Shown here: in pieces, positions 1 to 41,723 of the stretch
Numbering within the stretch: position 1 is the stretch's first letter
Layout of the letters: the number at the start of each line of letters is the position of its first letter
Origin: a virus
Taxonomy: Duplodnaviria > Caudoviricetes
Virus record (IMG/VR): IMGVR_UViG_3300021560_000028
Coordinates: 1 to 41,723 of that record
Strand: one strand, 5' to 3'
DNA: 41,723 bases
Translations under genes and position numbers: made by a program
The notes under the pieces: generated by a model
The model's input: only the letters and a program-made list of their open reading frames with translations
Databases searched by the model: none
What the model was told of the DNA's origin: nothing

Positions 1-207
1 CTCCAGTACACCAAAAATGGCGAGTACGTCGGGGATGACGAGTTCCAGCCTATCGAGCTATGCTCGGAATGTATAGACGCCGTCAAGGAATTCATGCCGA
101 ACGCATTCATCCTCCAGCACCACTCCGACCACCCAGTTGAGGAGATGGCGGTAGAATTGCCATTGCCTATGCGACGCCATTACGAGGACAGGACGGTAGA
201 AGGATGA
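1..207 (+). CDS. Partial hypothetical protein (5' truncated by window edge), CxxC motif
   Basis: Frame 1 is open from base 1 (LQYTKNG...LCSEC...RTVEG*) to TGA at 205-207, which overlaps an ATG at 204 (ATGA). Confidence 0.55.
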   Translation, partial: LQYTKNGEYVGDDEFQPIELCSECIDAVKEFMPNAFILQHHSDHPVEEMAVELPLPMRRHYEDRTVEG

Positions 208-242
208 CCAAGGAAATCCGCCGGTGGGCTGACAATGGCTAA
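204..242 (+). pseudogene. Orphaned original 5' end of thyX (MTKEIRRWAD-NG*), interrupted by the HNH gene
   Basis: ATG at 204 encodes MTKEIRRWAD, near-identical to the ThyX N-terminus MTGKEIRRYAD at 663. Confidence 0.7.
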
Positions 243-666
243 GACCAAAGCCCATACGAACTACAAGCCAGCCGAAAGGAATCTAGGACATTACCAACGA
301 ATGCAATGCGTAAAGAATCGCGGAAAAGCTAATGAGTATCTATGTGCCAAATGCGATAGGAAAGCCAAGGACTGGGCACACATACACGGCGAATCCGGCG
401 ACGATCCATGGGCCGACTTCGTACCGCTATGTAGGCGATGTCATATGCAGTATGACGGCCATAACCAGAAGGGAGGGAACTCATCAGAAGCCAGATCTGA
501 AAGAATGAAGGCGATCACAACAAACAACTGGAATGATCCAGAATACCGTCAACATATGTCTGATGCTCATTACGGACAAGAAATTTCGACCGAAACAAGA
601 GCTAAGATATCAGCGGCACTCAAAGGAAAGCCCTGGTCCGAGGCAAGAAGGAAGGCACAGAAATGA
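235..666 (+). CDS. HNH-type homing endonuclease with C-terminal NUMOD3-like DNA-binding motifs
   Basis: CAKC...WAHIHG...LCRRCH zinc/HNH core and C-terminal STETRAKISAALKGK motif. More AT-rich than thyX and flanked by a duplicated thyX start. Confidence 0.75.
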   Translation: MAKTKAHTNYKPAERNLGHYQRMQCVKNRGKANEYLCAKCDRKAKDWAHIHGESGDDPWADFVPLCRRCHMQYDGHNQKGGNSSEARSERMKAITTNNWNDPEYRQHMSDAHYGQEISTETRAKISAALKGKPWSEARRKAQK

Positions 667-1556
667 CCGGGAAAGAAATCAGACGTTATGCGGACGAGGC
701 GATGTACACGGCCGAACCGCTCTCAAGTTTCGGTGAGCCGGTACGCCCGAGCGTCGTGCTTATCAGCATGACCGCGAACCCGCTCCGGGTTATGTCGGCC
801 GCGAGCGAACTATACCGGGGAGGCGTATACGAGGATGCCGATGCAATCTCCCGTGATCAGGCACTCGAATGGCTCGACGGCTTCAAGAAGAGCAAGATTT
901 CTGCGCCGCTGGAGTTCATCAATCTCCACTTCTTCATCGACGGCGTGACGCGGGCCTTTACGCACCAGCTTGTCCGGCAGCGTACAGCCGTGTTCGTTCA
1001 GGAGTCCATGCGCTTCGCGGTCAAGGAAAACGCTGCCTGGGAAGTAGCCGAGCCGCCGAGCCTGGAGGGAAAGGCCGACGACCATCCCTGGCGCGTCATC
1101 TGGAATGATACCGTCGCTACCGTAGGCCGAGCGTACAACCAGCTCGTGAATGACGGGATGCCCGCCGAAGATGCGCGCGGCCTACTCCCGACGAACATCA
1201 CGACAAGAGTCCACTACCACACCGACCTCCGGAACCTAGTAGCCCAGTCAGGGAACCGGCTCTGCTCCCAGGCTCAGTCCGAATGGAAGTTGGTCTGGGC
1301 CGAAATGATCCGGGCCATCCTCAACTATGGGCCGCCCGAGGAAAGATGGCAGCAGGCGGCTATCGCGAAACTATTCAAGCCGATCTGCTACCAGACCGGC
1401 AGCTGCGGCTTCAACTCCCCGATCGACCGGTGGTGCGTCATCCGCGACCGTGTGAACGCACACTCGGCAGCCGGAGATCCCCCGGACACCTGGACCGACA
1501 TCAACCCGCTCGAACCCCTCCAGCATAACGCAGCTCGGAAGTCTCCGAATGTCTGA
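663..1556 (+). CDS. thyX: Flavin-dependent thymidylate synthase ThyX
   Basis: RAFTHQLVRQR-x7-SMRF (RHRx7S motif with H to Q), EDARGLLP, RLCSQAQSEW. Confidence 0.9.
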   Translation: MTGKEIRRYADEAMYTAEPLSSFGEPVRPSVVLISMTANPLRVMSAASELYRGGVYEDADAISRDQALEWLDGFKKSKISAPLEFINLHFFIDGVTRAFTHQLVRQRTAVFVQESMRFAVKENAAWEVAEPPSLEGKADDHPWRVIWNDTVATVGRAYNQLVNDGMPAEDARGLLPTNITTRVHYHTDLRNLVAQSGNRLCSQAQSEWKLVWAEMIRAILNYGPPEERWQQAAIAKLFKPICYQTGSCGFNSPIDRWCVIRDRVNAHSAAGDPPDTWTDINPLEPLQHNAARKSPNV

Positions 1557-1890
1557 CTGGACTAGCCACGAAGAAATGGAGCAAAACTACATGCCACCTG
1601 GACAAGACTTTGGCGATAGCCCGCACGACAAGAAACCCAACCCCGCGCCAGAGCCTACTACCGGCCCATTCGCCCCGATCGATGCCGATACGCCAAACTC
1701 TCACGTACACAAGTGGGAAACGCTCGACATCTGGCACCCCGTCTTCAGCAATCACCCTCAGCTCCGTACTCCGGCAGTGACTATCGTACTTGTGAGGTGC
1801 CGTGTCTGCGAAATCCCGCAAACCATCGAACTCAAGGGGACATGGACGCTCCAACAAATCCTACAGAAAGGAAAGGATCATGAGCAGTAG
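1549..1890 (+). CDS. Hypothetical protein (CxxC, Pro-rich N-terminus)
   Basis: Overlaps thyX stop and the next start in a tightly packed operon. Confidence 0.65.
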   Translation: MSDWTSHEEMEQNYMPPGQDFGDSPHDKKPNPAPEPTTGPFAPIDADTPNSHVHKWETLDIWHPVFSNHPQLRTPAVTIVLVRCRVCEIPQTIELKGTWTLQQILQKGKDHEQ

Positions 1891-2245
1891 ACAGGAACTG
1901 ACTCGCGACGCGGCATTCAAGTACCTTACGGACGTAGGTCTTGACCCAAACCTCGATGCCATCGAACAGCTCTCCGGCCCATTCACAGAAGCCCTAGCTA
2001 TCATCTGTAAGCGCGGCTACTTCCGACAGGAGGATGACGAAGACGCCAAGTTCTTCTGGATGAAACGCGGCTGGAAAGGACTCGTTCATGACATCATGGA
2101 CAACGCATTCCGGCTCCGGCTTTTCAGCTGGGAGCGCAACGAGTACTACGAGAACGGCGCAGTAGACCTTATCAACTTCGCGGGGTTCTACATGCGCTTG
2201 AAGAATCACGGCCCGAAGTGGGGCGAGATGGGGGACCCAGGGTGA
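1880..2245 (+). CDS. Hypothetical protein, possibly DUF1599/Nmad1-like (nucleotide-modification-associated, helical)
   Basis: ATG 1880 after AAAGGA. The pattern K-x-GY...GWKGL...D..FRL...DLINFA resembles DUF1599. Confidence 0.5.
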   Translation: MSSRQELTRDAAFKYLTDVGLDPNLDAIEQLSGPFTEALAIICKRGYFRQEDDEDAKFFWMKRGWKGLVHDIMDNAFRLRLFSWERNEYYENGAVDLINFAGFYMRLKNHGPKWGEMGDPG

Positions 2246-2790
2246 ACAAGAAAAACAACACAAGCGAAGGCTCTATCTGGGTCAAGAGCGAGCTATTGCC
2301 GGGCGGCTCGTACAACGTCACTCTGGACTTTACGCCGGACGACTCGATCACCCTTACCGACGAAGAGGCACTCCAGTACTCACTTGCGATACTGGAGGTT
2401 GCCCATATTGCCGAGTACGAGGCATCTATCCTCGCCCAGATGAAGGCAGCAGATATCAGCGAGACAACTGCTGCGCGGTTTATCGCGGACAACTTCCGGC
2501 CATACCGTCACCTACCGGATACCGGCACGCCGCTAGAGCTAATCCCCGGCATTAGTCAGCGGACCAAACAGCCATTCCTAGTAATCATCCTGCGCGGTGT
2601 CGAAGTCGGACAGTGGGACTTCAAGGATGCACGCGAACACGCCCAGGCAATCCTTGACGTCATCTGCGTAGCACGGCTCGACCAGGTTTACTACCACTCC
2701 CTGGCAGATCGCCTAGAGATGGCCGAGCCACAAGCCCGTACCATGGTCTCTCTGATCGGAAAGTTCAGGCCGAATGGAGTCATCTTATGA
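2242..2790 (+). CDS. Hypothetical protein; last sense codon is TTA overlapping the next ATG
   Basis: GTG 2242 overlaps the upstream TGA. Ends ATC TTA TGA. Confidence 0.7.
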   Translation: MNKKNNTSEGSIWVKSELLPGGSYNVTLDFTPDDSITLTDEEALQYSLAILEVAHIAEYEASILAQMKAADISETTAARFIADNFRPYRHLPDTGTPLELIPGISQRTKQPFLVIILRGVEVGQWDFKDAREHAQAILDVICVARLDQVYYHSLADRLEMAEPQARTMVSLIGKFRPNGVIL

Positions 2791-2921
2791 CTAGACGTAC
2801 GTACGACTGGCGCGATATACTAGTCTCGGGTATCATCCTAGCACTACTACTACTGCTATTGGTACTGTCAATAGCTTTGTCCGAACCGCCATATCATATA
2901 TCCGGAGGTGATCTATGGTGA
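2787..2921 (+). CDS. Small single-pass membrane protein (44 aa)
   Basis: MTRRTYDWRDILVSGIILALLLLLLVLSIALSEPPYHISGGDLW*. Fills the gap exactly with overlaps at both ends. Confidence 0.6.
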   Translation: MTRRTYDWRDILVSGIILALLLLLLVLSIALSEPPYHISGGDLW

Positions 2922-3862
2922 AGAACAAGATACGCTACGTATCACTTCACCACTTACACCATTCGACCTTCAGTCACGGTGATGGCCACAAGCTACCAGC
3001 TATCCACGTAGCGCGGGCTGTAGAGCTAGGCTATACCGCGCAAGCCCTTACAGAGCATGGCGGTACGTCTAGTCACTTCCAGTTCGAGCAGGCCGCCCTG
3101 AAGCTAGGGCTGAAGCCGATATTTGGGCTAGAGGCGTACTGCGGGCCGGTAGGCGAAAACCGTAGCCAATGGAAGTATCACCTCACGATCCTCGCGGAGA
3201 ACGCAAATGGATACCGAAACCTCAACCGCCTTGTCACACAGTCTTGGCGAGATCATCACTACCATCCGACAGTTTCTGGACAGAATCTGGTCGACAATCA
3301 CGAGAATCTTGTCGTACTTTCAGGATGCACTGGTAGCATGCTCGCATGCGCTCTTGTCGGAGGCAAGGGGATCGCCGATCCCACGTCTAGAGACGGTTAT
3401 GGATGGGATGACGCACGACGCGTCATCCGCCGTTTTGCCTCTCTATTTGGGGCCAATTACTACCTCGAAGTCCAGCCCTTCTACGAGCTTGAAAAGACCT
3501 GCCGCATCAATCCAGCTTACGAACGTCTCAGCCGGGAGACTGGAGTTCCACTTGTCGCAACGTGTGATGTCCACTACCCCAGACCAGCAGATTCTGAGAT
3601 GCAGGCTATACTCCACGCAGTACACCGAAAGAACCAATCCATAGACGACGCACTACGCGCCTGGAACTATGACGTCCCTATGACGTTCCCCGAGTCCGAC
3701 AAGCAACTCGGCGAACGCCTGATGAAGACCGGCCTATCCCGCGCCGCAGCATGGGAGGCTATCCTCAATACTGAGCGCATAGCCGAGCAATGTACGGTAA
3801 CCCTGCCAAAGGCAGAACGACTTACCTACCCAATCAAAGACTCCGACTGGGAGCCATGGTGA
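2915..3862 (+). CDS. dnaE: DNA polymerase III alpha (DnaE) N-terminal PHP-domain subunit; contains CAC-TTA-CAC candidate bypass site
   Basis: GGAGG SD. Motifs SLHH(LH)HSTFS.GDG, ALTEHG, KPIFGLEAY, HLTILA.N..GYRNL, LSGC, YYLEVQP, VATCDVHY. Confidence 0.9.
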   Translation: MVKNKIRYVSLHHLHHSTFSHGDGHKLPAIHVARAVELGYTAQALTEHGGTSSHFQFEQAALKLGLKPIFGLEAYCGPVGENRSQWKYHLTILAENANGYRNLNRLVTQSWRDHHYHPTVSGQNLVDNHENLVVLSGCTGSMLACALVGGKGIADPTSRDGYGWDDARRVIRRFASLFGANYYLEVQPFYELEKTCRINPAYERLSRETGVPLVATCDVHYPRPADSEMQAILHAVHRKNQSIDDALRAWNYDVPMTFPESDKQLGERLMKTGLSRAAAWEAILNTERIAEQCTVTLPKAERLTYPIKDSDWEPW

Positions 3863-4038
3863 AGCAGGACATCTACATCAGTCATGTCGTCGGCCTCTGT
3901 GCGATATGCGGTTTCTACATCATCGATACCGGCTACAGTGACGAGATGGATCATGAATTTCTTTTCAATGAGCTTTCCCTATACGGCCGGAATGACTGGT
4001 TCTTTAACGCATTCCATGGAAGCTGGGAAATTATATGA
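3856..4038 (+). CDS. Small hypothetical protein (60 aa, CxxC) between the two dnaE halves
   Basis: ATG 3856 overlaps the PHP stop, and its TGA overlaps the dnaE catalytic ATG (ATGA). Confidence 0.55.
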   Translation: MVKQDIYISHVVGLCAICGFYIIDTGYSDEMDHEFLFNELSLYGRNDWFFNAFHGSWEII

Positions 4039-6284
4039 GCGACTCTGATGATCTATTGTGGTACTGGCTTCGACAGGGCTGGAACTATCGCCGAATAGGC
4101 AGGCTACCGCAGGTCGAACAGGACTGGCACGGCGCGCGAATCCGCCGAGAGATGGATATGATCCTCGGCAAAGACCTAGCCGACTTCATGCTATTCACCT
4201 CCGACACGATCCGCTGGGCTAAGGACAATGATGTAGCGATAGGCCCCGGCCGGGGCAGCACCGCCGCGTCCGACGTAGCCTATATGACAAGGATCACCGA
4301 GATCAATCCATGGAAGTATCCGGGTATGATCTTTGAACGATTCCTTGACGTTACCCGACACGACCCGCCCGACATCGACGTCGACTGTTCTGACGAAGAA
4401 CGCTTCAAGGTCTATGACTACATCGCCTACAAGTACGGTGCGGAATGTGTCGGCCACATAGGCAACTTCGTCCGGTACCGTGCCAAGAATAGTCTTGCTG
4501 ACGTTTCGACTGTCTATCGCATACCGCTCTACGCAAAAGAAGCAGTAGCGAATCTAGCCATAGAGAGGTCGGGTGGCGACTCGCGAGCCGACGCTACGCT
4601 CGAAGACACTTTTGAGATGTTCCCGGCTGCGAAGGCAGTCCTTGATGAGTACCCTGACCTCGCAAAAGCAAGTCGCCTAGAGAGCGACGTACGCGGAATG
4701 TCCGTCCATGCTTGCGGCCTAATGGTAGCCAACTCTCCGCTCACCGACGTCTGCGCGGTATACGAGAAGGACGGAGAGCGTGTACTCTCAATCGACAAGT
4801 ATGACGCCGAGTATGTCGGCGTTCTCAAGCTAGACTTCCTGGGCCTATCGACTATGGGGATGATCTCTCGTTGTCTCCGGATGACCGGACTAACTCTGGA
4901 GGATCTATATGCCATACCGGATACTGATCCTAGAGCAATCGAGATATTCCGCTCTGGAGACGTCGTGGGAGTATTTCAGTTTGAAGGTAGAGCTACTCGG
5001 CTTGTCAACCGAGACGTTCATCCAGATCACTTCATGCATATCACGGACATCAATGCGCTATCGCGTCCTGGCCCTTTGTTTTCCGGACAGACCGCAGAGT
5101 ACATCGAAGTACGTCACGGTCGTAAACGAGCTACCCCTCTACACCCCATCGTGGATGAGATCACGAAGGACACCTACGGACAAATGATCTACCAGGAACA
5201 TATCCTCCGCTGTCTCAAAGAGGTAGGGGATCTGTCCTGGACGAACGTCCACCACATCCGGCGCATCATCGCGAAGAAAGCAGGCCAAGCCGCATTCCAG
5301 CAGAACTTCGATGAGTTCGCAGAGGGTGCGAAACGACTCCACAACATCGACCGGGAGATGGCCGAGAAGATCTGGAACCGGCTCGTAACCTCCGGCACTT
5401 ATGCCTTCAATATCGCGCACGCAGTATCCTACTCGATGCTAGCATTCTGGACGGCATGGCTAAAGGCAAACTATCCAGTCGAGTTCTACGCGGCGAGCCT
5501 GGCAAAAGCCACAGTAGCCGACACTCAGTTCCGTCTTATGCGTGACGCCCTAGCTCATAGCATAGACGTTAAGCCGCCATCACTACAGCTATCCCGCGCC
5601 ACCTGGCAAGCAGTGCCGAATGTCGGGCTAGTCGCCGGATGGCGTCAGATGCCAAAGGTCGGCCCGGCAATCGCAGAACGCATAGAGGCATTCGGTGGTC
5701 ACTATGGATTCGATGACTGGATTGAACTCAAGGCGATTCCCGGCCTAGGCGACAAGACTATCGCCCGTATGGAGGAGTGGACGCTAGCGAAAGACCCATT
5801 CGGGCTGTACCGGACGGAGAAGCGCCTATCGTCGGTCAGGCGATTCCTCAGGGGTCCGGGCAAGGGACTCGCTCCCCTCCCGACGCATAGCGGGGATCAG
5901 CTCGCCGCGATGACAGTAGACCAACATCATACCCACAAGATCTGGCGATTCGGTAAGCAAGTCATCTATATGGGGATGGTCAGAAAGGTCGAGTACAAAG
6001 ACATAGTCGAAGACGAACGGTCCCGTACCGGCAAGGAAGTGGAGGAGATCCTCAAGACCATCAAGCGCCCTGACCTCATCAAACGAGCTACCCTACACTG
6101 CTACGATGTAGGCGACGAAGAGGTATATGCTAGGGTCAACCGGTTCCGGTTCCCGACTATCCAGGGCAAGCTAGGGACAATCAAGATCAATCATGATGTA
6201 GTCATCATATCCGGCAACCGGATCTCCGGATTCGGCACGCCTATCACGGTAGATGAGATATGGGTTCTCGATCCTGATAATTGA
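4035..6284 (+). CDS. dnaE: DNA polymerase III alpha (DnaE) catalytic subunit (palm/fingers/HhH/OB)
   Basis: GPGRGS, FERFL, PDIDVD, KLDFLGL, GVFQFE, RPGP, IYQE, YAFNIAHA motifs. Confidence 0.95.
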   Translation: MSDSDDLLWYWLRQGWNYRRIGRLPQVEQDWHGARIRREMDMILGKDLADFMLFTSDTIRWAKDNDVAIGPGRGSTAASDVAYMTRITEINPWKYPGMIFERFLDVTRHDPPDIDVDCSDEERFKVYDYIAYKYGAECVGHIGNFVRYRAKNSLADVSTVYRIPLYAKEAVANLAIERSGGDSRADATLEDTFEMFPAAKAVLDEYPDLAKASRLESDVRGMSVHACGLMVANSPLTDVCAVYEKDGERVLSIDKYDAEYVGVLKLDFLGLSTMGMISRCLRMTGLTLEDLYAIPDTDPRAIEIFRSGDVVGVFQFEGRATRLVNRDVHPDHFMHITDINALSRPGPLFSGQTAEYIEVRHGRKRATPLHPIVDEITKDTYGQMIYQEHILRCLKEVGDLSWTNVHHIRRIIAKKAGQAAFQQNFDEFAEGAKRLHNIDREMAEKIWNRLVTSGTYAFNIAHAVSYSMLAFWTAWLKANYPVEFYAASLAKATVADTQFRLMRDALAHSIDVKPPSLQLSRATWQAVPNVGLVAGWRQMPKVGPAIAERIEAFGGHYGFDDWIELKAIPGLGDKTIARMEEWTLAKDPFGLYRTEKRLSSVRRFLRGPGKGLAPLPTHSGDQLAAMTVDQHHTHKIWRFGKQVIYMGMVRKVEYKDIVEDERSRTGKEVEEILKTIKRPDLIKRATLHCYDVGDEEVYARVNRFRFPTIQGKLGTIKINHDVVIISGNRISGFGTPITVDEIWVLDPDN

Positions 6285-6295
6285 TGGAGGTAACC

Positions 6296-6526
6296 ATGAC
6301 ACCGCAAGAGAATGTAGATCTCAAGATAGTCGTCAGGAATGCTGATGACATGGATGAATGGAACTTCAGAAAACATATGTCCGTTAGGCATAGCGAATCT
6401 CTCGCCGGACAGTACACTCTACCACCATTCGCCAGCGACTACGTTGAAGAGTGCTATCGCACATTCCACGACACCATACACCGGCTAAGCCTGTACGGCG
6501 AAGTTGATCACGAACATGGGAAGTGA
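6296..6526 (+). CDS. Hypothetical protein (His-rich)
   Basis: GGAGG SD 5 nt before ATG 6296, in operon position. Confidence 0.6.
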   Translation: MTPQENVDLKIVVRNADDMDEWNFRKHMSVRHSESLAGQYTLPPFASDYVEECYRTFHDTIHRLSLYGEVDHEHGK

Positions 6527-6527
6527 T

Positions 6528-7139
6528 ATGACAACCTCAGTCACTATCGGGTACGTCCACAACGATCACGTCCACGCCGGGTTTATGCACTCGCTGGTGA
6601 ACCTCATCCGGTACATGAGTATCGACACCCTTGACTACTGGTCGAGCGCTAACATATCGACCGCGCGGAACAAACTAGTCGAGCAGTTCCTAGAGTCTGG
6701 TAACAAGTGGCTATATATGGCCGATACCGATACCGTCTTCAACCGGAATACGATCGAGCGCCTACTCAAGCGTAACGAGGCGATCATAGGCGGACTCGTT
6801 CATATCAATGACCTCCCGAAGTACCCGTCGATGTTCCGGCGTGAGCCTGATGACGAGAACGGGACGCCGGCATACCGGGCCATCACCGAGTATGAACAAG
6901 GCGAGGTTGTTGACGTGGACGCGACCGGCGCGGGCTGCCTCCTAGTCCACCGGCAGGTGTTCCTAGACATCCAGGAGAAGCTGCCCAATAAGGCCGCCCA
7001 GTGGTTCCAGGAGATCCCGATGGGCGAATATCTTGCCGGTGAGGATGTCACCTTCTGTATTCGAGCGATCAGCCTAGGATACAATATCTGCGTCGACACC
7101 TCGGTCAACATCGGCCACCTCAAGACTCACATCATCTAG
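6528..7139 (+). CDS. GT-A fold (family 2-like) glycosyltransferase
   Basis: ARNKLV, WLYMADTD (DxD), ATGAGCLLVHR, GEDVTFC, IGH motifs. Start may be 6516 instead. Confidence 0.8.
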   Translation: MTTSVTIGYVHNDHVHAGFMHSLVNLIRYMSIDTLDYWSSANISTARNKLVEQFLESGNKWLYMADTDTVFNRNTIERLLKRNEAIIGGLVHINDLPKYPSMFRREPDDENGTPAYRAITEYEQGEVVDVDATGAGCLLVHRQVFLDIQEKLPNKAAQWFQEIPMGEYLAGEDVTFCIRAISLGYNICVDTSVNIGHLKTHII

Positions 7140-7349
7140 GAGTCGACTACGGTCGACTATGTCTAAACCATACCCCTCGGCCCTACCGGCTCCGAACCGG
7201 CCCGAAAGACAGACTCCTTGCCGGCCCGGAGCCGAACGGAGCGGGCCTATCTCCCCCTCCCGGGACTCTCGGGTACGGCTAGGCTCGATAGGCTCTTAGA
7301 ATCGATCCTAGAGCCGCGTAGCTATACGTCGCTCTACGTAACCGGCCGA

Positions 7350-7637
7350 CTACGTACCAGTAAGGCCGGTATAGGCCTGGTTCTCTTGCGGGTTCGCTAG
7401 CAGGTAGTCGGTACTGATAGATGTAGCGGCAGTAGGGACACCTGCACTAGACACTATTGGCTCGATGACGTTGCTAGTAGTGCCAAGTCCGAAGGCAATA
7501 ATCATCTGAGTCATGCCAGGATTCGGCGCAGTTGATCCCCAGATGACATACCAGCCACTACCGCTTATGAGCGCCGAGTACGTCGCAGGCACCGCAGGCT
7601 TGGCCAATGGTGTTACTTCTGGCGATCTCTCTGTCAT
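7350..7637 (-). CDS. Hypothetical protein
   Basis: ATGA overlap with the methyltransferase stop; last gene of the late operon. Confidence 0.6.
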   Translation of the reverse strand: MTERSPEVTPLAKPAVPATYSALISGSGWYVIWGSTAPNPGMTQMIIAFGLGTTSNVIEPIVSSAGVPTAATSISTDYLLANPQENQAYTGLTGT

Positions 7638-8239
7638 GGGCCCGGCTCCTTCACTAGCGGATCATGCGGTTCTTGCCGCCTGATCATCTGGTCGTATACG
7701 CCGGGGATACGCGGTTGCGGCTTCACCCATACGCCCCGAAATGGCGCCCGGTAGTAACACGGCCAGGCATACGGCTTATGCGCCGTGTAGGCCATCATCA
7801 ATACCGCGCCGGGACGCATCGCGCGCTGAACCGAAGACTCCCAGGCTGACTCGAACTCGTCATCCTTGAACGGTCGCGCGGTATACACGATATCATACTC
7901 GGCCCACGGCGGCGAGTCCGTCCGCAGGTCCATGTACCGGGCATCGACCTCTATGGCGAGTGCCTTGGCTAGATAGTCTTCAGAGATCTCGTAGCCTACC
8001 GCCGTCAGGCCATGATACTTCTCGGCCAGGTATAGCTTTGTGCCGATACCGCATCCGGCTTCACAGAACGAGATCTCGTGCTGTCCTGGGAACATGTGGA
8101 TAGCGACAGTAAGCATCCTGTCGAACTCACGCAGTTCAAGAGGACTCCACCGCCACATCTCAGGGTCGGGGTCCGTCGTCTCCCGTTCCTTGTATAGCTG
8201 TTCCAGTTCCAGGTCCCACAGTTGTTGCTGGCTTAGCAC
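7634..8239 (-). CDS. Class I SAM-dependent methyltransferase
   Basis: Motif I FCEAGCGIG, then VGYEIS, DIVY, MRPGA. GTG 8239 is preceded by GGAGGGAGG. Confidence 0.8.
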   Translation of the reverse strand: MLSQQQLWDLELEQLYKERETTDPDPEMWRWSPLELREFDRMLTVAIHMFPGQHEISFCEAGCGIGTKLYLAEKYHGLTAVGYEISEDYLAKALAIEVDARYMDLRTDSPPWAEYDIVYTARPFKDDEFESAWESSVQRAMRPGAVLMMAYTAHKPYAWPCYYRAPFRGVWVKPQPRIPGVYDQMIRRQEPHDPLVKEPGP

Positions 8240-8453
8240 GACGCCTCCCTCCGGTGAATGCGCGCGGACCGATAATCTCAGCACCGAACGCAATGAATGC
8301 TGCGATGATGACACAGTCAAGGATTGATTCCTTGCTGAGACTCTTGACGACATCTGTGGCGACTACGTTGATGATCAGCGCGGCTATGAACACCGACAGT
8401 ATTCGCCACAGATGCCAGACGAGTGCTCGGGCTAGGTTACCGGCGCGGTCCAT
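8160..8453 (-). CDS. Two-TM membrane protein, candidate holin
   Basis: Two hydrophobic segments and a basic C-tail, immediately downstream of the endolysin. Confidence 0.55.
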   Translation of the reverse strand: MDRAGNLARALVWHLWRILSVFIAALIINVVATDVVKSLSKESILDCVIIAAFIAFGAEIIGPRAFTGGRRRAKPATTVGPGTGTAIQGTGDDGPRP

Positions 8454-9226
8454 GCCGCATTCCACGTTTCGGGACCGACCATGCCGTCATAGCTCAGTCC
8501 CTTCTCTGACTGGAACTGACGGCAGACGTTCTCGGACTGCGGCCCGTAATGACAGTCTACACTGATCGTCCATCCGCGCGACGACATCTGGGCCTGCCAT
8601 ACCTGAACGTCCGAGCAGTTGTAGTTGTGGCCGTTGGCCGGGCCGAAGTAGTCGACATGAAGCGTCGGAACCGAACCGCCTCCACCGCCTCCACCTCCCG
8701 ACGGTGGTGGAGTTCCGCCCCGAGCCAGATCCAGGACGTAGTCCATGGGGAATCCGTTCCCGCAGTCGGAGTGGTTTCCGCCCCAGGTTCCGAGGTCTCG
8801 GTGCTGACAGACTCCACGACCACTCCCCTGTGCCTGCGAAGCGGTGAGCTTCGTGATCGGAATGTTGAACTTGGCTGCTTCTTCCCTGACCCAGTCGGCC
8901 GCGTTCAGGAGCATGTTGTTGTGCGAGTTCCGCCAGGTCGAGTCCGACCAGGACGCGAACCCGCACAGCTCGGCGGCGACCGACACCGGGTTAGCGTTCC
9001 CCTGCGTCCACGCCTTGTTCCCGCGCGAGACGTACTCGCCGCACTTGCCGCGCTTGTCATCGATGCCGACGTGAGAAGAGACTCCTGAGCTGCTGCTGGC
9101 GAAGTAGTTCCCCAGGGACTCGTACGTCGTTGCCCCTTCGGCCGTGTGGAGTACGATCAGGCGTACCGAGGAACCGCCCCGGCTGCTGTAGTTGGGGCTA
9201 GGAATCCAAACCCTTGTGAGTGTCAT
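8432..9226 (-). CDS. Endolysin: N-acetylmuramoyl-L-alanine amidase (Amidase_2) plus Gly linker and peptidoglycan-binding domain
   Basis: IVLHTAEG, SSHVGID, AELCG, HRDL...HSDCG; C-terminal FQSEKGLSYDGMVGPETW. Confidence 0.9.
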   Translation of the reverse strand: MTLTRVWIPSPNYSSRGGSSVRLIVLHTAEGATTYESLGNYFASSSSGVSSHVGIDDKRGKCGEYVSRGNKAWTQGNANPVSVAAELCGFASWSDSTWRNSHNNMLLNAADWVREEAAKFNIPITKLTASQAQGSGRGVCQHRDLGTWGGNHSDCGNGFPMDYVLDLARGGTPPPSGGGGGGGGSVPTLHVDYFGPANGHNYNCSDVQVWQAQMSSRGWTISVDCHYGPQSENVCRQFQSEKGLSYDGMVGPETWNAAWTAPVT

Positions 9227-9409
9227 CTACTGCTCCTCCGCACCTCTGGTAAGCTGAGCCAGATCTGACTCTGGCCTTTCGTCGTCTCCTGGGTTCGCCC
9301 AGAACTCGTGCCCCTCTTCGGCAGGCTCGACTACCGGAGTGACCTGCCGGAGATGCGGCGCTAGTGGATCGCGCGGTGCCTCATCCTCGCGCTTCTCCTC
9401 ATAATCCAT
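9227..9409 (-). CDS. Small acidic hypothetical protein
   Basis: Purine-rich SD; abuts the endolysin start. Confidence 0.55.
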   Translation of the reverse strand: MDYEEKREDEAPRDPLAPHLRQVTPVVEPAEEGHEFWANPGDDERPESDLAQLTRGAEEQ

Positions 9410-9552
9410 CTTCTCTTCCCTTTCCTCACACAGGGCGGTACCCTGAGGTTTCTCTCGTAAGCATTAATCTTGATCTCATCATATATCGCAGTAGCTACGA
9501 TAATCCCGACGGCAACCAGGCCGCCGTAGAAGATGGAGTCAAGACTAAACAC
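9361..9552 (-). CDS. Small membrane protein
   Basis: N-terminal hydrophobic helix; GTG overlaps the upstream stop. Confidence 0.45.
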   Translation of the reverse strand: MFSLDSIFYGGLVAVGIIVATAIYDEIKINAYERNLRVPPCVRKGKRRWIMRRSARMRHRAIH

Positions 9553-10516
9553 TCACCTGCTGCTTTTCATATACGAAGCCGAGACCGGTAGCGATTGGAG
9601 ACCCCGTTATTGACGCCCATCCAATCTGTAGCGCCATGCTTCCGCCCTGACCTATGTTGATGTATCCGGCTGCGAATGTCTGGGACTGAGTCTTCGTACT
9701 TTGCGCAGTACCAGGCGTGTTGACTGATCGGGACTGCACCATAGTACTAAGGAGCATCGCCGAGCCGTCAGGGAATATCATGAAATCCATATCACAAAGC
9801 CAGTTGAATCCCGCGCCAGCAGGAATACCTCCACTGTCCCCGACCGCCGTAATCGTGTTGCCTTGGTAGGCGAGCTGCCAGTTCATCTGTACGGCGGTAC
9901 CTGTCGCCTGCGTACCGTTCCCAGCAACCCTGAACCTATGGACTACCGCGCCAGCTGCCGCATCGAGAGGCGGAACGTATACTGACTGGTGTACACTGTA
10001 GTAGTTCGTGCTGTTCGCTATGTGAGAGCCTATGTTCGCGATCTTCCGGGGCGTTCGCTGAGTATACAACCTTGCGTCGTACATTGTGTCAAGTACGCCG
10101 GTCGAGTGTGCTGTCCACTGCGATATCGGGATCTGGAAAATTCCGGTCGAGTTCTGAGTGAGAGTCGGTGGCACCGGAGTAGCTGCTGCAGTGCCCTTAA
10201 CGACAATCGGCTGAATGACGGCCGGTGAAGACGTCGCGGCGCGGTTCAGCTGGAGGACAAGATAGTCAATCCGGTCCTGGGATTCAGCAGCTGGAATAGG
10301 CGTCGATACGCTCGCATCCGCTCGCCACAACATGCCCTTGATGAGACAGTCACCGGCGCTCATGACGGCATTACGCCCGGCAGTATCGAGGGACGGCACG
10401 AAGCTGTTGCTGGTATCAACACCGTCATAAATATTCGCAGCCGAACAGAATGTCTCCCACTCAGACGTAGTCGTCATCTGCGTAAAGGCACTAGGACGAG
10501 CATCATACGTAGTCAT
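9545..10516 (-). CDS. Minor tail / receptor-binding protein (paralog B)
   Basis: N-terminus MTTYDARPSAFTQ...RID.LVLQL typical of actinophage minor tail proteins. GGAG SD. Confidence 0.75.
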   Translation of the reverse strand: MTTYDARPSAFTQMTTTSEWETFCSAANIYDGVDTSNSFVPSLDTAGRNAVMSAGDCLIKGMLWRADASVSTPIPAAESQDRIDYLVLQLNRAATSSPAVIQPIVVKGTAAATPVPPTLTQNSTGIFQIPISQWTAHSTGVLDTMYDARLYTQRTPRKIANIGSHIANSTNYYSVHQSVYVPPLDAAAGAVVHRFRVAGNGTQATGTAVQMNWQLAYQGNTITAVGDSGGIPAGAGFNWLCDMDFMIFPDGSAMLLSTMVQSRSVNTPGTAQSTKTQSQTFAAGYINIGQGGSMALQIGWASITGSPIATGLGFVYEKQQVSV

Positions 10517-10523
10517 GTCACTC

Positions 10524-11465
10524 CTAAAAATCCAGCGCAAACAGGACACTGAAAACTATGATTGGATTCGCTGAAATAGTCACACCCTGAACCGAGAGGT
10601 TCCCGGCTGTATCAAGCTGAACGTATGGACTAGTAGCTCCGCTCACACCAGCCGTTGCGCCACATGCTTGCATCTGATTGCTCGTCGGCCGGTAGTTGAT
10701 TGGGAGTACGCCAAAGATCGCATTGGTCGGAGCTGCTGCCTGGCGTAGCTCGCCATTAAGCTCTAGGCTGCCATTCCTCAAGCCGTAATGGTATGAAACC
10801 TGCGGCGCAGGCGCTGCAGCATTCGCCCAGCCATTGATCAGGTTGACCTGCTTCCATGGATCGATCGGGTTCGCGCCTGGTCCTAGGAACACCCACTTAG
10901 CGCTGCCAGGATACCAGACATAGACGTTACCAGTATCCGTCTCGATTCCGAGACAGGTATTCGCCGGACTTGGGTGATACTTCGATGTCATGTTGATGAC
11001 GGTACGCCCAGAGAACTGCCTGATGTCCAGGAGAGTATCATACGTCGTGCCGCCGTGGTGCGCGGTATACTGGCAAATAGGAATCTGCCATAGACCAGTC
11101 GGGGTCTGAGAAAGAGCGGGAGGCACAGGCGTCGCAGCAGCGACACCTTGTTGAATGTACGGCGATACTACGGTCGGTGATGTCGACGCGGTACGGGAAA
11201 GCTGGAGAGTGAGGATGTCTATCCGGTCATACGTCGGGTCAGTAGCCGGCATTGTATAGGACACATTCGCATCCGCACGCCAGAGCTGTCCTTTGATCTG
11301 ACAAGAACCGGCCGAGATGGTAAGTGTAGTGCCGCTAATTGACGGCACAAAGCTGTTGGGCCCGTCGATGCCATCCCAGACGCCAGCAGCAGACATGAAG
11401 TATTCCCACTCTGCCGTCGTAGTCAGCTGAGTGAAAGCACTCGGCCGTGCGTCGTATGTGCTCAT
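10524..11465 (-). CDS. Minor tail / receptor-binding protein (paralog A)
   Basis: N-terminus MSTYDARPSAFTQ; C-terminal LINGW...LPINYRP tail-fibre head-like motif. Confidence 0.75.
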   Translation of the reverse strand: MSTYDARPSAFTQLTTTAEWEYFMSAAGVWDGIDGPNSFVPSISGTTLTISAGSCQIKGQLWRADANVSYTMPATDPTYDRIDILTLQLSRTASTSPTVVSPYIQQGVAAATPVPPALSQTPTGLWQIPICQYTAHHGGTTYDTLLDIRQFSGRTVINMTSKYHPSPANTCLGIETDTGNVYVWYPGSAKWVFLGPGANPIDPWKQVNLINGWANAAAPAPQVSYHYGLRNGSLELNGELRQAAAPTNAIFGVLPINYRPTSNQMQACGATAGVSGATSPYVQLDTAGNLSVQGVTISANPIIVFSVLFALDF

Positions 11466-11466
11466 G

Positions 11467-14400
11467 TCATCTTCCCTTGGCCCGCATATTCTTCTCAAGT
11501 TTCTTGATACGCGCAGTAAGCTGATTGGTAAGGGTCTTGCCCGAGGACGTTGGATCAGTAGAGTTCCCTATTGTGGGGATAACATTCAGTATCGGACTTT
11601 GTGAAGGATCGGCAGTAAGCTGTACACTAGAAACAACATCAGTATACGATATGAGCGTCGGAGTCGTACGGACTTCGACAGTCACTATATCGCCTAGTAC
11701 ATAATCACGTCCATAAATACAGAACGGCGTATCGGAAGCGGTTACGCCCATGGTAGGCCCGAATGTACCGGAGAACAATTCATTTTGTGCCGTGGTAGTA
11801 AGAGTCTTAGCATCCGCATTCGAAGTGTCATCAACATACACCTCAGTCTTAGTCCATGGGGTGACGGCCGAATTAGTCTGTGACACGAACCTATTAACAC
11901 CTTGTACAAGAGCATCAGTACATGTTGGATCTGTCAAAGAGAAGTTGATGGATGTAAGGTTCCCGAGCTGTTCCGAGAAGTACGCAGTCTGCGACTTATC
12001 AACCGGCGTGAAGACGTCGAATGTAAGATTGGTGCCTGTTCTGGTAATCCTAAACCCCATACCTCCAGCAACATTCGTCGGGTAGGCTTGCGCGATAAGC
12101 GCGCGTATAACATCGAGCAGGCCAAGATCAACGCCCGACGTGAACTGAACACTATAGTTTACAGCCGGACCACGTCCCTGATCAGTAGCGATAACTAGTG
12201 ATGGATGTCTACGCGCAGACAATGCACCAGGTCCAGCATTCACCGAAACATAATGCTTGATAGCTGTCTCAAGCGGGACATTGACAACTATATCCTTATT
12301 CGATGGACGCTGATGTGCCCAGTCGCTAGTAGGATCTGGATAGCATATCCGGTTTGCGAGTATCTGAAGATAGTCACCACCGGTCAGCATTATAAATGGA
12401 CCGGAGTAACTACCTGATGGCCCAGATCCCGCGCCGGTCGAGCCAGGCATCGAATCGACGTACCCTGGCTGTTCACATTTGCCACCAAATTCAAACATGT
12501 TGCGCCAGTTAACTCTGACGATGAAGTCACCGCCGGTAGCGATTTTCCACAACCAGTCCGAGTACGGCGCTAGGATAGTCCATGTTCCAACCGCATTGTA
12601 GTAGAGCGTCGCGGTGACAGTCGCGAACTGGATCATACCTTGACTAACGAAGTTGGTGTTAAGTACATCGACCCATACCGTTTGATCAGGTGGCGCAGGC
12701 ACGCTCGTGAAAAGCTTAACTGAACAATTGTCAAAATAATATCCCCAGTTAGTCGGCATACCATTTGACATCACGTTAAACGATAGGTTCTGCGATATCG
12801 TTCCGGCGAGGGTGCCAGACATAGCCAAGTTATCTATAGCAGTCCATAGGCCATTAGGCGACGGTACCGATCCTATAACCGCGACCGTCGCGGATATAAG
12901 TACAGGAGCCCACGAATTAGAAACGCTCACTTTCATATCAACAGTATTAGAAGTAACACTGCCGCCAGGAGCCGTAGCGAGAAGCGAGTATAGTCCCTGC
13001 ATACCGTACGCAGACGCATACCCCTCAAAGTACGTAGTACAGGTAACCGAAATTGTATCGCTCGCACCAAGCGCCTTCGGGCTCAGGCAAGCGAATACGA
13101 ACTGCGACACGACATTGCCAGGAGCCGTATTTGACATCACGAGGGTATAAGCATTGCCCTGAGTATCGGTAACTGAGAATGAACCTGATGTAGCAACATT
13201 AGTCGACACGATATTAACTAGTGAAGAATCACCAGACGGTATAGTACCATACCCACTTACAATGGGCATATTCGAGAATGCATCAATACCGACATAGTAA
13301 GCAGATGAAGCCGCATTCTTCGTTCCGGTTACCGTAATGACTATCGTATGGCTACCTCTAGCCAGAACTGGAGATTCCCATACAATGAAGTTATTATGTA
13401 GAGTTGATGAATACGTATCAATAAGGACAGCAGTTCCGCCATCAATTGATATAGATCCTATACCTCTGTTCGTATCGACAGAGAACTGAACGTACAGACT
13501 ACCGCTCATAGGCATGTTGAAGTTAAGCGTAGCATAATTCCCCGTGATATTCGAGAAGTGCTGCGTACCACCATACCACGTCGCAGGCGGTGTCAAGTTC
13601 TGGCCGTTCTGAGTGTTGCCCCAATTACCAGTATAAACTATTGCAGCATTGAAGTCATCATATATCCAGTCCGGATTGATTACCATCGTACCGGTACGAT
13701 CAGCATAATACGCTACACCTAGTCCAGCATATACGCCCGCGTATCCACCAGTTCCCCCGGAACCGCTGCCTGGATTAAGGTGGGTGAACCCAACCGGAAC
13801 TACCTCAGCTTCAGTATCATTACCGCCTATCCATAGGACTGCGTGATTGCCAGTCCCTATGGTGACATTCGGGACCGTAGGCGTAGCACTCGTACCGGTA
13901 TCATCATATACCGTAGCTGTAGCCGTTAGGCCGATCATTGAAAAGACTTCAGACCAGCCATTAATCGCATACCCGGATGTGATAGTATACCAGTCATTGA
14001 TGGCGAACGTAACAGCAGCATTCGACTGCATCAGGAATACGCGCTGCCCAGTCGGAAGCGCAATGAATGCTATCTGTGAATACGCATTCCCGTGATTATC
14101 GGCAATGACTGGTGAACCACTTACCGCGCCGGAAGTACACACCATGATGTATACGTACCGGCTAGCAACTGCCTGCTGAATATTGAAATGCCCGGTAACG
14201 ACTACAGTCGTAGCACTAAACGTCATGGCACACCATGCAGCTGAACCGGAAGGTAGGGTCGCTGTCGTCGCGACACTGCCTGAACCAGTATTCGTCTGGA
14301 ACCCGACTGTGACTAGGCCAACACCCTGTCCTTGCGTATTACTCACAAAAGTTGTATTTGATCCAAATGCCGGAGTTCCGCCAGCACCACCGCTGTATAT

Positions 14401-15708
14401 AAAAGTCAAAACAGTCTGAGCGATAGAAGGTAGTGCTCCGGTAGCAGTCGATATCGAAGCACTTGTAGCATGCTCACTATCCCGCAACGTCACCATCGCA
14501 GTCAGATTATAAACATAAGTGATTGAGAAATTACATGGGGTTGCAGCATTCGGCGTTACCGTAACAGTACTTGTTCCACTAATCAATGCCTTTGACGGCT
14601 GGTTAGCCTGGAATACAAGCAGCGGAACATTAGTATAGCCATCAAGATTTAGTGATCCAACCTGCGTGTAAACATTCCCTGCACTATCAGTTACAGTAGC
14701 AGATGAAGCGCCGAATCCTCCCATCGCAACGGCGACGAAGATGCCGCAATTAGCGAGCGAACCACCGCCGGTAACAGTACACGTATGCGAAGTAGCGGAC
14801 GCGCCAGTGTAAGTGCCTATATTAACACCCTGCGGAATCTCGGCAAACTGGTTGTAAGTATTGATATAATTGATCGATGGCGCAGGTGATGCCCCATAGG
14901 CATACGGAATCGTGTGAAGCTCAACGCCCCAGTCAACCGACTTCGTATGCGTCGAAGTAAACGTAGCCGACGCGGGATTAGGTATCGTCTGATTATGTCC
15001 GAAATTAGTATCAGTATATGTAAAGCCGTTCGCCTGAAATACCGCGAGCGATGAGGCAACTGCTACCGAGGAACTGAGATTCGTTATGGCTTCAGCATTC
15101 CATGTTACTGCGAATCGAGTCTCAAGACCGAACCATGCCTTGCCCGGCGAACCGCCTGGTATCGCAAGATTGTTCATAGAGGAAGTGTCGTCAGGCACTG
15201 CCTCGGTAGGTGAATAGAATATGTCAATCTTCGCGTATCCCTTTGATGGATCAGGGAAGACGGTGAAGTTGATCATGACCCATTTGTTCAGCGGAACCGG
15301 TTTGTTGCTGGTAACTAGTCCGACGCTAGAGTTGTTGACTATCTGTAGGTAACCGTTAGTCTGAAGAACAAGATCAGCTATAGCTGCGCTCGCAGATGTC
15401 TGCATCCTAGCAATGATAACGTTACGCGGCGGGTATGACTGAAAATTAGCTATTTGTGAGTAGGCCTGCCCACTCGACGGTAGTACATTCCAGCCGCCCA
15501 TCCCGACGTCATTGCCAAATGTATAGGTTTGCCCCCAAGCATTACAGCCCTGACCGGCATACCCAAAAATGCTGAAATAAGCATTAGCATAAGAATTCGT
15601 TACATTGTTGAAGGTCGTGTGAGTAGTATCAATAACATTACCAGGAGTACCACCCTCGAAGTACTCGTCCGCAAAGTCCGGGTTAATGAGAAACTGGTCA
15701 ACGCTCAT
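11467..15708 (-). CDS. Large minor tail protein: about 1000 aa of beta-rich/carbohydrate-binding-like domains plus a C-terminal siphovirus Gp37-like hub domain
   Basis: Follows Dit. The C-terminal ~400 aa has YNAVGTWT...YGRDYVLGDIVTV; the N-terminal part has TD..GN.Y repeats and a galactose-binding-like module. Confidence 0.75.
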   Translation of the reverse strand: MSVDQFLINPDFADEYFEGGTPGNVIDTTHTTFNNVTNSYANAYFSIFGYAGQGCNAWGQTYTFGNDVGMGGWNVLPSSGQAYSQIANFQSYPPRNVIIARMQTSASAAIADLVLQTNGYLQIVNNSSVGLVTSNKPVPLNKWVMINFTVFPDPSKGYAKIDIFYSPTEAVPDDTSSMNNLAIPGGSPGKAWFGLETRFAVTWNAEAITNLSSSVAVASSLAVFQANGFTYTDTNFGHNQTIPNPASATFTSTHTKSVDWGVELHTIPYAYGASPAPSINYINTYNQFAEIPQGVNIGTYTGASATSHTCTVTGGGSLANCGIFVAVAMGGFGASSATVTDSAGNVYTQVGSLNLDGYTNVPLLVFQANQPSKALISGTSTVTVTPNAATPCNFSITYVYNLTAMVTLRDSEHATSASISTATGALPSIAQTVLTFIYSGGAGGTPAFGSNTTFVSNTQGQGVGLVTVGFQTNTGSGSVATTATLPSGSAAWCAMTFSATTVVVTGHFNIQQAVASRYVYIMVCTSGAVSGSPVIADNHGNAYSQIAFIALPTGQRVFLMQSNAAVTFAINDWYTITSGYAINGWSEVFSMIGLTATATVYDDTGTSATPTVPNVTIGTGNHAVLWIGGNDTEAEVVPVGFTHLNPGSGSGGTGGYAGVYAGLGVAYYADRTGTMVINPDWIYDDFNAAIVYTGNWGNTQNGQNLTPPATWYGGTQHFSNITGNYATLNFNMPMSGSLYVQFSVDTNRGIGSISIDGGTAVLIDTYSSTLHNNFIVWESPVLARGSHTIVITVTGTKNAASSAYYVGIDAFSNMPIVSGYGTIPSGDSSLVNIVSTNVATSGSFSVTDTQGNAYTLVMSNTAPGNVVSQFVFACLSPKALGASDTISVTCTTYFEGYASAYGMQGLYSLLATAPGGSVTSNTVDMKVSVSNSWAPVLISATVAVIGSVPSPNGLWTAIDNLAMSGTLAGTISQNLSFNVMSNGMPTNWGYYFDNCSVKLFTSVPAPPDQTVWVDVLNTNFVSQGMIQFATVTATLYYNAVGTWTILAPYSDWLWKIATGGDFIVRVNWRNMFEFGGKCEQPGYVDSMPGSTGAGSGPSGSYSGPFIMLTGGDYLQILANRICYPDPTSDWAHQRPSNKDIVVNVPLETAIKHYVSVNAGPGALSARRHPSLVIATDQGRGPAVNYSVQFTSGVDLGLLDVIRALIAQAYPTNVAGGMGFRITRTGTNLTFDVFTPVDKSQTAYFSEQLGNLTSINFSLTDPTCTDALVQGVNRFVSQTNSAVTPWTKTEVYVDDTSNADAKTLTTTAQNELFSGTFGPTMGVTASDTPFCIYGRDYVLGDIVTVEVRTTPTLISYTDVVSSVQLTADPSQSPILNVIPTIGNSTDPTSSGKTLTNQLTARIKKLEKNMRAKGR

Positions 15709-16613
15709 GCTCGGTTCCATTGATTAAAGTAGCTCATGTTCACCTTCGATGCCGAAGTTGATCCTGGCATAGTTACGCTAATAACGTTCCGGCCGCCTAC
15801 AAGCGGCCACAAGTTACGTGGCGTATTCATGACTAGCTGACCCCAGACATTAGCTCCTGTCGTAATATTAACAGCCATTTGCTGTCCGCGTTGCGTCACA
15901 ACCTGAACTTGTTGTCCGGCTGGCACAGCGGTATTCAGAGCCCATGACAACCCTGTCGTCTGATTCGTTATCGTTGGAGTCCCCGGTCCTGTAATAGTCC
16001 AGGTAGGCCACGCAAGCGCGGTACCATTATTCGTAACAGTGTTGGTCCCAAAAACAGACGGACTGCTAAGCTGGACCGGCAACTCAGGAAGAATACCAGC
16101 ACCCGCAGCAGGCATCGAAAAATTGACCTGAGTAGCAGAAAGATCACTCCAGAACGGATTCGGCGTTTGAAGAGCAAGCGTATACAGCATCGTATTGTTC
16201 TTGCCAACATCAGGATTATCGAGTCCGGTCAGTGTAAATACGTTGATCTGCCGAGTCGGGCCGTTCGGAGGGAACCGCTGAATTATAAGCGTGCCCGGAG
16301 TCGGTACCTCGTTACGACGACATATGAACGCACGTACAAAATTGTCAAGTAGCGTGTAGTAGTCGTGCTCATCGTCTGATGAAGGACGAGCTAGCAGAAT
16401 GGCTAGACCAACAGTACCAGGCTGAGGTAGATATGTGATCGGAATAGCCGTACCGTCAAGCATCGGAAGTGTTTGCATCATGACAGGGAAGCCGTCGATA
16501 CCGGAGATAGCCGAGCAGCAATACCCATTCGCCATCGTGTAGTCGGAGAAGTTCCAGGTGTTCCCGTCTGGATCGACGTACGATATGTTTAGCGGTACCG
16601 GAGCTACTGACAC
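15705..16613 (-). CDS. Distal tail protein (Dit)
   Basis: Directly after the tape measure. PNPFW, TNNGTALAWPTWTITGP, WPLVGGRN motifs. Confidence 0.8.
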   Translation of the reverse strand: MSVAPVPLNISYVDPDGNTWNFSDYTMANGYCCSAISGIDGFPVMMQTLPMLDGTAIPITYLPQPGTVGLAILLARPSSDDEHDYYTLLDNFVRAFICRRNEVPTPGTLIIQRFPPNGPTRQINVFTLTGLDNPDVGKNNTMLYTLALQTPNPFWSDLSATQVNFSMPAAGAGILPELPVQLSSPSVFGTNTVTNNGTALAWPTWTITGPGTPTITNQTTGLSWALNTAVPAGQQVQVVTQRGQQMAVNITTGANVWGQLVMNTPRNLWPLVGGRNVISVTMPGSTSASKVNMSYFNQWNRA

Positions 16614-19600
16614 TATGACCGCCTCCCCTGTCTTTGTAGAGCGCCGTTCCTCATCTCCATAAGCTTAAATGCCGTCTGAACATGACCCTCGATAACTGCG
16701 CCGGTCAGTCCGTCGAAGTGAGCGTGATACTGCGTACCACCCATACGATCAAGCTGATCCTGGGTGAATATAGCTTCTGGCTTACCGGTACGGTTCACTG
16801 CCATCGTTACGCCCGGAGGTAGCCATCCCCCAAGGTCATACCCTGACCCACCGCCAAGCTGTCCTCTACCGGGGCCTATCCCGACGCCGCGAGTATGTAC
16901 CGCATAGTTAAGCGCAGCAGCAATATTCGCAAGCGGATCGTAGATGTCCCATGATGTACCGGGAACGTGGAACGCCGCGAACGTAGTGCCAGTAGTCTGC
17001 ATAAGACCGCGCGACGGATTACCGGCCCTAGCATTAGAGTCCCATGTATTGACGATATTCGGATCGCCGCCCGACTCAGTTTGCATCTGACGTAGAACAA
17101 GATCTGTGTATGCCGAGGGGAGATGCGTTATAGCAAGCGCCTTCAACACAGTATTGCGCCACTGCTCTACGCCCGCGCCGACCTTGCCAGCTGACTTCCC
17201 GGTTATGAAGTTCCAGAAGCCGCCAAGAATATTAGCAGCCGCACCGAGACCGCCCTTCAGTGCCTTCTGCCCCCATCCTAGGGCGCTGCCAATAGCATTC
17301 ATGGCCGCCTTTGGGAGACCCTTTTCAGATAGCAAGCCCTTAGACACATACGATAGAATCGCATGTGGCCACGACCCGAAGATCTGCGCGATGAAGTGGC
17401 CGATCTTCTTGCCTTCGCCCATCATGCCGTGTATGATACCGGTGATAAGATTCGCGCCAATAGGATGCATCTTCTTCGCAGGCGACGAAATCCCGAACAC
17501 GCTCTTGATGCTTGTGAGGATTGGCATATAGACATTGTCATGGAACCACTGGTTGACGCTACTAGCACCCTTGAAGAAGTCAGATACGCCAGCAAGCAAT
17601 CCATTGACGATATCCTTGCCGGCACCAGTAAGCCAGGTCACAGCATTCGAGAACCAGTTACTGAAGTTCTGCGGTATCGTCTTGGTGAAGAAGTTCGAAA
17701 CAGTAGTCCAGGCCGTCTTGATGCCATTCCACATACCGGTTATGATATCAGAGCCGGTCTTCTCCAGCCAGTGAATCGCATCCCAGAACCAATTCGTAAA
17801 GTTCTGAGGTATCGTCTTGGTGAAGAATGGCACGATATCAGTATTCCAGATTGTGGTTACACCATTCCACAATCCAGTAATCAGGTCTTCGCCAGTTTTC
17901 TCAAGCCAGTGTATTGCGTCAAAGAACCAGTTATGGAAGTTCTGTGGAATAGTCTTTGTAAAGAACGGCTTCACATATCGGTTCCAGCCGTACGCTATCT
18001 TACCGCTCAATAGAGACATACCATGAACAGCAACGTTATAGGCCGTTTCGAACCCATGACCTATCATAACGCCTATGTTCGCAATATGTCCGGCCGCTGG
18101 CCCGAGCGCAAGCCACTTATTAAGTTCGCCAGGAACGCTAATGCCAGGCTTTACATTCGTTCCTGGATACGGAACCGCCGGACCAAGTATTGGCGCCTTG
18201 GCAGCTACCGGCCCAACGAACCCAGCAGGTACACCAGGTTGTCCTGGAGTCGTAGGCTGTACAATATTCCCAGATGTCAGGAAACTCATAGCTCCATGAA
18301 GTATGTCGTGAAGAACTCCACCACCAGGAATACCGCTAGCCGCTACATTAGACGGTACACTCGGGCCTATGAAGGTATGAGTCAGTACTGGACGAGCACC
18401 AGTTACCGGACCAACAAACGGAGTTGAGATCTTAGCAGGCGCACCAGCCGGAGGAGTGGACGTAGCCTTCATCAAACCATGCCACAAAGATGAACCTAGG
18501 TTGTTAAACCATTGATCAGACAGCGGTATCGCTCCACCAGCCCCGCCTCTACTTTGCGCAGCCTGCCCGGTCTTGACTACTCCATACCCGGGAATCAGCG
18601 TCCACTTGAGTATCGCCTCAAGCAATGGATGCTTCTCAATATACCCGGCAATTTTCGCTCCCCAGTTGACGATATCAATAGCAAGAACGACAGCCTTTGA
18701 TAGGAAGTTGATCATATCAGCAAACACTTGTGGATTTTTCGCAATCGTGTTCGCTAGATCATCAATTGCCTTAGCAAAGGATGCCATGTTACTAGCCAGA
18801 ACGGTAGTCATAGATTGTAGCATGAGCCCGAAAGCATTCGCCACATCAATGATCGCCTTCTGAACTCCAGGCTGCATAAGCGCCTTGATAAAGGCATCGG
18901 CAAATTGCTGGAACGCTGGAGCAATATCCTTCATAGCCTGAACGAAGGTCGGCGTCAGAGTCTTCATCAAGCTACCGGCGAAGTTGAGAATTTGAGTGAG
19001 AACCGGAACTAGGGGCGCTCCTGACTGCTTAAGGAATGACGAAAAATCCGCACCGAAATGAGCTTCAGGCTTAGCAAGCTTGCCACCCATCTGAGCGCCG
19101 ATAATCCCAAGGCCAAGGATACCGGTGCCCATAGTACCAATTATTATGCTACCAGCCGCCTGTAGGATAAACGGCAACACGGCGATGCCCGCAGCAACCA
19201 TAGCCGTAATAGCTGCAGGTGACGTGAGAAGTCCTGAGAGACCCATGCCAGCACTCTCGCCACCAGAGGCAACTTCCCCGGCTACTCCGCCAGCGCCACC
19301 GCCGCCACCGCCCCCGCCGAAGAACCCTGTGAATCTGTCAAAAAGACTCGAAAGGCTGCCAAAGATACCGGTACCCGCCGAGGTTGCGCCCGATAGGCTG
19401 TTCGCAGCATTCTCAAGACCCGATACATCCTTTGATATGGTAGAGAGTAGACCACCCTTCGTAGCGCCTTGTGGCCCAATCCCGCGCAGCTTATAGAGGA
19501 TGTCCAAAGCCTTTTGCGAGTCGTAGCTTATGTTGAGCGGCATGTCTTTGCCGGCTTCGAGCTTGAGCCTCTTCAGGTCAAGCATGATACGATCGATCTC

Positions 19601-19948
19601 GTGAGCCGCTTTTGTCGGATCTATCAGTTTTGAATCATAGATCTCCTTGATCCTGACGCGTATACCATCAAGTCTCTGATCGAGTTGCGTCGAGTCGGCG
19701 TCAAGCTGCGCTTTCGGTAGTGAATCAAGCGCAGCCTTTATACGCCTCTTGAATTCCTTGTCGAACGCACCTCCTGCTGAATCTCCTGACTTACCCATCT
19801 TGTCGGTGATTGCCTTGCCCATCTCCGTTCCGGCTTCATCGCCTATAGCCCGAGACGGCTCGACAATCTGCTGCCGCATCTTCTCATCCCAGCCTCTAGC
19901 GTCCGGCACGACGCCGACTGAAACTGATCCTACGACGATATCAGTCAT
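16613..19948 (-). CDS. Tape measure protein with C-terminal lytic transglycosylase (SLT) domain
   Basis: Long Ala/Gly-rich helical protein after the tail chaperones; QTESGGDP...GLMQ...DPLANIAAALNY. Confidence 0.92.
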   Translation of the reverse strand: MTDIVVGSVSVGVVPDARGWDEKMRQQIVEPSRAIGDEAGTEMGKAITDKMGKSGDSAGGAFDKEFKRRIKAALDSLPKAQLDADSTQLDQRLDGIRVRIKEIYDSKLIDPTKAAHEIDRIMLDLKRLKLEAGKDMPLNISYDSQKALDILYKLRGIGPQGATKGGLLSTISKDVSGLENAANSLSGATSAGTGIFGSLSSLFDRFTGFFGGGGGGGGAGGVAGEVASGGESAGMGLSGLLTSPAAITAMVAAGIAVLPFILQAAGSIIIGTMGTGILGLGIIGAQMGGKLAKPEAHFGADFSSFLKQSGAPLVPVLTQILNFAGSLMKTLTPTFVQAMKDIAPAFQQFADAFIKALMQPGVQKAIIDVANAFGLMLQSMTTVLASNMASFAKAIDDLANTIAKNPQVFADMINFLSKAVVLAIDIVNWGAKIAGYIEKHPLLEAILKWTLIPGYGVVKTGQAAQSRGGAGGAIPLSDQWFNNLGSSLWHGLMKATSTPPAGAPAKISTPFVGPVTGARPVLTHTFIGPSVPSNVAASGIPGGGVLHDILHGAMSFLTSGNIVQPTTPGQPGVPAGFVGPVAAKAPILGPAVPYPGTNVKPGISVPGELNKWLALGPAAGHIANIGVMIGHGFETAYNVAVHGMSLLSGKIAYGWNRYVKPFFTKTIPQNFHNWFFDAIHWLEKTGEDLITGLWNGVTTIWNTDIVPFFTKTIPQNFTNWFWDAIHWLEKTGSDIITGMWNGIKTAWTTVSNFFTKTIPQNFSNWFSNAVTWLTGAGKDIVNGLLAGVSDFFKGASSVNQWFHDNVYMPILTSIKSVFGISSPAKKMHPIGANLITGIIHGMMGEGKKIGHFIAQIFGSWPHAILSYVSKGLLSEKGLPKAAMNAIGSALGWGQKALKGGLGAAANILGGFWNFITGKSAGKVGAGVEQWRNTVLKALAITHLPSAYTDLVLRQMQTESGGDPNIVNTWDSNARAGNPSRGLMQTTGTTFAAFHVPGTSWDIYDPLANIAAALNYAVHTRGVGIGPGRGQLGGGSGYDLGGWLPPGVTMAVNRTGKPEAIFTQDQLDRMGGTQYHAHFDGLTGAVIEGHVQTAFKLMEMRNGALQRQGRRS
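17600..17975 (-). repeat. Three ~40-aa tandem repeats in the tape measure
   Basis: FFTKTIPQNFxNWFxxAxxWLxxxGxDxxxG occurs three times, about 120 nt apart. Boundaries approximate. Confidence 0.8.
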
Positions 19949-20764
19949 CGGGCACCTCCAGGAAGCTAGGGCTGTTCATCAGTTTGCGTATCTCGTTGTC
20001 ACTCATGTCCCTCATGCGCGGGTCGAGCGCCCGGACATCACTCATGCGCAAGATCTTTCGACCCCTACGCTTCGTACCACCAGGACGACGAATAGGCTCA
20101 GGCCGCCGTATGTTCCCAGACTTTGAGTTTACTGAAGCATACATCCAGCTCTGGTGCCTAATCTCATCAATCAGGGAAGCTAGGAGTGTCTCAACAGTAC
20201 TCCAGGGAGCCTGTGCTGGATCACCAGCCGACGCATCAAGCTGCTCTTCCGGCGTCCGATTCCGAATCGCAGTATTCAACGCACCCTCCGGCGGAAGAAA
20301 TTCGACTAGCACTAGCAGCTTACGCCACGAAAGTTCCGCGCCGAGACTAGCCAGAGCTATACCATAATAGCGCTGTAGATCTGCCTCTACCTCCTCCGGG
20401 AATTCTGTGGTGATCCAGAGCGCTTTCTGGATTTTCCCATGTTCATCCGAGACTGCCTACCGCACTCGTTGAACACTGCCTCGACCTGGTAGTTACGCAG
20501 GTCGGCTGCGACCCATGTCTGGAACTCCGCATCGTCATCGATGACCTCGCGAGCCCACGTGTCCCAGTCACCGGCCGCCGCCGCACGCATCGCGGTAGAT
20601 GACCAGCTCTTGGCATGGGACACGTGAACGATCTTGCCGTCAAGCTTGACCGTTGTCGGTTCGCCGACGACCTCCTTGCGCAGGATCTCGTCCATGAGGT
20701 CCAGGTCGATGTCGACGGAAACTTCTTCTGGGGTTACCGGTCCCAGTCCCAAGTCCTCACTCAT
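19941..20764 (-). CDS. Tail assembly chaperone, long (gpGT-like) form via -1 frameshift at GGGAAAA (20438-20432)
   Basis: ATG GGA AAA TCC. The -1 frame reads IQKALWITTEFPEEVEADLQRYYG... open into the 19941-20312 ORF. Confidence 0.88.
20387..20764 (-). CDS. Tail assembly chaperone, short (gpG-like) form
   Basis: Lies between the major tail and tape measure genes and ends just past the slippery site. Confidence 0.85.
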   Translation of the reverse strand: MSEDLGLGPVTPEEVSVDIDLDLMDEILRKEVVGEPTTVKLDGKIVHVSHAKSWSSTAMRAAAAGDWDTWAREVIDDDAEFQTWVAADLRNYQVEAVFNECGRQSRMNMGKSRKRSGSPQNSRRR

Positions 20765-21486
20765 CACGTGAAGTACGTCGTCATCGACTCGCCGTAGTTA
20801 ATCGTCCGCTGGACGACCGCGTTGGTGGTGGTCCCGATCGTGCCGGGGTAGAACGTAACCGTCATGTCTGTCATGACGATGTCGCCCTGCTGGACCTGGT
20901 CGTTGCCACGCGCGGTGACCTTCGCGAACGGCGCGTACAAGCGCTGTCGCTTCGCGCCGTCGATTGAGTCGAAGATGAATGAGTACCGGTTGTCGGCCGG
21001 TGGGTCCGGCAAGATGTACGTGACCGAGTTCGCCGGCAGGGCCGTGGTCGCGGTCGTGGGCGGCTTGAGCGGCGAGGACGTCACCGGGAAGACCGGTATG
21101 TCATCGTACAGGGAACGAACGTACGGATTGAGCGCCTCCAGGAAGGTAGCCTGAGCCGTCTTGACGCCGCCGGTAAGGATCGACCGCACCGGCGTCAGCA
21201 GCCCGGCTGCCGGGATGTCCTTGATGGTCTCGTCGAGCTTGAAGATGTAACCGGCTACGTCGGCCCATCCACAGCACTTGTAGACGCCGACACCGAGCGA
21301 GGATGGGTCCTCAAAGCCCGTCGGCGGCGATGCGTTGTTCGGCTGCCCGACCCAGATGACGACATCCCCGGCCGCGTAGAGCATGTCGGAGTTCTTGTAC
21401 GTGCCGGTGGAAGGGGTAGGCAAGCCTGCGAGCGGAACGGGAAGGTCATAGGCTTCTGCTGCTGAGTCTTGCTTTGTAGGTGACAT
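20764..21486 (-). CDS. Major tail protein
   Basis: Position, GAGGA SD, strongly GC3-biased codons, tube-like features (FLE, FDSIDG, TVTFYP). Confidence 0.82.
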   Translation of the reverse strand: MSPTKQDSAAEAYDLPVPLAGLPTPSTGTYKNSDMLYAAGDVVIWVGQPNNASPPTGFEDPSSLGVGVYKCCGWADVAGYIFKLDETIKDIPAAGLLTPVRSILTGGVKTAQATFLEALNPYVRSLYDDIPVFPVTSSPLKPPTTATTALPANSVTYILPDPPADNRYSFIFDSIDGAKRQRLYAPFAKVTARGNDQVQQGDIVMTDMTVTFYPGTIGTTTNAVVQRTINYGESMTTYFT

Positions 21487-21496
21487 TACATTCCTC

Positions 21497-21898
21497 CTAG
21501 GAATGAGTTTGAAGTTCGTATGTTGCGGAATAGCGGACGTAGTTTGGGTTCACCTCTGGAAGTTGTCTAGGACCAGTTATAGTTGAGGCGTGCTGTATAA
21601 CTCCTCCGTTCGGTGCCATCGCGCTCATGAGCGACAAGATTTGCGATTGGATATCCCGCGCAGCAGCAGAGACATTCCCAACCTGGGGCTTAGGTCCAAA
21701 TATATCAATGTCAATAGTAGGCCGGTCAAGTCCTATATGTTTATTGCCGCCGCCGGTACGCCGGATAAGTACAGTTATCGTGTCAGGATTCGACGCCGGC
21801 ATGATCGTAGCAAATCGATAGCTAGGATTCGCCGGGGCAAGCAATGTGAGCAACATCGTCTCGGGATCAGGGAATACTGGAACAGTCATCGCCATCAC
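21497..21898 (-). CDS. Tail terminator / minor tail protein
   Basis: FPDPE...RTGG...DRPTIDID motif; lies just before the major tail gene. Confidence 0.75.
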   Translation of the reverse strand: MMAMTVPVFPDPETMLLTLLAPANPSYRFATIMPASNPDTITVLIRRTGGGNKHIGLDRPTIDIDIFGPKPQVGNVSAAARDIQSQILSLMSAMAPNGGVIQHASTITGPRQLPEVNPNYVRYSATYELQTHS

Positions 21899-22230
21899 CC
21901 GTTGAATGGGCGGAACGCCGCCCGTGCTAGAATGTGTTCCGGCTCAGCGCCCCAGTGAGCGAACTCTACAAAGAACGCTTCCGGCGCGTCATTGTAGACA
22001 AAGGCTTCCGCTCTATCGAACGTAGCACCTCCATCAGTATGTGACTTCACCTTGAAGCTTGCCTTGTAACGCCCTGGGTGTGGATCATCCTTCCCGGTAT
22101 AGATCGGAGCAATAACCTCGGCACGCATACGGATCTCTTCAGCATGCATTTCCATTGCGCGAACCATGTCGTGTGAATTAAGCATCTTGTGGACGCCATC
22201 AGGCTTTGCGGTAAACGAGGCATCAGTCAT
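21895..22230 (-). CDS. HK97 gp10-like neck protein
   Basis: AP..TG...GRYKAS...AFFVEF...HILARA pattern; synteny. Confidence 0.7.
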   Translation of the reverse strand: MTDASFTAKPDGVHKMLNSHDMVRAMEMHAEEIRMRAEVIAPIYTGKDDPHPGRYKASFKVKSHTDGGATFDRAEAFVYNDAPEAFFVEFAHWGAEPEHILARAAFRPFNG

Positions 22231-22595
22231 ACCGTCACGCCCGTAATCCGAGTCACATTGATCCGGATGGGAGATTCCCGCCCGGAGAATGGTGACGTCC
22301 AGTAGCTCGGCTCACCCTGGATCTCGTAAGTGTCCCCGTTGTAGATTACCGCGTCGAGCGCGGTAACAACAATACCAGGCGGGAAGAATATGGTATCTGT
22401 CTGAGAAACCTGGTCAGTGAAGATAAGATTCTCGGAACTGCCGGCAGGGACGAACACGCACTGCGGAACCTGGATCAACACATCGTTGTATACGTCATTG
22501 CCGTACTCATCCAGCGTACCGCTCAATACCCGCCGCACCAGTGTCATGGACACGGCGAAGTTCTTCATCACCACCCACTGCCAGTCGATAGGCAT
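22227..22595 (-). CDS. Head-to-tail stopper
   Basis: DEYGN, D...YNGDTYEIQGEP motifs. GGAGGAGG SD before ATG 22595. Confidence 0.75.
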   Translation of the reverse strand: MPIDWQWVVMKNFAVSMTLVRRVLSGTLDEYGNDVYNDVLIQVPQCVFVPAGSSENLIFTDQVSQTDTIFFPPGIVVTALDAVIYNGDTYEIQGEPSYWTSPFSGRESPIRINVTRITGVTV

Positions 22596-22705
22596 AACTT
22601 CACCTCCTCCGCAGGCGCGGAATCAGAATCAGGCAATACGACCTCCGTCGTGAGCGGGTATCTAACCCCGCCCACGACAACCACGCCGGAGATCGTCACT
22701 GTCAC
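22568..22705 (-). CDS. Tiny protein paralogous to part of the upstream gene; TTA at codon 37 overlaps the stopper ATG
   Basis: GTGA overlap at 22705. VTVTISGVVVVGGVRYPLTTEVVLP aligns with QTVSITGTVVVGGVSQDVSTSITLP. Confidence 0.5.
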   Translation of the reverse strand: MTVTISGVVVVGGVRYPLTTEVVLPDSDSAPAEEVKLCLSTGSGW

Positions 22706-22980
22706 GGAACGACCGCTGTGAACACTGATGGATCGGACGTTGAGACGAATGAGAGACCGGAGCAAACCGGCACCTCGTACGAGACGGACGCGGCCGGAGT
22801 CCCTGGCAGCGTGATCGAGGTTGAGACGTCCTGACTGACGCCGCCGACCACGACCGTGCCGGTGATAGACACGGTCTGCGGAGAGATCGGGTCGTTCCCA
22901 TCAACAGTGTACGTAACGGTAACCGTGTCGCCATGGTTCGGCGAACTCGGCGCGGCATTCATAGCGCAGCTAACGGTCAT
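22702..22980 (-). CDS. Small beta-rich (Ig-like) virion protein
   Basis: GDTVTVTYTV beta pattern; TAATG overlap with the adaptor. Confidence 0.6.
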   Translation of the reverse strand: MTVSCAMNAAPSSPNHGDTVTVTYTVDGNDPISPQTVSITGTVVVGGVSQDVSTSITLPGTPAASVSYEVPVCSGLSFVSTSDPSVFTAVVP

Positions 22981-23627
22981 TACAGCTTCACCTTCATTGT
23001 TCCGTACGATTGCCTGTAATCTTGTAGAGCGGTCTTCATACCGGCATCGATGAGCGCGGCATTCAATCCCGCGCCGGACGTACGACGCATCGAGAACGAG
23101 TAAGCCCCAACAGACTCACTCATCAGAGTTGCGGACTGCGTAGGCGTCGCTAGCTCGGAGCAGCACGCGTTGCACAACACGGCGACGACGTCAGCCGGGA
23201 CGTCAGCAAATCCATGCGCGCCGGTGACCGTGAATGAGCCGCCCCACCAGAATGTCTCTTCGTACCAGATCTCCGGCAGGTTGATGATGCCGGATAGCGA
23301 CGGGTTGAACACGGTGATCTTGTCGACAGCATCAAAGTGGTACCAGGTCACCTGGATGTCCTGGATACCAGGCGTGCCGGATAGCGCCACAATCTTATCG
23401 ATCGACTGAATCGGCTTCCATGACGTCAGCTTGATGATACCGCCGTCGGCCGTGGTCGTGATCGTGTCGCTGGTGTAGTACAGGAAGTCACGCCGACAGT
23501 ATCGGCGTAGGATACCTGACCCGTCGTCAAGCAGTCCTTGCACACGCGCGGCTTCCACCTGGTTGAGGTTGCGGCCCAGCCTCGCCGCGATATCATCGGG
23601 CGTGGCAAGGCTGGGCAGCGTTCCCAT
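22980..23627 (-). CDS. Head-to-tail adaptor
   Basis: LATPDDIAARLGR...LLDD, HGFADVPADV, SESVGAYS; directly after the capsid gene. Confidence 0.8.
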   Translation of the reverse strand: MGTLPSLATPDDIAARLGRNLNQVEAARVQGLLDDGSGILRRYCRRDFLYYTSDTITTTADGGIIKLTSWKPIQSIDKIVALSGTPGIQDIQVTWYHFDAVDKITVFNPSLSGIINLPEIWYEETFWWGGSFTVTGAHGFADVPADVVAVLCNACCSELATPTQSATLMSESVGAYSFSMRRTSGAGLNAALIDAGMKTALQDYRQSYGTMKVKL

Positions 23628-23632
23628 GACTG

Positions 23633-24772
23633 TTACTCCTCTCCACCATTCGTGCGGGTGCCGCGCCGAGAGTGCGACCTGGCAGGAGTACTTGCCTCCT
23701 CCTCGGCGGCATCCTCTTCATTGACGACCGCCCCCTCGACGGCGGCCATCGTGCCACCGGGGTAGGTGCCGATGACGTTGATTGGGGCGGACGGCGGCGG
23801 CGTCGTGAAGCCCTTGGCCAGAACAGTCCCGAACGGCCACCGCTGGGTAATCGTCTTGCCCTTGTTCAGGACGGTGACGGGGTTGACGGTCGCGTAGGCG
23901 AGACGCATGACCATCCGCATCGCCACAGCGTCCTGCTGCATGAGGTTGAGGATGACCTTGCCGGTGTCGTCCGAGATGACACCCTCGGTGAACATCTTGA
24001 AGGAGATGTCCTGCCGCATGCCGATGATGGCCTTGGAGAAGTCGCCGCAGAGCAACGTCGCACCGGACGTCAGCGTCGGCATCTGCCATGAACCGTTGTT
24101 GACTTCCGAGAGCGGGTAACCGTAAAGCGTGCCGCCCGGCTTGCCGGTCATGTCCGGCTGGTAGATCGGGATGCCCTGAGCCGACCGGATTCCGACCAGC
24201 TTCCAGTTCATGCCCGGCATCGCAGCGAAGCCCGAGAGGGTGTACCCGGTCTGAGCCATCATCTGGCCGAGAGTCGAGACATCCTGACCAAGGTCAACGC
24301 CCGCGCCCTCAAGGACGTAGTGCTGAGAGTTACACGCGCCGACGTAGACAGACTCGCCCCAGGTAGTCGGCTTGTTGATTCCCCACAGCACGGCCGAGTC
24401 GATCAGCGCCCCGACCGCTTCGGTGATCCTGGGCTGAACCTGCGCCCAGAGCGGCACCTCCGCATCGTCAAGGTATGCGATCGGGATCGGCACGATGCAA
24501 GCGAGTTCCTCGACGACCATGATGACGTTCTGCCATGCCATCTGGGTCGTCTGCTTCATGCCGGTGTCGCCGCCGACCCAGTACGCCATGGGCAGCACGT
24601 CGAGCACTGGCATGCGCTGGGTCTTCGAGGACAGGGTCGTCCGGTTCATGAGCGTGAGTGCGGCGGAAGCCTTTGGGGCTTCCTGGATAATGGTCGCAGC
24701 AAGGGGCTGCGGCACGAGAGGGTCAGGAGTTCCTGAACTCCTGAAGATACCCTCGTTGTAAACGCCAGCCAT
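23633..24772 (-). CDS. Major capsid protein (HK97 fold)
   Basis: LVPQP, AYWVG, ELACIVPI, LIDSAVLWG, GDFS, NLMQQDAVAMR motifs. ATG 24772. Confidence 0.92.
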   Translation of the reverse strand: MAGVYNEGIFRSSGTPDPLVPQPLAATIIQEAPKASAALTLMNRTTLSSKTQRMPVLDVLPMAYWVGGDTGMKQTTQMAWQNVIMVVEELACIVPIPIAYLDDAEVPLWAQVQPRITEAVGALIDSAVLWGINKPTTWGESVYVGACNSQHYVLEGAGVDLGQDVSTLGQMMAQTGYTLSGFAAMPGMNWKLVGIRSAQGIPIYQPDMTGKPGGTLYGYPLSEVNNGSWQMPTLTSGATLLCGDFSKAIIGMRQDISFKMFTEGVISDDTGKVILNLMQQDAVAMRMVMRLAYATVNPVTVLNKGKTITQRWPFGTVLAKGFTTPPPSAPINVIGTYPGGTMAAVEGAVVNEEDAAEEEASTPARSHSRRGTRTNGGEE

Positions 24773-24807
24773 TGAAGGCCCTTCCGCGTCACAGCGGAAC
24801 TGTAACG

Positions 24808-25470
24808 CTACGATCCGTGGAGCAGTTGGCGGAACCATTGCTCTGGTGTGTTTGGCGTTGCGCCAGCTGGGGCCGAACCCGGCCTCAAGGACTCAACCGG
24901 CCGTGCGGCCAGTTGCTGTTGCGGCGCAGCGCCGTTCCGGTTCGCGCCTTGACCGACTACTAGCTCCCCAGAAGCTACCTTGTCGGCTATGAGCTGTTCC
25001 GCTATCTCCTGAGCCATCTCTTCGATTGATGTCTGGAGTAGCTCTGCTCGCTCATTGATCTCATCGTCCGTTCCGGTGCCGAGGATATCAATGAGTTCCA
25101 CGGGAAGGTTGTGAGCGGCCGCAGCCATGACGCGAGCGTGCGTTGCCAGCGCTTCGTCACGAGCTGCTTCCGCTTCCCTCTGTGCCGCCTGAGCTTTCTC
25201 AAGCTCAGTCATATTGGCCTGGTCGATGGTCTTGAGCCGAGCCGCCGCTGCGGAGTTCTCCTTGGCCCGCCGCTCGTTCTTCTTGGCCATTTCCTTCCAG
25301 TGGACTACCTGGGCAGCAAGATCCTCATCGGATTGCGCCCCTTCGCCCTGACCTTCGAGCTGGCCGGTTGTGCCATCAGCGTCGTCAGTAGAGCCTACGC
25401 CTGCCGTTCCGGCTGGAGAACCTTGCCCCGTTGCGGGGCCAGTACCGGCATCTCCTGCGTCTGCGCTCAT
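24808..25470 (-). CDS. Scaffolding protein
   Basis: WKEMAKKNERRAKEN, MTELEKAQ, GTDDEINERAELL; upstream of capsid. Confidence 0.85.
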   Translation of the reverse strand: MSADAGDAGTGPATGQGSPAGTAGVGSTDDADGTTGQLEGQGEGAQSDEDLAAQVVHWKEMAKKNERRAKENSAAAARLKTIDQANMTELEKAQAAQREAEAARDEALATHARVMAAAAHNLPVELIDILGTGTDDEINERAELLQTSIEEMAQEIAEQLIADKVASGELVVGQGANRNGAAPQQQLAARPVESLRPGSAPAGATPNTPEQWFRQLLHGS

Positions 25471-25498
25471 CAGCTACACTCCCATCGTACCTAGCGCG

Positions 25499-25527
25499 AT
25501 TATACTACGGCTTCGCTCCCGCGTCTA
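25499..25527 (-). promoter_or_regulatory. Promoter for scaffold/capsid: -35 TAGACG, 17 nt, -10 TATAAT
   Basis: Consensus -10, 17-nt spacer, and the same -35 as the promoter at 36510-36538. Confidence 0.75.
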
Positions 25528-25782
25528 GCCCCTCTTTTTCCGAGCTTCCGAGAGAGATTCTTCCAGGCCCGGAGCATGCCCGGGCCATCCTCCGGTTGCG
25601 CGCCTATGTAGATTGGCGCACATCCCCTTGACCATCGCGGCCGGCACGTACTTGCCAACTACCGCGAGGCAGGTATCAAAGTCACCGGGAACTCCCCAGT
25701 GAAGCTTGGCCGCTCCGGCTCCTTCAGTCCAGTACTTCAGGAGCTGAGCCGGCATATTTGAATGCTCTTCTGACTGAGCCAT
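25525..25782 (-). CDS. Small head-region protein (YW..G.G...WG.PGDF..C...CANLH...G.WPG type)
   Basis: Motif seen in actinophage head modules; TGATG overlap. Confidence 0.65.
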   Translation of the reverse strand: MAQSEEHSNMPAQLLKYWTEGAGAAKLHWGVPGDFDTCLAVVGKYVPAAMVKGMCANLHRRATGGWPGHAPGLEESLSEARKKRG

Positions 25783-26153
25783 CACACAGCCTCCACTAGC
25801 AGTATCCCGAACCCGACCGTACTCCTGTTGCTGTACTGATCGATTACGTCGATCCTCCACCACTGTGATCCGACTACGCCATTGTCGGCCGCCGGGATCA
25901 GGAACTGCGACATCGTCGCCGTCTGGTTGTTGGGATCATCAACAACCTGCGCCGTATACACCTTCGTCGTCGGGTCATTGTCCGGAACCGTCCGGTCAGT
26001 CTTATAGTAGAACTCCGACTTTGCTCCGGCAGTTCCTGATGGAATATTCGGATAGTGCGCAGTCACCTGGATGTCATTCCCCTGTGGGAAGTACATAGCC
26101 ATCTGCTGGACCGGCATCGCGGTCTCTTGCGGAAACTCCATCGTGACAGTCAT
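25782..26153 (-). CDS. Hypothetical beta-sandwich virion protein
   Basis: Operon position; QGND...G.L.V pattern reminiscent of BppU-like N-domains. Confidence 0.6.
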   Translation of the reverse strand: MTVTMEFPQETAMPVQQMAMYFPQGNDIQVTAHYPNIPSGTAGAKSEFYYKTDRTVPDNDPTTKVYTAQVVDDPNNQTATMSQFLIPAADNGVVGSQWWRIDVIDQYSNRSTVGFGILLVEAV

Positions 26154-26156
26154 GCT

Positions 26157-29100
26157 TCACCCCATATTCGTCGTTAGCGTAGCCGGAACTACCTCGGCAT
26201 ATATATCAGCATCCACAACATCAGCATCAACTAGAGCAGGAATGACTTCGGCATAGATCGTAGCTTCAACACCCTCGACATAAATACCAGCAGGTACCGT
26301 ACACACAAAGATAGTCGCCTGAATATACGCCGGGAGATCAGTCGGCTTGAATGGAGGATTGATATAGGCATGAGCATACGAGACGGTAGAAGACATACCA
26401 TCTACCGCATTAAAGTCGACAAGCGATCCCGCGCCAGATGATATCGTTGCCGACAGGCCATCGATCTCTATCACGAGTACGATGGAGCCATCGCCATCAG
26501 TAACAGTAACCGACGACCCGTCAATCGCAATATCTAGGACAACCGAACCTGACCCAGCCGACCCCGTAGCTGACAATCCGGAGATGAGTATCTCAAGTCC
26601 TATAGCACCATATGTCAGGGAACTAGTCGTCGAGGCTCCAGAAATCTCCTCCTCAAGAGCGACGACGCCTACTGCATCAGATACGGTTACAGACGAACCA
26701 TTGATCACATAAATGTAACCAAGCGTTCCGCCGCCCAGGCTAACAGTCGCCGACGAACCTTCTATGAGTATTTCGAGTGATACCGTGCCGGAGCTAACAA
26801 CAACTGCAGACGATACACCTGACACCGGCGAGACGGTCCCAAGCGTGCCACTTCCGGAAGATACAGAAGACGAACTGCCTACGATAGCATAATCATACGC
26901 GACAGTGCCATACCCACTAGAAGCCGTCGAGGATGCCCCGAAGATAAGCGCCTCAAGACCCATGGTCCCGGTAGCGACAGAGACCCCTGATGAACTACCG
27001 CTAACCGCCATGACGGTCGTAAGCGCAGGTCCGCTAGACGCAGAAAGAGTAGAGCTTATGCCACTAACATCGATAATCGGGCTGCCAGCTATATCAGCAG
27101 TGCCTAGCGCATACCCGGCCGACGTAGCCGACAATCCGGACAGTACCGAGTTACGAATGACCGTGCCGGAAGCAGTCGATACGGTAGCGGAACTGCCTAC
27201 TAGTACAGGCACATTCGACAGCGTGCCACTAGTACTTGATACTGAAACAGACGTACCGGCTAGAACACCCGTAGCAGTAACGCTCCCGCTACCACCACTT
27301 GCGGCCGTGGATGAACCAGCCAGTACGCCCAATCGGACAACGGTGCCGTTGGCGCCGGACACCGTGACCGACGATCCGGTAAGTGCGCCCAAAGCAGTAA
27401 GCGAGCCGCTCGTACTTGACGCAGTAACTGATACGCCCGACGTAACGGCATTTAGAACAACCGACCCACTCGCCGCAGCTACGACTACCGGAGCCGTGAA
27501 CAACATACGAGTCCACGCAGGTGCGCCACCCGTAAAGCTGCTCGACACCGATACGCCGCTAGCGTTCGGCGCGCTCTGCCATCCTGCCGACATAAAGCCA
27601 GCAGAGTTCCCATTAATGGTACCCGAACCACCAACTAGCGAGTTCGTCGGCGCATTCCAGTTATTCAGCAGCGACCAGTTATACTGGATGGCCAACACAC
27701 TTTGCGGGAACGTCCCTGAGAGCGGGCCTGTTGAAGTTACCAGCGTAGCCGGGCCAACACCATCCTCGCCATCCACAAGCGAGAACCCCATACATCCGGG
27801 TATCGCTAGCGCCATCATATCGCACTGAGCGTTCGAGCTAGGCACCGCCGTGATGACGCTACCGCCTACGAACGGCTGAACCGGATTCTGAGCCTGCCAC
27901 ACCTGACAGTACGCAGTCGTCCCGTTGATAGCGTGATTGCCTATAAGCGCATAGACGTTCCCAACAGTATCCGTAAGCGACGTACACACGACGCCGTTCT
28001 GGCCGAATGCCGTAACAACTACAATCTGTGCTCCGGCCGGGGAAGCCGTAACTGTACACGCATGCGCCGTCGTCACCGGACCATTGTGTGTCCCGAGTAC
28101 TACAGGGACTCCACTACCAGTAGGATTAACTCCGGTAGCCGACAACCCGGATATCAGCGCTACCCTGCCAACCGCACCATTAGCTACAGATACCGTAGAA
28201 GCTGACCCGCTTATGCCAAATGCCGTAGACGCTAGGCCTGTAGCATTCATAGCGTACCCGGAATTTGACATACCGGATATAGCGCCGATAGCAGTAACCG
28301 CGCCAGACGTAGAAGCGACAGCCAGTGCCGTACCGGATATGACGCCGATATCATAGAACGTACCCGCGCCAGAGCTAGGCGTCACGGCCGAGCCGTTTAT
28401 GCCCATCACATTGACGAGTACGCCGGTAGCCGTAGGCAGCGGATTCGACCCGTACATAAACGCATCAAGGATCAGCGTATGCCCGGACGACGACGGATTG
28501 CCGGATGCGGTGCCCTGGTACGTAAGCGTATGCGTACCGTACGCAAGTCCACTAACTGAATAAGTTATGACTTTAGACTGAGCTGTGGGACGGTACATAT
28601 CGACCTGTACCCCGGCTCCGCCATCTAGCACCATCGAGGCGTAGCCCTGGTCAGGCCCCAGGTACCCGTAAAGCGCTACCCACGTTCCGGTGAACGTCAA
28701 TGTACATGAACCGCCGCCTCCAGTCCAGTGATACGTACCATTCAGGAACCGAGAGTCGGCCGCTACCGGAACCCATTGCGACCCAATAGCAAGATTAGGA
28801 TTCCCGCTAGCATCATCAATAAATACTGTCTGCCCGGAGAACCCATCCAGTTCCTGTCCAAACAACGTAGCCGGGAGGTTCGGGAGTATGCCCCAATCTG
28901 AAACAACGAAAGCGTCAATCCCAATATACGTACCACTCGATGCCGAGTTCTTCGAGCCAGTTACCGTCACCGTCACCGTATGCATACCTGGCGTAAGCGG
29001 AAGTACCGGCGACCGTACTGTACCAGGGGCAGTAGCGTACGTATCAAGAACAATAGGAGGACCACTATCAAGGACAATTTGAGCTATGCCCCGGTTAACG

Positions 29101-29279
29101 TCGGTCGTGAACTGTACCTGTAGCTGATTACCGGCACACGAAAAGGCAGCAGTGTTATTTGTTGTATTCGAGTAGGACTGTGTTCCGTTATATGCTCCGC
29201 CACCTACCGAGTTATGAGTCCACGTGCCTGTGTAGGTAATAGCAGAACTAGGGTCGTCTGTGAATGCCTCATATAGCAC
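26157..29279 (-). CDS. Large Ser/Gly/Thr-rich putative head fibre with two N-terminal carbohydrate-binding-like domains
   Basis: Two DD....YTGTW...GIDAF-type modules, then many ~20-aa GSSxTxSxxxG repeats. AGGAGG SD. Confidence 0.7.
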   Translation of the reverse strand: MLYEAFTDDPSSAITYTGTWTHNSVGGGAYNGTQSYSNTTNNTAAFSCAGNQLQVQFTTDVNRGIAQIVLDSGPPIVLDTYATAPGTVRSPVLPLTPGMHTVTVTVTGSKNSASSGTYIGIDAFVVSDWGILPNLPATLFGQELDGFSGQTVFIDDASGNPNLAIGSQWVPVAADSRFLNGTYHWTGGGGSCTLTFTGTWVALYGYLGPDQGYASMVLDGGAGVQVDMYRPTAQSKVITYSVSGLAYGTHTLTYQGTASGNPSSSGHTLILDAFMYGSNPLPTATGVLVNVMGINGSAVTPSSGAGTFYDIGVISGTALAVASTSGAVTAIGAISGMSNSGYAMNATGLASTAFGISGSASTVSVANGAVGRVALISGLSATGVNPTGSGVPVVLGTHNGPVTTAHACTVTASPAGAQIVVVTAFGQNGVVCTSLTDTVGNVYALIGNHAINGTTAYCQVWQAQNPVQPFVGGSVITAVPSSNAQCDMMALAIPGCMGFSLVDGEDGVGPATLVTSTGPLSGTFPQSVLAIQYNWSLLNNWNAPTNSLVGGSGTINGNSAGFMSAGWQSAPNASGVSVSSSFTGGAPAWTRMLFTAPVVVAAASGSVVLNAVTSGVSVTASSTSGSLTALGALTGSSVTVSGANGTVVRLGVLAGSSTAASGGSGSVTATGVLAGTSVSVSSTSGTLSNVPVLVGSSATVSTASGTVIRNSVLSGLSATSAGYALGTADIAGSPIIDVSGISSTLSASSGPALTTVMAVSGSSSGVSVATGTMGLEALIFGASSTASSGYGTVAYDYAIVGSSSSVSSGSGTLGTVSPVSGVSSAVVVSSGTVSLEILIEGSSATVSLGGGTLGYIYVINGSSVTVSDAVGVVALEEEISGASTTSSLTYGAIGLEILISGLSATGSAGSGSVVLDIAIDGSSVTVTDGDGSIVLVIEIDGLSATISSGAGSLVDFNAVDGMSSTVSYAHAYINPPFKPTDLPAYIQATIFVCTVPAGIYVEGVEATIYAEVIPALVDADVVDADIYAEVVPATLTTNMG

Positions 29280-29282
29280 AAC

Positions 29283-29570
29283 TCACCTCCTAGGCAGCCT
29301 CACCGGAAGCATGATGACCCGCGACACACGTACAGGAACAATCCCTCCATTCACCGCACATTTACGGCAGATCGCCCCGCCTGCCGAGACGATCGCCGCA
29401 TGTACTGGACATAGCCATATCTGATCACAGTGCGAGATCACAACGCATATGCGATGATACTGTGCGGTAGGTGTAGCGCCACAGATTGTATCCGGACGCA
29501 CCACAGCTTCGCACGGCGGGAACCGGGGAACCTTCAGATCAAAGACCTGAGGTTCTAGCTGTAGACCCAT
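29283..29570 (-). CDS. Cys-rich (zinc-binding?) hypothetical protein
   Basis: ATG 29570 just after the upstream stop; several Cys, including CPVH and CRKC. Confidence 0.55.
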   Translation of the reverse strand: MGLQLEPQVFDLKVPRFPPCEAVVRPDTICGATPTAQYHRICVVISHCDQIWLCPVHAAIVSAGGAICRKCAVNGGIVPVRVSRVIMLPVRLPRR

Positions 29571-29571
29571 G

Positions 29572-30033
29572 TCACACCTGGCAGATGAACCCGACGCCTG
29601 CCGCGCCGGTGCCGGCGGCGGCTTGTAGCGAGTCCCCGATTGCCGGGGTACGTGTGGACGAGAGCAGGAATGCTGCGATCGTGTGGGCCGCAGTCCCGGA
29701 CACCGCGTCGCACGCGATGCCCCAGACGCACGTACCCGGCGCGGCCGTGAATGGCCCCCAGGTAATCTGCGCCGAGTTCCAGAGCTGTGACGGGGACGCC
29801 GCCGATGCCGCCGTGGGGTTGAAGTTCTGCCGCGCGTAGCCGGATGCCGTCGGGTACTCGTTGATCGTTGCGCCGGCCATCGAGACCTCGGTAGATGCGA
29901 GCGCGCCAACCGCCGTGGTCGAGAGCGCTAGGTAGGTGTTCGCGACCGCAGGCGACTGCGCCTTCAGGAACACCGCATTGAGAGCCTGCTGCTCCGCGTA
30001 CTGGAACATCTGTCCTTGAGATAGGTTAGGCAT
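29572..30033 (-). CDS. Virion structural protein (fibre-associated, YLAL...GYARQ...N...I.W type)
   Basis: ATG 30033 with AGGAG SD; motif common in actinophage minor structural proteins. Confidence 0.7.
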   Translation of the reverse strand: MPNLSQGQMFQYAEQQALNAVFLKAQSPAVANTYLALSTTAVGALASTEVSMAGATINEYPTASGYARQNFNPTAASAASPSQLWNSAQITWGPFTAAPGTCVWGIACDAVSGTAAHTIAAFLLSSTRTPAIGDSLQAAAGTGAAGVGFICQV

Positions 30034-30043
30034 CCTACTTCTC

Positions 30044-30301
30044 CTAAGCTGGTAGGAATTGGTTGTCGAATAGAATCGGATCGATCGTTGTGATACGACC
30101 CAGCCCCGTGGAGTCTGTCCACTCGATGATTGGCCATCCTGAGTCGGCATCGAACTCGATGAACTCCACCTCGGTGCCATCGTGAAGATCCAGATTGTGC
30201 ATCTCGTCAGTAAGCGCTGAGCCTTTAGCCTGGCGCCCATAACCGTACACGTCCTGGTTGTGATAAATGAACTTATCACCCATGACCGGCTTCTCGCCCA
30301 T
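30044..30301 (-). CDS. Hypothetical protein
   Basis: TGATG overlap with the upstream gene. Confidence 0.6.
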   Translation of the reverse strand: MGEKPVMGDKFIYHNQDVYGYGRQAKGSALTDEMHNLDLHDGTEVEFIEFDADSGWPIIEWTDSTGLGRITTIDPILFDNQFLPA

Positions 30302-30591
30302 CACTTCTTGCCCTTCTTGGTCCAGGTATCGGGGATGTCCTTGCCCCACCCCTTCGCCTTGGCCACCCTCTTGATGTAGCGCCGGACCTTCTCGTGCTCG
30401 GCCGGGGTATTGGGCCTAGCACGTCCAACCGCCTTGATGGCCGATGCCAGGGAGTTCGGCCCCGTCCGTGCCTGGATCGGGAACCTAGGCGAGTTGGACT
30501 TGTTGGTTTGCGACGGCGGCATTGCCTGCCCCTTGGCCTGTAGGCGTTGCCTGAGCTTCTGTCCCGCTACCGCCGTTCCCGCTGCTGCCAT
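30301..30591 (-). CDS. Basic head-associated protein (DUF6582-like RFPI...AIKAVGRA)
   Basis: RFPI..., AIKAVGRA, VRRYIKR motifs. Confidence 0.6.
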   Translation of the reverse strand: MAAAGTAVAGQKLRQRLQAKGQAMPPSQTNKSNSPRFPIQARTGPNSLASAIKAVGRARPNTPAEHEKVRRYIKRVAKAKGWGKDIPDTWTKKGKK

Positions 30592-31321
30592 TTCTACCAC
30601 TCCAGTACTTTTCCCAGGCCGCTACTGCGTCCTTGCCACTCTTTCCTGCCGTCTCTCGCGACCATTCAGAAGCAAGAGCAAGATTAGCCGAATGCTGGCC
30701 CTGAAATACCGCGCGAGCCAGGCACTGGCAATTATCGTGCGCATGGAATACAATCGTCCCTGCCTTATGTACACCACCGCTAGCAGCAAGCCCAGAACAA
30801 TAGCTACAAGTCCTAGGCTCGACAATACGTTCCCAACCCAATGCGCCGTTGTCATTCGCGACTGCATTTGTTACCGTATCCCGCCCACCATTCAGCACTA
30901 CGCGAATGCTGTTGCCTATAAGATAACGCATAGCCATCTTAGATGCGATGGCCGGTTCGTAACCATTCCCAACGAAGCTGAGGAATTTCTGTAGCCCCGT
31001 ATTCCGAGTTAGTACCGAGAGGTAATCAGGGTTTAGGTACGCTCCTGGCACAGACGTGCCATAATACCCGGCAACTGAACGCGATAGGCCGTAGTACTGC
31101 GCAGCATCCGCAGCAGACATCCCGTGATTCAGGTCTACGATGCCCTGTATGATTGGTTCGAGCGTCTTCCATGTAGTGGCGAAGTTATTAGGATCAACAA
31201 TAGAAGCCCACATACCAGCAATCGATCGCGACACTCCTTGCGCAATCATATTCTGGTTGTTCCTGTATCGCACAAACAGAACACCGCCTGTTTGCGCCGA
31301 CGTACTAGGAAGCCCGTTCAC
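30485..31321 (-). CDS. MuF-like minor capsid / head morphogenesis protein
   Basis: GGRDT, WERIV..TCSYC, HAHDNCQC; GTGA overlap with the portal stop. Confidence 0.78.
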   Translation of the reverse strand: MNGLPSTSAQTGGVLFVRYRNNQNMIAQGVSRSIAGMWASIVDPNNFATTWKTLEPIIQGIVDLNHGMSAADAAQYYGLSRSVAGYYGTSVPGAYLNPDYLSVLTRNTGLQKFLSFVGNGYEPAIASKMAMRYLIGNSIRVVLNGGRDTVTNAVANDNGALGWERIVEPRTCSYCSGLAASGGVHKAGTIVFHAHDNCQCLARAVFQGQHSANLALASEWSRETAGKSGKDAVAAWEKYWSGRNGSSGNGGSGTEAQATPTGQGAGNAAVANQQVQLA

Positions 31322-32886
31322 GGTCCAGCCCCAATAGCAGGCGGCGCACCAGGAACAGCGCCGGGAGTTGGACCAGGCGGGAGCTGTCCGCCCGGAGGAA
31401 TGGGAGCGCCAGGAGGAGCACCAGGAGGCATAGCACCGGCACCAGCCGCAGCTGCCTGCTGTTGCGCTATCATCTGTTGTACGATCTGCTGAGCTTGCTC
31501 CCTCTGGTATGCCAGCTGCCACGACGCGACGTCATCTGACGTAGCTCCAGGCACTCGCGACCACAACTCCTCAGCAGGCACGCCAAGCATCTGCGTCAGC
31601 TTGCCAAGCGCATCAATCGTCGCCGCGAAGGACCGTGCTGACGTGTCGCGCCACAGAATTGTGCCGAACAGGTCATTCCATCCGGCAGTGTTGCCCTGAG
31701 CTAGACACGTAAGTCTGAAGACGTTTCGCCAGGGATCTGTCTGTCCCGCTTGCAGTTCTTCAATCTTCCGGTCGAGTCCGTCGCGAGCAGCTGCGAGCGC
31801 TTCTGCTGACATATTTGCGACCTGTCCCAAAAGATGATACGGCGGAATCTGTGAGACAGTTGACATATGCCGTATTCCATCTTCTCGCACGAGAGAGTAT
31901 GGCTGGAGTGCGGTTTCACCAAATTCTCCAAACTTCGTTGTCGGATCGTCCGACGCCCATACGCGGTCAACGCCCGGCCGGAACGGCATAGTTTCCCGGC
32001 CATCCTCATCGACCGGCGACATACCGGAGACATACCGCTGCCTGAACGCAGCGAACTGCGTCGAGATCATCAGGTTGAACGTGTCGAAGTTGATCTGGTC
32101 CTGGATCGGCATAAGCGGCTCGATCTCGCCTATACAATCCTCTTCGGCATCCAGGTCAACTTCATACAGGAACCGCACTACCGGGCATATACCCATCTCA
32201 TGCGCCGAGATTACCTGCTGCCCGTTGAGCAGAACATCACCTGCTTCCGCAAGATGGATGTTGGCCTGAGACGGATCGACAGCGGCATCGCCGGTTAGTA
32301 TGTACCGGTTCGCTTCATCATAAACGTACACCAACATGCGTGCTGTGCCATTAGGCATGTTGACGACGTTCACCTCGATTGCGAATTGCGGCCACTCATC
32401 ATCTATATCGTCAGCATAGAATGCCGTCATCCTACGCGGGCTAACCGGCCGGATAACCGGCACGTTAGCAGGCTGCTCTTCGTCCGAGGTAAGCTGTCCA
32501 GGCAACACAACGGTGTACGCAGAACCGTACTTGATGACCGCGCGATGAACGCCGTGCTGCCGAGACACCATCCGGTTCGCGCGGAACGCATCCCATTCCG
32601 GAGTAGGCTTCTGCGGAGATGCCATCTCATTAGCCGTCGTGCCGGTCGGCTTGTATCCGTCCACATGGAGGTTCTCTGAGATAACAGAGATGATGAGAGG
32701 CAAAAAGTTCCGCCGTGCCTTCTTGGCTATCCACCGGTACTCAGCATTAACACCGCGCGGGATGTAGGGTGGGTCTTGCCGGCCACGTACGTAGTTCCCG
32801 ATCCGGCGCAGCCTATTCTGTTCAGCCTCTCGCGACGCAAGAGCCTTTTGCGTCGTCTCCACTACCTGATTCGTCCCGATGATCAT
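31318..32886 (-). CDS. Portal protein (SPP1 gp6-like)
   Basis: YVRG, NFLPLI, CPVVRF, GEIEPL..QD.IN, AFRQR, NMSAEAL motifs; follows TerL. Confidence 0.92.
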   Translation of the reverse strand: MIIGTNQVVETTQKALASREAEQNRLRRIGNYVRGRQDPPYIPRGVNAEYRWIAKKARRNFLPLIISVISENLHVDGYKPTGTTANEMASPQKPTPEWDAFRANRMVSRQHGVHRAVIKYGSAYTVVLPGQLTSDEEQPANVPVIRPVSPRRMTAFYADDIDDEWPQFAIEVNVVNMPNGTARMLVYVYDEANRYILTGDAAVDPSQANIHLAEAGDVLLNGQQVISAHEMGICPVVRFLYEVDLDAEEDCIGEIEPLMPIQDQINFDTFNLMISTQFAAFRQRYVSGMSPVDEDGRETMPFRPGVDRVWASDDPTTKFGEFGETALQPYSLVREDGIRHMSTVSQIPPYHLLGQVANMSAEALAAARDGLDRKIEELQAGQTDPWRNVFRLTCLAQGNTAGWNDLFGTILWRDTSARSFAATIDALGKLTQMLGVPAEELWSRVPGATSDDVASWQLAYQREQAQQIVQQMIAQQQAAAAGAGAMPPGAPPGAPIPPGGQLPPGPTPGAVPGAPPAIGAGP

Positions 32887-34551
32887 GAAAAACTCCATAC
32901 TCTGCGCTTGCCGCTCTTGGCTGCCATAGCCCGGCGTTCCTTGTACGCTTTAGATCCGAGTACAAGCCGACGAGCATGCCTCGCGCCAATCATACAAACA
33001 CAGGCGTCGATTTTCTTTGGCGACTTAGGTGCTTCCTTACCAATACTTATGCCCCAGCGGTTCGGCCGACGCCGAGCATTAACAACGTGCCGTCCTAGCG
33101 CCGAGTCTCCATCATGCCAGAATACTGGATCACCCGGAGACTCGATTTCGCTAAGCACCATCTCGCATGCCTGCGTAAACTCCGCAGTATGCGAGCGCAT
33201 ATCCCATGCTACAGGCTGTGGATCACGCCCAGAAGGGACAGCCCATATATCAAGGCCCTCTTCAAACCACTCACGCCACGTAATCTTCGTTGACTCTTCC
33301 CACTCATTGACGTCCGCGAAGAATGCGCAAACATTCCACTTCTCTTGTGCCGACCGTATAGCAAAGTGGACTTCATCAACCGGTACATTACGCGTACCCA
33401 GCGGCTCCCAAACACCAAGAGTGAAAACGAAACCAGTTTCCACATGACATCCAACCAGTGCAGTAGCGTCATCAGTCCTCGATCCATCGAAGAACATAGT
33501 AATATCGTCGCCGTCATTGATCCTGAATTCTGGATCTGACAGTCGTGCCCACTTCTGCTGCGTGGTCCACGCATCCTCGGCCGACTCCGGCCAGTTTAGG
33601 TAGAATCGCTTGGACACATCTAGCGGCGTACGCGGCGAGAGGATACGATTCTCAACGATATCATCAGTATCAGCCCAGAAAGCATCGCCATACGCGAATT
33701 CAACCGCCTTGCGTATGGATGATACGTCATCGAAATCAACATCAGGAGGGGCCATTCGCGAATCATACAGGATCTTACCCTTCCCTTTGAGCTTGCCCTC
33801 TTCTTGCGACACCCACGCATCGAATGTAGTCTCGGCTACCGTCCCCGCGCCCGGCTCCCAGGCATTTGACGTCTCGATAATCCGCGAGCCGGACTTACCA
33901 ACATTACGGTCCATGACTTCGGCAAGCGCTATTCCTCCGTTGGTGGCAGTGAACGACTCGGTCTGATCAAGTATCGCAAAGGTGACAAGAGCACCCTCTT
34001 CGGTAGTTGGCGAACTCGTGATGACCATGAGTTGTCCTCCGCCTGGCACATGGAATATTGTCTTGCCAGCTTCGACATCATAGTCTCGCAGGATTCGCGA
34101 TTTCTTGGGCAGTAGCGCCCGCACCATCCGCATTGTGTTGACGTTGGCCTGGTCATGTGACGTTGCGCCAATCTGTACGAGCGGCATCGACACCGCTTTC
34201 CCAACGACGCCGCCCGGCGCGTCGGAGTCCCATCGCCAGAAGCGGACAGGCGCGAGTAGCTCGATCATCGCCAACACCGCGGCAAACGGAGACTTCCCGG
34301 CACCTTTTGGGTACCGGCGCACTCCGTGATAGAACATCCAGCGCCCCTCGGGCGTTAGCGCATACCACCAAAGTATGAATCGCACTTGCGATTCCGTGAA
34401 CTCCCACCGGTTCCCGGCGTCCGGCCCGTCTGGCTGCTTGAGGTAAAAGGTACTTGGATGCCCAGTGAATCGCTTCCCACCCAAGCGTAAGCTCAGGCAA
34501 GCCTTCAGGAAGCGTAACCAGTCTGTCACGTGGCGCTACCAATGTACTCAT
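32883..34551 (-). CDS. terL: Terminase large subunit; needs recoding (7-nt bypass or +1 shift) at TAC CTT TTA C CTC, 34452-34440
   Basis: 5' frame MSTLVAPRDRL..LTLGWEAIHWASKYL joins the 3' frame KQPDG...PKGAGKS (Walker A), FDGS..DD, KIDA. GAGGTG SD before ATG 34551. Confidence 0.9.
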
Positions 34552-34573
34552 TCAATCACCACCTCTCGCAAAC

Positions 34574-35398
34574 CTACTTGGTAGCTACATACGTAGCGAG
34601 TTGCTTCATCACGGCCGCACTCGGCTTAGCGACCTGCGCCCTGCCGCCCTTGGCCGGATGAGCAGTCAGGCCCTTCGGCGGCTTTGGTGCTGCGATACGC
34701 CGCTGTGCCGCAACCTTGTGAGCTGCCTTCCGTACTGCGGTCTTCTTCCTTGCCGGTGCCTTCTTCTTGGCCTTAGCCTTAGCCTTGGCCGCCGCCTTCT
34801 TGTGGCTGTGCAGGTATATCCCGAGCCTAGCCAGCCCCATGCCTAGCCGGGCAGCCCCGCCGAGCGCACGCCCCGCCCCAAGCAGGCCGCGTCCCAGTCC
34901 GCCGCGACGGCGCTGTTGCCTACGCTGCTTGTCCCGCTTCTTGCGTTCCTCCTCGCGCTTCTTGTCGCTGGCCGCGCGTTCCTCACGCCTTGCCTTGTCG
35001 CGCTCAGCGAAGTCCTTGTTGCGTTGCTCCCGGTCAGCCGCCCTGGACGCATCCCGCGCGGCGTCACGCCGCCTGGTCTCCTCGGTGATGCTCTGATGTA
35101 GGGCTTCCTTCCGGGCCTGTAGCTGCTCCTGCCTAGCGACACCATACTGTGCCATCGCCTTGTGGAGTTCTTCTCGCGAGATCCCAGCTGACCTAGCTTC
35201 GCGGCCCGCAGTCTCGACTGCCATCCTGTCCTGTAGTATCTGATGACGCCGAAGAGCAGTCTTCTCATCGCGCGTAATCGTGTCCGCCGCGCCGCGTTCG
35301 ATTTTGCGAATGGCATTGCGGACGTGCTTGTGGTGTTCGCCGCCAAAGATCCAGCGCCCGTGGAACCCCCGGATCTCAGCCGGGTTGAAGTCAACCAT
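34574..35398 (-). CDS. Highly basic Arg/Lys/Ala-rich protein with N-terminal FNPxExR..GRW motif
   Basis: Lies between terS and terL; coiled-coil middle and histone-like KA-rich tail. Confidence 0.65.
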   Translation of the reverse strand: MVDFNPAEIRGFHGRWIFGGEHHKHVRNAIRKIERGAADTITRDEKTALRRHQILQDRMAVETAGREARSAGISREELHKAMAQYGVARQEQLQARKEALHQSITEETRRRDAARDASRAADREQRNKDFAERDKARREERAASDKKREEERKKRDKQRRQQRRRGGLGRGLLGAGRALGGAARLGMGLARLGIYLHSHKKAAAKAKAKAKKKAPARKKTAVRKAAHKVAAQRRIAAPKPPKGLTAHPAKGGRAQVAKPSAAVMKQLATYVATK

Positions 35399-35846
35399 CG
35401 TCCGTCCCCGTCCTCACTATGCCGAGACGTCCGTGCCACTTGATCACGGCATCGTCAGCCGCTTCCTCATCCTGATCAGTGACATCCTGATCAGTGAGTT
35501 CGATTCTGTTCTTCTTGCGGTCGATGACCGTCACGCCGAGCCGAGCCGACAGCCGCTCGAATACCGGCAGTAGGTTCGCCCGGTACGTACGCAGGAAGAT
35601 GTCATAGATCTGCGCCGCCATGACGGCCGTAGCCCAGTCGGAAGCCTCATAGAACTCCGACTGGCCGCTAAGCGCTAGCGCCCGGAACCAGGACTGTGCC
35701 TGCGGATGCCAGTTCGGATTCGCCTCTGGGATCGGGATGTCCTTGCGCTTAGACTCCCCGGTCGACACAGCCAGGAAGCGCGGGTCATCACCGCCACCAG
35801 TACCCGCGCCCGTACGATTCTCAGGCTTCTTCTTTGGAGCAGGCAT
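35391..35846 (-). CDS. terS: Terminase small subunit
   Basis: PEANPNWHP.A..WF..L..SGQ..FYEASDWA...LG.T..DR...RIEL actinophage TerS pattern. Confidence 0.85.
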   Translation of the reverse strand: MPAPKKKPENRTGAGTGGGDDPRFLAVSTGESKRKDIPIPEANPNWHPQAQSWFRALALSGQSEFYEASDWATAVMAAQIYDIFLRTYRANLLPVFERLSARLGVTVIDRKKNRIELTDQDVTDQDEEAADDAVIKWHGRLGIVRTGTDDG

Positions 35847-36031
35847 AACTTACCCTTCGGCATAACTGGCCCGTCTCCCGACTTCCAGTCCTTCGGCACC
35901 ACGCCCGCGCCATGGCAGATCTTACACACGTGCGCGTCGACCGAGCCGGTGCCATTGCACGGCGGACATATCTTCTCGTCGGGGCCAGGTTCCCGATGCT
36001 TCTGGATCGGGACAAATGGGGCAGGAGGCAT
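35675..36031 (-). CDS. Small DnaJ-type zinc-finger protein (2x CxxCxGxG); probably effectively ends at TTA 35848-35846 (61 aa)
   Basis: CPPCNGTG...CKICHGAG. Sequence after the TTA is an off-frame read of terS. Confidence 0.65.
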   Translation of the reverse strand: MPPAPFVPIQKHREPGPDEKICPPCNGTGSVDAHVCKICHGAGVVPKDWKSGDGPVMPKGKLCLLQRRSLRIVRARVLVAVMTRASWLCRPGSLSARTSRSQRRIRTGIRRHSPGSGR

Positions 36032-36360
36032 AACAACATCTCACCTTCAGTATGTACATCACGAGCACCACGAATGACACCCGGATGTGGGTCTTGCGGC
36101 CTCTTGCGCAACGTGTGTCGTACGTTGCTTTGTAGATTTGACCGCCGACGATGGTGTGACAAGCAAAGACCCCGCAGCATCTCCAGGCGATGGTCATTGG
36201 CATCGCCCATGTGGTCGCACTCAGTCGCATCCTGTCCGCAAGGCCCCTCTTCATCATGGAGTAGGCCCCATTGGCATACGCGATCCCGCGCCAGAACAAT
36301 CATGCGTAGACGCCCCCACCCTGGAGGCAGGGGCGTCTTGCGCCAGCTACCGGCGCTCAT
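35821..36360 (-). CDS. Packaging-associated HNH endonuclease; probably effectively ends at TTA 36033-36031 (109 aa)
   Basis: LP.GW..LR..VL.RD..CQ...ATECDH...DH....LRGLC..HH...RP...HPG. First gene of the late operon. Confidence 0.8.
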   Translation of the reverse strand: MSAGSWRKTPLPPGWGRLRMIVLARDRVCQWGLLHDEEGPCGQDATECDHMGDANDHRLEMLRGLCLSHHRRRSNLQSNVRHTLRKRPQDPHPGVIRGARDVHTEGEMLLCLLPHLSRSRSIGNLAPTRRYVRRAMAPARSTRTCVRSAMARAWCRRTGSRETGQLCRRVSYACSKEEA

Positions 36361-36509
36361 AGGGACACCCTGAGGGAAGTGCCCGAGCGCACCGTCGCAC
36401 TACCACCGGACGCAGGACAAGGGAATGATCCCGCGCCACAAACCTCCATTGGGCCGAAACCCTCCATCCTGATCCACCGCCTCAGTGCGACATTCGGTGC
36501 CTAGGTAGT

Positions 36510-36538
36510 ATCGTACTCGATCGCGACCGATCCGTCTA
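36510..36538 (-). promoter_or_regulatory. Late operon promoter: -35 TAGACG, 17 nt, -10 TACGAT
   Basis: Same -35 hexamer and spacing as the 25499-25527 promoter. Confidence 0.65.
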
Positions 36539-36570
36539 GACCCGAATCGGATTAGCCCGACGACGGTCGA

Positions 36571-36768
36571 CTACGGCATAATCGTCCATTTGACCTTAGA
36601 CTTTGCCGTACGCCTTGAAACGGCTCCGGCAACCTCCAAAGCCGCTAGCAAAGAAAACGCCCGATAAGGGTCTGAAATACCTGCTCCAATCGAGATTTCA
36701 TAGGCCGTAGAACCCGGATTTTCGACTAGCCAGTTTAGCATCTTGATAGCGTCTTCCCGGTCGTTCAT
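36571..36768 (-). CDS. Small winged-helix DNA-binding protein
   Basis: L..NPGSTAYEI...AGI.....F.LL..LE.AG.V wHTH pattern; GAAGGG SD. Confidence 0.65.
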   Translation of the reverse strand: MNDREDAIKMLNWLVENPGSTAYEISIGAGISDPYRAFSLLAALEVAGAVSRRTAKSKVKWTIMP

Positions 36769-36794
36769 TTTGCACCCTTCTCAAACGCTTCCGG

Positions 36795-36898
36795 TCTAGG
36801 CGATAGGGTCCGGCACCGCCCCCTAGGCTATATCTTCTATATATATATATATAAATTCGATATAGAGGGGGAGGCGGTGCCCGGGTCTATCGCCTAGA
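36795..36898. other. Long imperfect inverted repeat around a (TA)8 tract; candidate replication origin
   Basis: TCTAGGCGATAG..GGCACCGCC..CTATATC / GATATAG..GGCGGTGCC..CTATCGCCTAGA, immediately after the helicase stop. Confidence 0.6.
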
Positions 36899-38069
36899 TC
36901 CGAGGACTTTGTTTTGAGCCGCTTTTTTCGACGGTCCATTCCCAGTAATCGATACCCTTTCCGGCCTTTTTATAGACTGCTTTTTTCTCGATTCCAAGCT
37001 TATCCACGGCCTTATTCAAAGTAGCCTCATTGGTACTAGCTCCAGCCTCTCTTAGCTGGTTTATTATGTCCTCTTTCTTCCATGTTTTCTGCACCTTAAA
37101 TATCGCCTGAAGCGCGTCGATAAGGTCGACTAGCGCGCCTGACATCTTCCTGGCGGGCTTCCTGTTGATTATCTCGGAAGCATCCTTGTCAGTTGTGCCT
37201 AGGAACATGATTGTGCCGGCTGTAATTTCCTGTTCTTCATCAACTAGGATCTCTTCAATCCTGTAGGCAATAGACGGCCATGACCGTCCTAGGTTGTTCT
37301 TTTGCTTCGAGATTACGCCTATCCCATCCTCATCCATTGCCAGGTATATGACGGCTCGGGAGACGTTCCGGAACTCTTGTGATCCAGACATTCGCTCCAT
37401 GGCGTCCGCGGCATTGTTCTTGTTGAAGTGTACGTTCCCGATTATGACACAGTTCTGCCGTCGTGCGATAGACTGTAGCTTCATCAGGATGTCTCGTACA
37501 TGTTGCCCATGATTCGTGTCACGGGCTAGGTCTATCGCCCCGACTATCGAGTCGAAGAACACCCATGAGGCATCGTTCTTGTCGATAGCTGCTTCTAGCT
37601 CGCCGTAATCTTTTGGCAAGCTGATGATCTCGCCGTCCGGAGTCTCTTGTGTAATAACTTCAAGACCGCCTATCATATCGAGATCCGCCCCGGCCGCGAC
37701 AAGACGTGGTATGATGGTCCGCTCCCAGTCATCCTCCGAGGCAGCTATGATACAGAACTGAGGCTTTCCATACCAGTACCCATCTAGTTCGCCTAGCGTA
37801 AGCTGAGCTATAAGGCCAAGATTGAACGTACTCTTCCCCGCTTCGCCATGTCCTGCTGTTAGGGTTAGCTCGCCTATCGGGATTCGCTCGTGTCTGCCAT
37901 TAGCCCATCCCCAATGGACTTTCTTCATTGTATAGTCGCTTGCGAGAGTCACCTTCCCGACGCGATGTCCGTTGCTGGCAGAATTGACATCGCTTTGCCA
38001 ATTGCTATCGACGTACGTGACGCCGCCACGTCGTAGTGGCCGGTTCCCGTTGTCACTGTTGTTACTCAT
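36894..38069 (-). CDS. AAA_25 / RepA-like replicative helicase
   Basis: Walker A GHGEAGKST, SEDD...IPRL.AAGAD, Walker B VFFDS, HFNK, GS, K.NL. ATGA overlap with primase. Confidence 0.85.
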   Translation of the reverse strand: MSNNSDNGNRPLRRGGVTYVDSNWQSDVNSASNGHRVGKVTLASDYTMKKVHWGWANGRHERIPIGELTLTAGHGEAGKSTFNLGLIAQLTLGELDGYWYGKPQFCIIAASEDDWERTIIPRLVAAGADLDMIGGLEVITQETPDGEIISLPKDYGELEAAIDKNDASWVFFDSIVGAIDLARDTNHGQHVRDILMKLQSIARRQNCVIIGNVHFNKNNAADAMERMSGSQEFRNVSRAVIYLAMDEDGIGVISKQKNNLGRSWPSIAYRIEEILVDEEQEITAGTIMFLGTTDKDASEIINRKPARKMSGALVDLIDALQAIFKVQKTWKKEDIINQLREAGASTNEATLNKAVDKLGIEKKAVYKKAGKGIDYWEWTVEKSGSKQSPRI

Positions 38070-39076
38070 GATGTTCTCCGCCATGGTGACACGAACTTCG
38101 AGCACTCGTCACCCTTGGCTTGCGGAAGGGCAGCCGCTTTGGCCATTGCGCTGTTGACAGCGCCCTTCCATTCCGAACGTAGGTTTCGCCTCCTCCCGCT
38201 GTTCATGAAGGCATCTTCGCAGACCCCAAGAGCGTAGTCAAGTCCCTTATGTCCCTCGGCCGCGTTAGTACATAGGAACATCGCCGTCGCGACAATCGTG
38301 TCGTGTAGTCCGCCGAGAACTGCCGCTGCCCGTATCTTGCCTGCCTCTATTTCAGAAGCATTCTTCATGTAGTAACACATCGCCCCTCCTGATACCTTCC
38401 CATACCATGCGACAACTTCAGCTTCCTGTGCCGCACCTTTCACGACATACTCGCGCGGGGATAGTAGGTACTTACCCCATTCAGGCGGTAGCCATGGCAA
38501 ATCTGTCGGGCGCGGTTTCCCTGCTTCACGATCGCCGTACCACCACCGGTAAATCCGCCCAGTTGAGTTATGTACTGACGGTTCTACTGTCGCGAACCTA
38601 TGGTGGAACTGAGCTATCTCAACTCCAGACCCGACTCCAAGATCAGTAATCCACACCCACTCATCTCGGCGCGGAGCATAGTACAGGTAGATTCCCGACA
38701 TGCCATCATCGCGCGAGGTAGAGCGCCAGGTCTGAGGCAATATCCCTAGCCTAGACTGTAGGTTCCATATCGTTCTGTCGCCACCCCGGTTTTCGTATGC
38801 ATCGACATCAATTCCTATGATATCCCATGGCAGCCGAATCCCTATATTAGCGGTCGGAAATTCGGTGATCAATTCCGCTAGGCGTATGTCGTCTGGGTCA
38901 ACTCCGTTGTGTCCGGTCACGCCTTTTGCCAAGGGTGCTTTCGTGCCCTGCCGGGTAACCGGAATTGTACCAGTCCAGCCACGCTCGCGATAGATCCGAG
39001 CGGCATCACGGAATGGGAAATGCTTCTCTCCGCGTAGGTCTTTACTTTTCCCGCCGGACGCGGTAGACTCGTTCAT
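38066..39076 (-). CDS. Bifunctional DNA primase/polymerase (Prim-Pol)
   Basis: A..Y..RGW..IP...KAP, NIGIRL...IGIDVD, STSR, PSVH..TG..Y.W, LPWLP.EW. Confidence 0.85.
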   Translation of the reverse strand: MNESTASGGKSKDLRGEKHFPFRDAARIYRERGWTGTIPVTRQGTKAPLAKGVTGHNGVDPDDIRLAELITEFPTANIGIRLPWDIIGIDVDAYENRGGDRTIWNLQSRLGILPQTWRSTSRDDGMSGIYLYYAPRRDEWVWITDLGVGSGVEIAQFHHRFATVEPSVHNSTGRIYRWWYGDREAGKPRPTDLPWLPPEWGKYLLSPREYVVKGAAQEAEVVAWYGKVSGGAMCYYMKNASEIEAGKIRAAAVLGGLHDTIVATAMFLCTNAAEGHKGLDYALGVCEDAFMNSGRRRNLRSEWKGAVNSAMAKAAALPQAKGDECSKFVSPWRRTS

Positions 39077-39175
39077 GTGAGCCCCTCCTCACTCGGGCGG
39101 GCCAGGACTACTCCTCTTGGCCCGCCGACTTCCCTTGGTGTATGTTTACCCCGCCGTAACCGGACGGAAACCCCT

Positions 39176-39204
39176 AGTATACCTCGGAACATGTCCCAAA
39201 GCTA
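39176..39204 (-). promoter_or_regulatory. Candidate leftward promoter for primase/helicase (-10 TATACT, weak -35 TAGCTT)
   Basis: Good -10 with a 17-nt spacer in the divergent intergenic region. Confidence 0.45.
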
Positions 39205-39234
39205 CCCCCGGGAAAAGATTTTTTCTTTGCCCCC

Positions 39235-39263
39235 TTCCCTTTTACCGGCCGGTAGAGTAGGAT
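39235..39263 (+). promoter_or_regulatory. Rightward promoter: TTCCCT-N17-TAGGAT
   Basis: Same architecture and TTCCCTTTT(A)CCGGCC motif as 39909-39937. Confidence 0.6.
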
Positions 39264-39359
39264 ACTAGTGCGGGTTCCGGTTTCGCTTTCCCGGTAGCCG
39301 CCCGAGCCGGTCAGGAGCGAGCGCCGCTGTCTGGCCGGCTCGGCACTGAGGGGAGAAGC

Positions 39360-39905
39360 ATGGCGCCAAAGAATATCCACGTCATGGGCATTGACCCCGG
39401 AGGAACGACCGGCTGGTACAACATTACAGTACCGGCCGACTGTATTTTTGGAGATGCCCCGTCTTCGATCATCGAGCATGACTGGGGCGAGTTCACGGGG
39501 CCGGAGCCACAACAGGCAATCGAGCTAGCCCGGCTTGTACGAGAGATTCAGGGTCTAGACTACAAAGTTGGTCCTGCCATGATCATGGAAGCCTGGGATC
39601 AGGACCCAACATTCCACTCCACAGATCCGGAGGCTCTATCTCCCGTACGCCTAGGCGCGATGATGACACTCCTCCAAGAACAGAAACTACTCGCCGACGC
39701 AACCCTCCATTTCCAGTCACGTACCCTCGCATTCGGTACAGTAACAGATGAACGCCTCCACAGGTGGCGGCTATGGGTAAAAGGCAGCGATCATGTCCGC
39801 GCGGCATTGCGACATGGCATAACAGCCTTGCGACGCGCTCGTGAGAACCCGGAGTGGGCGAACTCTTTGTGGCCTTACCTTGCCGAATATTATGGGCGAA
39901 ATTAG
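39360..39905 (+). CDS. RuvC-like Holliday junction resolvase
   Basis: VMGIDPGGTTG, IMEAW, and DHVRAALRH C-terminal helix; GAGGGGAG SD. Confidence 0.75.
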   Translation: MAPKNIHVMGIDPGGTTGWYNITVPADCIFGDAPSSIIEHDWGEFTGPEPQQAIELARLVREIQGLDYKVGPAMIMEAWDQDPTFHSTDPEALSPVRLGAMMTLLQEQKLLADATLHFQSRTLAFGTVTDERLHRWRLWVKGSDHVRAALRHGITALRRARENPEWANSLWPYLAEYYGRN

Positions 39906-39908
39906 GGG

Positions 39909-39937
39909 TTCCCTTTTCCGGCCCGACGCGCTATAGT
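39909..39937 (+). promoter_or_regulatory. Rightward promoter: TTCCCT-N17-TATAGT
   Basis: Repeat of the 39235 promoter motif; a structured region begins about 8 nt after the -10. Confidence 0.6.
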
Positions 39938-39944
39938 AGGCGTA

Positions 39945-40067
39945 GCCGGGAAGCGAGGGGAGGTTAGGATAGGAATGGAAGTTAGCCGCTACCGTATCGC
40001 AAGCGGGTATAGTGCCTGGTGGTCCCCCTACCAGGTGCGGTATCTCCTCAACCTCTCGCTTCCCGGT
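39945..40067 (+). ncRNA. Candidate structured RNA 1
   Basis: Perfect 12-bp closing stem 39946-39957/40055-40066 plus an internal hairpin 40012-40038; starts at the predicted TSS. Confidence 0.45.
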
Positions 40068-40123
40068 CAGGCTTCAGGAACGGAGGTGATGCGATTCGAG
40101 AGATCTAGCCGACAGCAAGATCC

Positions 40124-40217
40124 AGTGGTAGGCCGAGATCCCAGCCCGTCGTTTCAACCCCAAGAGACGCACTCGACGGGCGACGTCCATATTCACAAAT
40201 CCTCCCGGCCTACCACT
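40124..40217 (+). ncRNA. Candidate structured RNA 2 (stem-bubble-stem)
   Basis: 12-bp stem 40124-40135/40206-40217 and 8-bp inner stem 40144-40151/40174-40181. Confidence 0.4.
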
Positions 40218-40243
40218 CCCCCTACTGAGAAGGCGAAATCTGG

Positions 40244-40645
40244 ATGCTAGAACATGGTTTTAAGAAATGGATACAGAAGACAGATACCGTCATCCTCGTT
40301 TGCTGGGATCTCGGTCATATCTGGTCAGCAGAACTGTACGGTCACCTTGAGCGCCGTCCGCATGGAGCGCACGTGATGCTCGGGCCGTGCCAGCGAGGAT
40401 GTGGAGTTGTTCGGGCGCGGTACCTTACCAGCTCCTGGTCGCCGGACTCCTCCAAGAACAGCTACAAGTACCCGCATCACTATAGCCCGCGCGAGTACAT
40501 GGAGGGCAACCCATTCTTCATGTCAGCGGAACACCGCGCGGCTATCCGCAGGGAGCTTTCCCGCCGGATCAAGGCTGAGGGCAATCAGGAAGTTCTCGAC
40601 ACCGGCGCGAGCGTTCACGACATCACGGCCAGGTTCTCCGGGTGA
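40244..40645 (+). CDS. Hypothetical protein (C-x4-H ... CxxxC, possible zinc binding)
   Basis: CWDLGHIW...CQRGC; GAAGG SD. Confidence 0.65.
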   Translation: MLEHGFKKWIQKTDTVILVCWDLGHIWSAELYGHLERRPHGAHVMLGPCQRGCGVVRARYLTSSWSPDSSKNSYKYPHHYSPREYMEGNPFFMSAEHRAAIRRELSRRIKAEGNQEVLDTGASVHDITARFSG

Positions 40646-40706
40646 GTATGGCCGAAGCCAAACACCAAGTCCATGCTGACATCATTCGCACCCTAGTGAG
40701 GAACTA

Positions 40707-40814
40707 ATGAGTACCAAGGTCACCATCCTGAGCCAGAACGCCTGGAGCCAGCGCGTCCGGATCAAGCCGGACGGCAAGCCTCCAGTCGAACTCAACGTCA
40801 TCAAGACGTCATGA
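40707..40814 (+). CDS. Small hypothetical protein (35 aa)
   Basis: GAGGA SD; MSTKVTILSQNAWSQRVRIKPDGKPPVELNVIKTS*; GC3-biased codons. Confidence 0.45.
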   Translation: MSTKVTILSQNAWSQRVRIKPDGKPPVELNVIKTS

Positions 40815-40935
40815 TCTTCCGGTCGCGTGTCAAACTCTCCCCAGAAGTCGCCGGCACGCGGCCGGAACTAAAGCCTCCTCAGGGGAGGGATAGCAGGTTG
40901 GGAAAGCAACCTGCGCGACAGAAAGGGAACATCAT

Positions 40936-41610
40936 ATGTTCCGCAAGTCAGCAGTACTCATGTCAGCAGCAGTGCTCGGCGTCTTCGCGGCAGCGGGTGG
41001 GGTTGCCTCGGCGAACGTCCGGCCCGCCGACGCGACTGACGCCTGCCAGGCAATGTTCGACGGCTGTTCGGGCATCGTGGTGGCGCAGTCTGCGATCAGC
41101 TCGCACGACTTCTACCCGCGTTCGGACGCGGGCCTGACTGTCGTCGGCACGCCCAAGGCCGGAGCGAATGTTCAGATGAACATCTCCAACGACCTCCAGG
41201 ACGGTTCGCAGGACTTCACCCTCAACTACGACGACTTCGTCGGTGACGGCAGCGACGGCATGACCGCGTTCGATGTCCTCCACTACGGCGGCGACGCCAT
41301 CGTCTCCATCGAGTTCACGCCGTTCGGGCAGGACTCGGGATGGTGCCTCCAGCCGAGCGCTACGAAGACCACGCTCCAGAGCTGCGACGGTGCGGCCAAC
41401 CAGGCCTTCATCCTGACCGATACCGCTCCGTTCGTCAACCCGGCCACGCACGGCTACACGTTCGTGCTCTGGGCCCCGCAGGCGGCGAACAGCGATCACC
41501 ACCTCGCGATCGACGCGCCCGGGCACCTGTCCGGTAACGTGGACGCACAGCGGCTGGTGAACGTGAGCCACAACCACGCCTCCACGTTCATGTGGAACAC
41601 CATTCCGTAA
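40936..41610 (+). CDS. Secreted protein with ricin-B/beta-trefoil lectin-like repeat
   Basis: Sec signal (MFRK + hydrophobic + ASA); SGWCLQ...LQSCDGAANQAF; strongly host-like GC3. Confidence 0.7.
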   Translation: MFRKSAVLMSAAVLGVFAAAGGVASANVRPADATDACQAMFDGCSGIVVAQSAISSHDFYPRSDAGLTVVGTPKAGANVQMNISNDLQDGSQDFTLNYDDFVGDGSDGMTAFDVLHYGGDAIVSIEFTPFGQDSGWCLQPSATKTTLQSCDGAANQAFILTDTAPFVNPATHGYTFVLWAPQAANSDHHLAIDAPGHLSGNVDAQRLVNVSHNHASTFMWNTIP

Positions 41611-41623
41611 CCCACCTAGCAAG

Positions 41624-41657
41624 AAGGGGCCTGGCTTCGGCTGGGCCCCTTTTTTTT
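41624..41657 (+). terminator. Rho-independent terminator
   Basis: AAGGGGCCTGGC-TTCG-GCTGGGCCCCTT followed by a T run. Confidence 0.9.
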
Positions 41658-41723
41658 GTCCGTATATGCCAATGAAGCCAATACAGAACAGATATCGAAA
41701 TTAGTTGCGATTCTAGACGACTA

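Follow-up and report, generated by a model that had tools for sequence, protein, structure and literature searches.

In-frame UUA at gene ends and short inserts in a phage clade: a candidate leaky stop codon

In-frame TTA codons in the window

The window, the whole 41,723-nucleotide stretch of Caudoviricetes DNA analysed here, from an uncultured soil phage, carries dnaE and terminase genes, an endolysin gene and small ORFs bordered by TTA codons (Table 1). The 57 gene models, 13,714 codons in all, contain seven in-frame TTA codons, alongside 87 TTG, 207 CTA, 183 ATA and 228 GTA; 192 TTA are counted when these genes are read in the +1 frame. The expected number is between 35 (from the A/G ratio in two-codon boxes) and 96 (from TTG x CTA/CTG), and the deficit is highly significant (P(<=6 | 34.7) = 2e-9). 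These computed codon counts bear out the original prediction that TTA is shunned in the window genes to a degree for which GC pressure alone is insufficient. The six codons on which it was based (2785 and 2954 on the plus strand; 22597, 34446, 35848 and 36033 on the minus strand) are correct in position and frame; the claim that they are the only ones is not, as a seventh is present in an HNH run-on. Many further ordinary in-frame TTA codons were looked for and only this one was found.

Four TTA codons had been described as stop-like overlaps with the next ATG. Three are of this kind (22597, 35848 and 36033); the fourth, 2785, is a final sense codon with a genuine TGA right after it, and it overlaps the ATG of a 44-aa ORF which has no homologues. 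The TTA at 22597 is common to relative G001, and near this position L014 ends on TAA.

The two inserts and the TTA junctions at 35848 and 36033 are not assembly errors, a concern which had been raised at the outset. Contigs from three of four sequencing runs cross the terL insert and the TTA codons at 35848 and 36033 free of gaps. The dnaE insert is crossed ungapped by contigs from two of the four runs, both of which may be source samples; it also recurs in two other phage records, G001 and G006, with changed flanking codons (CAT/CAT and CAC/CAC, respectively).

Table 1. Features of the window that bear on the use of TTA
Feature	Position	Strand	Remarks
TTA directly before TGA of 182-aa gene (2242-2790)	2785..2790	+	Common to G001
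DnaE PHP-domain ORF	2915..3862	+	phrog_405/7513; 315 aa if read through, 313 aa after predicted hop
6-nt insert (TTA + His codon) in HxH metal-binding motif of DnaE PHP ORF	2954..2959	+	Predicted hop
Separate DnaE catalytic ORF, free of in-frame TTA	4035..6284	+	28 more distant relatives have it fused to PHP
Endolysin (amidase + peptidoglycan-binding domain)	8432..9226	-	Only host clue, weak
TTA ending 34-aa ORF (22598-22699), overlapping head-closure ATG	22595..22597	-	Run-on 8 codons
terL main part, 518 aa	32883..34439	-	phrog_9; no own start at homologous position
7-nt TTA-led insert in terL after codon 35	34440..34446	-	Predicted hop
terL 5' part, 35 codons	34447..34551	-	
151-aa gene, putative small terminase, PHROG 226	35391..35846	-	Ends on TGA in window
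TTA ending 61-aa zinc-finger gene (35849-36031, PF00684-like), overlapping next ATG	35846..35848	-	Run-on 56 codons
Seventh in-frame TTA, inside HNH run-on behind TTA at 36033	35863..35865	-	
TTA ending HNH gene (36034-36360), overlapping next ATG	36031..36033	-	Run-on 69 codons

Inserts and gene ends across relatives

Two of the TTA codons lie between matched codons inside genes. At the dnaE site the take-off and landing His codons are identical, and homologues read SLHHHSTF; the insert is in frame. At the terL site the Leu take-off codon is CTT and the Leu landing codon is CTC; here the insert shifts the frame, and read-through leads to a 132-aa dead end. Both sites fit the short hops originally predicted, although dnaE is not the single gene which had been supposed: it is split, and the insert is in the PHP ORF and not in the 749-aa catalytic ORF. 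An insert is found in only one other of 55 close terL loci read, most relatives being insert-free. In G002/L003 a 6-nt insert at the same place is led by TGA, which is one base away from TTA.

Hop candidates were kept if six to eight of the eight residues before the site were identical and several records gave support. There are 17 insert-bearing gene copies (dnaE-PHP, terL and two nucleases), with inserts of 2-9 bases. Thirteen are led by TTA and four by TGA or TAG; in four relatives such true stops are found at hop positions that carry TTA elsewhere. Ten of 14 insert designs, both window sites included, land in the decoding box of the take-off codon (0.49 expected), and six of the ten land on a different synonymous codon; in the other four designs the landing is only a two-of-three match. 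The inserts are scattered over the PHP tree and patchy among sister phages. They are found in invariant motifs, in which other relatives show no length change. Nine insert sites were inspected: a Shine-Dalgarno (SD)-like word is present at one, predicted folds range from -7 to -13 kcal/mol (no control was computed), and none of the nine shares a strong common SD or hairpin.

Among 221,847 conserved codons in 81 overlapping sequences of close relatives, TTA occurs six times, TGA twice and TAG once; the next-rarest sense codon occurs 657 times. Five of the six TTA codons are inserts and one is an antisense artefact. In 11 whole records (92,662 conserved codons) TTA occurs five times, always at inserts. 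Apart from inserts, UUA is absent from conserved coding positions in the phage core clade, as expected of a Leu-to-stop reassignment. More distant relatives contain an ordinary sense TTA, and some of these branch among TTA-hop phages (L260/L233 and L264/L265/L199). TAG in G001 and TGA in L260 were rejected as inserts and are substitutions; the single TAG case reads TTG in sister L106 and may be an error. Frameshifts lacking TTA in L031, L126 and the chimeric L120 are probably errors and were set aside.

A codon-model gene caller missed small genes, so homology tests were used instead. At 1,192 gene ends, TTA is located no more than six codons from the homologue end in 29 cases and no more than one codon in 18, an enrichment of 9-fold (2.7-fold for the next codon); in-frame TTA is also frequent just behind real stops (126 of the 1,192 ends). 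Where a frame passes the next ATG with no stop, TT precedes the ATG in 21 of 29 junctions, and in 17 of 20 with run-ons of at least five codons; 12 of the 21 come from one gene pair. In the null test, TT was found in 1 of 97 NNA-TGA junctions and 11 of 403 unlinked starts. The HNH junction retains TT in 12 deduplicated copies, with run-ons of 4-243 codons, and four relatives have TGA as the gene end. In L025, L058 and L014 the homologue of the putative small terminase ends at TTA where the window gene has its stop, with no ATG overlap.

By these alignments, UUA is placed in phage genes where homologues stop. The TTA distribution, the junctions, the TGA- or TAG-led inserts and the match to the take-off tRNA together suggest that UUA acts as a stop, and because of them the inserts look like stop-hops.

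A candidate host and the decoding of UUA

The endolysin has a 67% match on a contig of G642 (73% GC), which shares little else with the phage clade. From this gene a soil Streptosporangiaceae host appears somewhat probable. No CRISPR spacer match was found in 12 genomes, hits being of low complexity or inside genes; host searches with the secreted protein at 40936 and a dehydrogenase of G004 gave nothing, and terL against genome contigs gave five loci at 46-53% and no host clue. No tRNA gene was found in the window, nor in 33 loci from its relatives, and the 127 proteins scanned include no release factor.

In the genus of G642, 11 of 12 genomes contain a tRNA-Leu(UAA) with C33 instead of U33; a lone U33 match, on a 3-kb contig that also carries a PE-like gene, is probably foreign. 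Of 26 orthologous loci in the family, 18 have the C33 form. Release factor RF2 reads SKY in 9/9 genus sequences and SPF in 5/5 controls; SKY, SQY, SRY, SPY and SAY replace SPF in soil Streptosporangiaceae. With 79 of 80 genomes read, SPF is present in each of the 15 in which a U33 tRNA was seen and the tRNA set was not C33-only; of the 51 RF2 sequences other than SPF, 50 belong to C33-type genomes (C33 being partly inferred). Eleven C33 genomes retain SPF; G509 has SAY with T33 tRNAs. A second tRNA-Leu(UAA), with U33, is present in two of five genomes checked, G699 (SKY) and G594 (SQY). Intermediate states are thus visible: U33+SPF, C33+SPF, C33+SPY (in cultured Actinoallomurus) and C33+SKY.

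Full reassignment from Leu to stop would involve loss of the cognate tRNA, which the candidate host keeps in its C33 form. Strict patterns gave hits in only 50/401 and 151/331 cases, but reading this as loss was rejected: a tRNA had been missed in G341, and the C33 form came to light. A relaxed pattern which includes that form finds tRNA-Leu(UAA) in 309/331 (a tally with unpublished G526; unpublished G049 and G042 are included in the strict tally of 401 and in the endolysin host comparison), and no claim depends on any of these three alone. Nor is UUA absent from conserved positions of candidate-host genes: two conserved internal TTA sites align to Leu and Val. In conserved columns, the TTA rate of the genus (5/164,448, one an artefact) is not clearly lower than that of controls (4/72,364), and every high-GC actinomycete sampled makes little use of TTA. 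Some candidate-host genes end on TTA and a few use it internally; one gene cluster has conserved internal TTA codons which look regulatory. TTA at homologue ends is found in 7 of 1,109 genus genes and 0 of 685 control genes (p = 0.049), a weak contrast; genus genes also have more close homologues.

The TTA distribution, the interchange with TGA and TAG, the matched codons and the C33 tRNA with altered RF2 are properties of the sequences themselves. They are probably best read as a leaky host stop codon, UUA, which the phage clade exploits; of the readings, the closest fit is the alternative offered in the original prediction, that this host treats UUA effectively as nonsense. Most ribosomes would terminate at UUA. 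It is very probable that hops occur at the inserts, where a fraction of ribosomes would land on a codon close by that the P-site tRNA can also read. C33 would slow UUA decoding. Release at UUA by the altered RF2 is plausible, if somewhat doubtful; otherwise, rescue factors would end the stall. Hops would lower the dose of the PHP proofreading domain, terminase and nucleases, and TTA-ATG overlaps would couple translation as TGA-ATG overlaps do. More tentatively, a large soil Streptosporangiaceae lineage may be midway in a sense-to-stop change: tRNA-Leu(UAA) would have lost U33, and RF2 would then have passed from SPF through SPY to SKY, now terminating at UUA as a dual Leu/stop codon. Phages of this lineage would have taken up UUA as a fourth stop, with natural stop-hops arising again and again in the role of translational attenuators.

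It is unlikely that no release factor is involved and that the C33 tRNA simply reads UUA slowly, so that the ribosome stalls and then hops, re-initiates at the overlapping AUG or is released by ArfB or tmRNA, with the RF2 change unrelated or compensatory. C33 does appear to precede the RF2 change, given the C33 genomes with SPF; a short RF-1-domain protein of ArfB size, which we take to be ArfB, is present in 10/12 genus genomes; internal host TTA codons need Leu, and the serine of SPF is kept. However, TTA ends the three small-terminase homologues with neither overlap nor hop, RF2 changes are nearly confined to C33 genomes, and tmRNA rescue tags its products, which would mark them for decay.

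The Streptomyces host and bldA-timed sensor of the original prediction fare worse. In this scheme a growth-phase tRNA-Leu(UAA) is sensed, and hops make functional enzymes only when it is scarce; this is improbable here. A sensor of this type was proposed and partly tested for phage phiHau3, according to the accessible part of PMC10732093, and the regulatory-looking host cluster and the second U33 tRNA of some hosts are consistent with one. Against this, no Streptomyces link was found and the host clue points to Streptosporangiaceae; true stops lead 4/17 inserts and are unable to sense a tRNA; the patchiness among sister phages, the many insert-free relatives and the variable run-ons also argue against timed sensing; and no integrase was found among 120 accessory proteins, a subset of those of G004 and G009. 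The accessible part of PMC4255298 limits bldA control to Streptomycineae. A regulated component is still allowed, because host genes keep a few conserved internal TTA codons.

Inserts of 3, 6 or 9 nt could in principle be read through as Leu and the others resolved by +1/-1 frameshifting or transcription slippage, with the extra residues tolerated. The designs lacking a matched landing codon, a 2-nt design which also fits a -1 shift adding one Phe, and the want of a strong common SD or hairpin suit this account. It is nevertheless very unlikely: the motifs are invariant and their length is fixed in other relatives, six designs land on synonymous, non-identical codons, and phiHau3 bypass was shown by mass spectrometry (MS) in E. 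coli, as given in the accessible part of PMC10732093. Chance or artefact (TTA rare through GC pressure, TTATG a start context, inserts errors or dead genes) can practically be dismissed: TTA is scarce in all sampled high-GC actinomycetes and the records are metagenomic, but the junction null test, read contigs, codon counts and end enrichment largely refute it, and inserts recur with changed flanks in independent records.

If the leaky-stop reading holds for the host as well, an abundant group of soil bacteria would have a genetic code that is partly changed, its intermediates being visible; models of codon reassignment would become testable in bacteria, and a natural RF2 variant would be available for code engineering. 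Whatever the host, the phage data provide many natural candidates for short bypassing and stop-hopping, and they show that, in this clade, gene callers split essential genes or place their ends wrongly.

Comparison with known systems

Smith et al. reportedly described UUA bypassing in phiHau3 in 2013. In the accessible part of PMC10732093, the terminase genes described with UUA-triggered bypassing are those of Streptomyces phage phiHau3 and of two prophages, and the phiHau3 hop tolerates UAA in place of UUA. The window clade resembles phiHau3 in its short non-coding UUA-led gap in terL, the replacement of UUA by a stop, conserved junction residues and, at both window sites, a landing codon read by the take-off tRNA. 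It differs in that gaps of 2-9 nt occur in four gene families and include natural TGA and TAG versions, the nine sites inspected show no clear SD and no hairpin in common, UUA is found at gene ends too, and the host is probably not Streptomyces.

In the Streptomyces adpA uORF, UUA lies 5-6 nt before the start under bldA control (accessible parts of PMC10732093 and PMC4255298). A rare UUA beside a start codon and conserved internal UUA in selected host genes are shared features; in the window, however, UUA overlaps AUG and replaces a stop, and the candidate-host tRNA, a type I form carrying C33, is not bldA.

A change of UUA from Leu to stop is described in labyrinthulean mitochondria and peDinoflagellate plastids, with altered RF2 codon-binding regions (accessible part of PMC12574857). 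UUA only where stops are expected and an altered RF2 codon-binding region are the points in common, as far as that text goes. In contrast, the present case is bacterial and phage, the candidate host keeps the cognate tRNA gene, and UUA ends only a small share of genes and persists inside a few host genes. The organellar change hits the RF2 serine; in the candidate host the serine of SPF is kept, and P and F are changed. A literature search gave nothing relevant on bacterial UUA as a stop, C33 or the candidate-host group of Streptosporangiaceae. UUA hops are already known from three terminase genes and, as far as found, sense-to-stop UUA from organelles only.

In the bypassing of Magnusiomyces mitochondria and T4 gene 60, take-off and landing codons flank a non-coding insert whose first codon is a stop or goes unread; gaps in the window clade are much shorter, with no evident hairpin. 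Both systems are covered in the accessible part of PMC5009743, a 2016 review, which also treats in-frame stop hopping in synthetic E. coli constructs and states of nature that "no occurrences are known". The G002 terL and L223 dnaE inserts resemble those constructs in having matched codons around a stop and a 6-nt gap. Unlike the constructs, the window clade offers candidate natural cases, in phage genes, known from sequence.

TTA in the phage and its relatives

The whole virus record (41,723 nt, 55.6% GC) is part of a tailed phage of roughly 65 kb, since L105, a locus from a 64,838-nt contig, is 99.995% identical to it across 18,838 nt. It has no near relative among cultured phages, whose best terminase match is at 50% identity; TerL identity is 65-88% in 58 of 64 viral loci. 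Genes were named from PHROGs and Pfam; 'RuvC-like', 'small terminase', 'Tad', 'ArfB' and 'PE-like' are our own putative labels, given from motifs.

Among 13,714 codons in 57 window gene models, in-frame TTA occurs seven times where 35-96 are expected; CTA, ATA and GTA are frequent in the same models. The original observation of six sites and near-absence elsewhere is borne out by this count; the seventh TTA, at 35865, lies behind that of 36033. Nor are the extra bases assembly errors: contigs from three of four runs show the same terL insert as the record and the same TTAs at two junctions, and those from two of four the same dnaE site. A variant in run X3 has a different stretch of 93 bases spanning the end of a 44-aa ORF and the start of dnaE.

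Among 221,847 codons in conserved columns (81 overlapping sequences, frameshifting sites left out) there are six TTA, two TGA and one TAG, against 657 of the next-rarest sense codon. Five of these TTAs lead inserts; the sixth comes from an antisense match. By its codon usage, the core clade (the window phage and close relatives) does not appear to use TTA as a sense codon. In 145 further loci, closer ones lack sense TTA and more distant ones carry one to three; L313 (43% GC) has 20, and two lineages with ordinary sense TTA branch among phages with TTA-led inserts. A lone TGA and a lone TAG, neither with an insert, are likely errors.

In the window, separate ORFs encode the PHP and catalytic parts of DnaE; 28 relatives at greater distance have a single fused gene. 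Some non-coding gaps hold long inverted repeats, one of which encloses an AT run, and these may be an origin, promoters or terminators. The two tail assembly chaperone ORFs lie in different frames and probably rely on the usual programmed frameshift, with no TTA involved.

Features and their coordinates (insert lead codon given where it is TGA or TAG)
Feature	Location	Remark
Originally named TTAs	window 2785, 2954 (+); 22597, 34446, 35848, 36033 (-)	
dnaE-PHP HxH insert	window, G001, G006	6 nt
dnaE-PHP HxH insert	L248, L275	2 nt
dnaE-PHP HxH insert	L255	3 nt
dnaE-PHP HxH insert	L287	7 nt, TAG
dnaE TEHG insert	G007	9 nt
dnaE TEHG insert	L270	7 nt
dnaE TEHG insert	L223	6 nt, TGA
dnaE TEHG insert	L237	4 nt, TAG
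terL insert	window	7 nt
terL insert	G002	6 nt, TGA
PD-(D/E)XK nuclease insert	G005, G007	5 nt
RuvC-like gene insert	G007	6 nt
RuvC-like gene insert	L054	7 nt
Second, dead dnaE 5' copies	L143 (~6390-6450), L146 (~800-860)	~400-500 nt upstream of gene
Lone in-frame TGA	L260:14414 (-)	endolysin-like gene
Lone in-frame TAG	G001:8919 (+)	protease gene
Run X3 variant	window 2858-2962	
ORF between dnaE parts	window 3856-4038 (+)	60 aa, no known family
ORF resembling homing endonuclease (phrog_655/314)	window 235-666 (+)	ahead of thyX
Inverted repeats	window 36780-36895, 39150-39320, 39880-39975, 7140-7345	
Chaperone pair	window 20387-20764, 19941-20312 (-)	
Secreted-looking protein	window 40936-41610 (+)	224 aa; 8 environmental homologues, no family
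Sugar-modifying and methyltransferase genes (SIS/HAD, TylF, short-chain dehydrogenase)	G009 (L098:16482-17681, L099:13829-14569); G004 (L081:15883-16575)	relatives
Conserved internal TTAs, Tad-like pilus cluster	L434:1806-2858, 3011-3631 (G542); G615, G720	candidate host genus

Gene ends and inserts

TTA lies within six codons of the homologue's end at 29 of 1,192 gene ends (within one codon at 18), across 19 reference families. It is found there in 21 of the 108 gene ends that overshoot by at least nine codons, 28 of the 108 being fused DnaE, versus 4 of 953 ending on time. Real stops are also trailed by in-frame TTA at 126 of the 1,192. TT precedes ATG at 21 of 29 junctions where the frame runs on, versus 1 of 97 stopping on an overlapping TGA and 11 of 403 ending earlier, a concentration that rejects TTATG as mere start context. 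The HNH junction supplies 12 of the 21, with run-ons of 4 to 243 codons; most relatives end this gene on a TTA that overlaps the following ATG, and four end it on TGA. In three loci (L025, L058, L014) TTA takes the stop position of the putative small terminase without overlapping an ATG. Of the four TTAs originally noted as overlapping the next ATG, that at 2785 proved to be part of a TTA-TGA pair and is not a stop replacement.

All inserts interrupt conserved motifs and lie no further than codon 45 of their genes. With designs common to several records counted once (n=14), the landing codon falls in the take-off decoding box in ten, against 0.49 expected, and matches two of three bases in the remaining four. 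Six of the ten landing codons are synonymous, not identical, which simple duplication would not produce. On a PHP tree of 79 sequences the inserts are scattered, those led by true stops lying in outer branches. By analogy with phiHau3, ribosomes probably hop over them. The inserts are dispensable, as most sister phages lack them; our best guess at their role is attenuation of low-copy enzymes, with immunity to mobile nucleases a candidate alternative. In L146, one of two loci with a dead dnaE 5' copy, the copy has the TTA insert and the live gene lacks it; a Cys-rich ORF follows the copy, an arrangement that would fit insertion of a mobile nuclease gene into the dnaE motif.

The candidate host

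Among named endolysin homologues, the best (65%) belongs to a MAG of the Streptosporangiaceae. Matches occur in 17 of 401 Actinomycetes, the best full-length one and several more in Streptosporangiaceae, and in 11 of 331 genomes of that family (67% in genome G642). The G642 contig has little else in common with the phage clade and a spacer search of 12 candidate host genomes gave no match to the phage, so the link to this family is weak.

Of the 12 genomes examined from the genus of G642, 11 carry a tRNA-Leu(UAA) orthologue with the loop C-C-U-A-A-A-A, which has C33 in place of the near-universal U33. C33 is found in 18 of 26 orthologous family loci, four of the 30 examined having been set aside as non-orthologues. 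ARAGORN reads this tRNA as tRNA-Phe(AAA) (L465-L475), and database annotations of it are therefore probably wrong. Two genomes, G699 and G594, have a second tRNA-Leu(UAA), with U33.

RF1 keeps PVT in the candidate host. All nine RF2 proteins read from the genus have SKY where the five controls have SPF, and their helix tip reads GGAD; G691 has an additional SPF RF2 of dissimilar sequence. The tripeptides in 79 of 80 chosen genomes are SPF 28, SPY 10, SAY 2, SKY 34, SQY 4 and SRY 1, SPY proteins being named as Actinoallomurus and SKY ones as 'Streptosporangiaceae bacterium'. SPF genomes comprise 15 with U33 seen, 11 C33-type and two unread, and non-SPF genomes are all C33-type except G509; the C33 type was in many cases assigned from absence of a U33 match in an earlier tRNA pattern search, and the genomes are related and were selected by tRNA type, so that the association does not amount to a test on independent pairs.

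The 1,109 genes called in about 0.9 Mb from this genus, a few percent of each genome, contain 38 TTA. Seven are at a homologue's end, versus none of 14 in 685 control genes (p = 0.049), a contrast that is biased because homologue density differs. Different species share two internal sites, which align to Leu and Val, and in conserved columns the genus does not have clearly fewer TTA than the controls; with the second U33 tRNAs, these findings mean that UUA can be no more than a leaky codon of dual meaning in this group. The TTAs of the Tad-like cluster are possibly regulatory.

Proposed mechanism and known recoding

The TTA pattern is real, clade-wide and mechanistically pointed: beside the codon distribution stand two changes in the candidate host, the C33 tRNA and the altered RF2. 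Slow decoding by the C33 tRNA could leave UUA open, and the altered RF2 or a rescue factor would release the peptide chain. At TTA-ATG the ribosome would re-initiate as on TGA-ATG; at inserts the P-site tRNA would slide 2-9 nt before translation resumes.

SPF is the proposed tripeptide anticodon (PMC5776981), and RF2 mutants can terminate on a sense codon (PMC7530605). In organelles where UUA is a stop, an RF2 serine is changed (PMC12574857); the candidate host keeps that serine. Among open papers, no bacterial UUA stop, C33 tRNA-Leu or SKY RF2 was found. In phiHau3, UAA can stand in for UUA and bypass in E. coli was seen by MS (PMC10732093). The likeness is a UUA-led hop in which a true stop can replace UUA, predicted here from sequence; this known recoding would occur here in varied form, with a possible host code change that is testable.

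What the first reader, a model, noticed from the sequence alone, without database searches (positions are those of the whole stretch)
2951..2959. In-frame CAC-TTA-CAC insert breaks the DnaE PHP metal-binding motif; a 6-nt hop restores it
Seen: TCA CTT CAC CAC TTA CAC CAT TCG ACC TTC translates SLHHLHHSTFS. Known: DnaE PHP domains begin LHxHSx(Y/F)S. Hopping from CAC over TTA onto the identical CAC removes 6 nt and gives SLHHHSTFS, the canonical register. The insert is in frame, so it is invisible to ORF callers. It is the only TTA I found in either dnaE half and mirrors the terL site. Inference: a cryptic bypass element gating the PHP (probably proofreading/structural) subunit.
Basis: partly seen in the sequence, partly recalled or inferred. 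Interest (0 to 1): 0.85.

Follow-up and report, generated by a model that had tools for sequence, protein, structure and literature searches.

The report
In-frame ribosome hop in phage polymerase
A soil phage's DNA-polymerase gene has six extra bases, led by a codon these phages almost never use inside genes, between two conserved histidines; relatives carry many other such inserts, often beside a likely DNA-cutting mobile gene, so ribosomes likely hop over it, a natural in-frame hop of a kind a 2016 review said had no known case for stop codons.

Summary
The sequence is real: CAC-TTA-CAC (2951-2959) adds LH to the HxH motif of the PHP half of a split DnaE. A contig from a second run has it unchanged, and a near-identical phage lacks it. 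It belongs to a family. Fifteen distinct relatives with DNA, this phage included, carry inserts of 2-9 nt in the first ~50 codons, at three conserved sites. Eleven begin with TTA, three with the stop TGA and one with TGT. All five in-frame Leu inserts begin with TTA. In this clade TTA is 15 of 7,566 Leu codons, never at a conserved internal position, and often where homologs stop. An HNH-like gene lies directly upstream in 9 of 13 insert-bearing versus 2 of 57 insert-free loci, though not in this window. Best reading: a homing-endonuclease immunity scar, as in T4 mobA/gene 60, made harmless by a likely constitutive matched-codon hop over an undecoded UUA. A regulated bldA gate is less likely. 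No protein evidence exists, and reading through as Leu with a tolerated insert is not excluded. Verdict: new variant of a known kind, interest 0.66.

The parts
2915..3862 (+). dnaE N-half (PHP domain, 315 aa as read, 313 aa if hopped)
   Evidence: PF02811; fold matches to PolIII alpha; nine candidate metal ligands invariant in a 20-sequence alignment
2951..2953 (+). predicted take-off codon CAC (His13)
   Evidence: sequence
2954..2956 (+). TTA, the only in-frame TTA in either dnaE half; predicted empty A-site trigger
2957..2959 (+). predicted landing codon CAC; translation resumes at CAT 2960-2962, the second His of HxH
   Evidence: sequence; homologs have HHH
2904..2909 (+). Shine-Dalgarno GGAGGT of dnaE-N
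   Evidence: sequence
2916..2952 (+). predicted hairpin ending at the take-off codon (z -2.9); present here and in L002 but not general
2858..2962 (+). swappable 5' patch: replaced by 93 other bases with an insert-free KIRYVSLHHH allele in a contig identical to the window from 2963 to 3300
2787..2921 (+). 44-aa hydrophobic ORF directly upstream. L001 has a similar-looking small ORF here, followed by a dead dnaE start and an HNH-like gene that the window lacks
4035..6284 (+). dnaE C-half (polymerase NTPase and finger domains), no TTA
34440..34449 (-). terL 7-nt frame-changing gap: CTT (34449-34447) TTA C CTC (34442-34440); terL starts at ATG 34551
235..666 (+). HNH-like/NUMOD3 ORF 2.2 kb upstream, related to the HNH-like gene beside insert-bearing dnaE in L001; link to this site not shown
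   Evidence: 43% over 46 aa, E 4e-11

Best explanation
The six extra bases sit between two invariant histidines of the polymerase's PHP domain and are likely a scar that protected the gene from a homing endonuclease, and ribosomes likely skip them by stalling on an undecoded UUA and re-pairing their histidine tRNA on the identical CAC six bases on. Shown: the insert, its position, its absence from close relatives, 14 further sibling inserts (10 TTA-led, 3 TGA-led, 1 TGT-led), the stop-like use of TTA in the clade, the link to an upstream HNH-like gene, and one locus (L001) where a dead insert-free gene start lies before the HNH-like gene and a new TTA-bearing start after it. Inferred: an HNH nuclease cuts the conserved HxH or TEHG coding stretch, and the mobile cassette supplies a replacement 5' end whose insert blocks re-cutting. 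Also inferred: UUA is poorly or not decoded during infection, so peptidyl-tRNA(His) on CAC-13 slides +6 and resumes at CAT, giving canonical SLHHHSTFS. Ribosomes that fail to hop would drop off with a 13-residue peptide. The hop would be constitutive and would only tax PHP-subunit yield. In this window the nuclease gene is absent and the scar remains.
For: (1) All 5 in-frame Leu inserts with DNA begin with TTA: window, L001 CAT TTA CAT, L002 CAC TTA CAC, L004 GGT TTA CTC GGC, L194 TTC TTA GGC. TTA is 15 of 7,566 Leu codons in the clade; chance for three independent events is about 8e-9. L194 was a prediction made from the protein before its DNA was fetched. (2) Out-of-frame siblings at the same motifs must be recoded: +2 (L011, L056, L140), +4 (L148), +7 (L018, L051). 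(3) In-frame stop versions exist: GGT TGA GGT (L173 group) and GGT TGA GGC (L177), plus +7 GGT TGA G AGC (L181). TTA is used more freely in these phages: 15 of 219 Leu in L173, 3 of 262 in L177, 4 of 266 in L181. (4) Of 15 in-frame TTAs in 476 called genes with homologs: 3 are these inserts, 10 lie at or past the end of homology (7 exactly where at least one homolog stops), 2 are in unaligned N-terminal extensions, and none sits at a conserved internal Leu. (5) In the alignment of homologs (those of 250 aa or more among 148 held), the only inserts in blocks with flank conservation above 0.8 are HL, GL, GLL and L. (6) An HNH-like ORF lies directly upstream in 9 of 13 insert clusters and 2 of 57 insert-free clusters; Fisher p 5e-7, or 2e-6 counting one other endonuclease. 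(7) L001 footprint. (8) Recombination breakpoint exactly at 2963. HL alleles fall in about 9 separate places on the tree, most with insert-free sisters. (9) The gene is alive: dN/dS 0.066 downstream of the insert, window versus L001. (10) Precedents: T4 mobA/gene 60 (bioRxiv 10.1101/2022.08.31.505936, passages) and Hau3 terL (PMC10732093, sections 3.4, 3.5 and the closing section).
Against: No protein, ribosome-profiling or host data. The window, L002, L056 and L051 have no HNH gene directly upstream (L051 has one directly downstream), and L194 shows none by eye. The window's terL gap has no endonuclease directly beside it. The dead-start footprint was found in only 1 of 13 insert loci. The Fisher test ignores relatedness, and some loci were fetched because they carried inserts. 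Most 'HNH-like' calls rest on PHROG families of unknown function (4160, 22195) plus Pfam HNH hits below cut-off. Several siblings lack a perfect landing codon (TCT to TTT, CAT to TAC, GGA to GGC, GGT to AGC, TTC to TTA). L142 has TGT, not TTA. CAC/CAC identity is weak evidence on its own, because both His codons share one tRNA (established knowledge). No general stimulatory hairpin was found (p 0.09 and 0.025). HHLHH recurs in 14 of 197 proteins held, which tolerance of the read-through protein could also explain.
Confidence: 0.6

Rival explanations
1. Regulated gate (first reader; Hau3 model): the level of host tRNA-Leu(UAA) decides between the hopped, active PHP subunit and an inactive +LH form, timing phage replication to host growth phase.
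For: Two essential genes of the window (dnaE-N, terL) carry TTA-led inserts. TTA is specifically avoided. UUA-triggered bypass has experimental support for Hau3 terL (PMC10732093). A scar could later be co-opted for regulation.
Against: Most relatives have neither insert: 72 of 86 dnaE-N clusters are insert-free, and 4 of 4 related terL genes are intact. The same sites take TGA instead. TTA stands where homologs stop. No PF00589 or PF07508 integrase in 5 records, 3 of them at least 90% complete. The host is unknown, and bldA-type control may be limited to Streptomycineae (PMC4255298, passages).
Confidence: 0.15
2. No hop at this site: UUA is slowly read as Leu and the 2-residue insert is tolerated (re-registered His ligands, or a PHP that only needs to be structural). 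It may still be an endonuclease scar.
For: The insert is in frame. HHLHH recurs in 14 of 197 proteins held. The +3 allele L194 has no matched landing codon. The +LH form still folds as a PolIII-alpha PHP in prediction (VIA Z 28.0, rmsd 3.2, 277 aligned to 2hqa).
Against: It does not explain why every inserted Leu is TTA. TTA never occupies a conserved internal Leu in 7,566. The out-of-frame and TGA siblings cannot be read through this way. HxH directly before S/T is otherwise kept, and all nine candidate ligands are invariant.
Confidence: 0.17
3. Broken gene or sequencing artefact.
For: Only the odd residue pair.
Against: Identical in contigs from two runs. Recurs in diverged phages. dN/dS 0.07 downstream.
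Confidence: 0.02
4. Another recoding route: UUA is a true fourth termination signal or unassigned codon in the host, so this is formally a stop-hop, or a mis-paired tRNA reads it while the out-of-frame siblings use -1/+1 frameshifts.
For: TTA replaces stop codons at gene ends in 7 of 15 cases. TGA is interchangeable with it at these sites. This is compatible with the best explanation and differs only in why UUA is empty.
Against: No host genome could be examined. Four of the terminal TTAs are followed directly by TGA. My one search for UUA as stop or unassigned in actinobacteria returned two papers, neither showing it in the parts I saw.
Confidence: 0.06

Closest known systems
UUA-led short bypass in the large terminase of Streptomyces phage phiHau3, StrepC.1 and S. 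catenulae prophages (Smith 2013, not read, known only as cited; Antonov 2023, PMC10732093, sections 3.4, 3.5, closing section and passages read)
   Same: UUA right after the take-off codon; short insert in a conserved junction of an essential gene; landing codon a few bases on. The window's own terL has a 7-nt gap of this type.
   Different: This site is in frame (+6) and in a DNA polymerase ('dnaE' 0 occurrences in that paper's main text; its supplement was not read). It is tied to HNH-like genes ('homing' 0 occurrences). It has TGA-led siblings. No integrase was found in the relatives searched, and the host is unknown.
Phage T4 mobA / gene 60 mobile bypass cassette (bioRxiv 10.1101/2022.08.31.505936, passages read)
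   Same: HNH endonuclease plus a bypassed insert in a conserved stretch of a replication gene; an element-supplied replacement of the target region (L001); loss of the nuclease with the insert kept; repeated independent spread.
   Different: Gap of 2-9 nt rather than 50 nt; trigger UUA or UGA; no conserved stem-loop found; too near the start for a long nascent-peptide signal; inserts at three sites in many forms; the gene is not split by the element at this site.
Magnusiomyces capitatus mitochondrial byps (PMC5009743, passages read)
   Same: An unused codon in the A-site triggers context-poor hops over inserts, with imperfect take-off/landing matches in some cases.
   Different: Bacteriophage on bacterial ribosomes; much shorter inserts; includes in-frame cases.
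Synthetic or accidental in-frame hops in E. coli (Weiss 1987; Kane 1992; seen only as reference titles)
   Same: +6 matched-codon hop over a stop or hungry codon giving a product two residues shorter.
   Different: Here natural and recurrent. The 2016 review says no natural occurrences of in-frame stop hopping were known.
Split DnaE of actinophages; PHP exonuclease of M. tuberculosis DnaE1 (PMC5636811, passages read)
   Same: A ~310-aa DnaE-like PHP gene occurs in cultured Microbacterium, Gordonia and Mycobacterium phages (about 47% identity). Five His, three acidic residues and one Cys are invariant, the same make-up as the trinuclear zinc site.
   Different: Carries the insert between the first two His; activity untested.

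Membership tests
Hau3-type UUA bypass | UUA directly 3' of the take-off codon | tested here: met
   CAC TTA at 2951-2956
Hau3-type UUA bypass | matching landing codon within ~10 nt that restores the conserved protein | tested here: met
   CAC 2957-2959; homologs HHH
Hau3-type UUA bypass | insert changes the reading frame | tested here: not met
   +6 here; met for the window's terL (+7) and six TTA-led siblings
Hau3-type UUA bypass | 5' stem-loop and internal SD stimulators | tested here: inconclusive
   hairpin z -2.9 here and -2.7 in L002, but not general; internal SD not tested apart from the gene's own
Hau3-type UUA bypass | temperate phage of a bldA-regulated Streptomyces host | tested here: inconclusive
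   no PF00589 or PF07508 in 5 records; no prophage copy in an actinobacterial genome; host not identified
Hau3-type UUA bypass | junction peptide shown by mass spectrometry | not testable with these tools
   no protein data
T4 mobA/gene 60 cassette | homing endonuclease gene next to the bypass site, in this window | tested here: not met
   upstream neighbours are a 44-aa hydrophobic ORF and a 190-aa ORF with no family hit; nearest HNH-like ORF is 2.2 kb away
T4 mobA/gene 60 cassette | endonuclease gene travels with the insert across relatives | tested here: met
   9 of 13 versus 2 of 57; not corrected for relatedness
T4 mobA/gene 60 cassette | element supplies a replacement copy of the target region | tested here: inconclusive
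   clear in L001; remnant found in 1 of 13
T4 mobA/gene 60 cassette | insert blocks nicking by the nuclease | not testable with these tools
   needs a cleavage assay
T4 mobA/gene 60 cassette | 50-nt gap with stop codon, stem-loops and nascent-peptide signal | tested here: not met
   6-nt gap at codon 14
DnaE PHP exonuclease | nine ligands: 5 His, 3 Asp/Glu, 1 Cys | tested here: met
   H11 H13 D20 H45 E70 H86 C135 D215 H217 (P0001 numbering) invariant in 20 sequences; make-up; the one-to-one mapping of the His and Cys residues to Mtb numbers is recalled
DnaE PHP exonuclease | 3'-5' exonuclease activity | not testable with these tools
   no assay

The most novel reading that the evidence does not exclude
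These phages use natural, efficient in-frame ribosome hops over either UUA or UGA as a general way for homing endonucleases to mark their conserved targets invisibly. In this clade UUA works as a fourth stop or unassigned codon. If so, real proteins differ from annotated in-frame translations across many actinophages.
Probability: 0.35. Interest if true: 0.85.

Novelty: new variant of a known kind. Interest (0 to 1): 0.66.

Why it matters
A 2016 review states that no natural in-frame stop hop was known (PMC5009743). The only natural short UUA bypass in print that I found is Hau3-type terL (searches). [quoted passage not shown] That makes the question directly testable. It also offers a non-regulatory origin (endonuclease immunity) for UUA gaps, and shows that such events hide in ORFs that look intact.

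Tried and rejected
AlphaFold2 of the insert-free and +LH forms: both low-confidence at the motif (pLDDT about 52-54), so it cannot say whether the insert breaks the site. Host identification failed: no homolog in the bacterial genome collection by protein, six hits in non-actinobacterial records by pattern, not used, and cultured phage matches are under 60% identity, the top rows all actinophages. No RNA holder listed. No tRNA genes in the window or in 18 stretches of relatives. A general hairpin stimulator is not supported. A first genome-wide TTA survey was polluted by antisense frames and discarded; it was replaced, which rests on my own simple gene caller and missed G001's dnaE insert through a late start call. 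The GAG version of the TEHG scan found 0, and the GAA version found 10, of which one (L175) was a chance match. The metagenome pattern needed GAG and CTN codons, so it saw perhaps half of the alleles; 5 of its 9 hits had inserts. The viral enumeration stopped at 119 of about 130 stretches. Eight loci (L145, L150-L155, L175) were left out of the cluster count as distant or chance matches. L194 was found later and is not in the Fisher table. DNA for the more distant HHLHH proteins (P0021, P0045, P0086, P0105, P0004, P0006, P0168) could not be obtained, so their codons are unknown. Artefact and pseudogene readings were rejected.

Full report
Observation. Window 2942-2971 reads TCA CTT CAC CAC TTA CAC CAT TCG ACC TTC (SLHHLHHSTFS) in ORF 2915-3862. 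This ORF is the PHP half of a split DnaE, and the polymerase half is 4035-6284. The TTA is the only one in frame in either half. Contigs from two soil runs span the site with no differences. The window is a 41.7-kb, about 64% complete virus record. Its best cultured matches are actinophages at about 47-50% identity, and the host is unknown.

The insert is an insert. Of the 120 listed among 436 homologs, 69 read HHH, 16 HGH, 1 HAH and 6 HHLHH, and 28 were not matched by the regex. P0001 is 99% identical and lacks LH. A contig in run X3 is identical to the window from 2963 to 3300 but carries a different 93-nt patch in place of 2858-2962, ending AAG ATC AGG TAC GTG AGC CTA CAC CAT CAC, which is insert-free. 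A recombination breakpoint therefore falls exactly at the site. In a 20-sequence alignment H11, H13, D20, H45, E70, H86, C135, D215 and H217 are invariant. That is five His, three acids and one Cys, the make-up of the trinuclear zinc site of Mtb DnaE1 (PMC5636811, passages). The insert lies between the first two His. Neither register of LHHLHHS gives HxH directly before S (sequence). AlphaFold was uninformative here.

It is one of a family. Pattern scans gave 165 locus hits that collapse to 86 distinct clusters, 14 with an insert; a later targeted scan added a fifteenth. At HxH the in-frame alleles are +6 CAC TTA CAC (window, L002) and CAT TTA CAT (L001). The out-of-frame alleles there are +2 TCT TTA CG/CC (L011, L056, L140), +4 CAT TTA C AGC (L148) and +5 TCT TG TCC (L142, no TTA). 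At TEHG they are +9 GGT TTA CTC GGC (L004), +7 GGC TTA C GGT (L018), +7 GGA TTA T GGC (L051), +6 GGT TGA GGT (L173 group), +6 GGT TGA GGC (L177) and +7 GGT TGA G AGC (L181). At FSFGDG there is +3 TTC TTA GGC (L194), whose TTA I predicted from the protein before fetching the DNA. In all, 11 are TTA-led, 3 TGA-led and 1 TGT-led, and all 5 in-frame Leu inserts begin with TTA. HL alleles fall in about nine places on a tree built from the downstream part, most beside insert-free sisters. One 90% cluster holds both an HL and a TEHG-LG allele. Downstream of the inserts the gene is under purifying selection: dN/dS 0.066 for window versus L001, and 0.07-0.17 over nine pairs.

What TTA means here. TTA is 2 of 761 Leu codons in the window's called genes, although CTA and ATA are common. 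Across 476 called genes with homologs in 13 genome or locus sets (7,566 Leu) there are 15 TTAs. Three are these inserts, ten lie at or beyond the end of homology (seven exactly where a homolog has its stop, four directly before TGA), two are in unaligned N-terminal extensions, and none is at a conserved internal Leu (my own gene caller). The TGA-led phages use TTA more freely. TTA thus behaves as a codon on which translation ends or stalls, and TGA is its equivalent at these sites. None of these phages showed a tRNA gene.

Why the inserts are there. The ORF directly upstream of dnaE-N is HNH-like in 9 of 13 insert clusters with enough upstream DNA and in 2 of 57 insert-free ones (3 with one other endonuclease); Fisher p 5e-7. 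This is not corrected for relatedness, and most calls rest on PHROG 4160/22195 plus weak Pfam HNH hits. In L001, the closest relative with such a gene, a dead insert-free start (MRYVSLHHHS) lies before the HNH-like gene and a new SD, start and TTA-bearing motif after it; this footprint was seen in 1 of 13. The arrangement parallels T4 mobA/gene 60, where the bypassed insert protects against the element's own nuclease and often outlasts it (bioRxiv 10.1101/2022.08.31.505936, passages). The window itself has no nuclease gene at this position. A related HNH-like/NUMOD3 ORF lies 2.2 kb upstream.

Mechanism. Inferred: with peptidyl-tRNA(His) on CAC-13 and UUA unfilled, the ribosome slides 6 nt, re-pairs on CAC and resumes at CAT, giving the canonical motif; failures abort early. 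A hairpin ending at the take-off codon is predicted here (z -2.9) and in L002 (z -2.7), but not across insert alleles. I give 0.60 to scar plus constitutive hop and 0.15 to a tRNA-regulated gate. Most relatives lack the inserts in both dnaE and terL, and no integrase was found in five records. I give 0.17 to read-through as Leu with tolerance, 0.06 to other recoding and 0.02 to artefact.

Comparison and novelty. It works like the Hau3 terL UUA bypass (PMC10732093) and like the T4 cassette, but fails a defining feature of each: a frame change for the first, and an adjacent nuclease and 50-nt gap for the second. The window's terL has a Hau3-like 7-nt gap. Five literature searches returned no report of such inserts in a phage DnaE or of natural in-frame UUA hops; most hits were seen as listings and abstract starts only. 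The library lacks most subscription papers, Smith 2013 was not read, and no supplements were read; those of PMC10732093 and the bioRxiv preprint may bear on this. The 2016 review says no natural in-frame stop hopping was known. Earlier notes of this scan describe TTA-led gaps in other genes of other phages. They prompted my tests of the nuclease link and of terminal TTA and are not counted as support. Verdict: new variant of a known kind, interest 0.66.

Noticed in passing
window 34449-34440, minus strand: terL is split by a 7-nt gap, CTT TTA C CTC, after codon 35; four relatives are intact there. ORF callers give a wrong N-terminus.
   Followed up: yes
L173 (also L174, L179, L180, L026), L177, L181, at TEHG of dnaE-N: In-frame GGT TGA GGT/GGC and +7 GGT TGA G AGC: candidate natural stop-hops, each directly downstream of an HNH or HNH-like gene.
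   Followed up: partly
L001 6520-7260: Dead duplicate of the dnaE-N start upstream of an HNH-like gene, with a new TTA-bearing start downstream: footprint of a homing event.
   Followed up: yes
G001 (L161) dnaE C-half codon 752; G008 (L187, L189); L006; L007; L010: TTA stands where homologs have their stop codon, some overlapping a following ATG (TTATG).
   Followed up: partly
L142 around 1110-1125: +5 insert TCT TG TCC with TGT in the A-site, beside an HNH-like gene; the one insert not led by TTA or TGA. Unexplained.
   Followed up: no
L194 dnaE-N codon 16: Single inserted TTA codon (TTC TTA GGC) with no matched landing codon.
   Followed up: partly
proteins P0039, P0052, P0169, P0170 and about 11 called from MALTEHGG: Garbled or truncated N-termini suggest more out-of-frame inserts at the HxH motif; DNA not available.
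   Followed up: no
window 235-666 and 663-1556: HNH-like/NUMOD3 ORF directly before a ThyX-like gene; may be a separate homing element.
   Followed up: partly
window 34574-35398, minus strand: 274-aa basic, Lys/Ala-rich ORF between terS and terL with no Pfam, PHROG or NCBIfam hit.
   Followed up: partly
L007 and L055: HNH-like gene directly upstream of dnaE-N but no insert at either motif.
   Followed up: no

Follow-up and report, generated by a model that had tools for sequence, protein, structure and literature searches.

A TTA-led insert of seven nucleotides splits the terminase gene of a soil phage and is probably crossed by translational bypassing

The gene for the terminase large subunit (terL) of an uncultured tailed soil phage is interrupted after its 35th codon by seven nucleotides that open with TTA, a codon that the phage otherwise avoids, and we consider it likely that a full-length terminase of 553 residues is made by a short translational bypass over these 7 nt. 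The insert leaves the two parts of the gene in two different reading frames, and inserts of 6–9 nt of one and the same design stand at five sites in four genes of this phage and its relatives. The window, i.e., the whole stretch of DNA analyzed (41.7 kb; 41,723 nucleotides), has a G+C content of 56% and holds genes for terminase, portal, head, tail, and lysis functions and for a DnaE-type polymerase. The minus strand carries terL together with the genes for the terminase small subunit (35391..35846; Pfam PF25673, E 7e-23) and the portal protein (31318..32898; PHROG phrog_104, E 7e-100). On the same strand, a tail assembly chaperone pair precedes the tape measure gene (19941-20767), and primase- and helicase-like parts fall in two overlapping ORFs of one PHROG polymerase/primase family (36894-39076), a split also seen in the related loci L102 and L103. 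On the plus strand, an ORF at 2218-2790 ends in TTA TGA (2782-2790), as does its orthologue in genome G004, which is probably a by-product of an ATGA overlap with the next gene. A further relative, L159 (G009), has genes for a TET-associated glycosyltransferase, a methyltransferase, a dCMP deaminase, and a short-chain reductase, a set that would suggest modified DNA in this phage family.

At the terL break, the minus strand reads AAG TAC CTT TTA C CTC AAG CAG CCA GAC. The 5′ segment (34447..34551) starts at an ATG at 34551, behind a Shine-Dalgarno-like GAGAGGTGGTGA at 34556..34567, and runs for 35 codons (MSTLVAPRDRL...WASKYL) to the putative take-off codon CTT (Leu; 34447..34449), which is found in all four carriers of such an insert but in only 8 of 56 intact copies. 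It is followed by the TTA (34444..34446) that would sit in the A site, a single C (34443), and the putative landing codon CTC (34442-34440), so that the coding gap delimited by contigs, carriers, and homologues is TTA C CTC (34440..34446). The body of the gene (32883..34439) has 518 codons and a stop, encodes the ATPase and nuclease domains (PHROG phrog_9, E 2e-57), and is shifted to the +1 frame with respect to the 5′ segment; a Leu-to-Leu join gives 35 + 518 = 553 residues. If TTA were decoded instead, the frame opened by the ATG would close after 132 residues (34153..34551), yielding a dead-end product with no PHROG match; its tail is not conserved among carriers, and the other carriers stop at other lengths. 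The initial annotation, which had described a 7-nt insert centered on TTA, two frames, a 553-residue join, and a 132-residue dead end, was exact on all of these points.

Both parts of the gene look as if they are under purifying selection. The body is 88% identical to that of the intact homologue P0002, and the 5′ segment holds the invariant T-L-G together with at least nine near-invariant residues of the family. Between the window and its sister phage, pN/pS is 0.09 for the 5′ segment and 0.125 for the body, and the values of 0.04–0.14 and 0.11–0.23 obtained for the terL halves match the range of intact pairs, a measure that is blind to recent inactivation.

The codon that opens the insert is absent from the bodies of the long genes. 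TTA makes up 0 of 9,370 codons in the 24 long ORFs of the window when the first 50 codons are trimmed, and in a stricter ORF set none was seen in the gene bodies against about 60 expected. For comparison, the observed and expected numbers are 0 and 87 in Streptomyces phage Jay2Jay, 26 and 24 in Corynebacterium phage P1201, and 4/9, 7/16, 1/6, and 3/2 in four other actinophages. Judged by codon usage, this avoidance fits a Streptomyces-like host in which the tRNA that reads UUA is scarce. No tRNA genes were found in the window or in 35 loci, and hence neither a phage tRNA for UUA nor a suppressor.

As far as contigs show, the insert is confirmed as real and is not an assembly slip. Single contigs from runs X1, X2, and X3 (depths 50, 11, and 10) span the site without a gap and with the insert unchanged, where X1 may be the source of the window, contigs drop rare variants, and a further run, X4, has no coverage of the site. 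The insert-bearing phage is present in three runs from three studies with no other allele listed; contig L105 is the same phage as the window (99.99%), and the database proteins P0122 and P0123 of the same cluster, one of them from a variant strain, open with the same out-of-frame lead. The motif W-x3-Y..[QH]P[DN]G occurs in 97 of 119 terminase homologues, the other 22 being truncated or variant, and in all 97 exactly two residues separate Y from [QH]P[DN]G. The expectation that homologues would read Y-x-x-QPDG without an additional YL is therefore borne out, with extra residues in 0 of 97, and the loop that follows the junction is invariant in length in 100 of 100 homologues. In the structural model of an intact relative, the site falls at the end of a predicted helix formed by residues 25–35, followed by a bridge residue (pLDDT >90 there; mean of 90 for the model).

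Other phages, too, have terL interrupted at this codon, each time with a pair of Leu codons. L101 reads TAC CTT TTA GC CTC CGG and L103 reads TAT CTT TTA GC CTC AAG, in both cases with an insert of 8 nt and a shift to the +2 frame, and L102 (G002, 6756-6764) reads TAC CTT TGA CTT CGC, with 6 nt and an in-frame stop codon; L102 is identical to L104, and the TGA version rests on one contig. The terL regions of these three loci are 67–78% identical to the window in DNA, and the landing codon is CTC or CTT in all four carriers. Among 60 distinct junction contexts, 4 have an insert and 56 do not, a ratio that overstates the frequency of carriers, since L101 was found with an insert-targeted pattern. 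A second pattern scan returned five loci, namely three known carriers and two intact false matches, and among the 10 proteins matched in a protein set there were no dead-end N-terminal stubs beyond the known ones, two of the 10 being HNH fusions. Carriers are scattered: the sister phage of the window, 89% identical, is intact, and on a quick tree the carriers need four changes, of which at least three are forced by well-supported branches. Within the nuclease domain of terL, L033 has an 8-nt deletion (L033:3034-3050) without TTA, likely a broken copy or an assembly error.

Beyond the terL insert, the window has one other clearly internal in-frame TTA, at codon 14 of the PHP-domain gene of DnaE (2915..3862, plus strand; Pfam PF02811, E 5e-30). 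Here, alignment with relatives points to a second candidate hop, CAC TTA CAC (2951..2959), of 6 nt and in frame, which turns HHHS into HHLHHS within the HxH motif, an element of the PHP domain with a metal-binding role. The two extra codons are absent from 16 of 18 aligned genomes; the same motif is interrupted as CAT TTA CAT in G004 and as CAC TTA CAC in G006. The insert at 2951-2959 is present in runs X1 and X2. In run X3, a near-identical contig has 2858-2962, i.e., the start of DnaE with the insert, swapped for 93 other letters, with 13 more differences directly upstream, which looks like a short conversion tract. In the window, DnaE is encoded in two pieces, a PHP gene and a catalytic gene separated by a small ORF (2915-6284, plus strand), and in G012, G013, and G015 it is a single frame of 1,068 residues. 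A different DnaE position, the EHG site, is interrupted in frame in G008 (GGT-TTA-CTC-GGC, 18529-18540, plus strand) and out of frame in G021 (GGC-TTA-C-GGT, 11559-11568, minus strand) and G032 (GGA-TTA-T-GGC); L206 is also among the relatives listed with further TTA-led gaps. The remaining two positions lie in the major capsid gene of G031 (ATT-TTA-C-ATC, 18230-18240, minus strand) and in a gene of G008 (GGA-TTA-GGA, 49694-49702, plus strand) that matches the nameless family PHROG phrog_1981 and that we take, from its DPG motif, to be RuvC-like.

Across all sites, the take-off and landing codons are synonymous at 12 of 13, with L134 as the 13th, against a background of 0.078 per site, the 12 representing five positions in four genes and not twelve independent events; 7 of the 12 pairs have unlike third bases. 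In a survey of 29 contigs (1.03 Mb), all five internal frame breaks backed by at least 14 genomes are TTA-first and have the form codon-TTA-(C or GC)-synonymous codon, three of them in terL, one in DnaE (G021), and one in the capsid gene (G031); frame-break rows from G006 and G027 (3 genomes each) and one row from L134 were set aside as gene boundaries. TTA is held by 5 of 47 small in-frame insertions, and these five are the only ones with a flank identity of at least 0.8. In-frame stop rows other than that of G002 were taken, from the printed context, as shadow frames or gene boundaries, and most of 60 TTA rows listed precede true starts or sit in shadow frames. Three cases depart from the hop rule: L134 (G020), where two extra T at the 5′ end of DnaE give TCT TT ACG, with a shifted frame and no synonymous landing codon; the L033 deletion, which lacks TTA; and the pair GGA/GGC of G032, whose two codons are presumably read by different Gly tRNAs. 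The DnaE site of L134 adjoins an HNH-like ORF that starts MRYVSL.

On the mechanism that we favor, UUA would go unread in the A site and hold up the ribosome while peptidyl-tRNA-Leu sits on CUU. The tRNA would then leave its wobble pair with CUU, slide over 7 nt, and pair again, now fully, on CUC, and reading would resume at AAG to give the junction peptide KYLKQPDG. A 7-nt hop from CUU to CUC at a hungry UUA had been put forward from the window sequence alone, and it is now the best reading, with added support from versions of 6, 7, and 8 nt, a second site, and the avoidance of TTA. The strongest argument for a hop over a slip is that three frame outcomes at one codon are all mended by one Leu-to-Leu hop and by no single slip. 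Matched flanks can also come for free if an insert began as a duplication. No internal Shine-Dalgarno sequence was found within 25 nt upstream of any of the four terL take-off codons (the best match being 2 nt), and none of eight folds gave a stimulatory hairpin better than shuffled sequences (z from −1.36 to +1.28). The hop would thus rest on a hungry codon and a short distance alone, which leaves its efficiency unexplained.

The alternative named at the outset is a +1 frameshift of the prfB kind, from CUU to UUU, which would give a terminase of 555 residues containing KYLYLKQ and would require a +2 slip in the 8-nt carriers and readthrough in L102. For the window taken alone it is workable: ribosomes are known to slip where CUU precedes a U and a slowly read codon, a shift by +1 or by +2 leads to TTT in either case at those terL sites that have TTA, and the predicted helix end might tolerate two extra residues. 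It loses ground once carriers and homologues are considered, since it calls for three different events at one site, leaves the conserved landing codon without explanation, and adds residues seen at the junction of 0 of 97 homologues. At G021 and G032 it is impossible or poor, as tRNA-Gly would land on GCU or GAU, and no Shine-Dalgarno sequence directly precedes the shift site. In phiHau3, moreover, a +1-frame stop placed in the gap left recoding undiminished (PMC10732093). We regard such a slip as quite unlikely. An independent start in the body frame had been named as what would speak against a bypass; it could be the GTG at 34529, from which the frame is open (548 residues) and where databases place the start (P0001, P0121), or an ATG giving a 484-residue form. 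The 29-residue lead from the GTG matches no homologue, has two TTA codons, and runs into stops in L001, L102, and L103; in L101 a stop stands five codons ahead of the junction; and either start would drop invariant N-terminal residues, leaving this explanation with hardly any credibility.

That terL has simply been broken, in a defective phage or in a lineage packaged by the terminase of a helper, would suit the sporadic distribution of the inserts on the tree, and the window covers only about 64% of a genome and recent damage would be invisible to pN/pS. Against this stand the insert-bearing phage found in three runs of three studies along with variant strains, four lineages broken at one codon with every insert ending on a Leu codon, the intact state of the other head and tail genes, and the lack of a second terL in the window, where one was looked for; recent breakage is very improbable. 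Even less can be said for a correction at the RNA or DNA level, be it polymerase slippage on the run of four T, micro-splicing, or excision between the 5-nt direct repeats TACCT that flank the insert of the window. Slippage would usually call for a run longer than four T, the DnaE and capsid sites do not have such a run in common, 6–9 nt could not hold a self-splicing intron, contigs of three runs show neither joint nor gap at the site, and the opening of every insert with an in-frame TTA or TGA would go unexplained. We assign this possibility next to no weight.

As to why such gaps exist, the neighborhood of terL points to nucleases. An HNH gene directly precedes terL in two of four carriers, L101 and L103, whereas all 56 intact loci lack it (Fisher p 0.003, or 0.004 without five intact loci that have <700 nt upstream). 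In L103, the HNH ORF (L103:7745-8296, P0133) begins with a copy of terL codons 1–28 and is followed by a rebuilt terL start, so the insertion point lies about five codons from the gap; P0135 is another HNH endonuclease ORF that opens with the first 28 terminase residues and is followed by a rebuilt start. The link at DnaE is weaker, with a nuclease ORF beside 3 of 6 interrupted genes as against 2 of 19 intact ones (p 0.07, using a profile seeded on carriers); the nuclease ORFs before DnaE likewise begin MRYV (G004) and MRYVSL (G020). No nuclease lies beside either site of the window or at terL of L102. In the window, the short spacer before terL (34552..34575, minus strand) contains AGGTTTGC..AGGTG, a sequence similar to the HNH gene 3′ ends in L101 and L103, and AG[AG]TTTGC occurs in 3 of 60 upstream regions, namely the 22-nt spacer of the window, L101, and L103, a comparison made post hoc. 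It is a weak hint that the spacer is possibly the remnant of an HNH gene. Elsewhere in the window, a free-standing HNH-like ORF with a NUMOD3-like tail (235-666, plus strand) precedes the thymidylate synthase gene and has kin among the nuclease genes that flank DnaE in related phages. By analogy, we lean towards nuclease immunity as the origin of the inserts: an HNH nuclease of the homing type, one that inserts itself at the 5′ end of terL, would find its target spoiled by the gap while the protein stayed unchanged, and in the window the gap would have outlasted the nuclease.

The suggestion that the insert is a programmed switch on DNA packaging found no support. Inserts of the same kind also occur in polymerase, capsid, and RuvC-like genes and co-occur with HNH genes, one of them has TGA in place of TTA, and no integrase was found in the family. 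Because the L102 insert uses TGA, the bldA tRNA could not control it. Nuclease immunity and a selected developmental switch are not mutually exclusive, but the latter is no better than a tentative idea, and coupling to host development through the bldA tRNA would be a consequence, if anything. No match to tyrosine integrases or serine recombinases (PF00589, PF07508) turned up in 14 contigs, of which 6 reach a completeness of 90% or more; the window itself is about 64% complete. The insert pattern had 0 matches in bacterial genomes and no close prophage was found, a terminase protein scan of these genomes returning only relatives of 47–52% identity. Among terminases of cultured origin, identity does not exceed 50%, and the nearest come from other actinobacteria; the endolysin and polymerase match those of cultured phages at 30% and 46%. 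A broader and still more doubtful picture is that of an apparently virulent soil actinophage family with mobile micro-gaps of 6–9 bases, spread by HNH nucleases and independent of any stimulatory RNA structure, in which the two gaps of the window, in polymerase and in terminase, would gate replication and packaging by the UUA tRNA. Were it true, both processes would run only while the host is without charged UUA tRNA and would be shut off at sporulation, the phage would be parked in spores without an integrase, and the TGA of L102 would be a natural in-frame stop-hop.

One terL codon offers a natural series of gaps, 6, 7, or 8 bases long and opened by UUA or UGA, to which the same family adds His, Gly, and Ile versions. 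The series makes it possible to test the range and efficiency of hops that lack a hairpin or Shine-Dalgarno sequence, and to tell a switch from a shield against nucleases. It also has a practical side, in that gene callers give wrong starts to essential genes of these phages or cut them (P0001, P0121, P0026, P0056). To our knowledge, very few genes with natural bypassing are on record: T4 gene 60 and its kin, the byps of yeast mitochondria, and three Streptomyces terminase genes. In the literature within reach, from which most subscription papers are missing, nothing was found on the codon-35 site of terL, on such gaps in the genes for DnaE or the capsid protein, or on stop-hops that occur naturally and in frame.

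Among known recoding sites, that of prfB (CUU UGA C) shares with the window a P-site CUU, a following U, and an A-site codon that is read slowly. The window differs in having no Shine-Dalgarno sequence 3 nt upstream and a sense codon, UUA, in the A site, and its relatives need other frames. For a mycobacteriophage tape-measure gene with an HNH insertion, bypass has been raised only as one possibility (PMC4351075). The CTT TGA CTT of L102, which occurs in a relative and not in the window, is a candidate natural in-frame stop-hop. It would resemble the synthetic stop-hops described in a 2016 review (PMC5009743), with nine bases for one residue, but would be natural and lies in an essential gene; the review knows no natural in-frame stop hop. 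In T4 gene 60, the gap is proposed to block nicking by MobA and outlasts the nuclease (bioRxiv 10.1101/2022.08.31.505936, Manning and Atkins). In both systems the take-off and landing codons match and flank an A-site codon that is decoded poorly, and in the present family an HNH gene likewise adjoins the gap in some carriers, is lost in others, and has its insertion point nearby. The T4 gap, however, measures 50 nt and has a stop codon, whereas the gaps here measure 6–9 nt and their usual trigger is the sense codon UUA; the take-off stem-loop and the Shine-Dalgarno sequence within the gap are missing here, and genes, hosts, and nuclease families are others.

The closest known system is the terminase bypass of phiHau3, traced to Smith et al. 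2013 as cited in PMC10732093. In that paper, Antonov et al. 2023 report three UUA-split terminase genes among 100, with UUA-led bypass in phiHau3 (two 10-nt gaps), the StrepC.1 prophage, and an S. catenulae prophage (7-nt gap); the full-length product was shown in Streptomyces, the junction peptide was detected by mass spectrometry in E. coli with UAA replacing UUA, and an internal Shine-Dalgarno sequence and RNA structure were proposed as stimulators for phiHau3. The phiHau3 gaps, as we read them from GenBank, are GGC-TTA-CTC-C-GGT and TCT-TTA-ACG-G-TCC. The terminases belong to homologous families (35–41% identity to P0002), and both systems have a TTA-first gap, a synonymous NNY landing codon, flanks that are contiguous in homologues, and avoidance of TTA elsewhere. 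In contrast, the phiHau3 gaps follow KGWG and EGARS, whereas the gap described here follows codon 35, ahead of the ATPase motifs, with Leu as the take-off residue; it has HNH nuclease neighbors, natural versions of 6, 7, and 8 nt including one with TGA, and counterparts in DnaE, capsid, and RuvC-like genes, and lacks a detectable internal Shine-Dalgarno sequence or strong hairpin. As no integrase was found in the family of the window, the lysis-lysogeny logic of phiHau3 would not carry over, and given that two features proposed for phiHau3 are lacking, the window would work like phiHau3 without being a plain member of its group. This kind of bypass has already been published for phiHau3; what our analysis adds, going by the literature within reach, are the terL site itself and the genes beyond terminase.

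Follow-up and report, generated by a model that had tools for sequence, protein, structure and literature searches.

At the head of a phage packaging operon, two successive genes run into a TTA codon exactly where the ATG of the next gene begins. The first encodes an HNH endonuclease and the second a small zinc-finger protein, and the gene that follows is terS. One-base stop-start overlaps (TAATG, TGATG) couple translation. Might UUA, a leucine codon, stand in for the stop at such an overlap? A first-pass annotation had proposed this, casting the two junctions as a regulatory device in which a stall at UUA leads to reinitiation on the overlapping AUG.

The DNA analysed here (the window) comes from the record of an uncultured virus; it is a fragment of 41.7 kb, with a completeness of 64% and a GC content of 56%, and the sequencing runs that contain its sequence are soil metagenomes. 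It carries the gene set of a tailed phage, with terS (PF25673), portal, capsid and tail genes, an endolysin and ThyX, and its DNA polymerase III alpha is split. Among cultured phages, those closest to it are actinophages of Mycobacterium or Corynebacterium, with a protein identity of 46-50%. Table 1 lists the features discussed below.

Table 1. TTA sites of the window and the genes around them (c., codons)
Feature	Position	Strand	Remarks
HNH endonuclease gene	36034..36360	-	109 c. to TTA; PHROG 333, residues 4-97, E 2e-16
TTA ending HNH	36031..36033	-	A shared with zinc-finger ATG (36031-36029); context GAG ATG TTG TTA TGC
Zinc-finger gene, two CXXC motifs	35849..36031	-	61 c.; DnaJ-like CXXC match, residues 19-47
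TTA ending zinc finger	35846..35848	-	Overlaps terS ATG (35846-35844); context GGT AAG TTA TGC
Terminase small subunit gene terS	35391..35846	-	151 aa; PF25673, E 7e-23
Terminase large subunit gene terL	32883..34551	-	True start ATG 34551; PHROG 9; frame broken by TTA-led gap
Predicted terL hop site	34440..34449	-	Take-off CTT 34449-34447; 7-nt gap TTA C CTC 34446-34440, last codon = landing
36-c. ORF (GTG 22705)	22595..22705	-	Third junction; ends AAG TTA TG on head-closure ATG 22595
Predicted in-frame hop site CAC TTA CAC	2951..2959	+	6 nt; metal-binding His motif of polymerase PHP gene 2915-3862 (PF02811)
TTA TGA ending gene 2242-2790	2785..2790	+	ATG 2787 opens 44-c. ORF; same in G001

Could the TTA sites be assembly errors? 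Logan contigs from three runs (X1, X2 and X3) span the junction region, 34300-36500, without indels and rule this out. X1 and X2 are identical to the window and may be its source, and X3 is a strain that differs by 2 letters, away from the junctions; a fourth run, X4, covered only 13 of 30 bins. An error at the terL gap described below is also ruled out, the gap length differing between the window (7 nt) and the related locus L002 (8 nt).

TTA-ATG junctions in the window and its relatives

Both junctions lie where the first-pass annotation had placed them. Read as leucine, TTA extends the HNH protein from 109 to 179 aa and the zinc-finger protein from 61 to 118 aa, adding 70 and 57 residues; the recognisable domains finish upstream of the TTA, as had been claimed, and ordinary one-base overlaps do occur on the same strand (TAATG at 22982, TGATG at 30303). 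The zinc-finger protein is 68-79% identical in 10 relatives, and the 61-codon ORF can be taken as a real gene. Shine-Dalgarno-like runs precede both overlapped ATGs (GAAGGTGA and GAAGGG; their pairing is computed to be weak). Therefore, the zinc-finger gene and terS can start independently too.

What stands at the end of HNH in relatives? We examined 45 loci, comprising the best 43 of 70 found, the window and L087. The gene ends in TTA-TG at 19 of them (two being identical copies), in TGA at 20, in TAG at 3, in TAA-TG at 2 and in TGA-TG at 1, and no interior TTA occurs in HNH at any of the 45. Where HNH directly overlaps the zinc-finger gene (20 loci), the junction is TTA-TG at 18, TGA-TG at L280 and TAA-TG at L087. 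In the closest pair of HNH genes, L288 encodes RKGAA followed by TTA and L087 encodes RKGAA followed by TAA. A tree of 34 HNH rows requires 7 changes between TTA and a stop codon, 4 of them forced by well-supported branches. At L300, the TTA-TG of HNH overlaps a different gene. Zinc-finger ends, surveyed in 23 family members, include TTA-TG in 3 (the window, L044 and L087) and TGA-TG in 2, one of which is L017. The stop-like role proposed for UUA is thus borne out by the TGA or TAA at the equivalent column of homologs (L280 and L087 for HNH, L017 for the zinc finger).

In L002, L003 and L013, a gene for a long proline- and glycine-rich repeat protein, absent from the window, lies between the zinc-finger gene and terS; its homolog in the complete relative G002 has no Pfam or PHROG match.

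Perhaps the read-through tails are genuine parts of the proteins? At HNH ends they would run for 4 to 381 codons. HNH homologs finish 5-30 residues past an HPG motif; the distance from HPG to TTA ranges from 8 to 23 residues and the preceding codon is variable, and TTA-TG is nevertheless kept. We compared the window with 4 relatives across the zinc-finger overlap. Substitutions at codon positions 1/2/3 of the zinc-finger frame number 47/38/110, and 75 of 137 changed codons are synonymous in that frame versus 25 of 159 in the tail frame. The apparent similarity of the tails is the shadow of the zinc-finger frame. Conserved C-terminal extensions, named beforehand as an observation that would refute the stop-like reading, were not found in the homologs: the tails are not conserved and, on this comparison, are not under selection. 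Nor did an indel in the tail remove a normal stop, since TTA is kept across relatives despite different tail lengths.

TTA inside and at the ends of genes across the clade

Among the 9,390 interior codons of 26 long ORFs in the window, TTA does not occur once; TTG occurs 58 times, CTA 149, ATA 144 and TTT 75. Off frame, TTA is found at 10.1 per 1,000 in the window, and the interior absence therefore exceeds chance. We then surveyed 722 gene ends from 98 families with at least 3 members, drawn from 35 related contigs and loci (604 kb). TGA ends 317, TAG 243, TAA 132 and TTA 30, the last spread over 21 of the 98 families; HNH was excluded from this count by a score filter, and all but a few of the 21 TTA families were inspected by eye.

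By such inspection, TTA stands exactly at the stop column, without an ATG overlap, in L125, L051, G009, L037 and G001. It immediately precedes a real stop in L120, in G009 and at 2785 in the window, and likewise in L003 and L022; four TTA ends without overlap have the context TTAG or TTAA. The site at 2785..2790 is ambiguous and can also be read as an ordinary ATGA overlap. In L039 and L053, TTA ends terS itself, and the tails there measure 43 and 121. For a control we took 47 overlaps in which a sense NNA codon other than TTA lies over the ATG; all of these reach a real stop within 0-15 codons, and the 6 TTA overlaps do so after 9-89. A cruder and noisy test of stop-column enrichment found TTA nearby in 9 of 51 long run-ons past the homologs' stop.

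The third junction of the window ends a 36-codon ORF that is an internal repeat of the preceding gene and overlaps a head-closure gene (PHROG 501); the copy in G001 is 97% identical and keeps the junction. One clear exception to the avoidance of interior TTA was seen in the clade, at 2605 of L022, where TTA falls in an HExGH motif at a position that is Phe in 3 homologs. In G816, a more distant phage within a genome of the candidate host family (see below), TTA lies inside terL at an Ile column.

Are the two packaging junctions, then, a special regulatory device, as had been suggested? This part of the earlier proposal was not supported: TTA ends are scattered over 21 of 98 families, some without an overlapping ATG, and other junctions hold TGA-TG (10 of 12 and 7 of 9 overlaps) much as the HNH junction holds TTA-TG. 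At both junctions TTA looks like an interchangeable stop and not a dedicated switch. Taking all sites together, we conclude that UUA very probably acts like a stop.

TTA-led inserts in terL and the polymerase gene

TTA has a second setting in these phages. The frame of terL is broken, reading AAG TAC CTT TTA C CTC AAG; L002 has CTT TTA GC CTC (8 nt) at the same position, and the gene is continuous in 21 other loci. The N-terminal 34 codons, upstream of the break, are 62-90% identical to intact homologs, and this N-terminus is mis-called in P0001, P0122 and P0123 (from contigs of 57-66 kb). Pairing to the anti-Shine-Dalgarno sequence at the site is weak (-2.4 kcal/mol) and a 3' hairpin has -12.5 kcal/mol, both values being without shuffle control. 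Just before the TTA-broken terL of L002, the first ~35 terL codons are duplicated (7360-8060); this first copy continues into an unrelated ORF, apparently for a homing endonuclease of the HNH type.

In the polymerase PHP gene, an insert in the metal-binding motif keeps the frame. The corresponding motif of G001 reads CAT TTA CAT and thus co-varies with the CAC TTA CAC of the window, and 6 of 8 homologs lack the insert. G009 has two further in-frame TTA-led inserts (18532 and 49697), which face a gap in all 9 and all 14 aligned homologs; both fall in catalytic motifs, one in the polymerase PHP domain and one in a protein that we take to be RuvC-like. Looking 6-12 nt ahead, we found a matched landing codon for 5 of 5 insert sites but for 4 of 32 terminal sites, both lists being hand-picked. 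The terL and PHP inserts are likely hop sites of the phiHau3 kind. If the inserts were read with leucine, terL would be cut short or a metal ligand moved out of place, from which we infer that UUA is not efficiently read as leucine during productive infection.

The candidate host and its decoding of UUA

The best terL match on genome contigs in the host search was 53%. At the level of phylum, terL was found in 3 of 401 genomes; at that of class, endolysin in 0 of 401; at that of family, endolysin in 10 of 301, the best match (67%) lying on an unrelated virus-like contig. Of 341 candidate-family genomes, 6 have DNA matches, as prophage-like regions with terL at 30-53% where present, and no CRISPR spacer match was seen in the search. 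The endolysin and prophage-like matches point weakly to Streptosporangiaceae as the host family. A virus-like contig binned in G1008 has an endolysin 65-67% identical to that of the window. This contig (L254, G1008:C665) has high GC and a gene set unlike that of the window phage, the endolysin alone being common to both; the ORF after its endolysin ends in TTA right before its stop.

A short tRNA-Leu(UAA) is encoded in 29 of 31 candidate-family genomes, and in 20 of these 29 it has C33 instead of the usual U33 (L193-L221, L275); our literature search on a C33 tRNA-Leu(UAA) found nothing. ARAGORN miscalls this short C33 tRNA as Phe(AAA) in G006, a genome that also carries 26 tRNA genes in one array, Leu(AAG) and Ile(TAT) among them, at C4 1197000-1200600 (L183). 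In conserved neighbourhoods of candidate-family genomes, TTA is absent both from true coding sequence and from gene ends. TTA does occur in G006 inside Pfam domains of accessory genes. The host data agree better with a leucine codon that is rare and poorly read than with a change of code.

We wondered if a host release factor might read UUA. In G006's family, 11 of 30 genomes have a codon-reading motif other than SPF in RF2, namely SKY in 8, SAY in 2 and SQY in 1 (L149-L178, L127, L274); G006 and G1008 have SKY. SKY-type RF2 is not supported as a UUA reader, as SKY genomes still have TTA inside genes, and SPF is the motif in all six genomes that carry related prophage DNA. The Ser204 position of organelle RF2 was mapped onto bacterial RF2 by counting. 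RRxTAF was found in 3 actinobacterial RF2 sequences, among 150 matches listed of 342. This variant was rejected as a UUA reader: G086 (RRHTAF) uses TTA at 318 of 44,650 interior codons. G366 is uninformative on this point, TTA being near zero there in all frames. Among the matches listed, the RRHTSF serine is replaced by Ala, Thr or Pro in G086, G355, G366, G390, G401, G223, G242, G281 and G229; three of these variants also have SPT for SPF, and TTA use was checked in the Ala genomes only.

Proposed hop or release at a hungry codon

How might one codon serve both as a terminator and as the head of a hop site? On evidence that is comparative throughout, we lean towards the reading that UUA is a hungry codon during infection, at which the chain is released by host factors or, where a matched codon is near, the ribosome hops. 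In an actinomycete host, working tRNA-Leu(UAA) would be in short supply, as is that of bldA while Streptomyces is growing, and the ribosome would pause with UUA in the A site. With a codon readable by the P-site tRNA 6-9 nt ahead, it would hop, as predicted for terL and the polymerase PHP domain. With no matched codon near, an untagged protein would be released by a host factor, most likely RF1 or RF2 acting on a near-cognate codon, or ArfB. Once the 109-residue HNH or the 61-residue zinc-finger protein is released, translation would begin again at the AUG that overlaps the TTA, in the manner of TAATG and TGATG overlaps. A rise in the tRNA late in the life cycle of the host would spoil terL and polymerase and let the terminal TTAs be read through, all in the direction of shut-off. 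The simplest rule for all sites is that the ribosome pauses at an unread UUA and then either hops or lets the chain be released.

The usual fate of ribosomes stalled at rare codons is tmRNA tagging, which counts against this proposal. Passages of PMC2635970 report few additional tmRNA-tagged proteins in a bldA mutant. ArfB acts on mRNA extending past the A site according to parts of PMC7641280, and prefers short truncated mRNA according to parts of PMC7427801; G006 encodes what looks like an ArfB homolog. Portions of PMC4255298 would perhaps limit bldA-type control to Streptomyces and Kitasatospora, which counts against our reading. For phiHau3, the relevant portion of PMC10732093 gives experimental support to hopping at a slow UUA.

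What would a phage gain from TTA? In phiHau3 the proposed rationale is one of lysis and lysogeny. It is not transferable here because no integrase was found: neither PF00589 nor PF07508 has a match in 5 records, of which 2 have a completeness of at least 90%. What is left is a phage that senses the growth phase of its host, or near-neutral drift. The phage records searched (4 records for release factors) hold no tRNA, RF-1-family or PTH2 gene.

Alternative readings of UUA

The main alternative is that the host has reassigned UUA to stop. A soil actinomycete without tRNA-Leu(UAA) would have a release factor that reads UUA, and its phages would use UUA as a fourth stop and, in terminase and polymerase, as the trigger of a stop-hop; the junctions would be plain stop-start overlaps. 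TTA does behave as a sporadic fourth terminator across many unrelated gene families, also just before real stops, and essential proteins end at it, hence the need for clean release. The phiHau3 hop was functional in E. coli with UUA changed to UAA (in the relevant part of PMC10732093), RF2-type factors read UUA in some organelles (in sections of PMC12574857), and an altered RF2 motif exists in some of the candidate-family genomes counted above. However, no such host was found in our small host samples. G006, with SKY, has interior TTA in Pfam domains and keeps tRNA-Leu(UAA), and G086 has TTA within genes despite RRHTAF. Terminal TTA is absent from conserved host neighbourhoods, and the 6 genomes with prophage DNA are all SPF. 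If UUA were a stop both fixed and efficient, repeated inserts in terL and polymerase would bring nothing but cost. We consider reassignment unlikely, though a serious contender.

Perhaps, instead, the host reads UUA as leucine and infection removes the tRNA, through a phage protein or a host defence nuclease? This would reconcile interior TTA in the host with its total avoidance in a phage that uses CTA and ATA well over a hundred times each, and in G002, a complete relative, most of the small genes belong to no family. Against it, no nuclease, tRNA-modifying or translation gene was recognised among the non-structural ORFs of G002 (70 searched with Pfam, 55 with PHROGs). We think removal of the tRNA improbable.

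It is equally doubtful that UUA is simply leucine, with C-terminal tails tolerated and TTATG merely a common start context. TT precedes ATG at 25 of 385 starts, some tails are only 4 residues long, and the interior TTAs of L022 and of G816 terL resemble sense codons. However, long tails occur only at TTA overlaps and extend for up to 381 residues across whole genes, and a leucine reading of the inserts would leave terL truncated and the PHP His motif broken.

The weakest alternative, a hop or slip at UUA into the next gene to give HNH-zinc finger and zinc finger-terS fusions, has in its favour the AAG codons that follow in frame with terS in the window, at 17, 20 and 23 nt downstream, and the predicted short TTA hops of the clade, and we give it hardly any credence: the AAG hop onto the terS AAG run, raised in the first-pass annotation, would need 17 nt versus 6-9 nt for the hops here, no matched landing codon lies within 6-12 nt of 36033 or 35848, the P-site codon varies (TTG, GCG, GTG, GCC, TCA, GGA or ATG in HNH; AAG, AGC or GCC in the zinc finger), the landing site is not conserved, other genes separate the zinc-finger gene from terS in most relatives, and relatives with real stops or intervening genes make separate proteins.

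Relation to known systems

In our literature search, with most subscription papers and supplements outside it, a sense codon acting as a terminator appeared in organelles only, and UUA recoding in phages as terminase hops only. TTA replacing a gene-end stop does not appear in the relevant sections of PMC10732093 ('UUAUG' 0 times, 'HNH' 0 times).

UUA is a termination codon in labyrinthulean mitochondria and peDinoflagellate plastids, as set out in parts of PMC12574857. As described there, and as in our phages, UUA lies at 3' ends where homologs stop; in the window's clade it is almost absent from gene interiors, L022 being the one clear exception. Those organelles have a mutated RF2-type factor, whereas here the ribosomes are those of a bacterium infected by a phage; predicted hop sites here begin with TTA as well, and no host with a matching change was found. 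If the host itself did end genes with UUA, this would be a new bacterial genetic code and the first sense-to-stop reassignment in a bacterium.

A second parallel is the upstream ORF of Streptomyces adpA, where UUA lies 5-6 nt before the main start and pausing and coupling are proposed (in the section of PMC10732093 that treats it). UUA stands beside a downstream start in both, and the TTAG/TTAA context in the window's clade recalls the adpA +1 stop. As that section has it, the adpA upstream ORF is a short leader with a real stop 2 codons on; in contrast, UUA here overlaps the AUG by 1 nt and ends full-size proteins, with no stop for up to 381 codons.

The closest system is phiHau3. UUA-led terL gaps reported in the text of PMC10732093 are two of 10 nt in phiHau3 and gaps of 7 nt in the StrepC.1 and S. 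catenulae prophages. Like phiHau3, the window has a terL gap, here of 7 nt, with TTA at its start and a matching landing codon at its end, and TTA is otherwise avoided. Unlike phiHau3, its gap lies ~40 residues upstream of the first phiHau3 gap (by comparison with the g6 sequence), and there is also an in-frame gap in the polymerase PHP motif, and no integrase was found. Automatic annotation goes wrong in this clade as a consequence of such sites, giving terL a false N-terminus in protein database entries (P0001, P0122, P0123) and HNH false tails.

A single codon thus apparently has two outcomes by a simple rule: a hop where a matched codon is close, and otherwise a stop. The short natural cassettes described here make testable what a bacterial ribosome does at a codon that lacks its tRNA. 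At the packaging junctions, the geometry is that of the TAATG and TGATG overlaps, and the three forms interchange at one column; unlike in those overlaps, the first triplet here is a sense codon in table 11.
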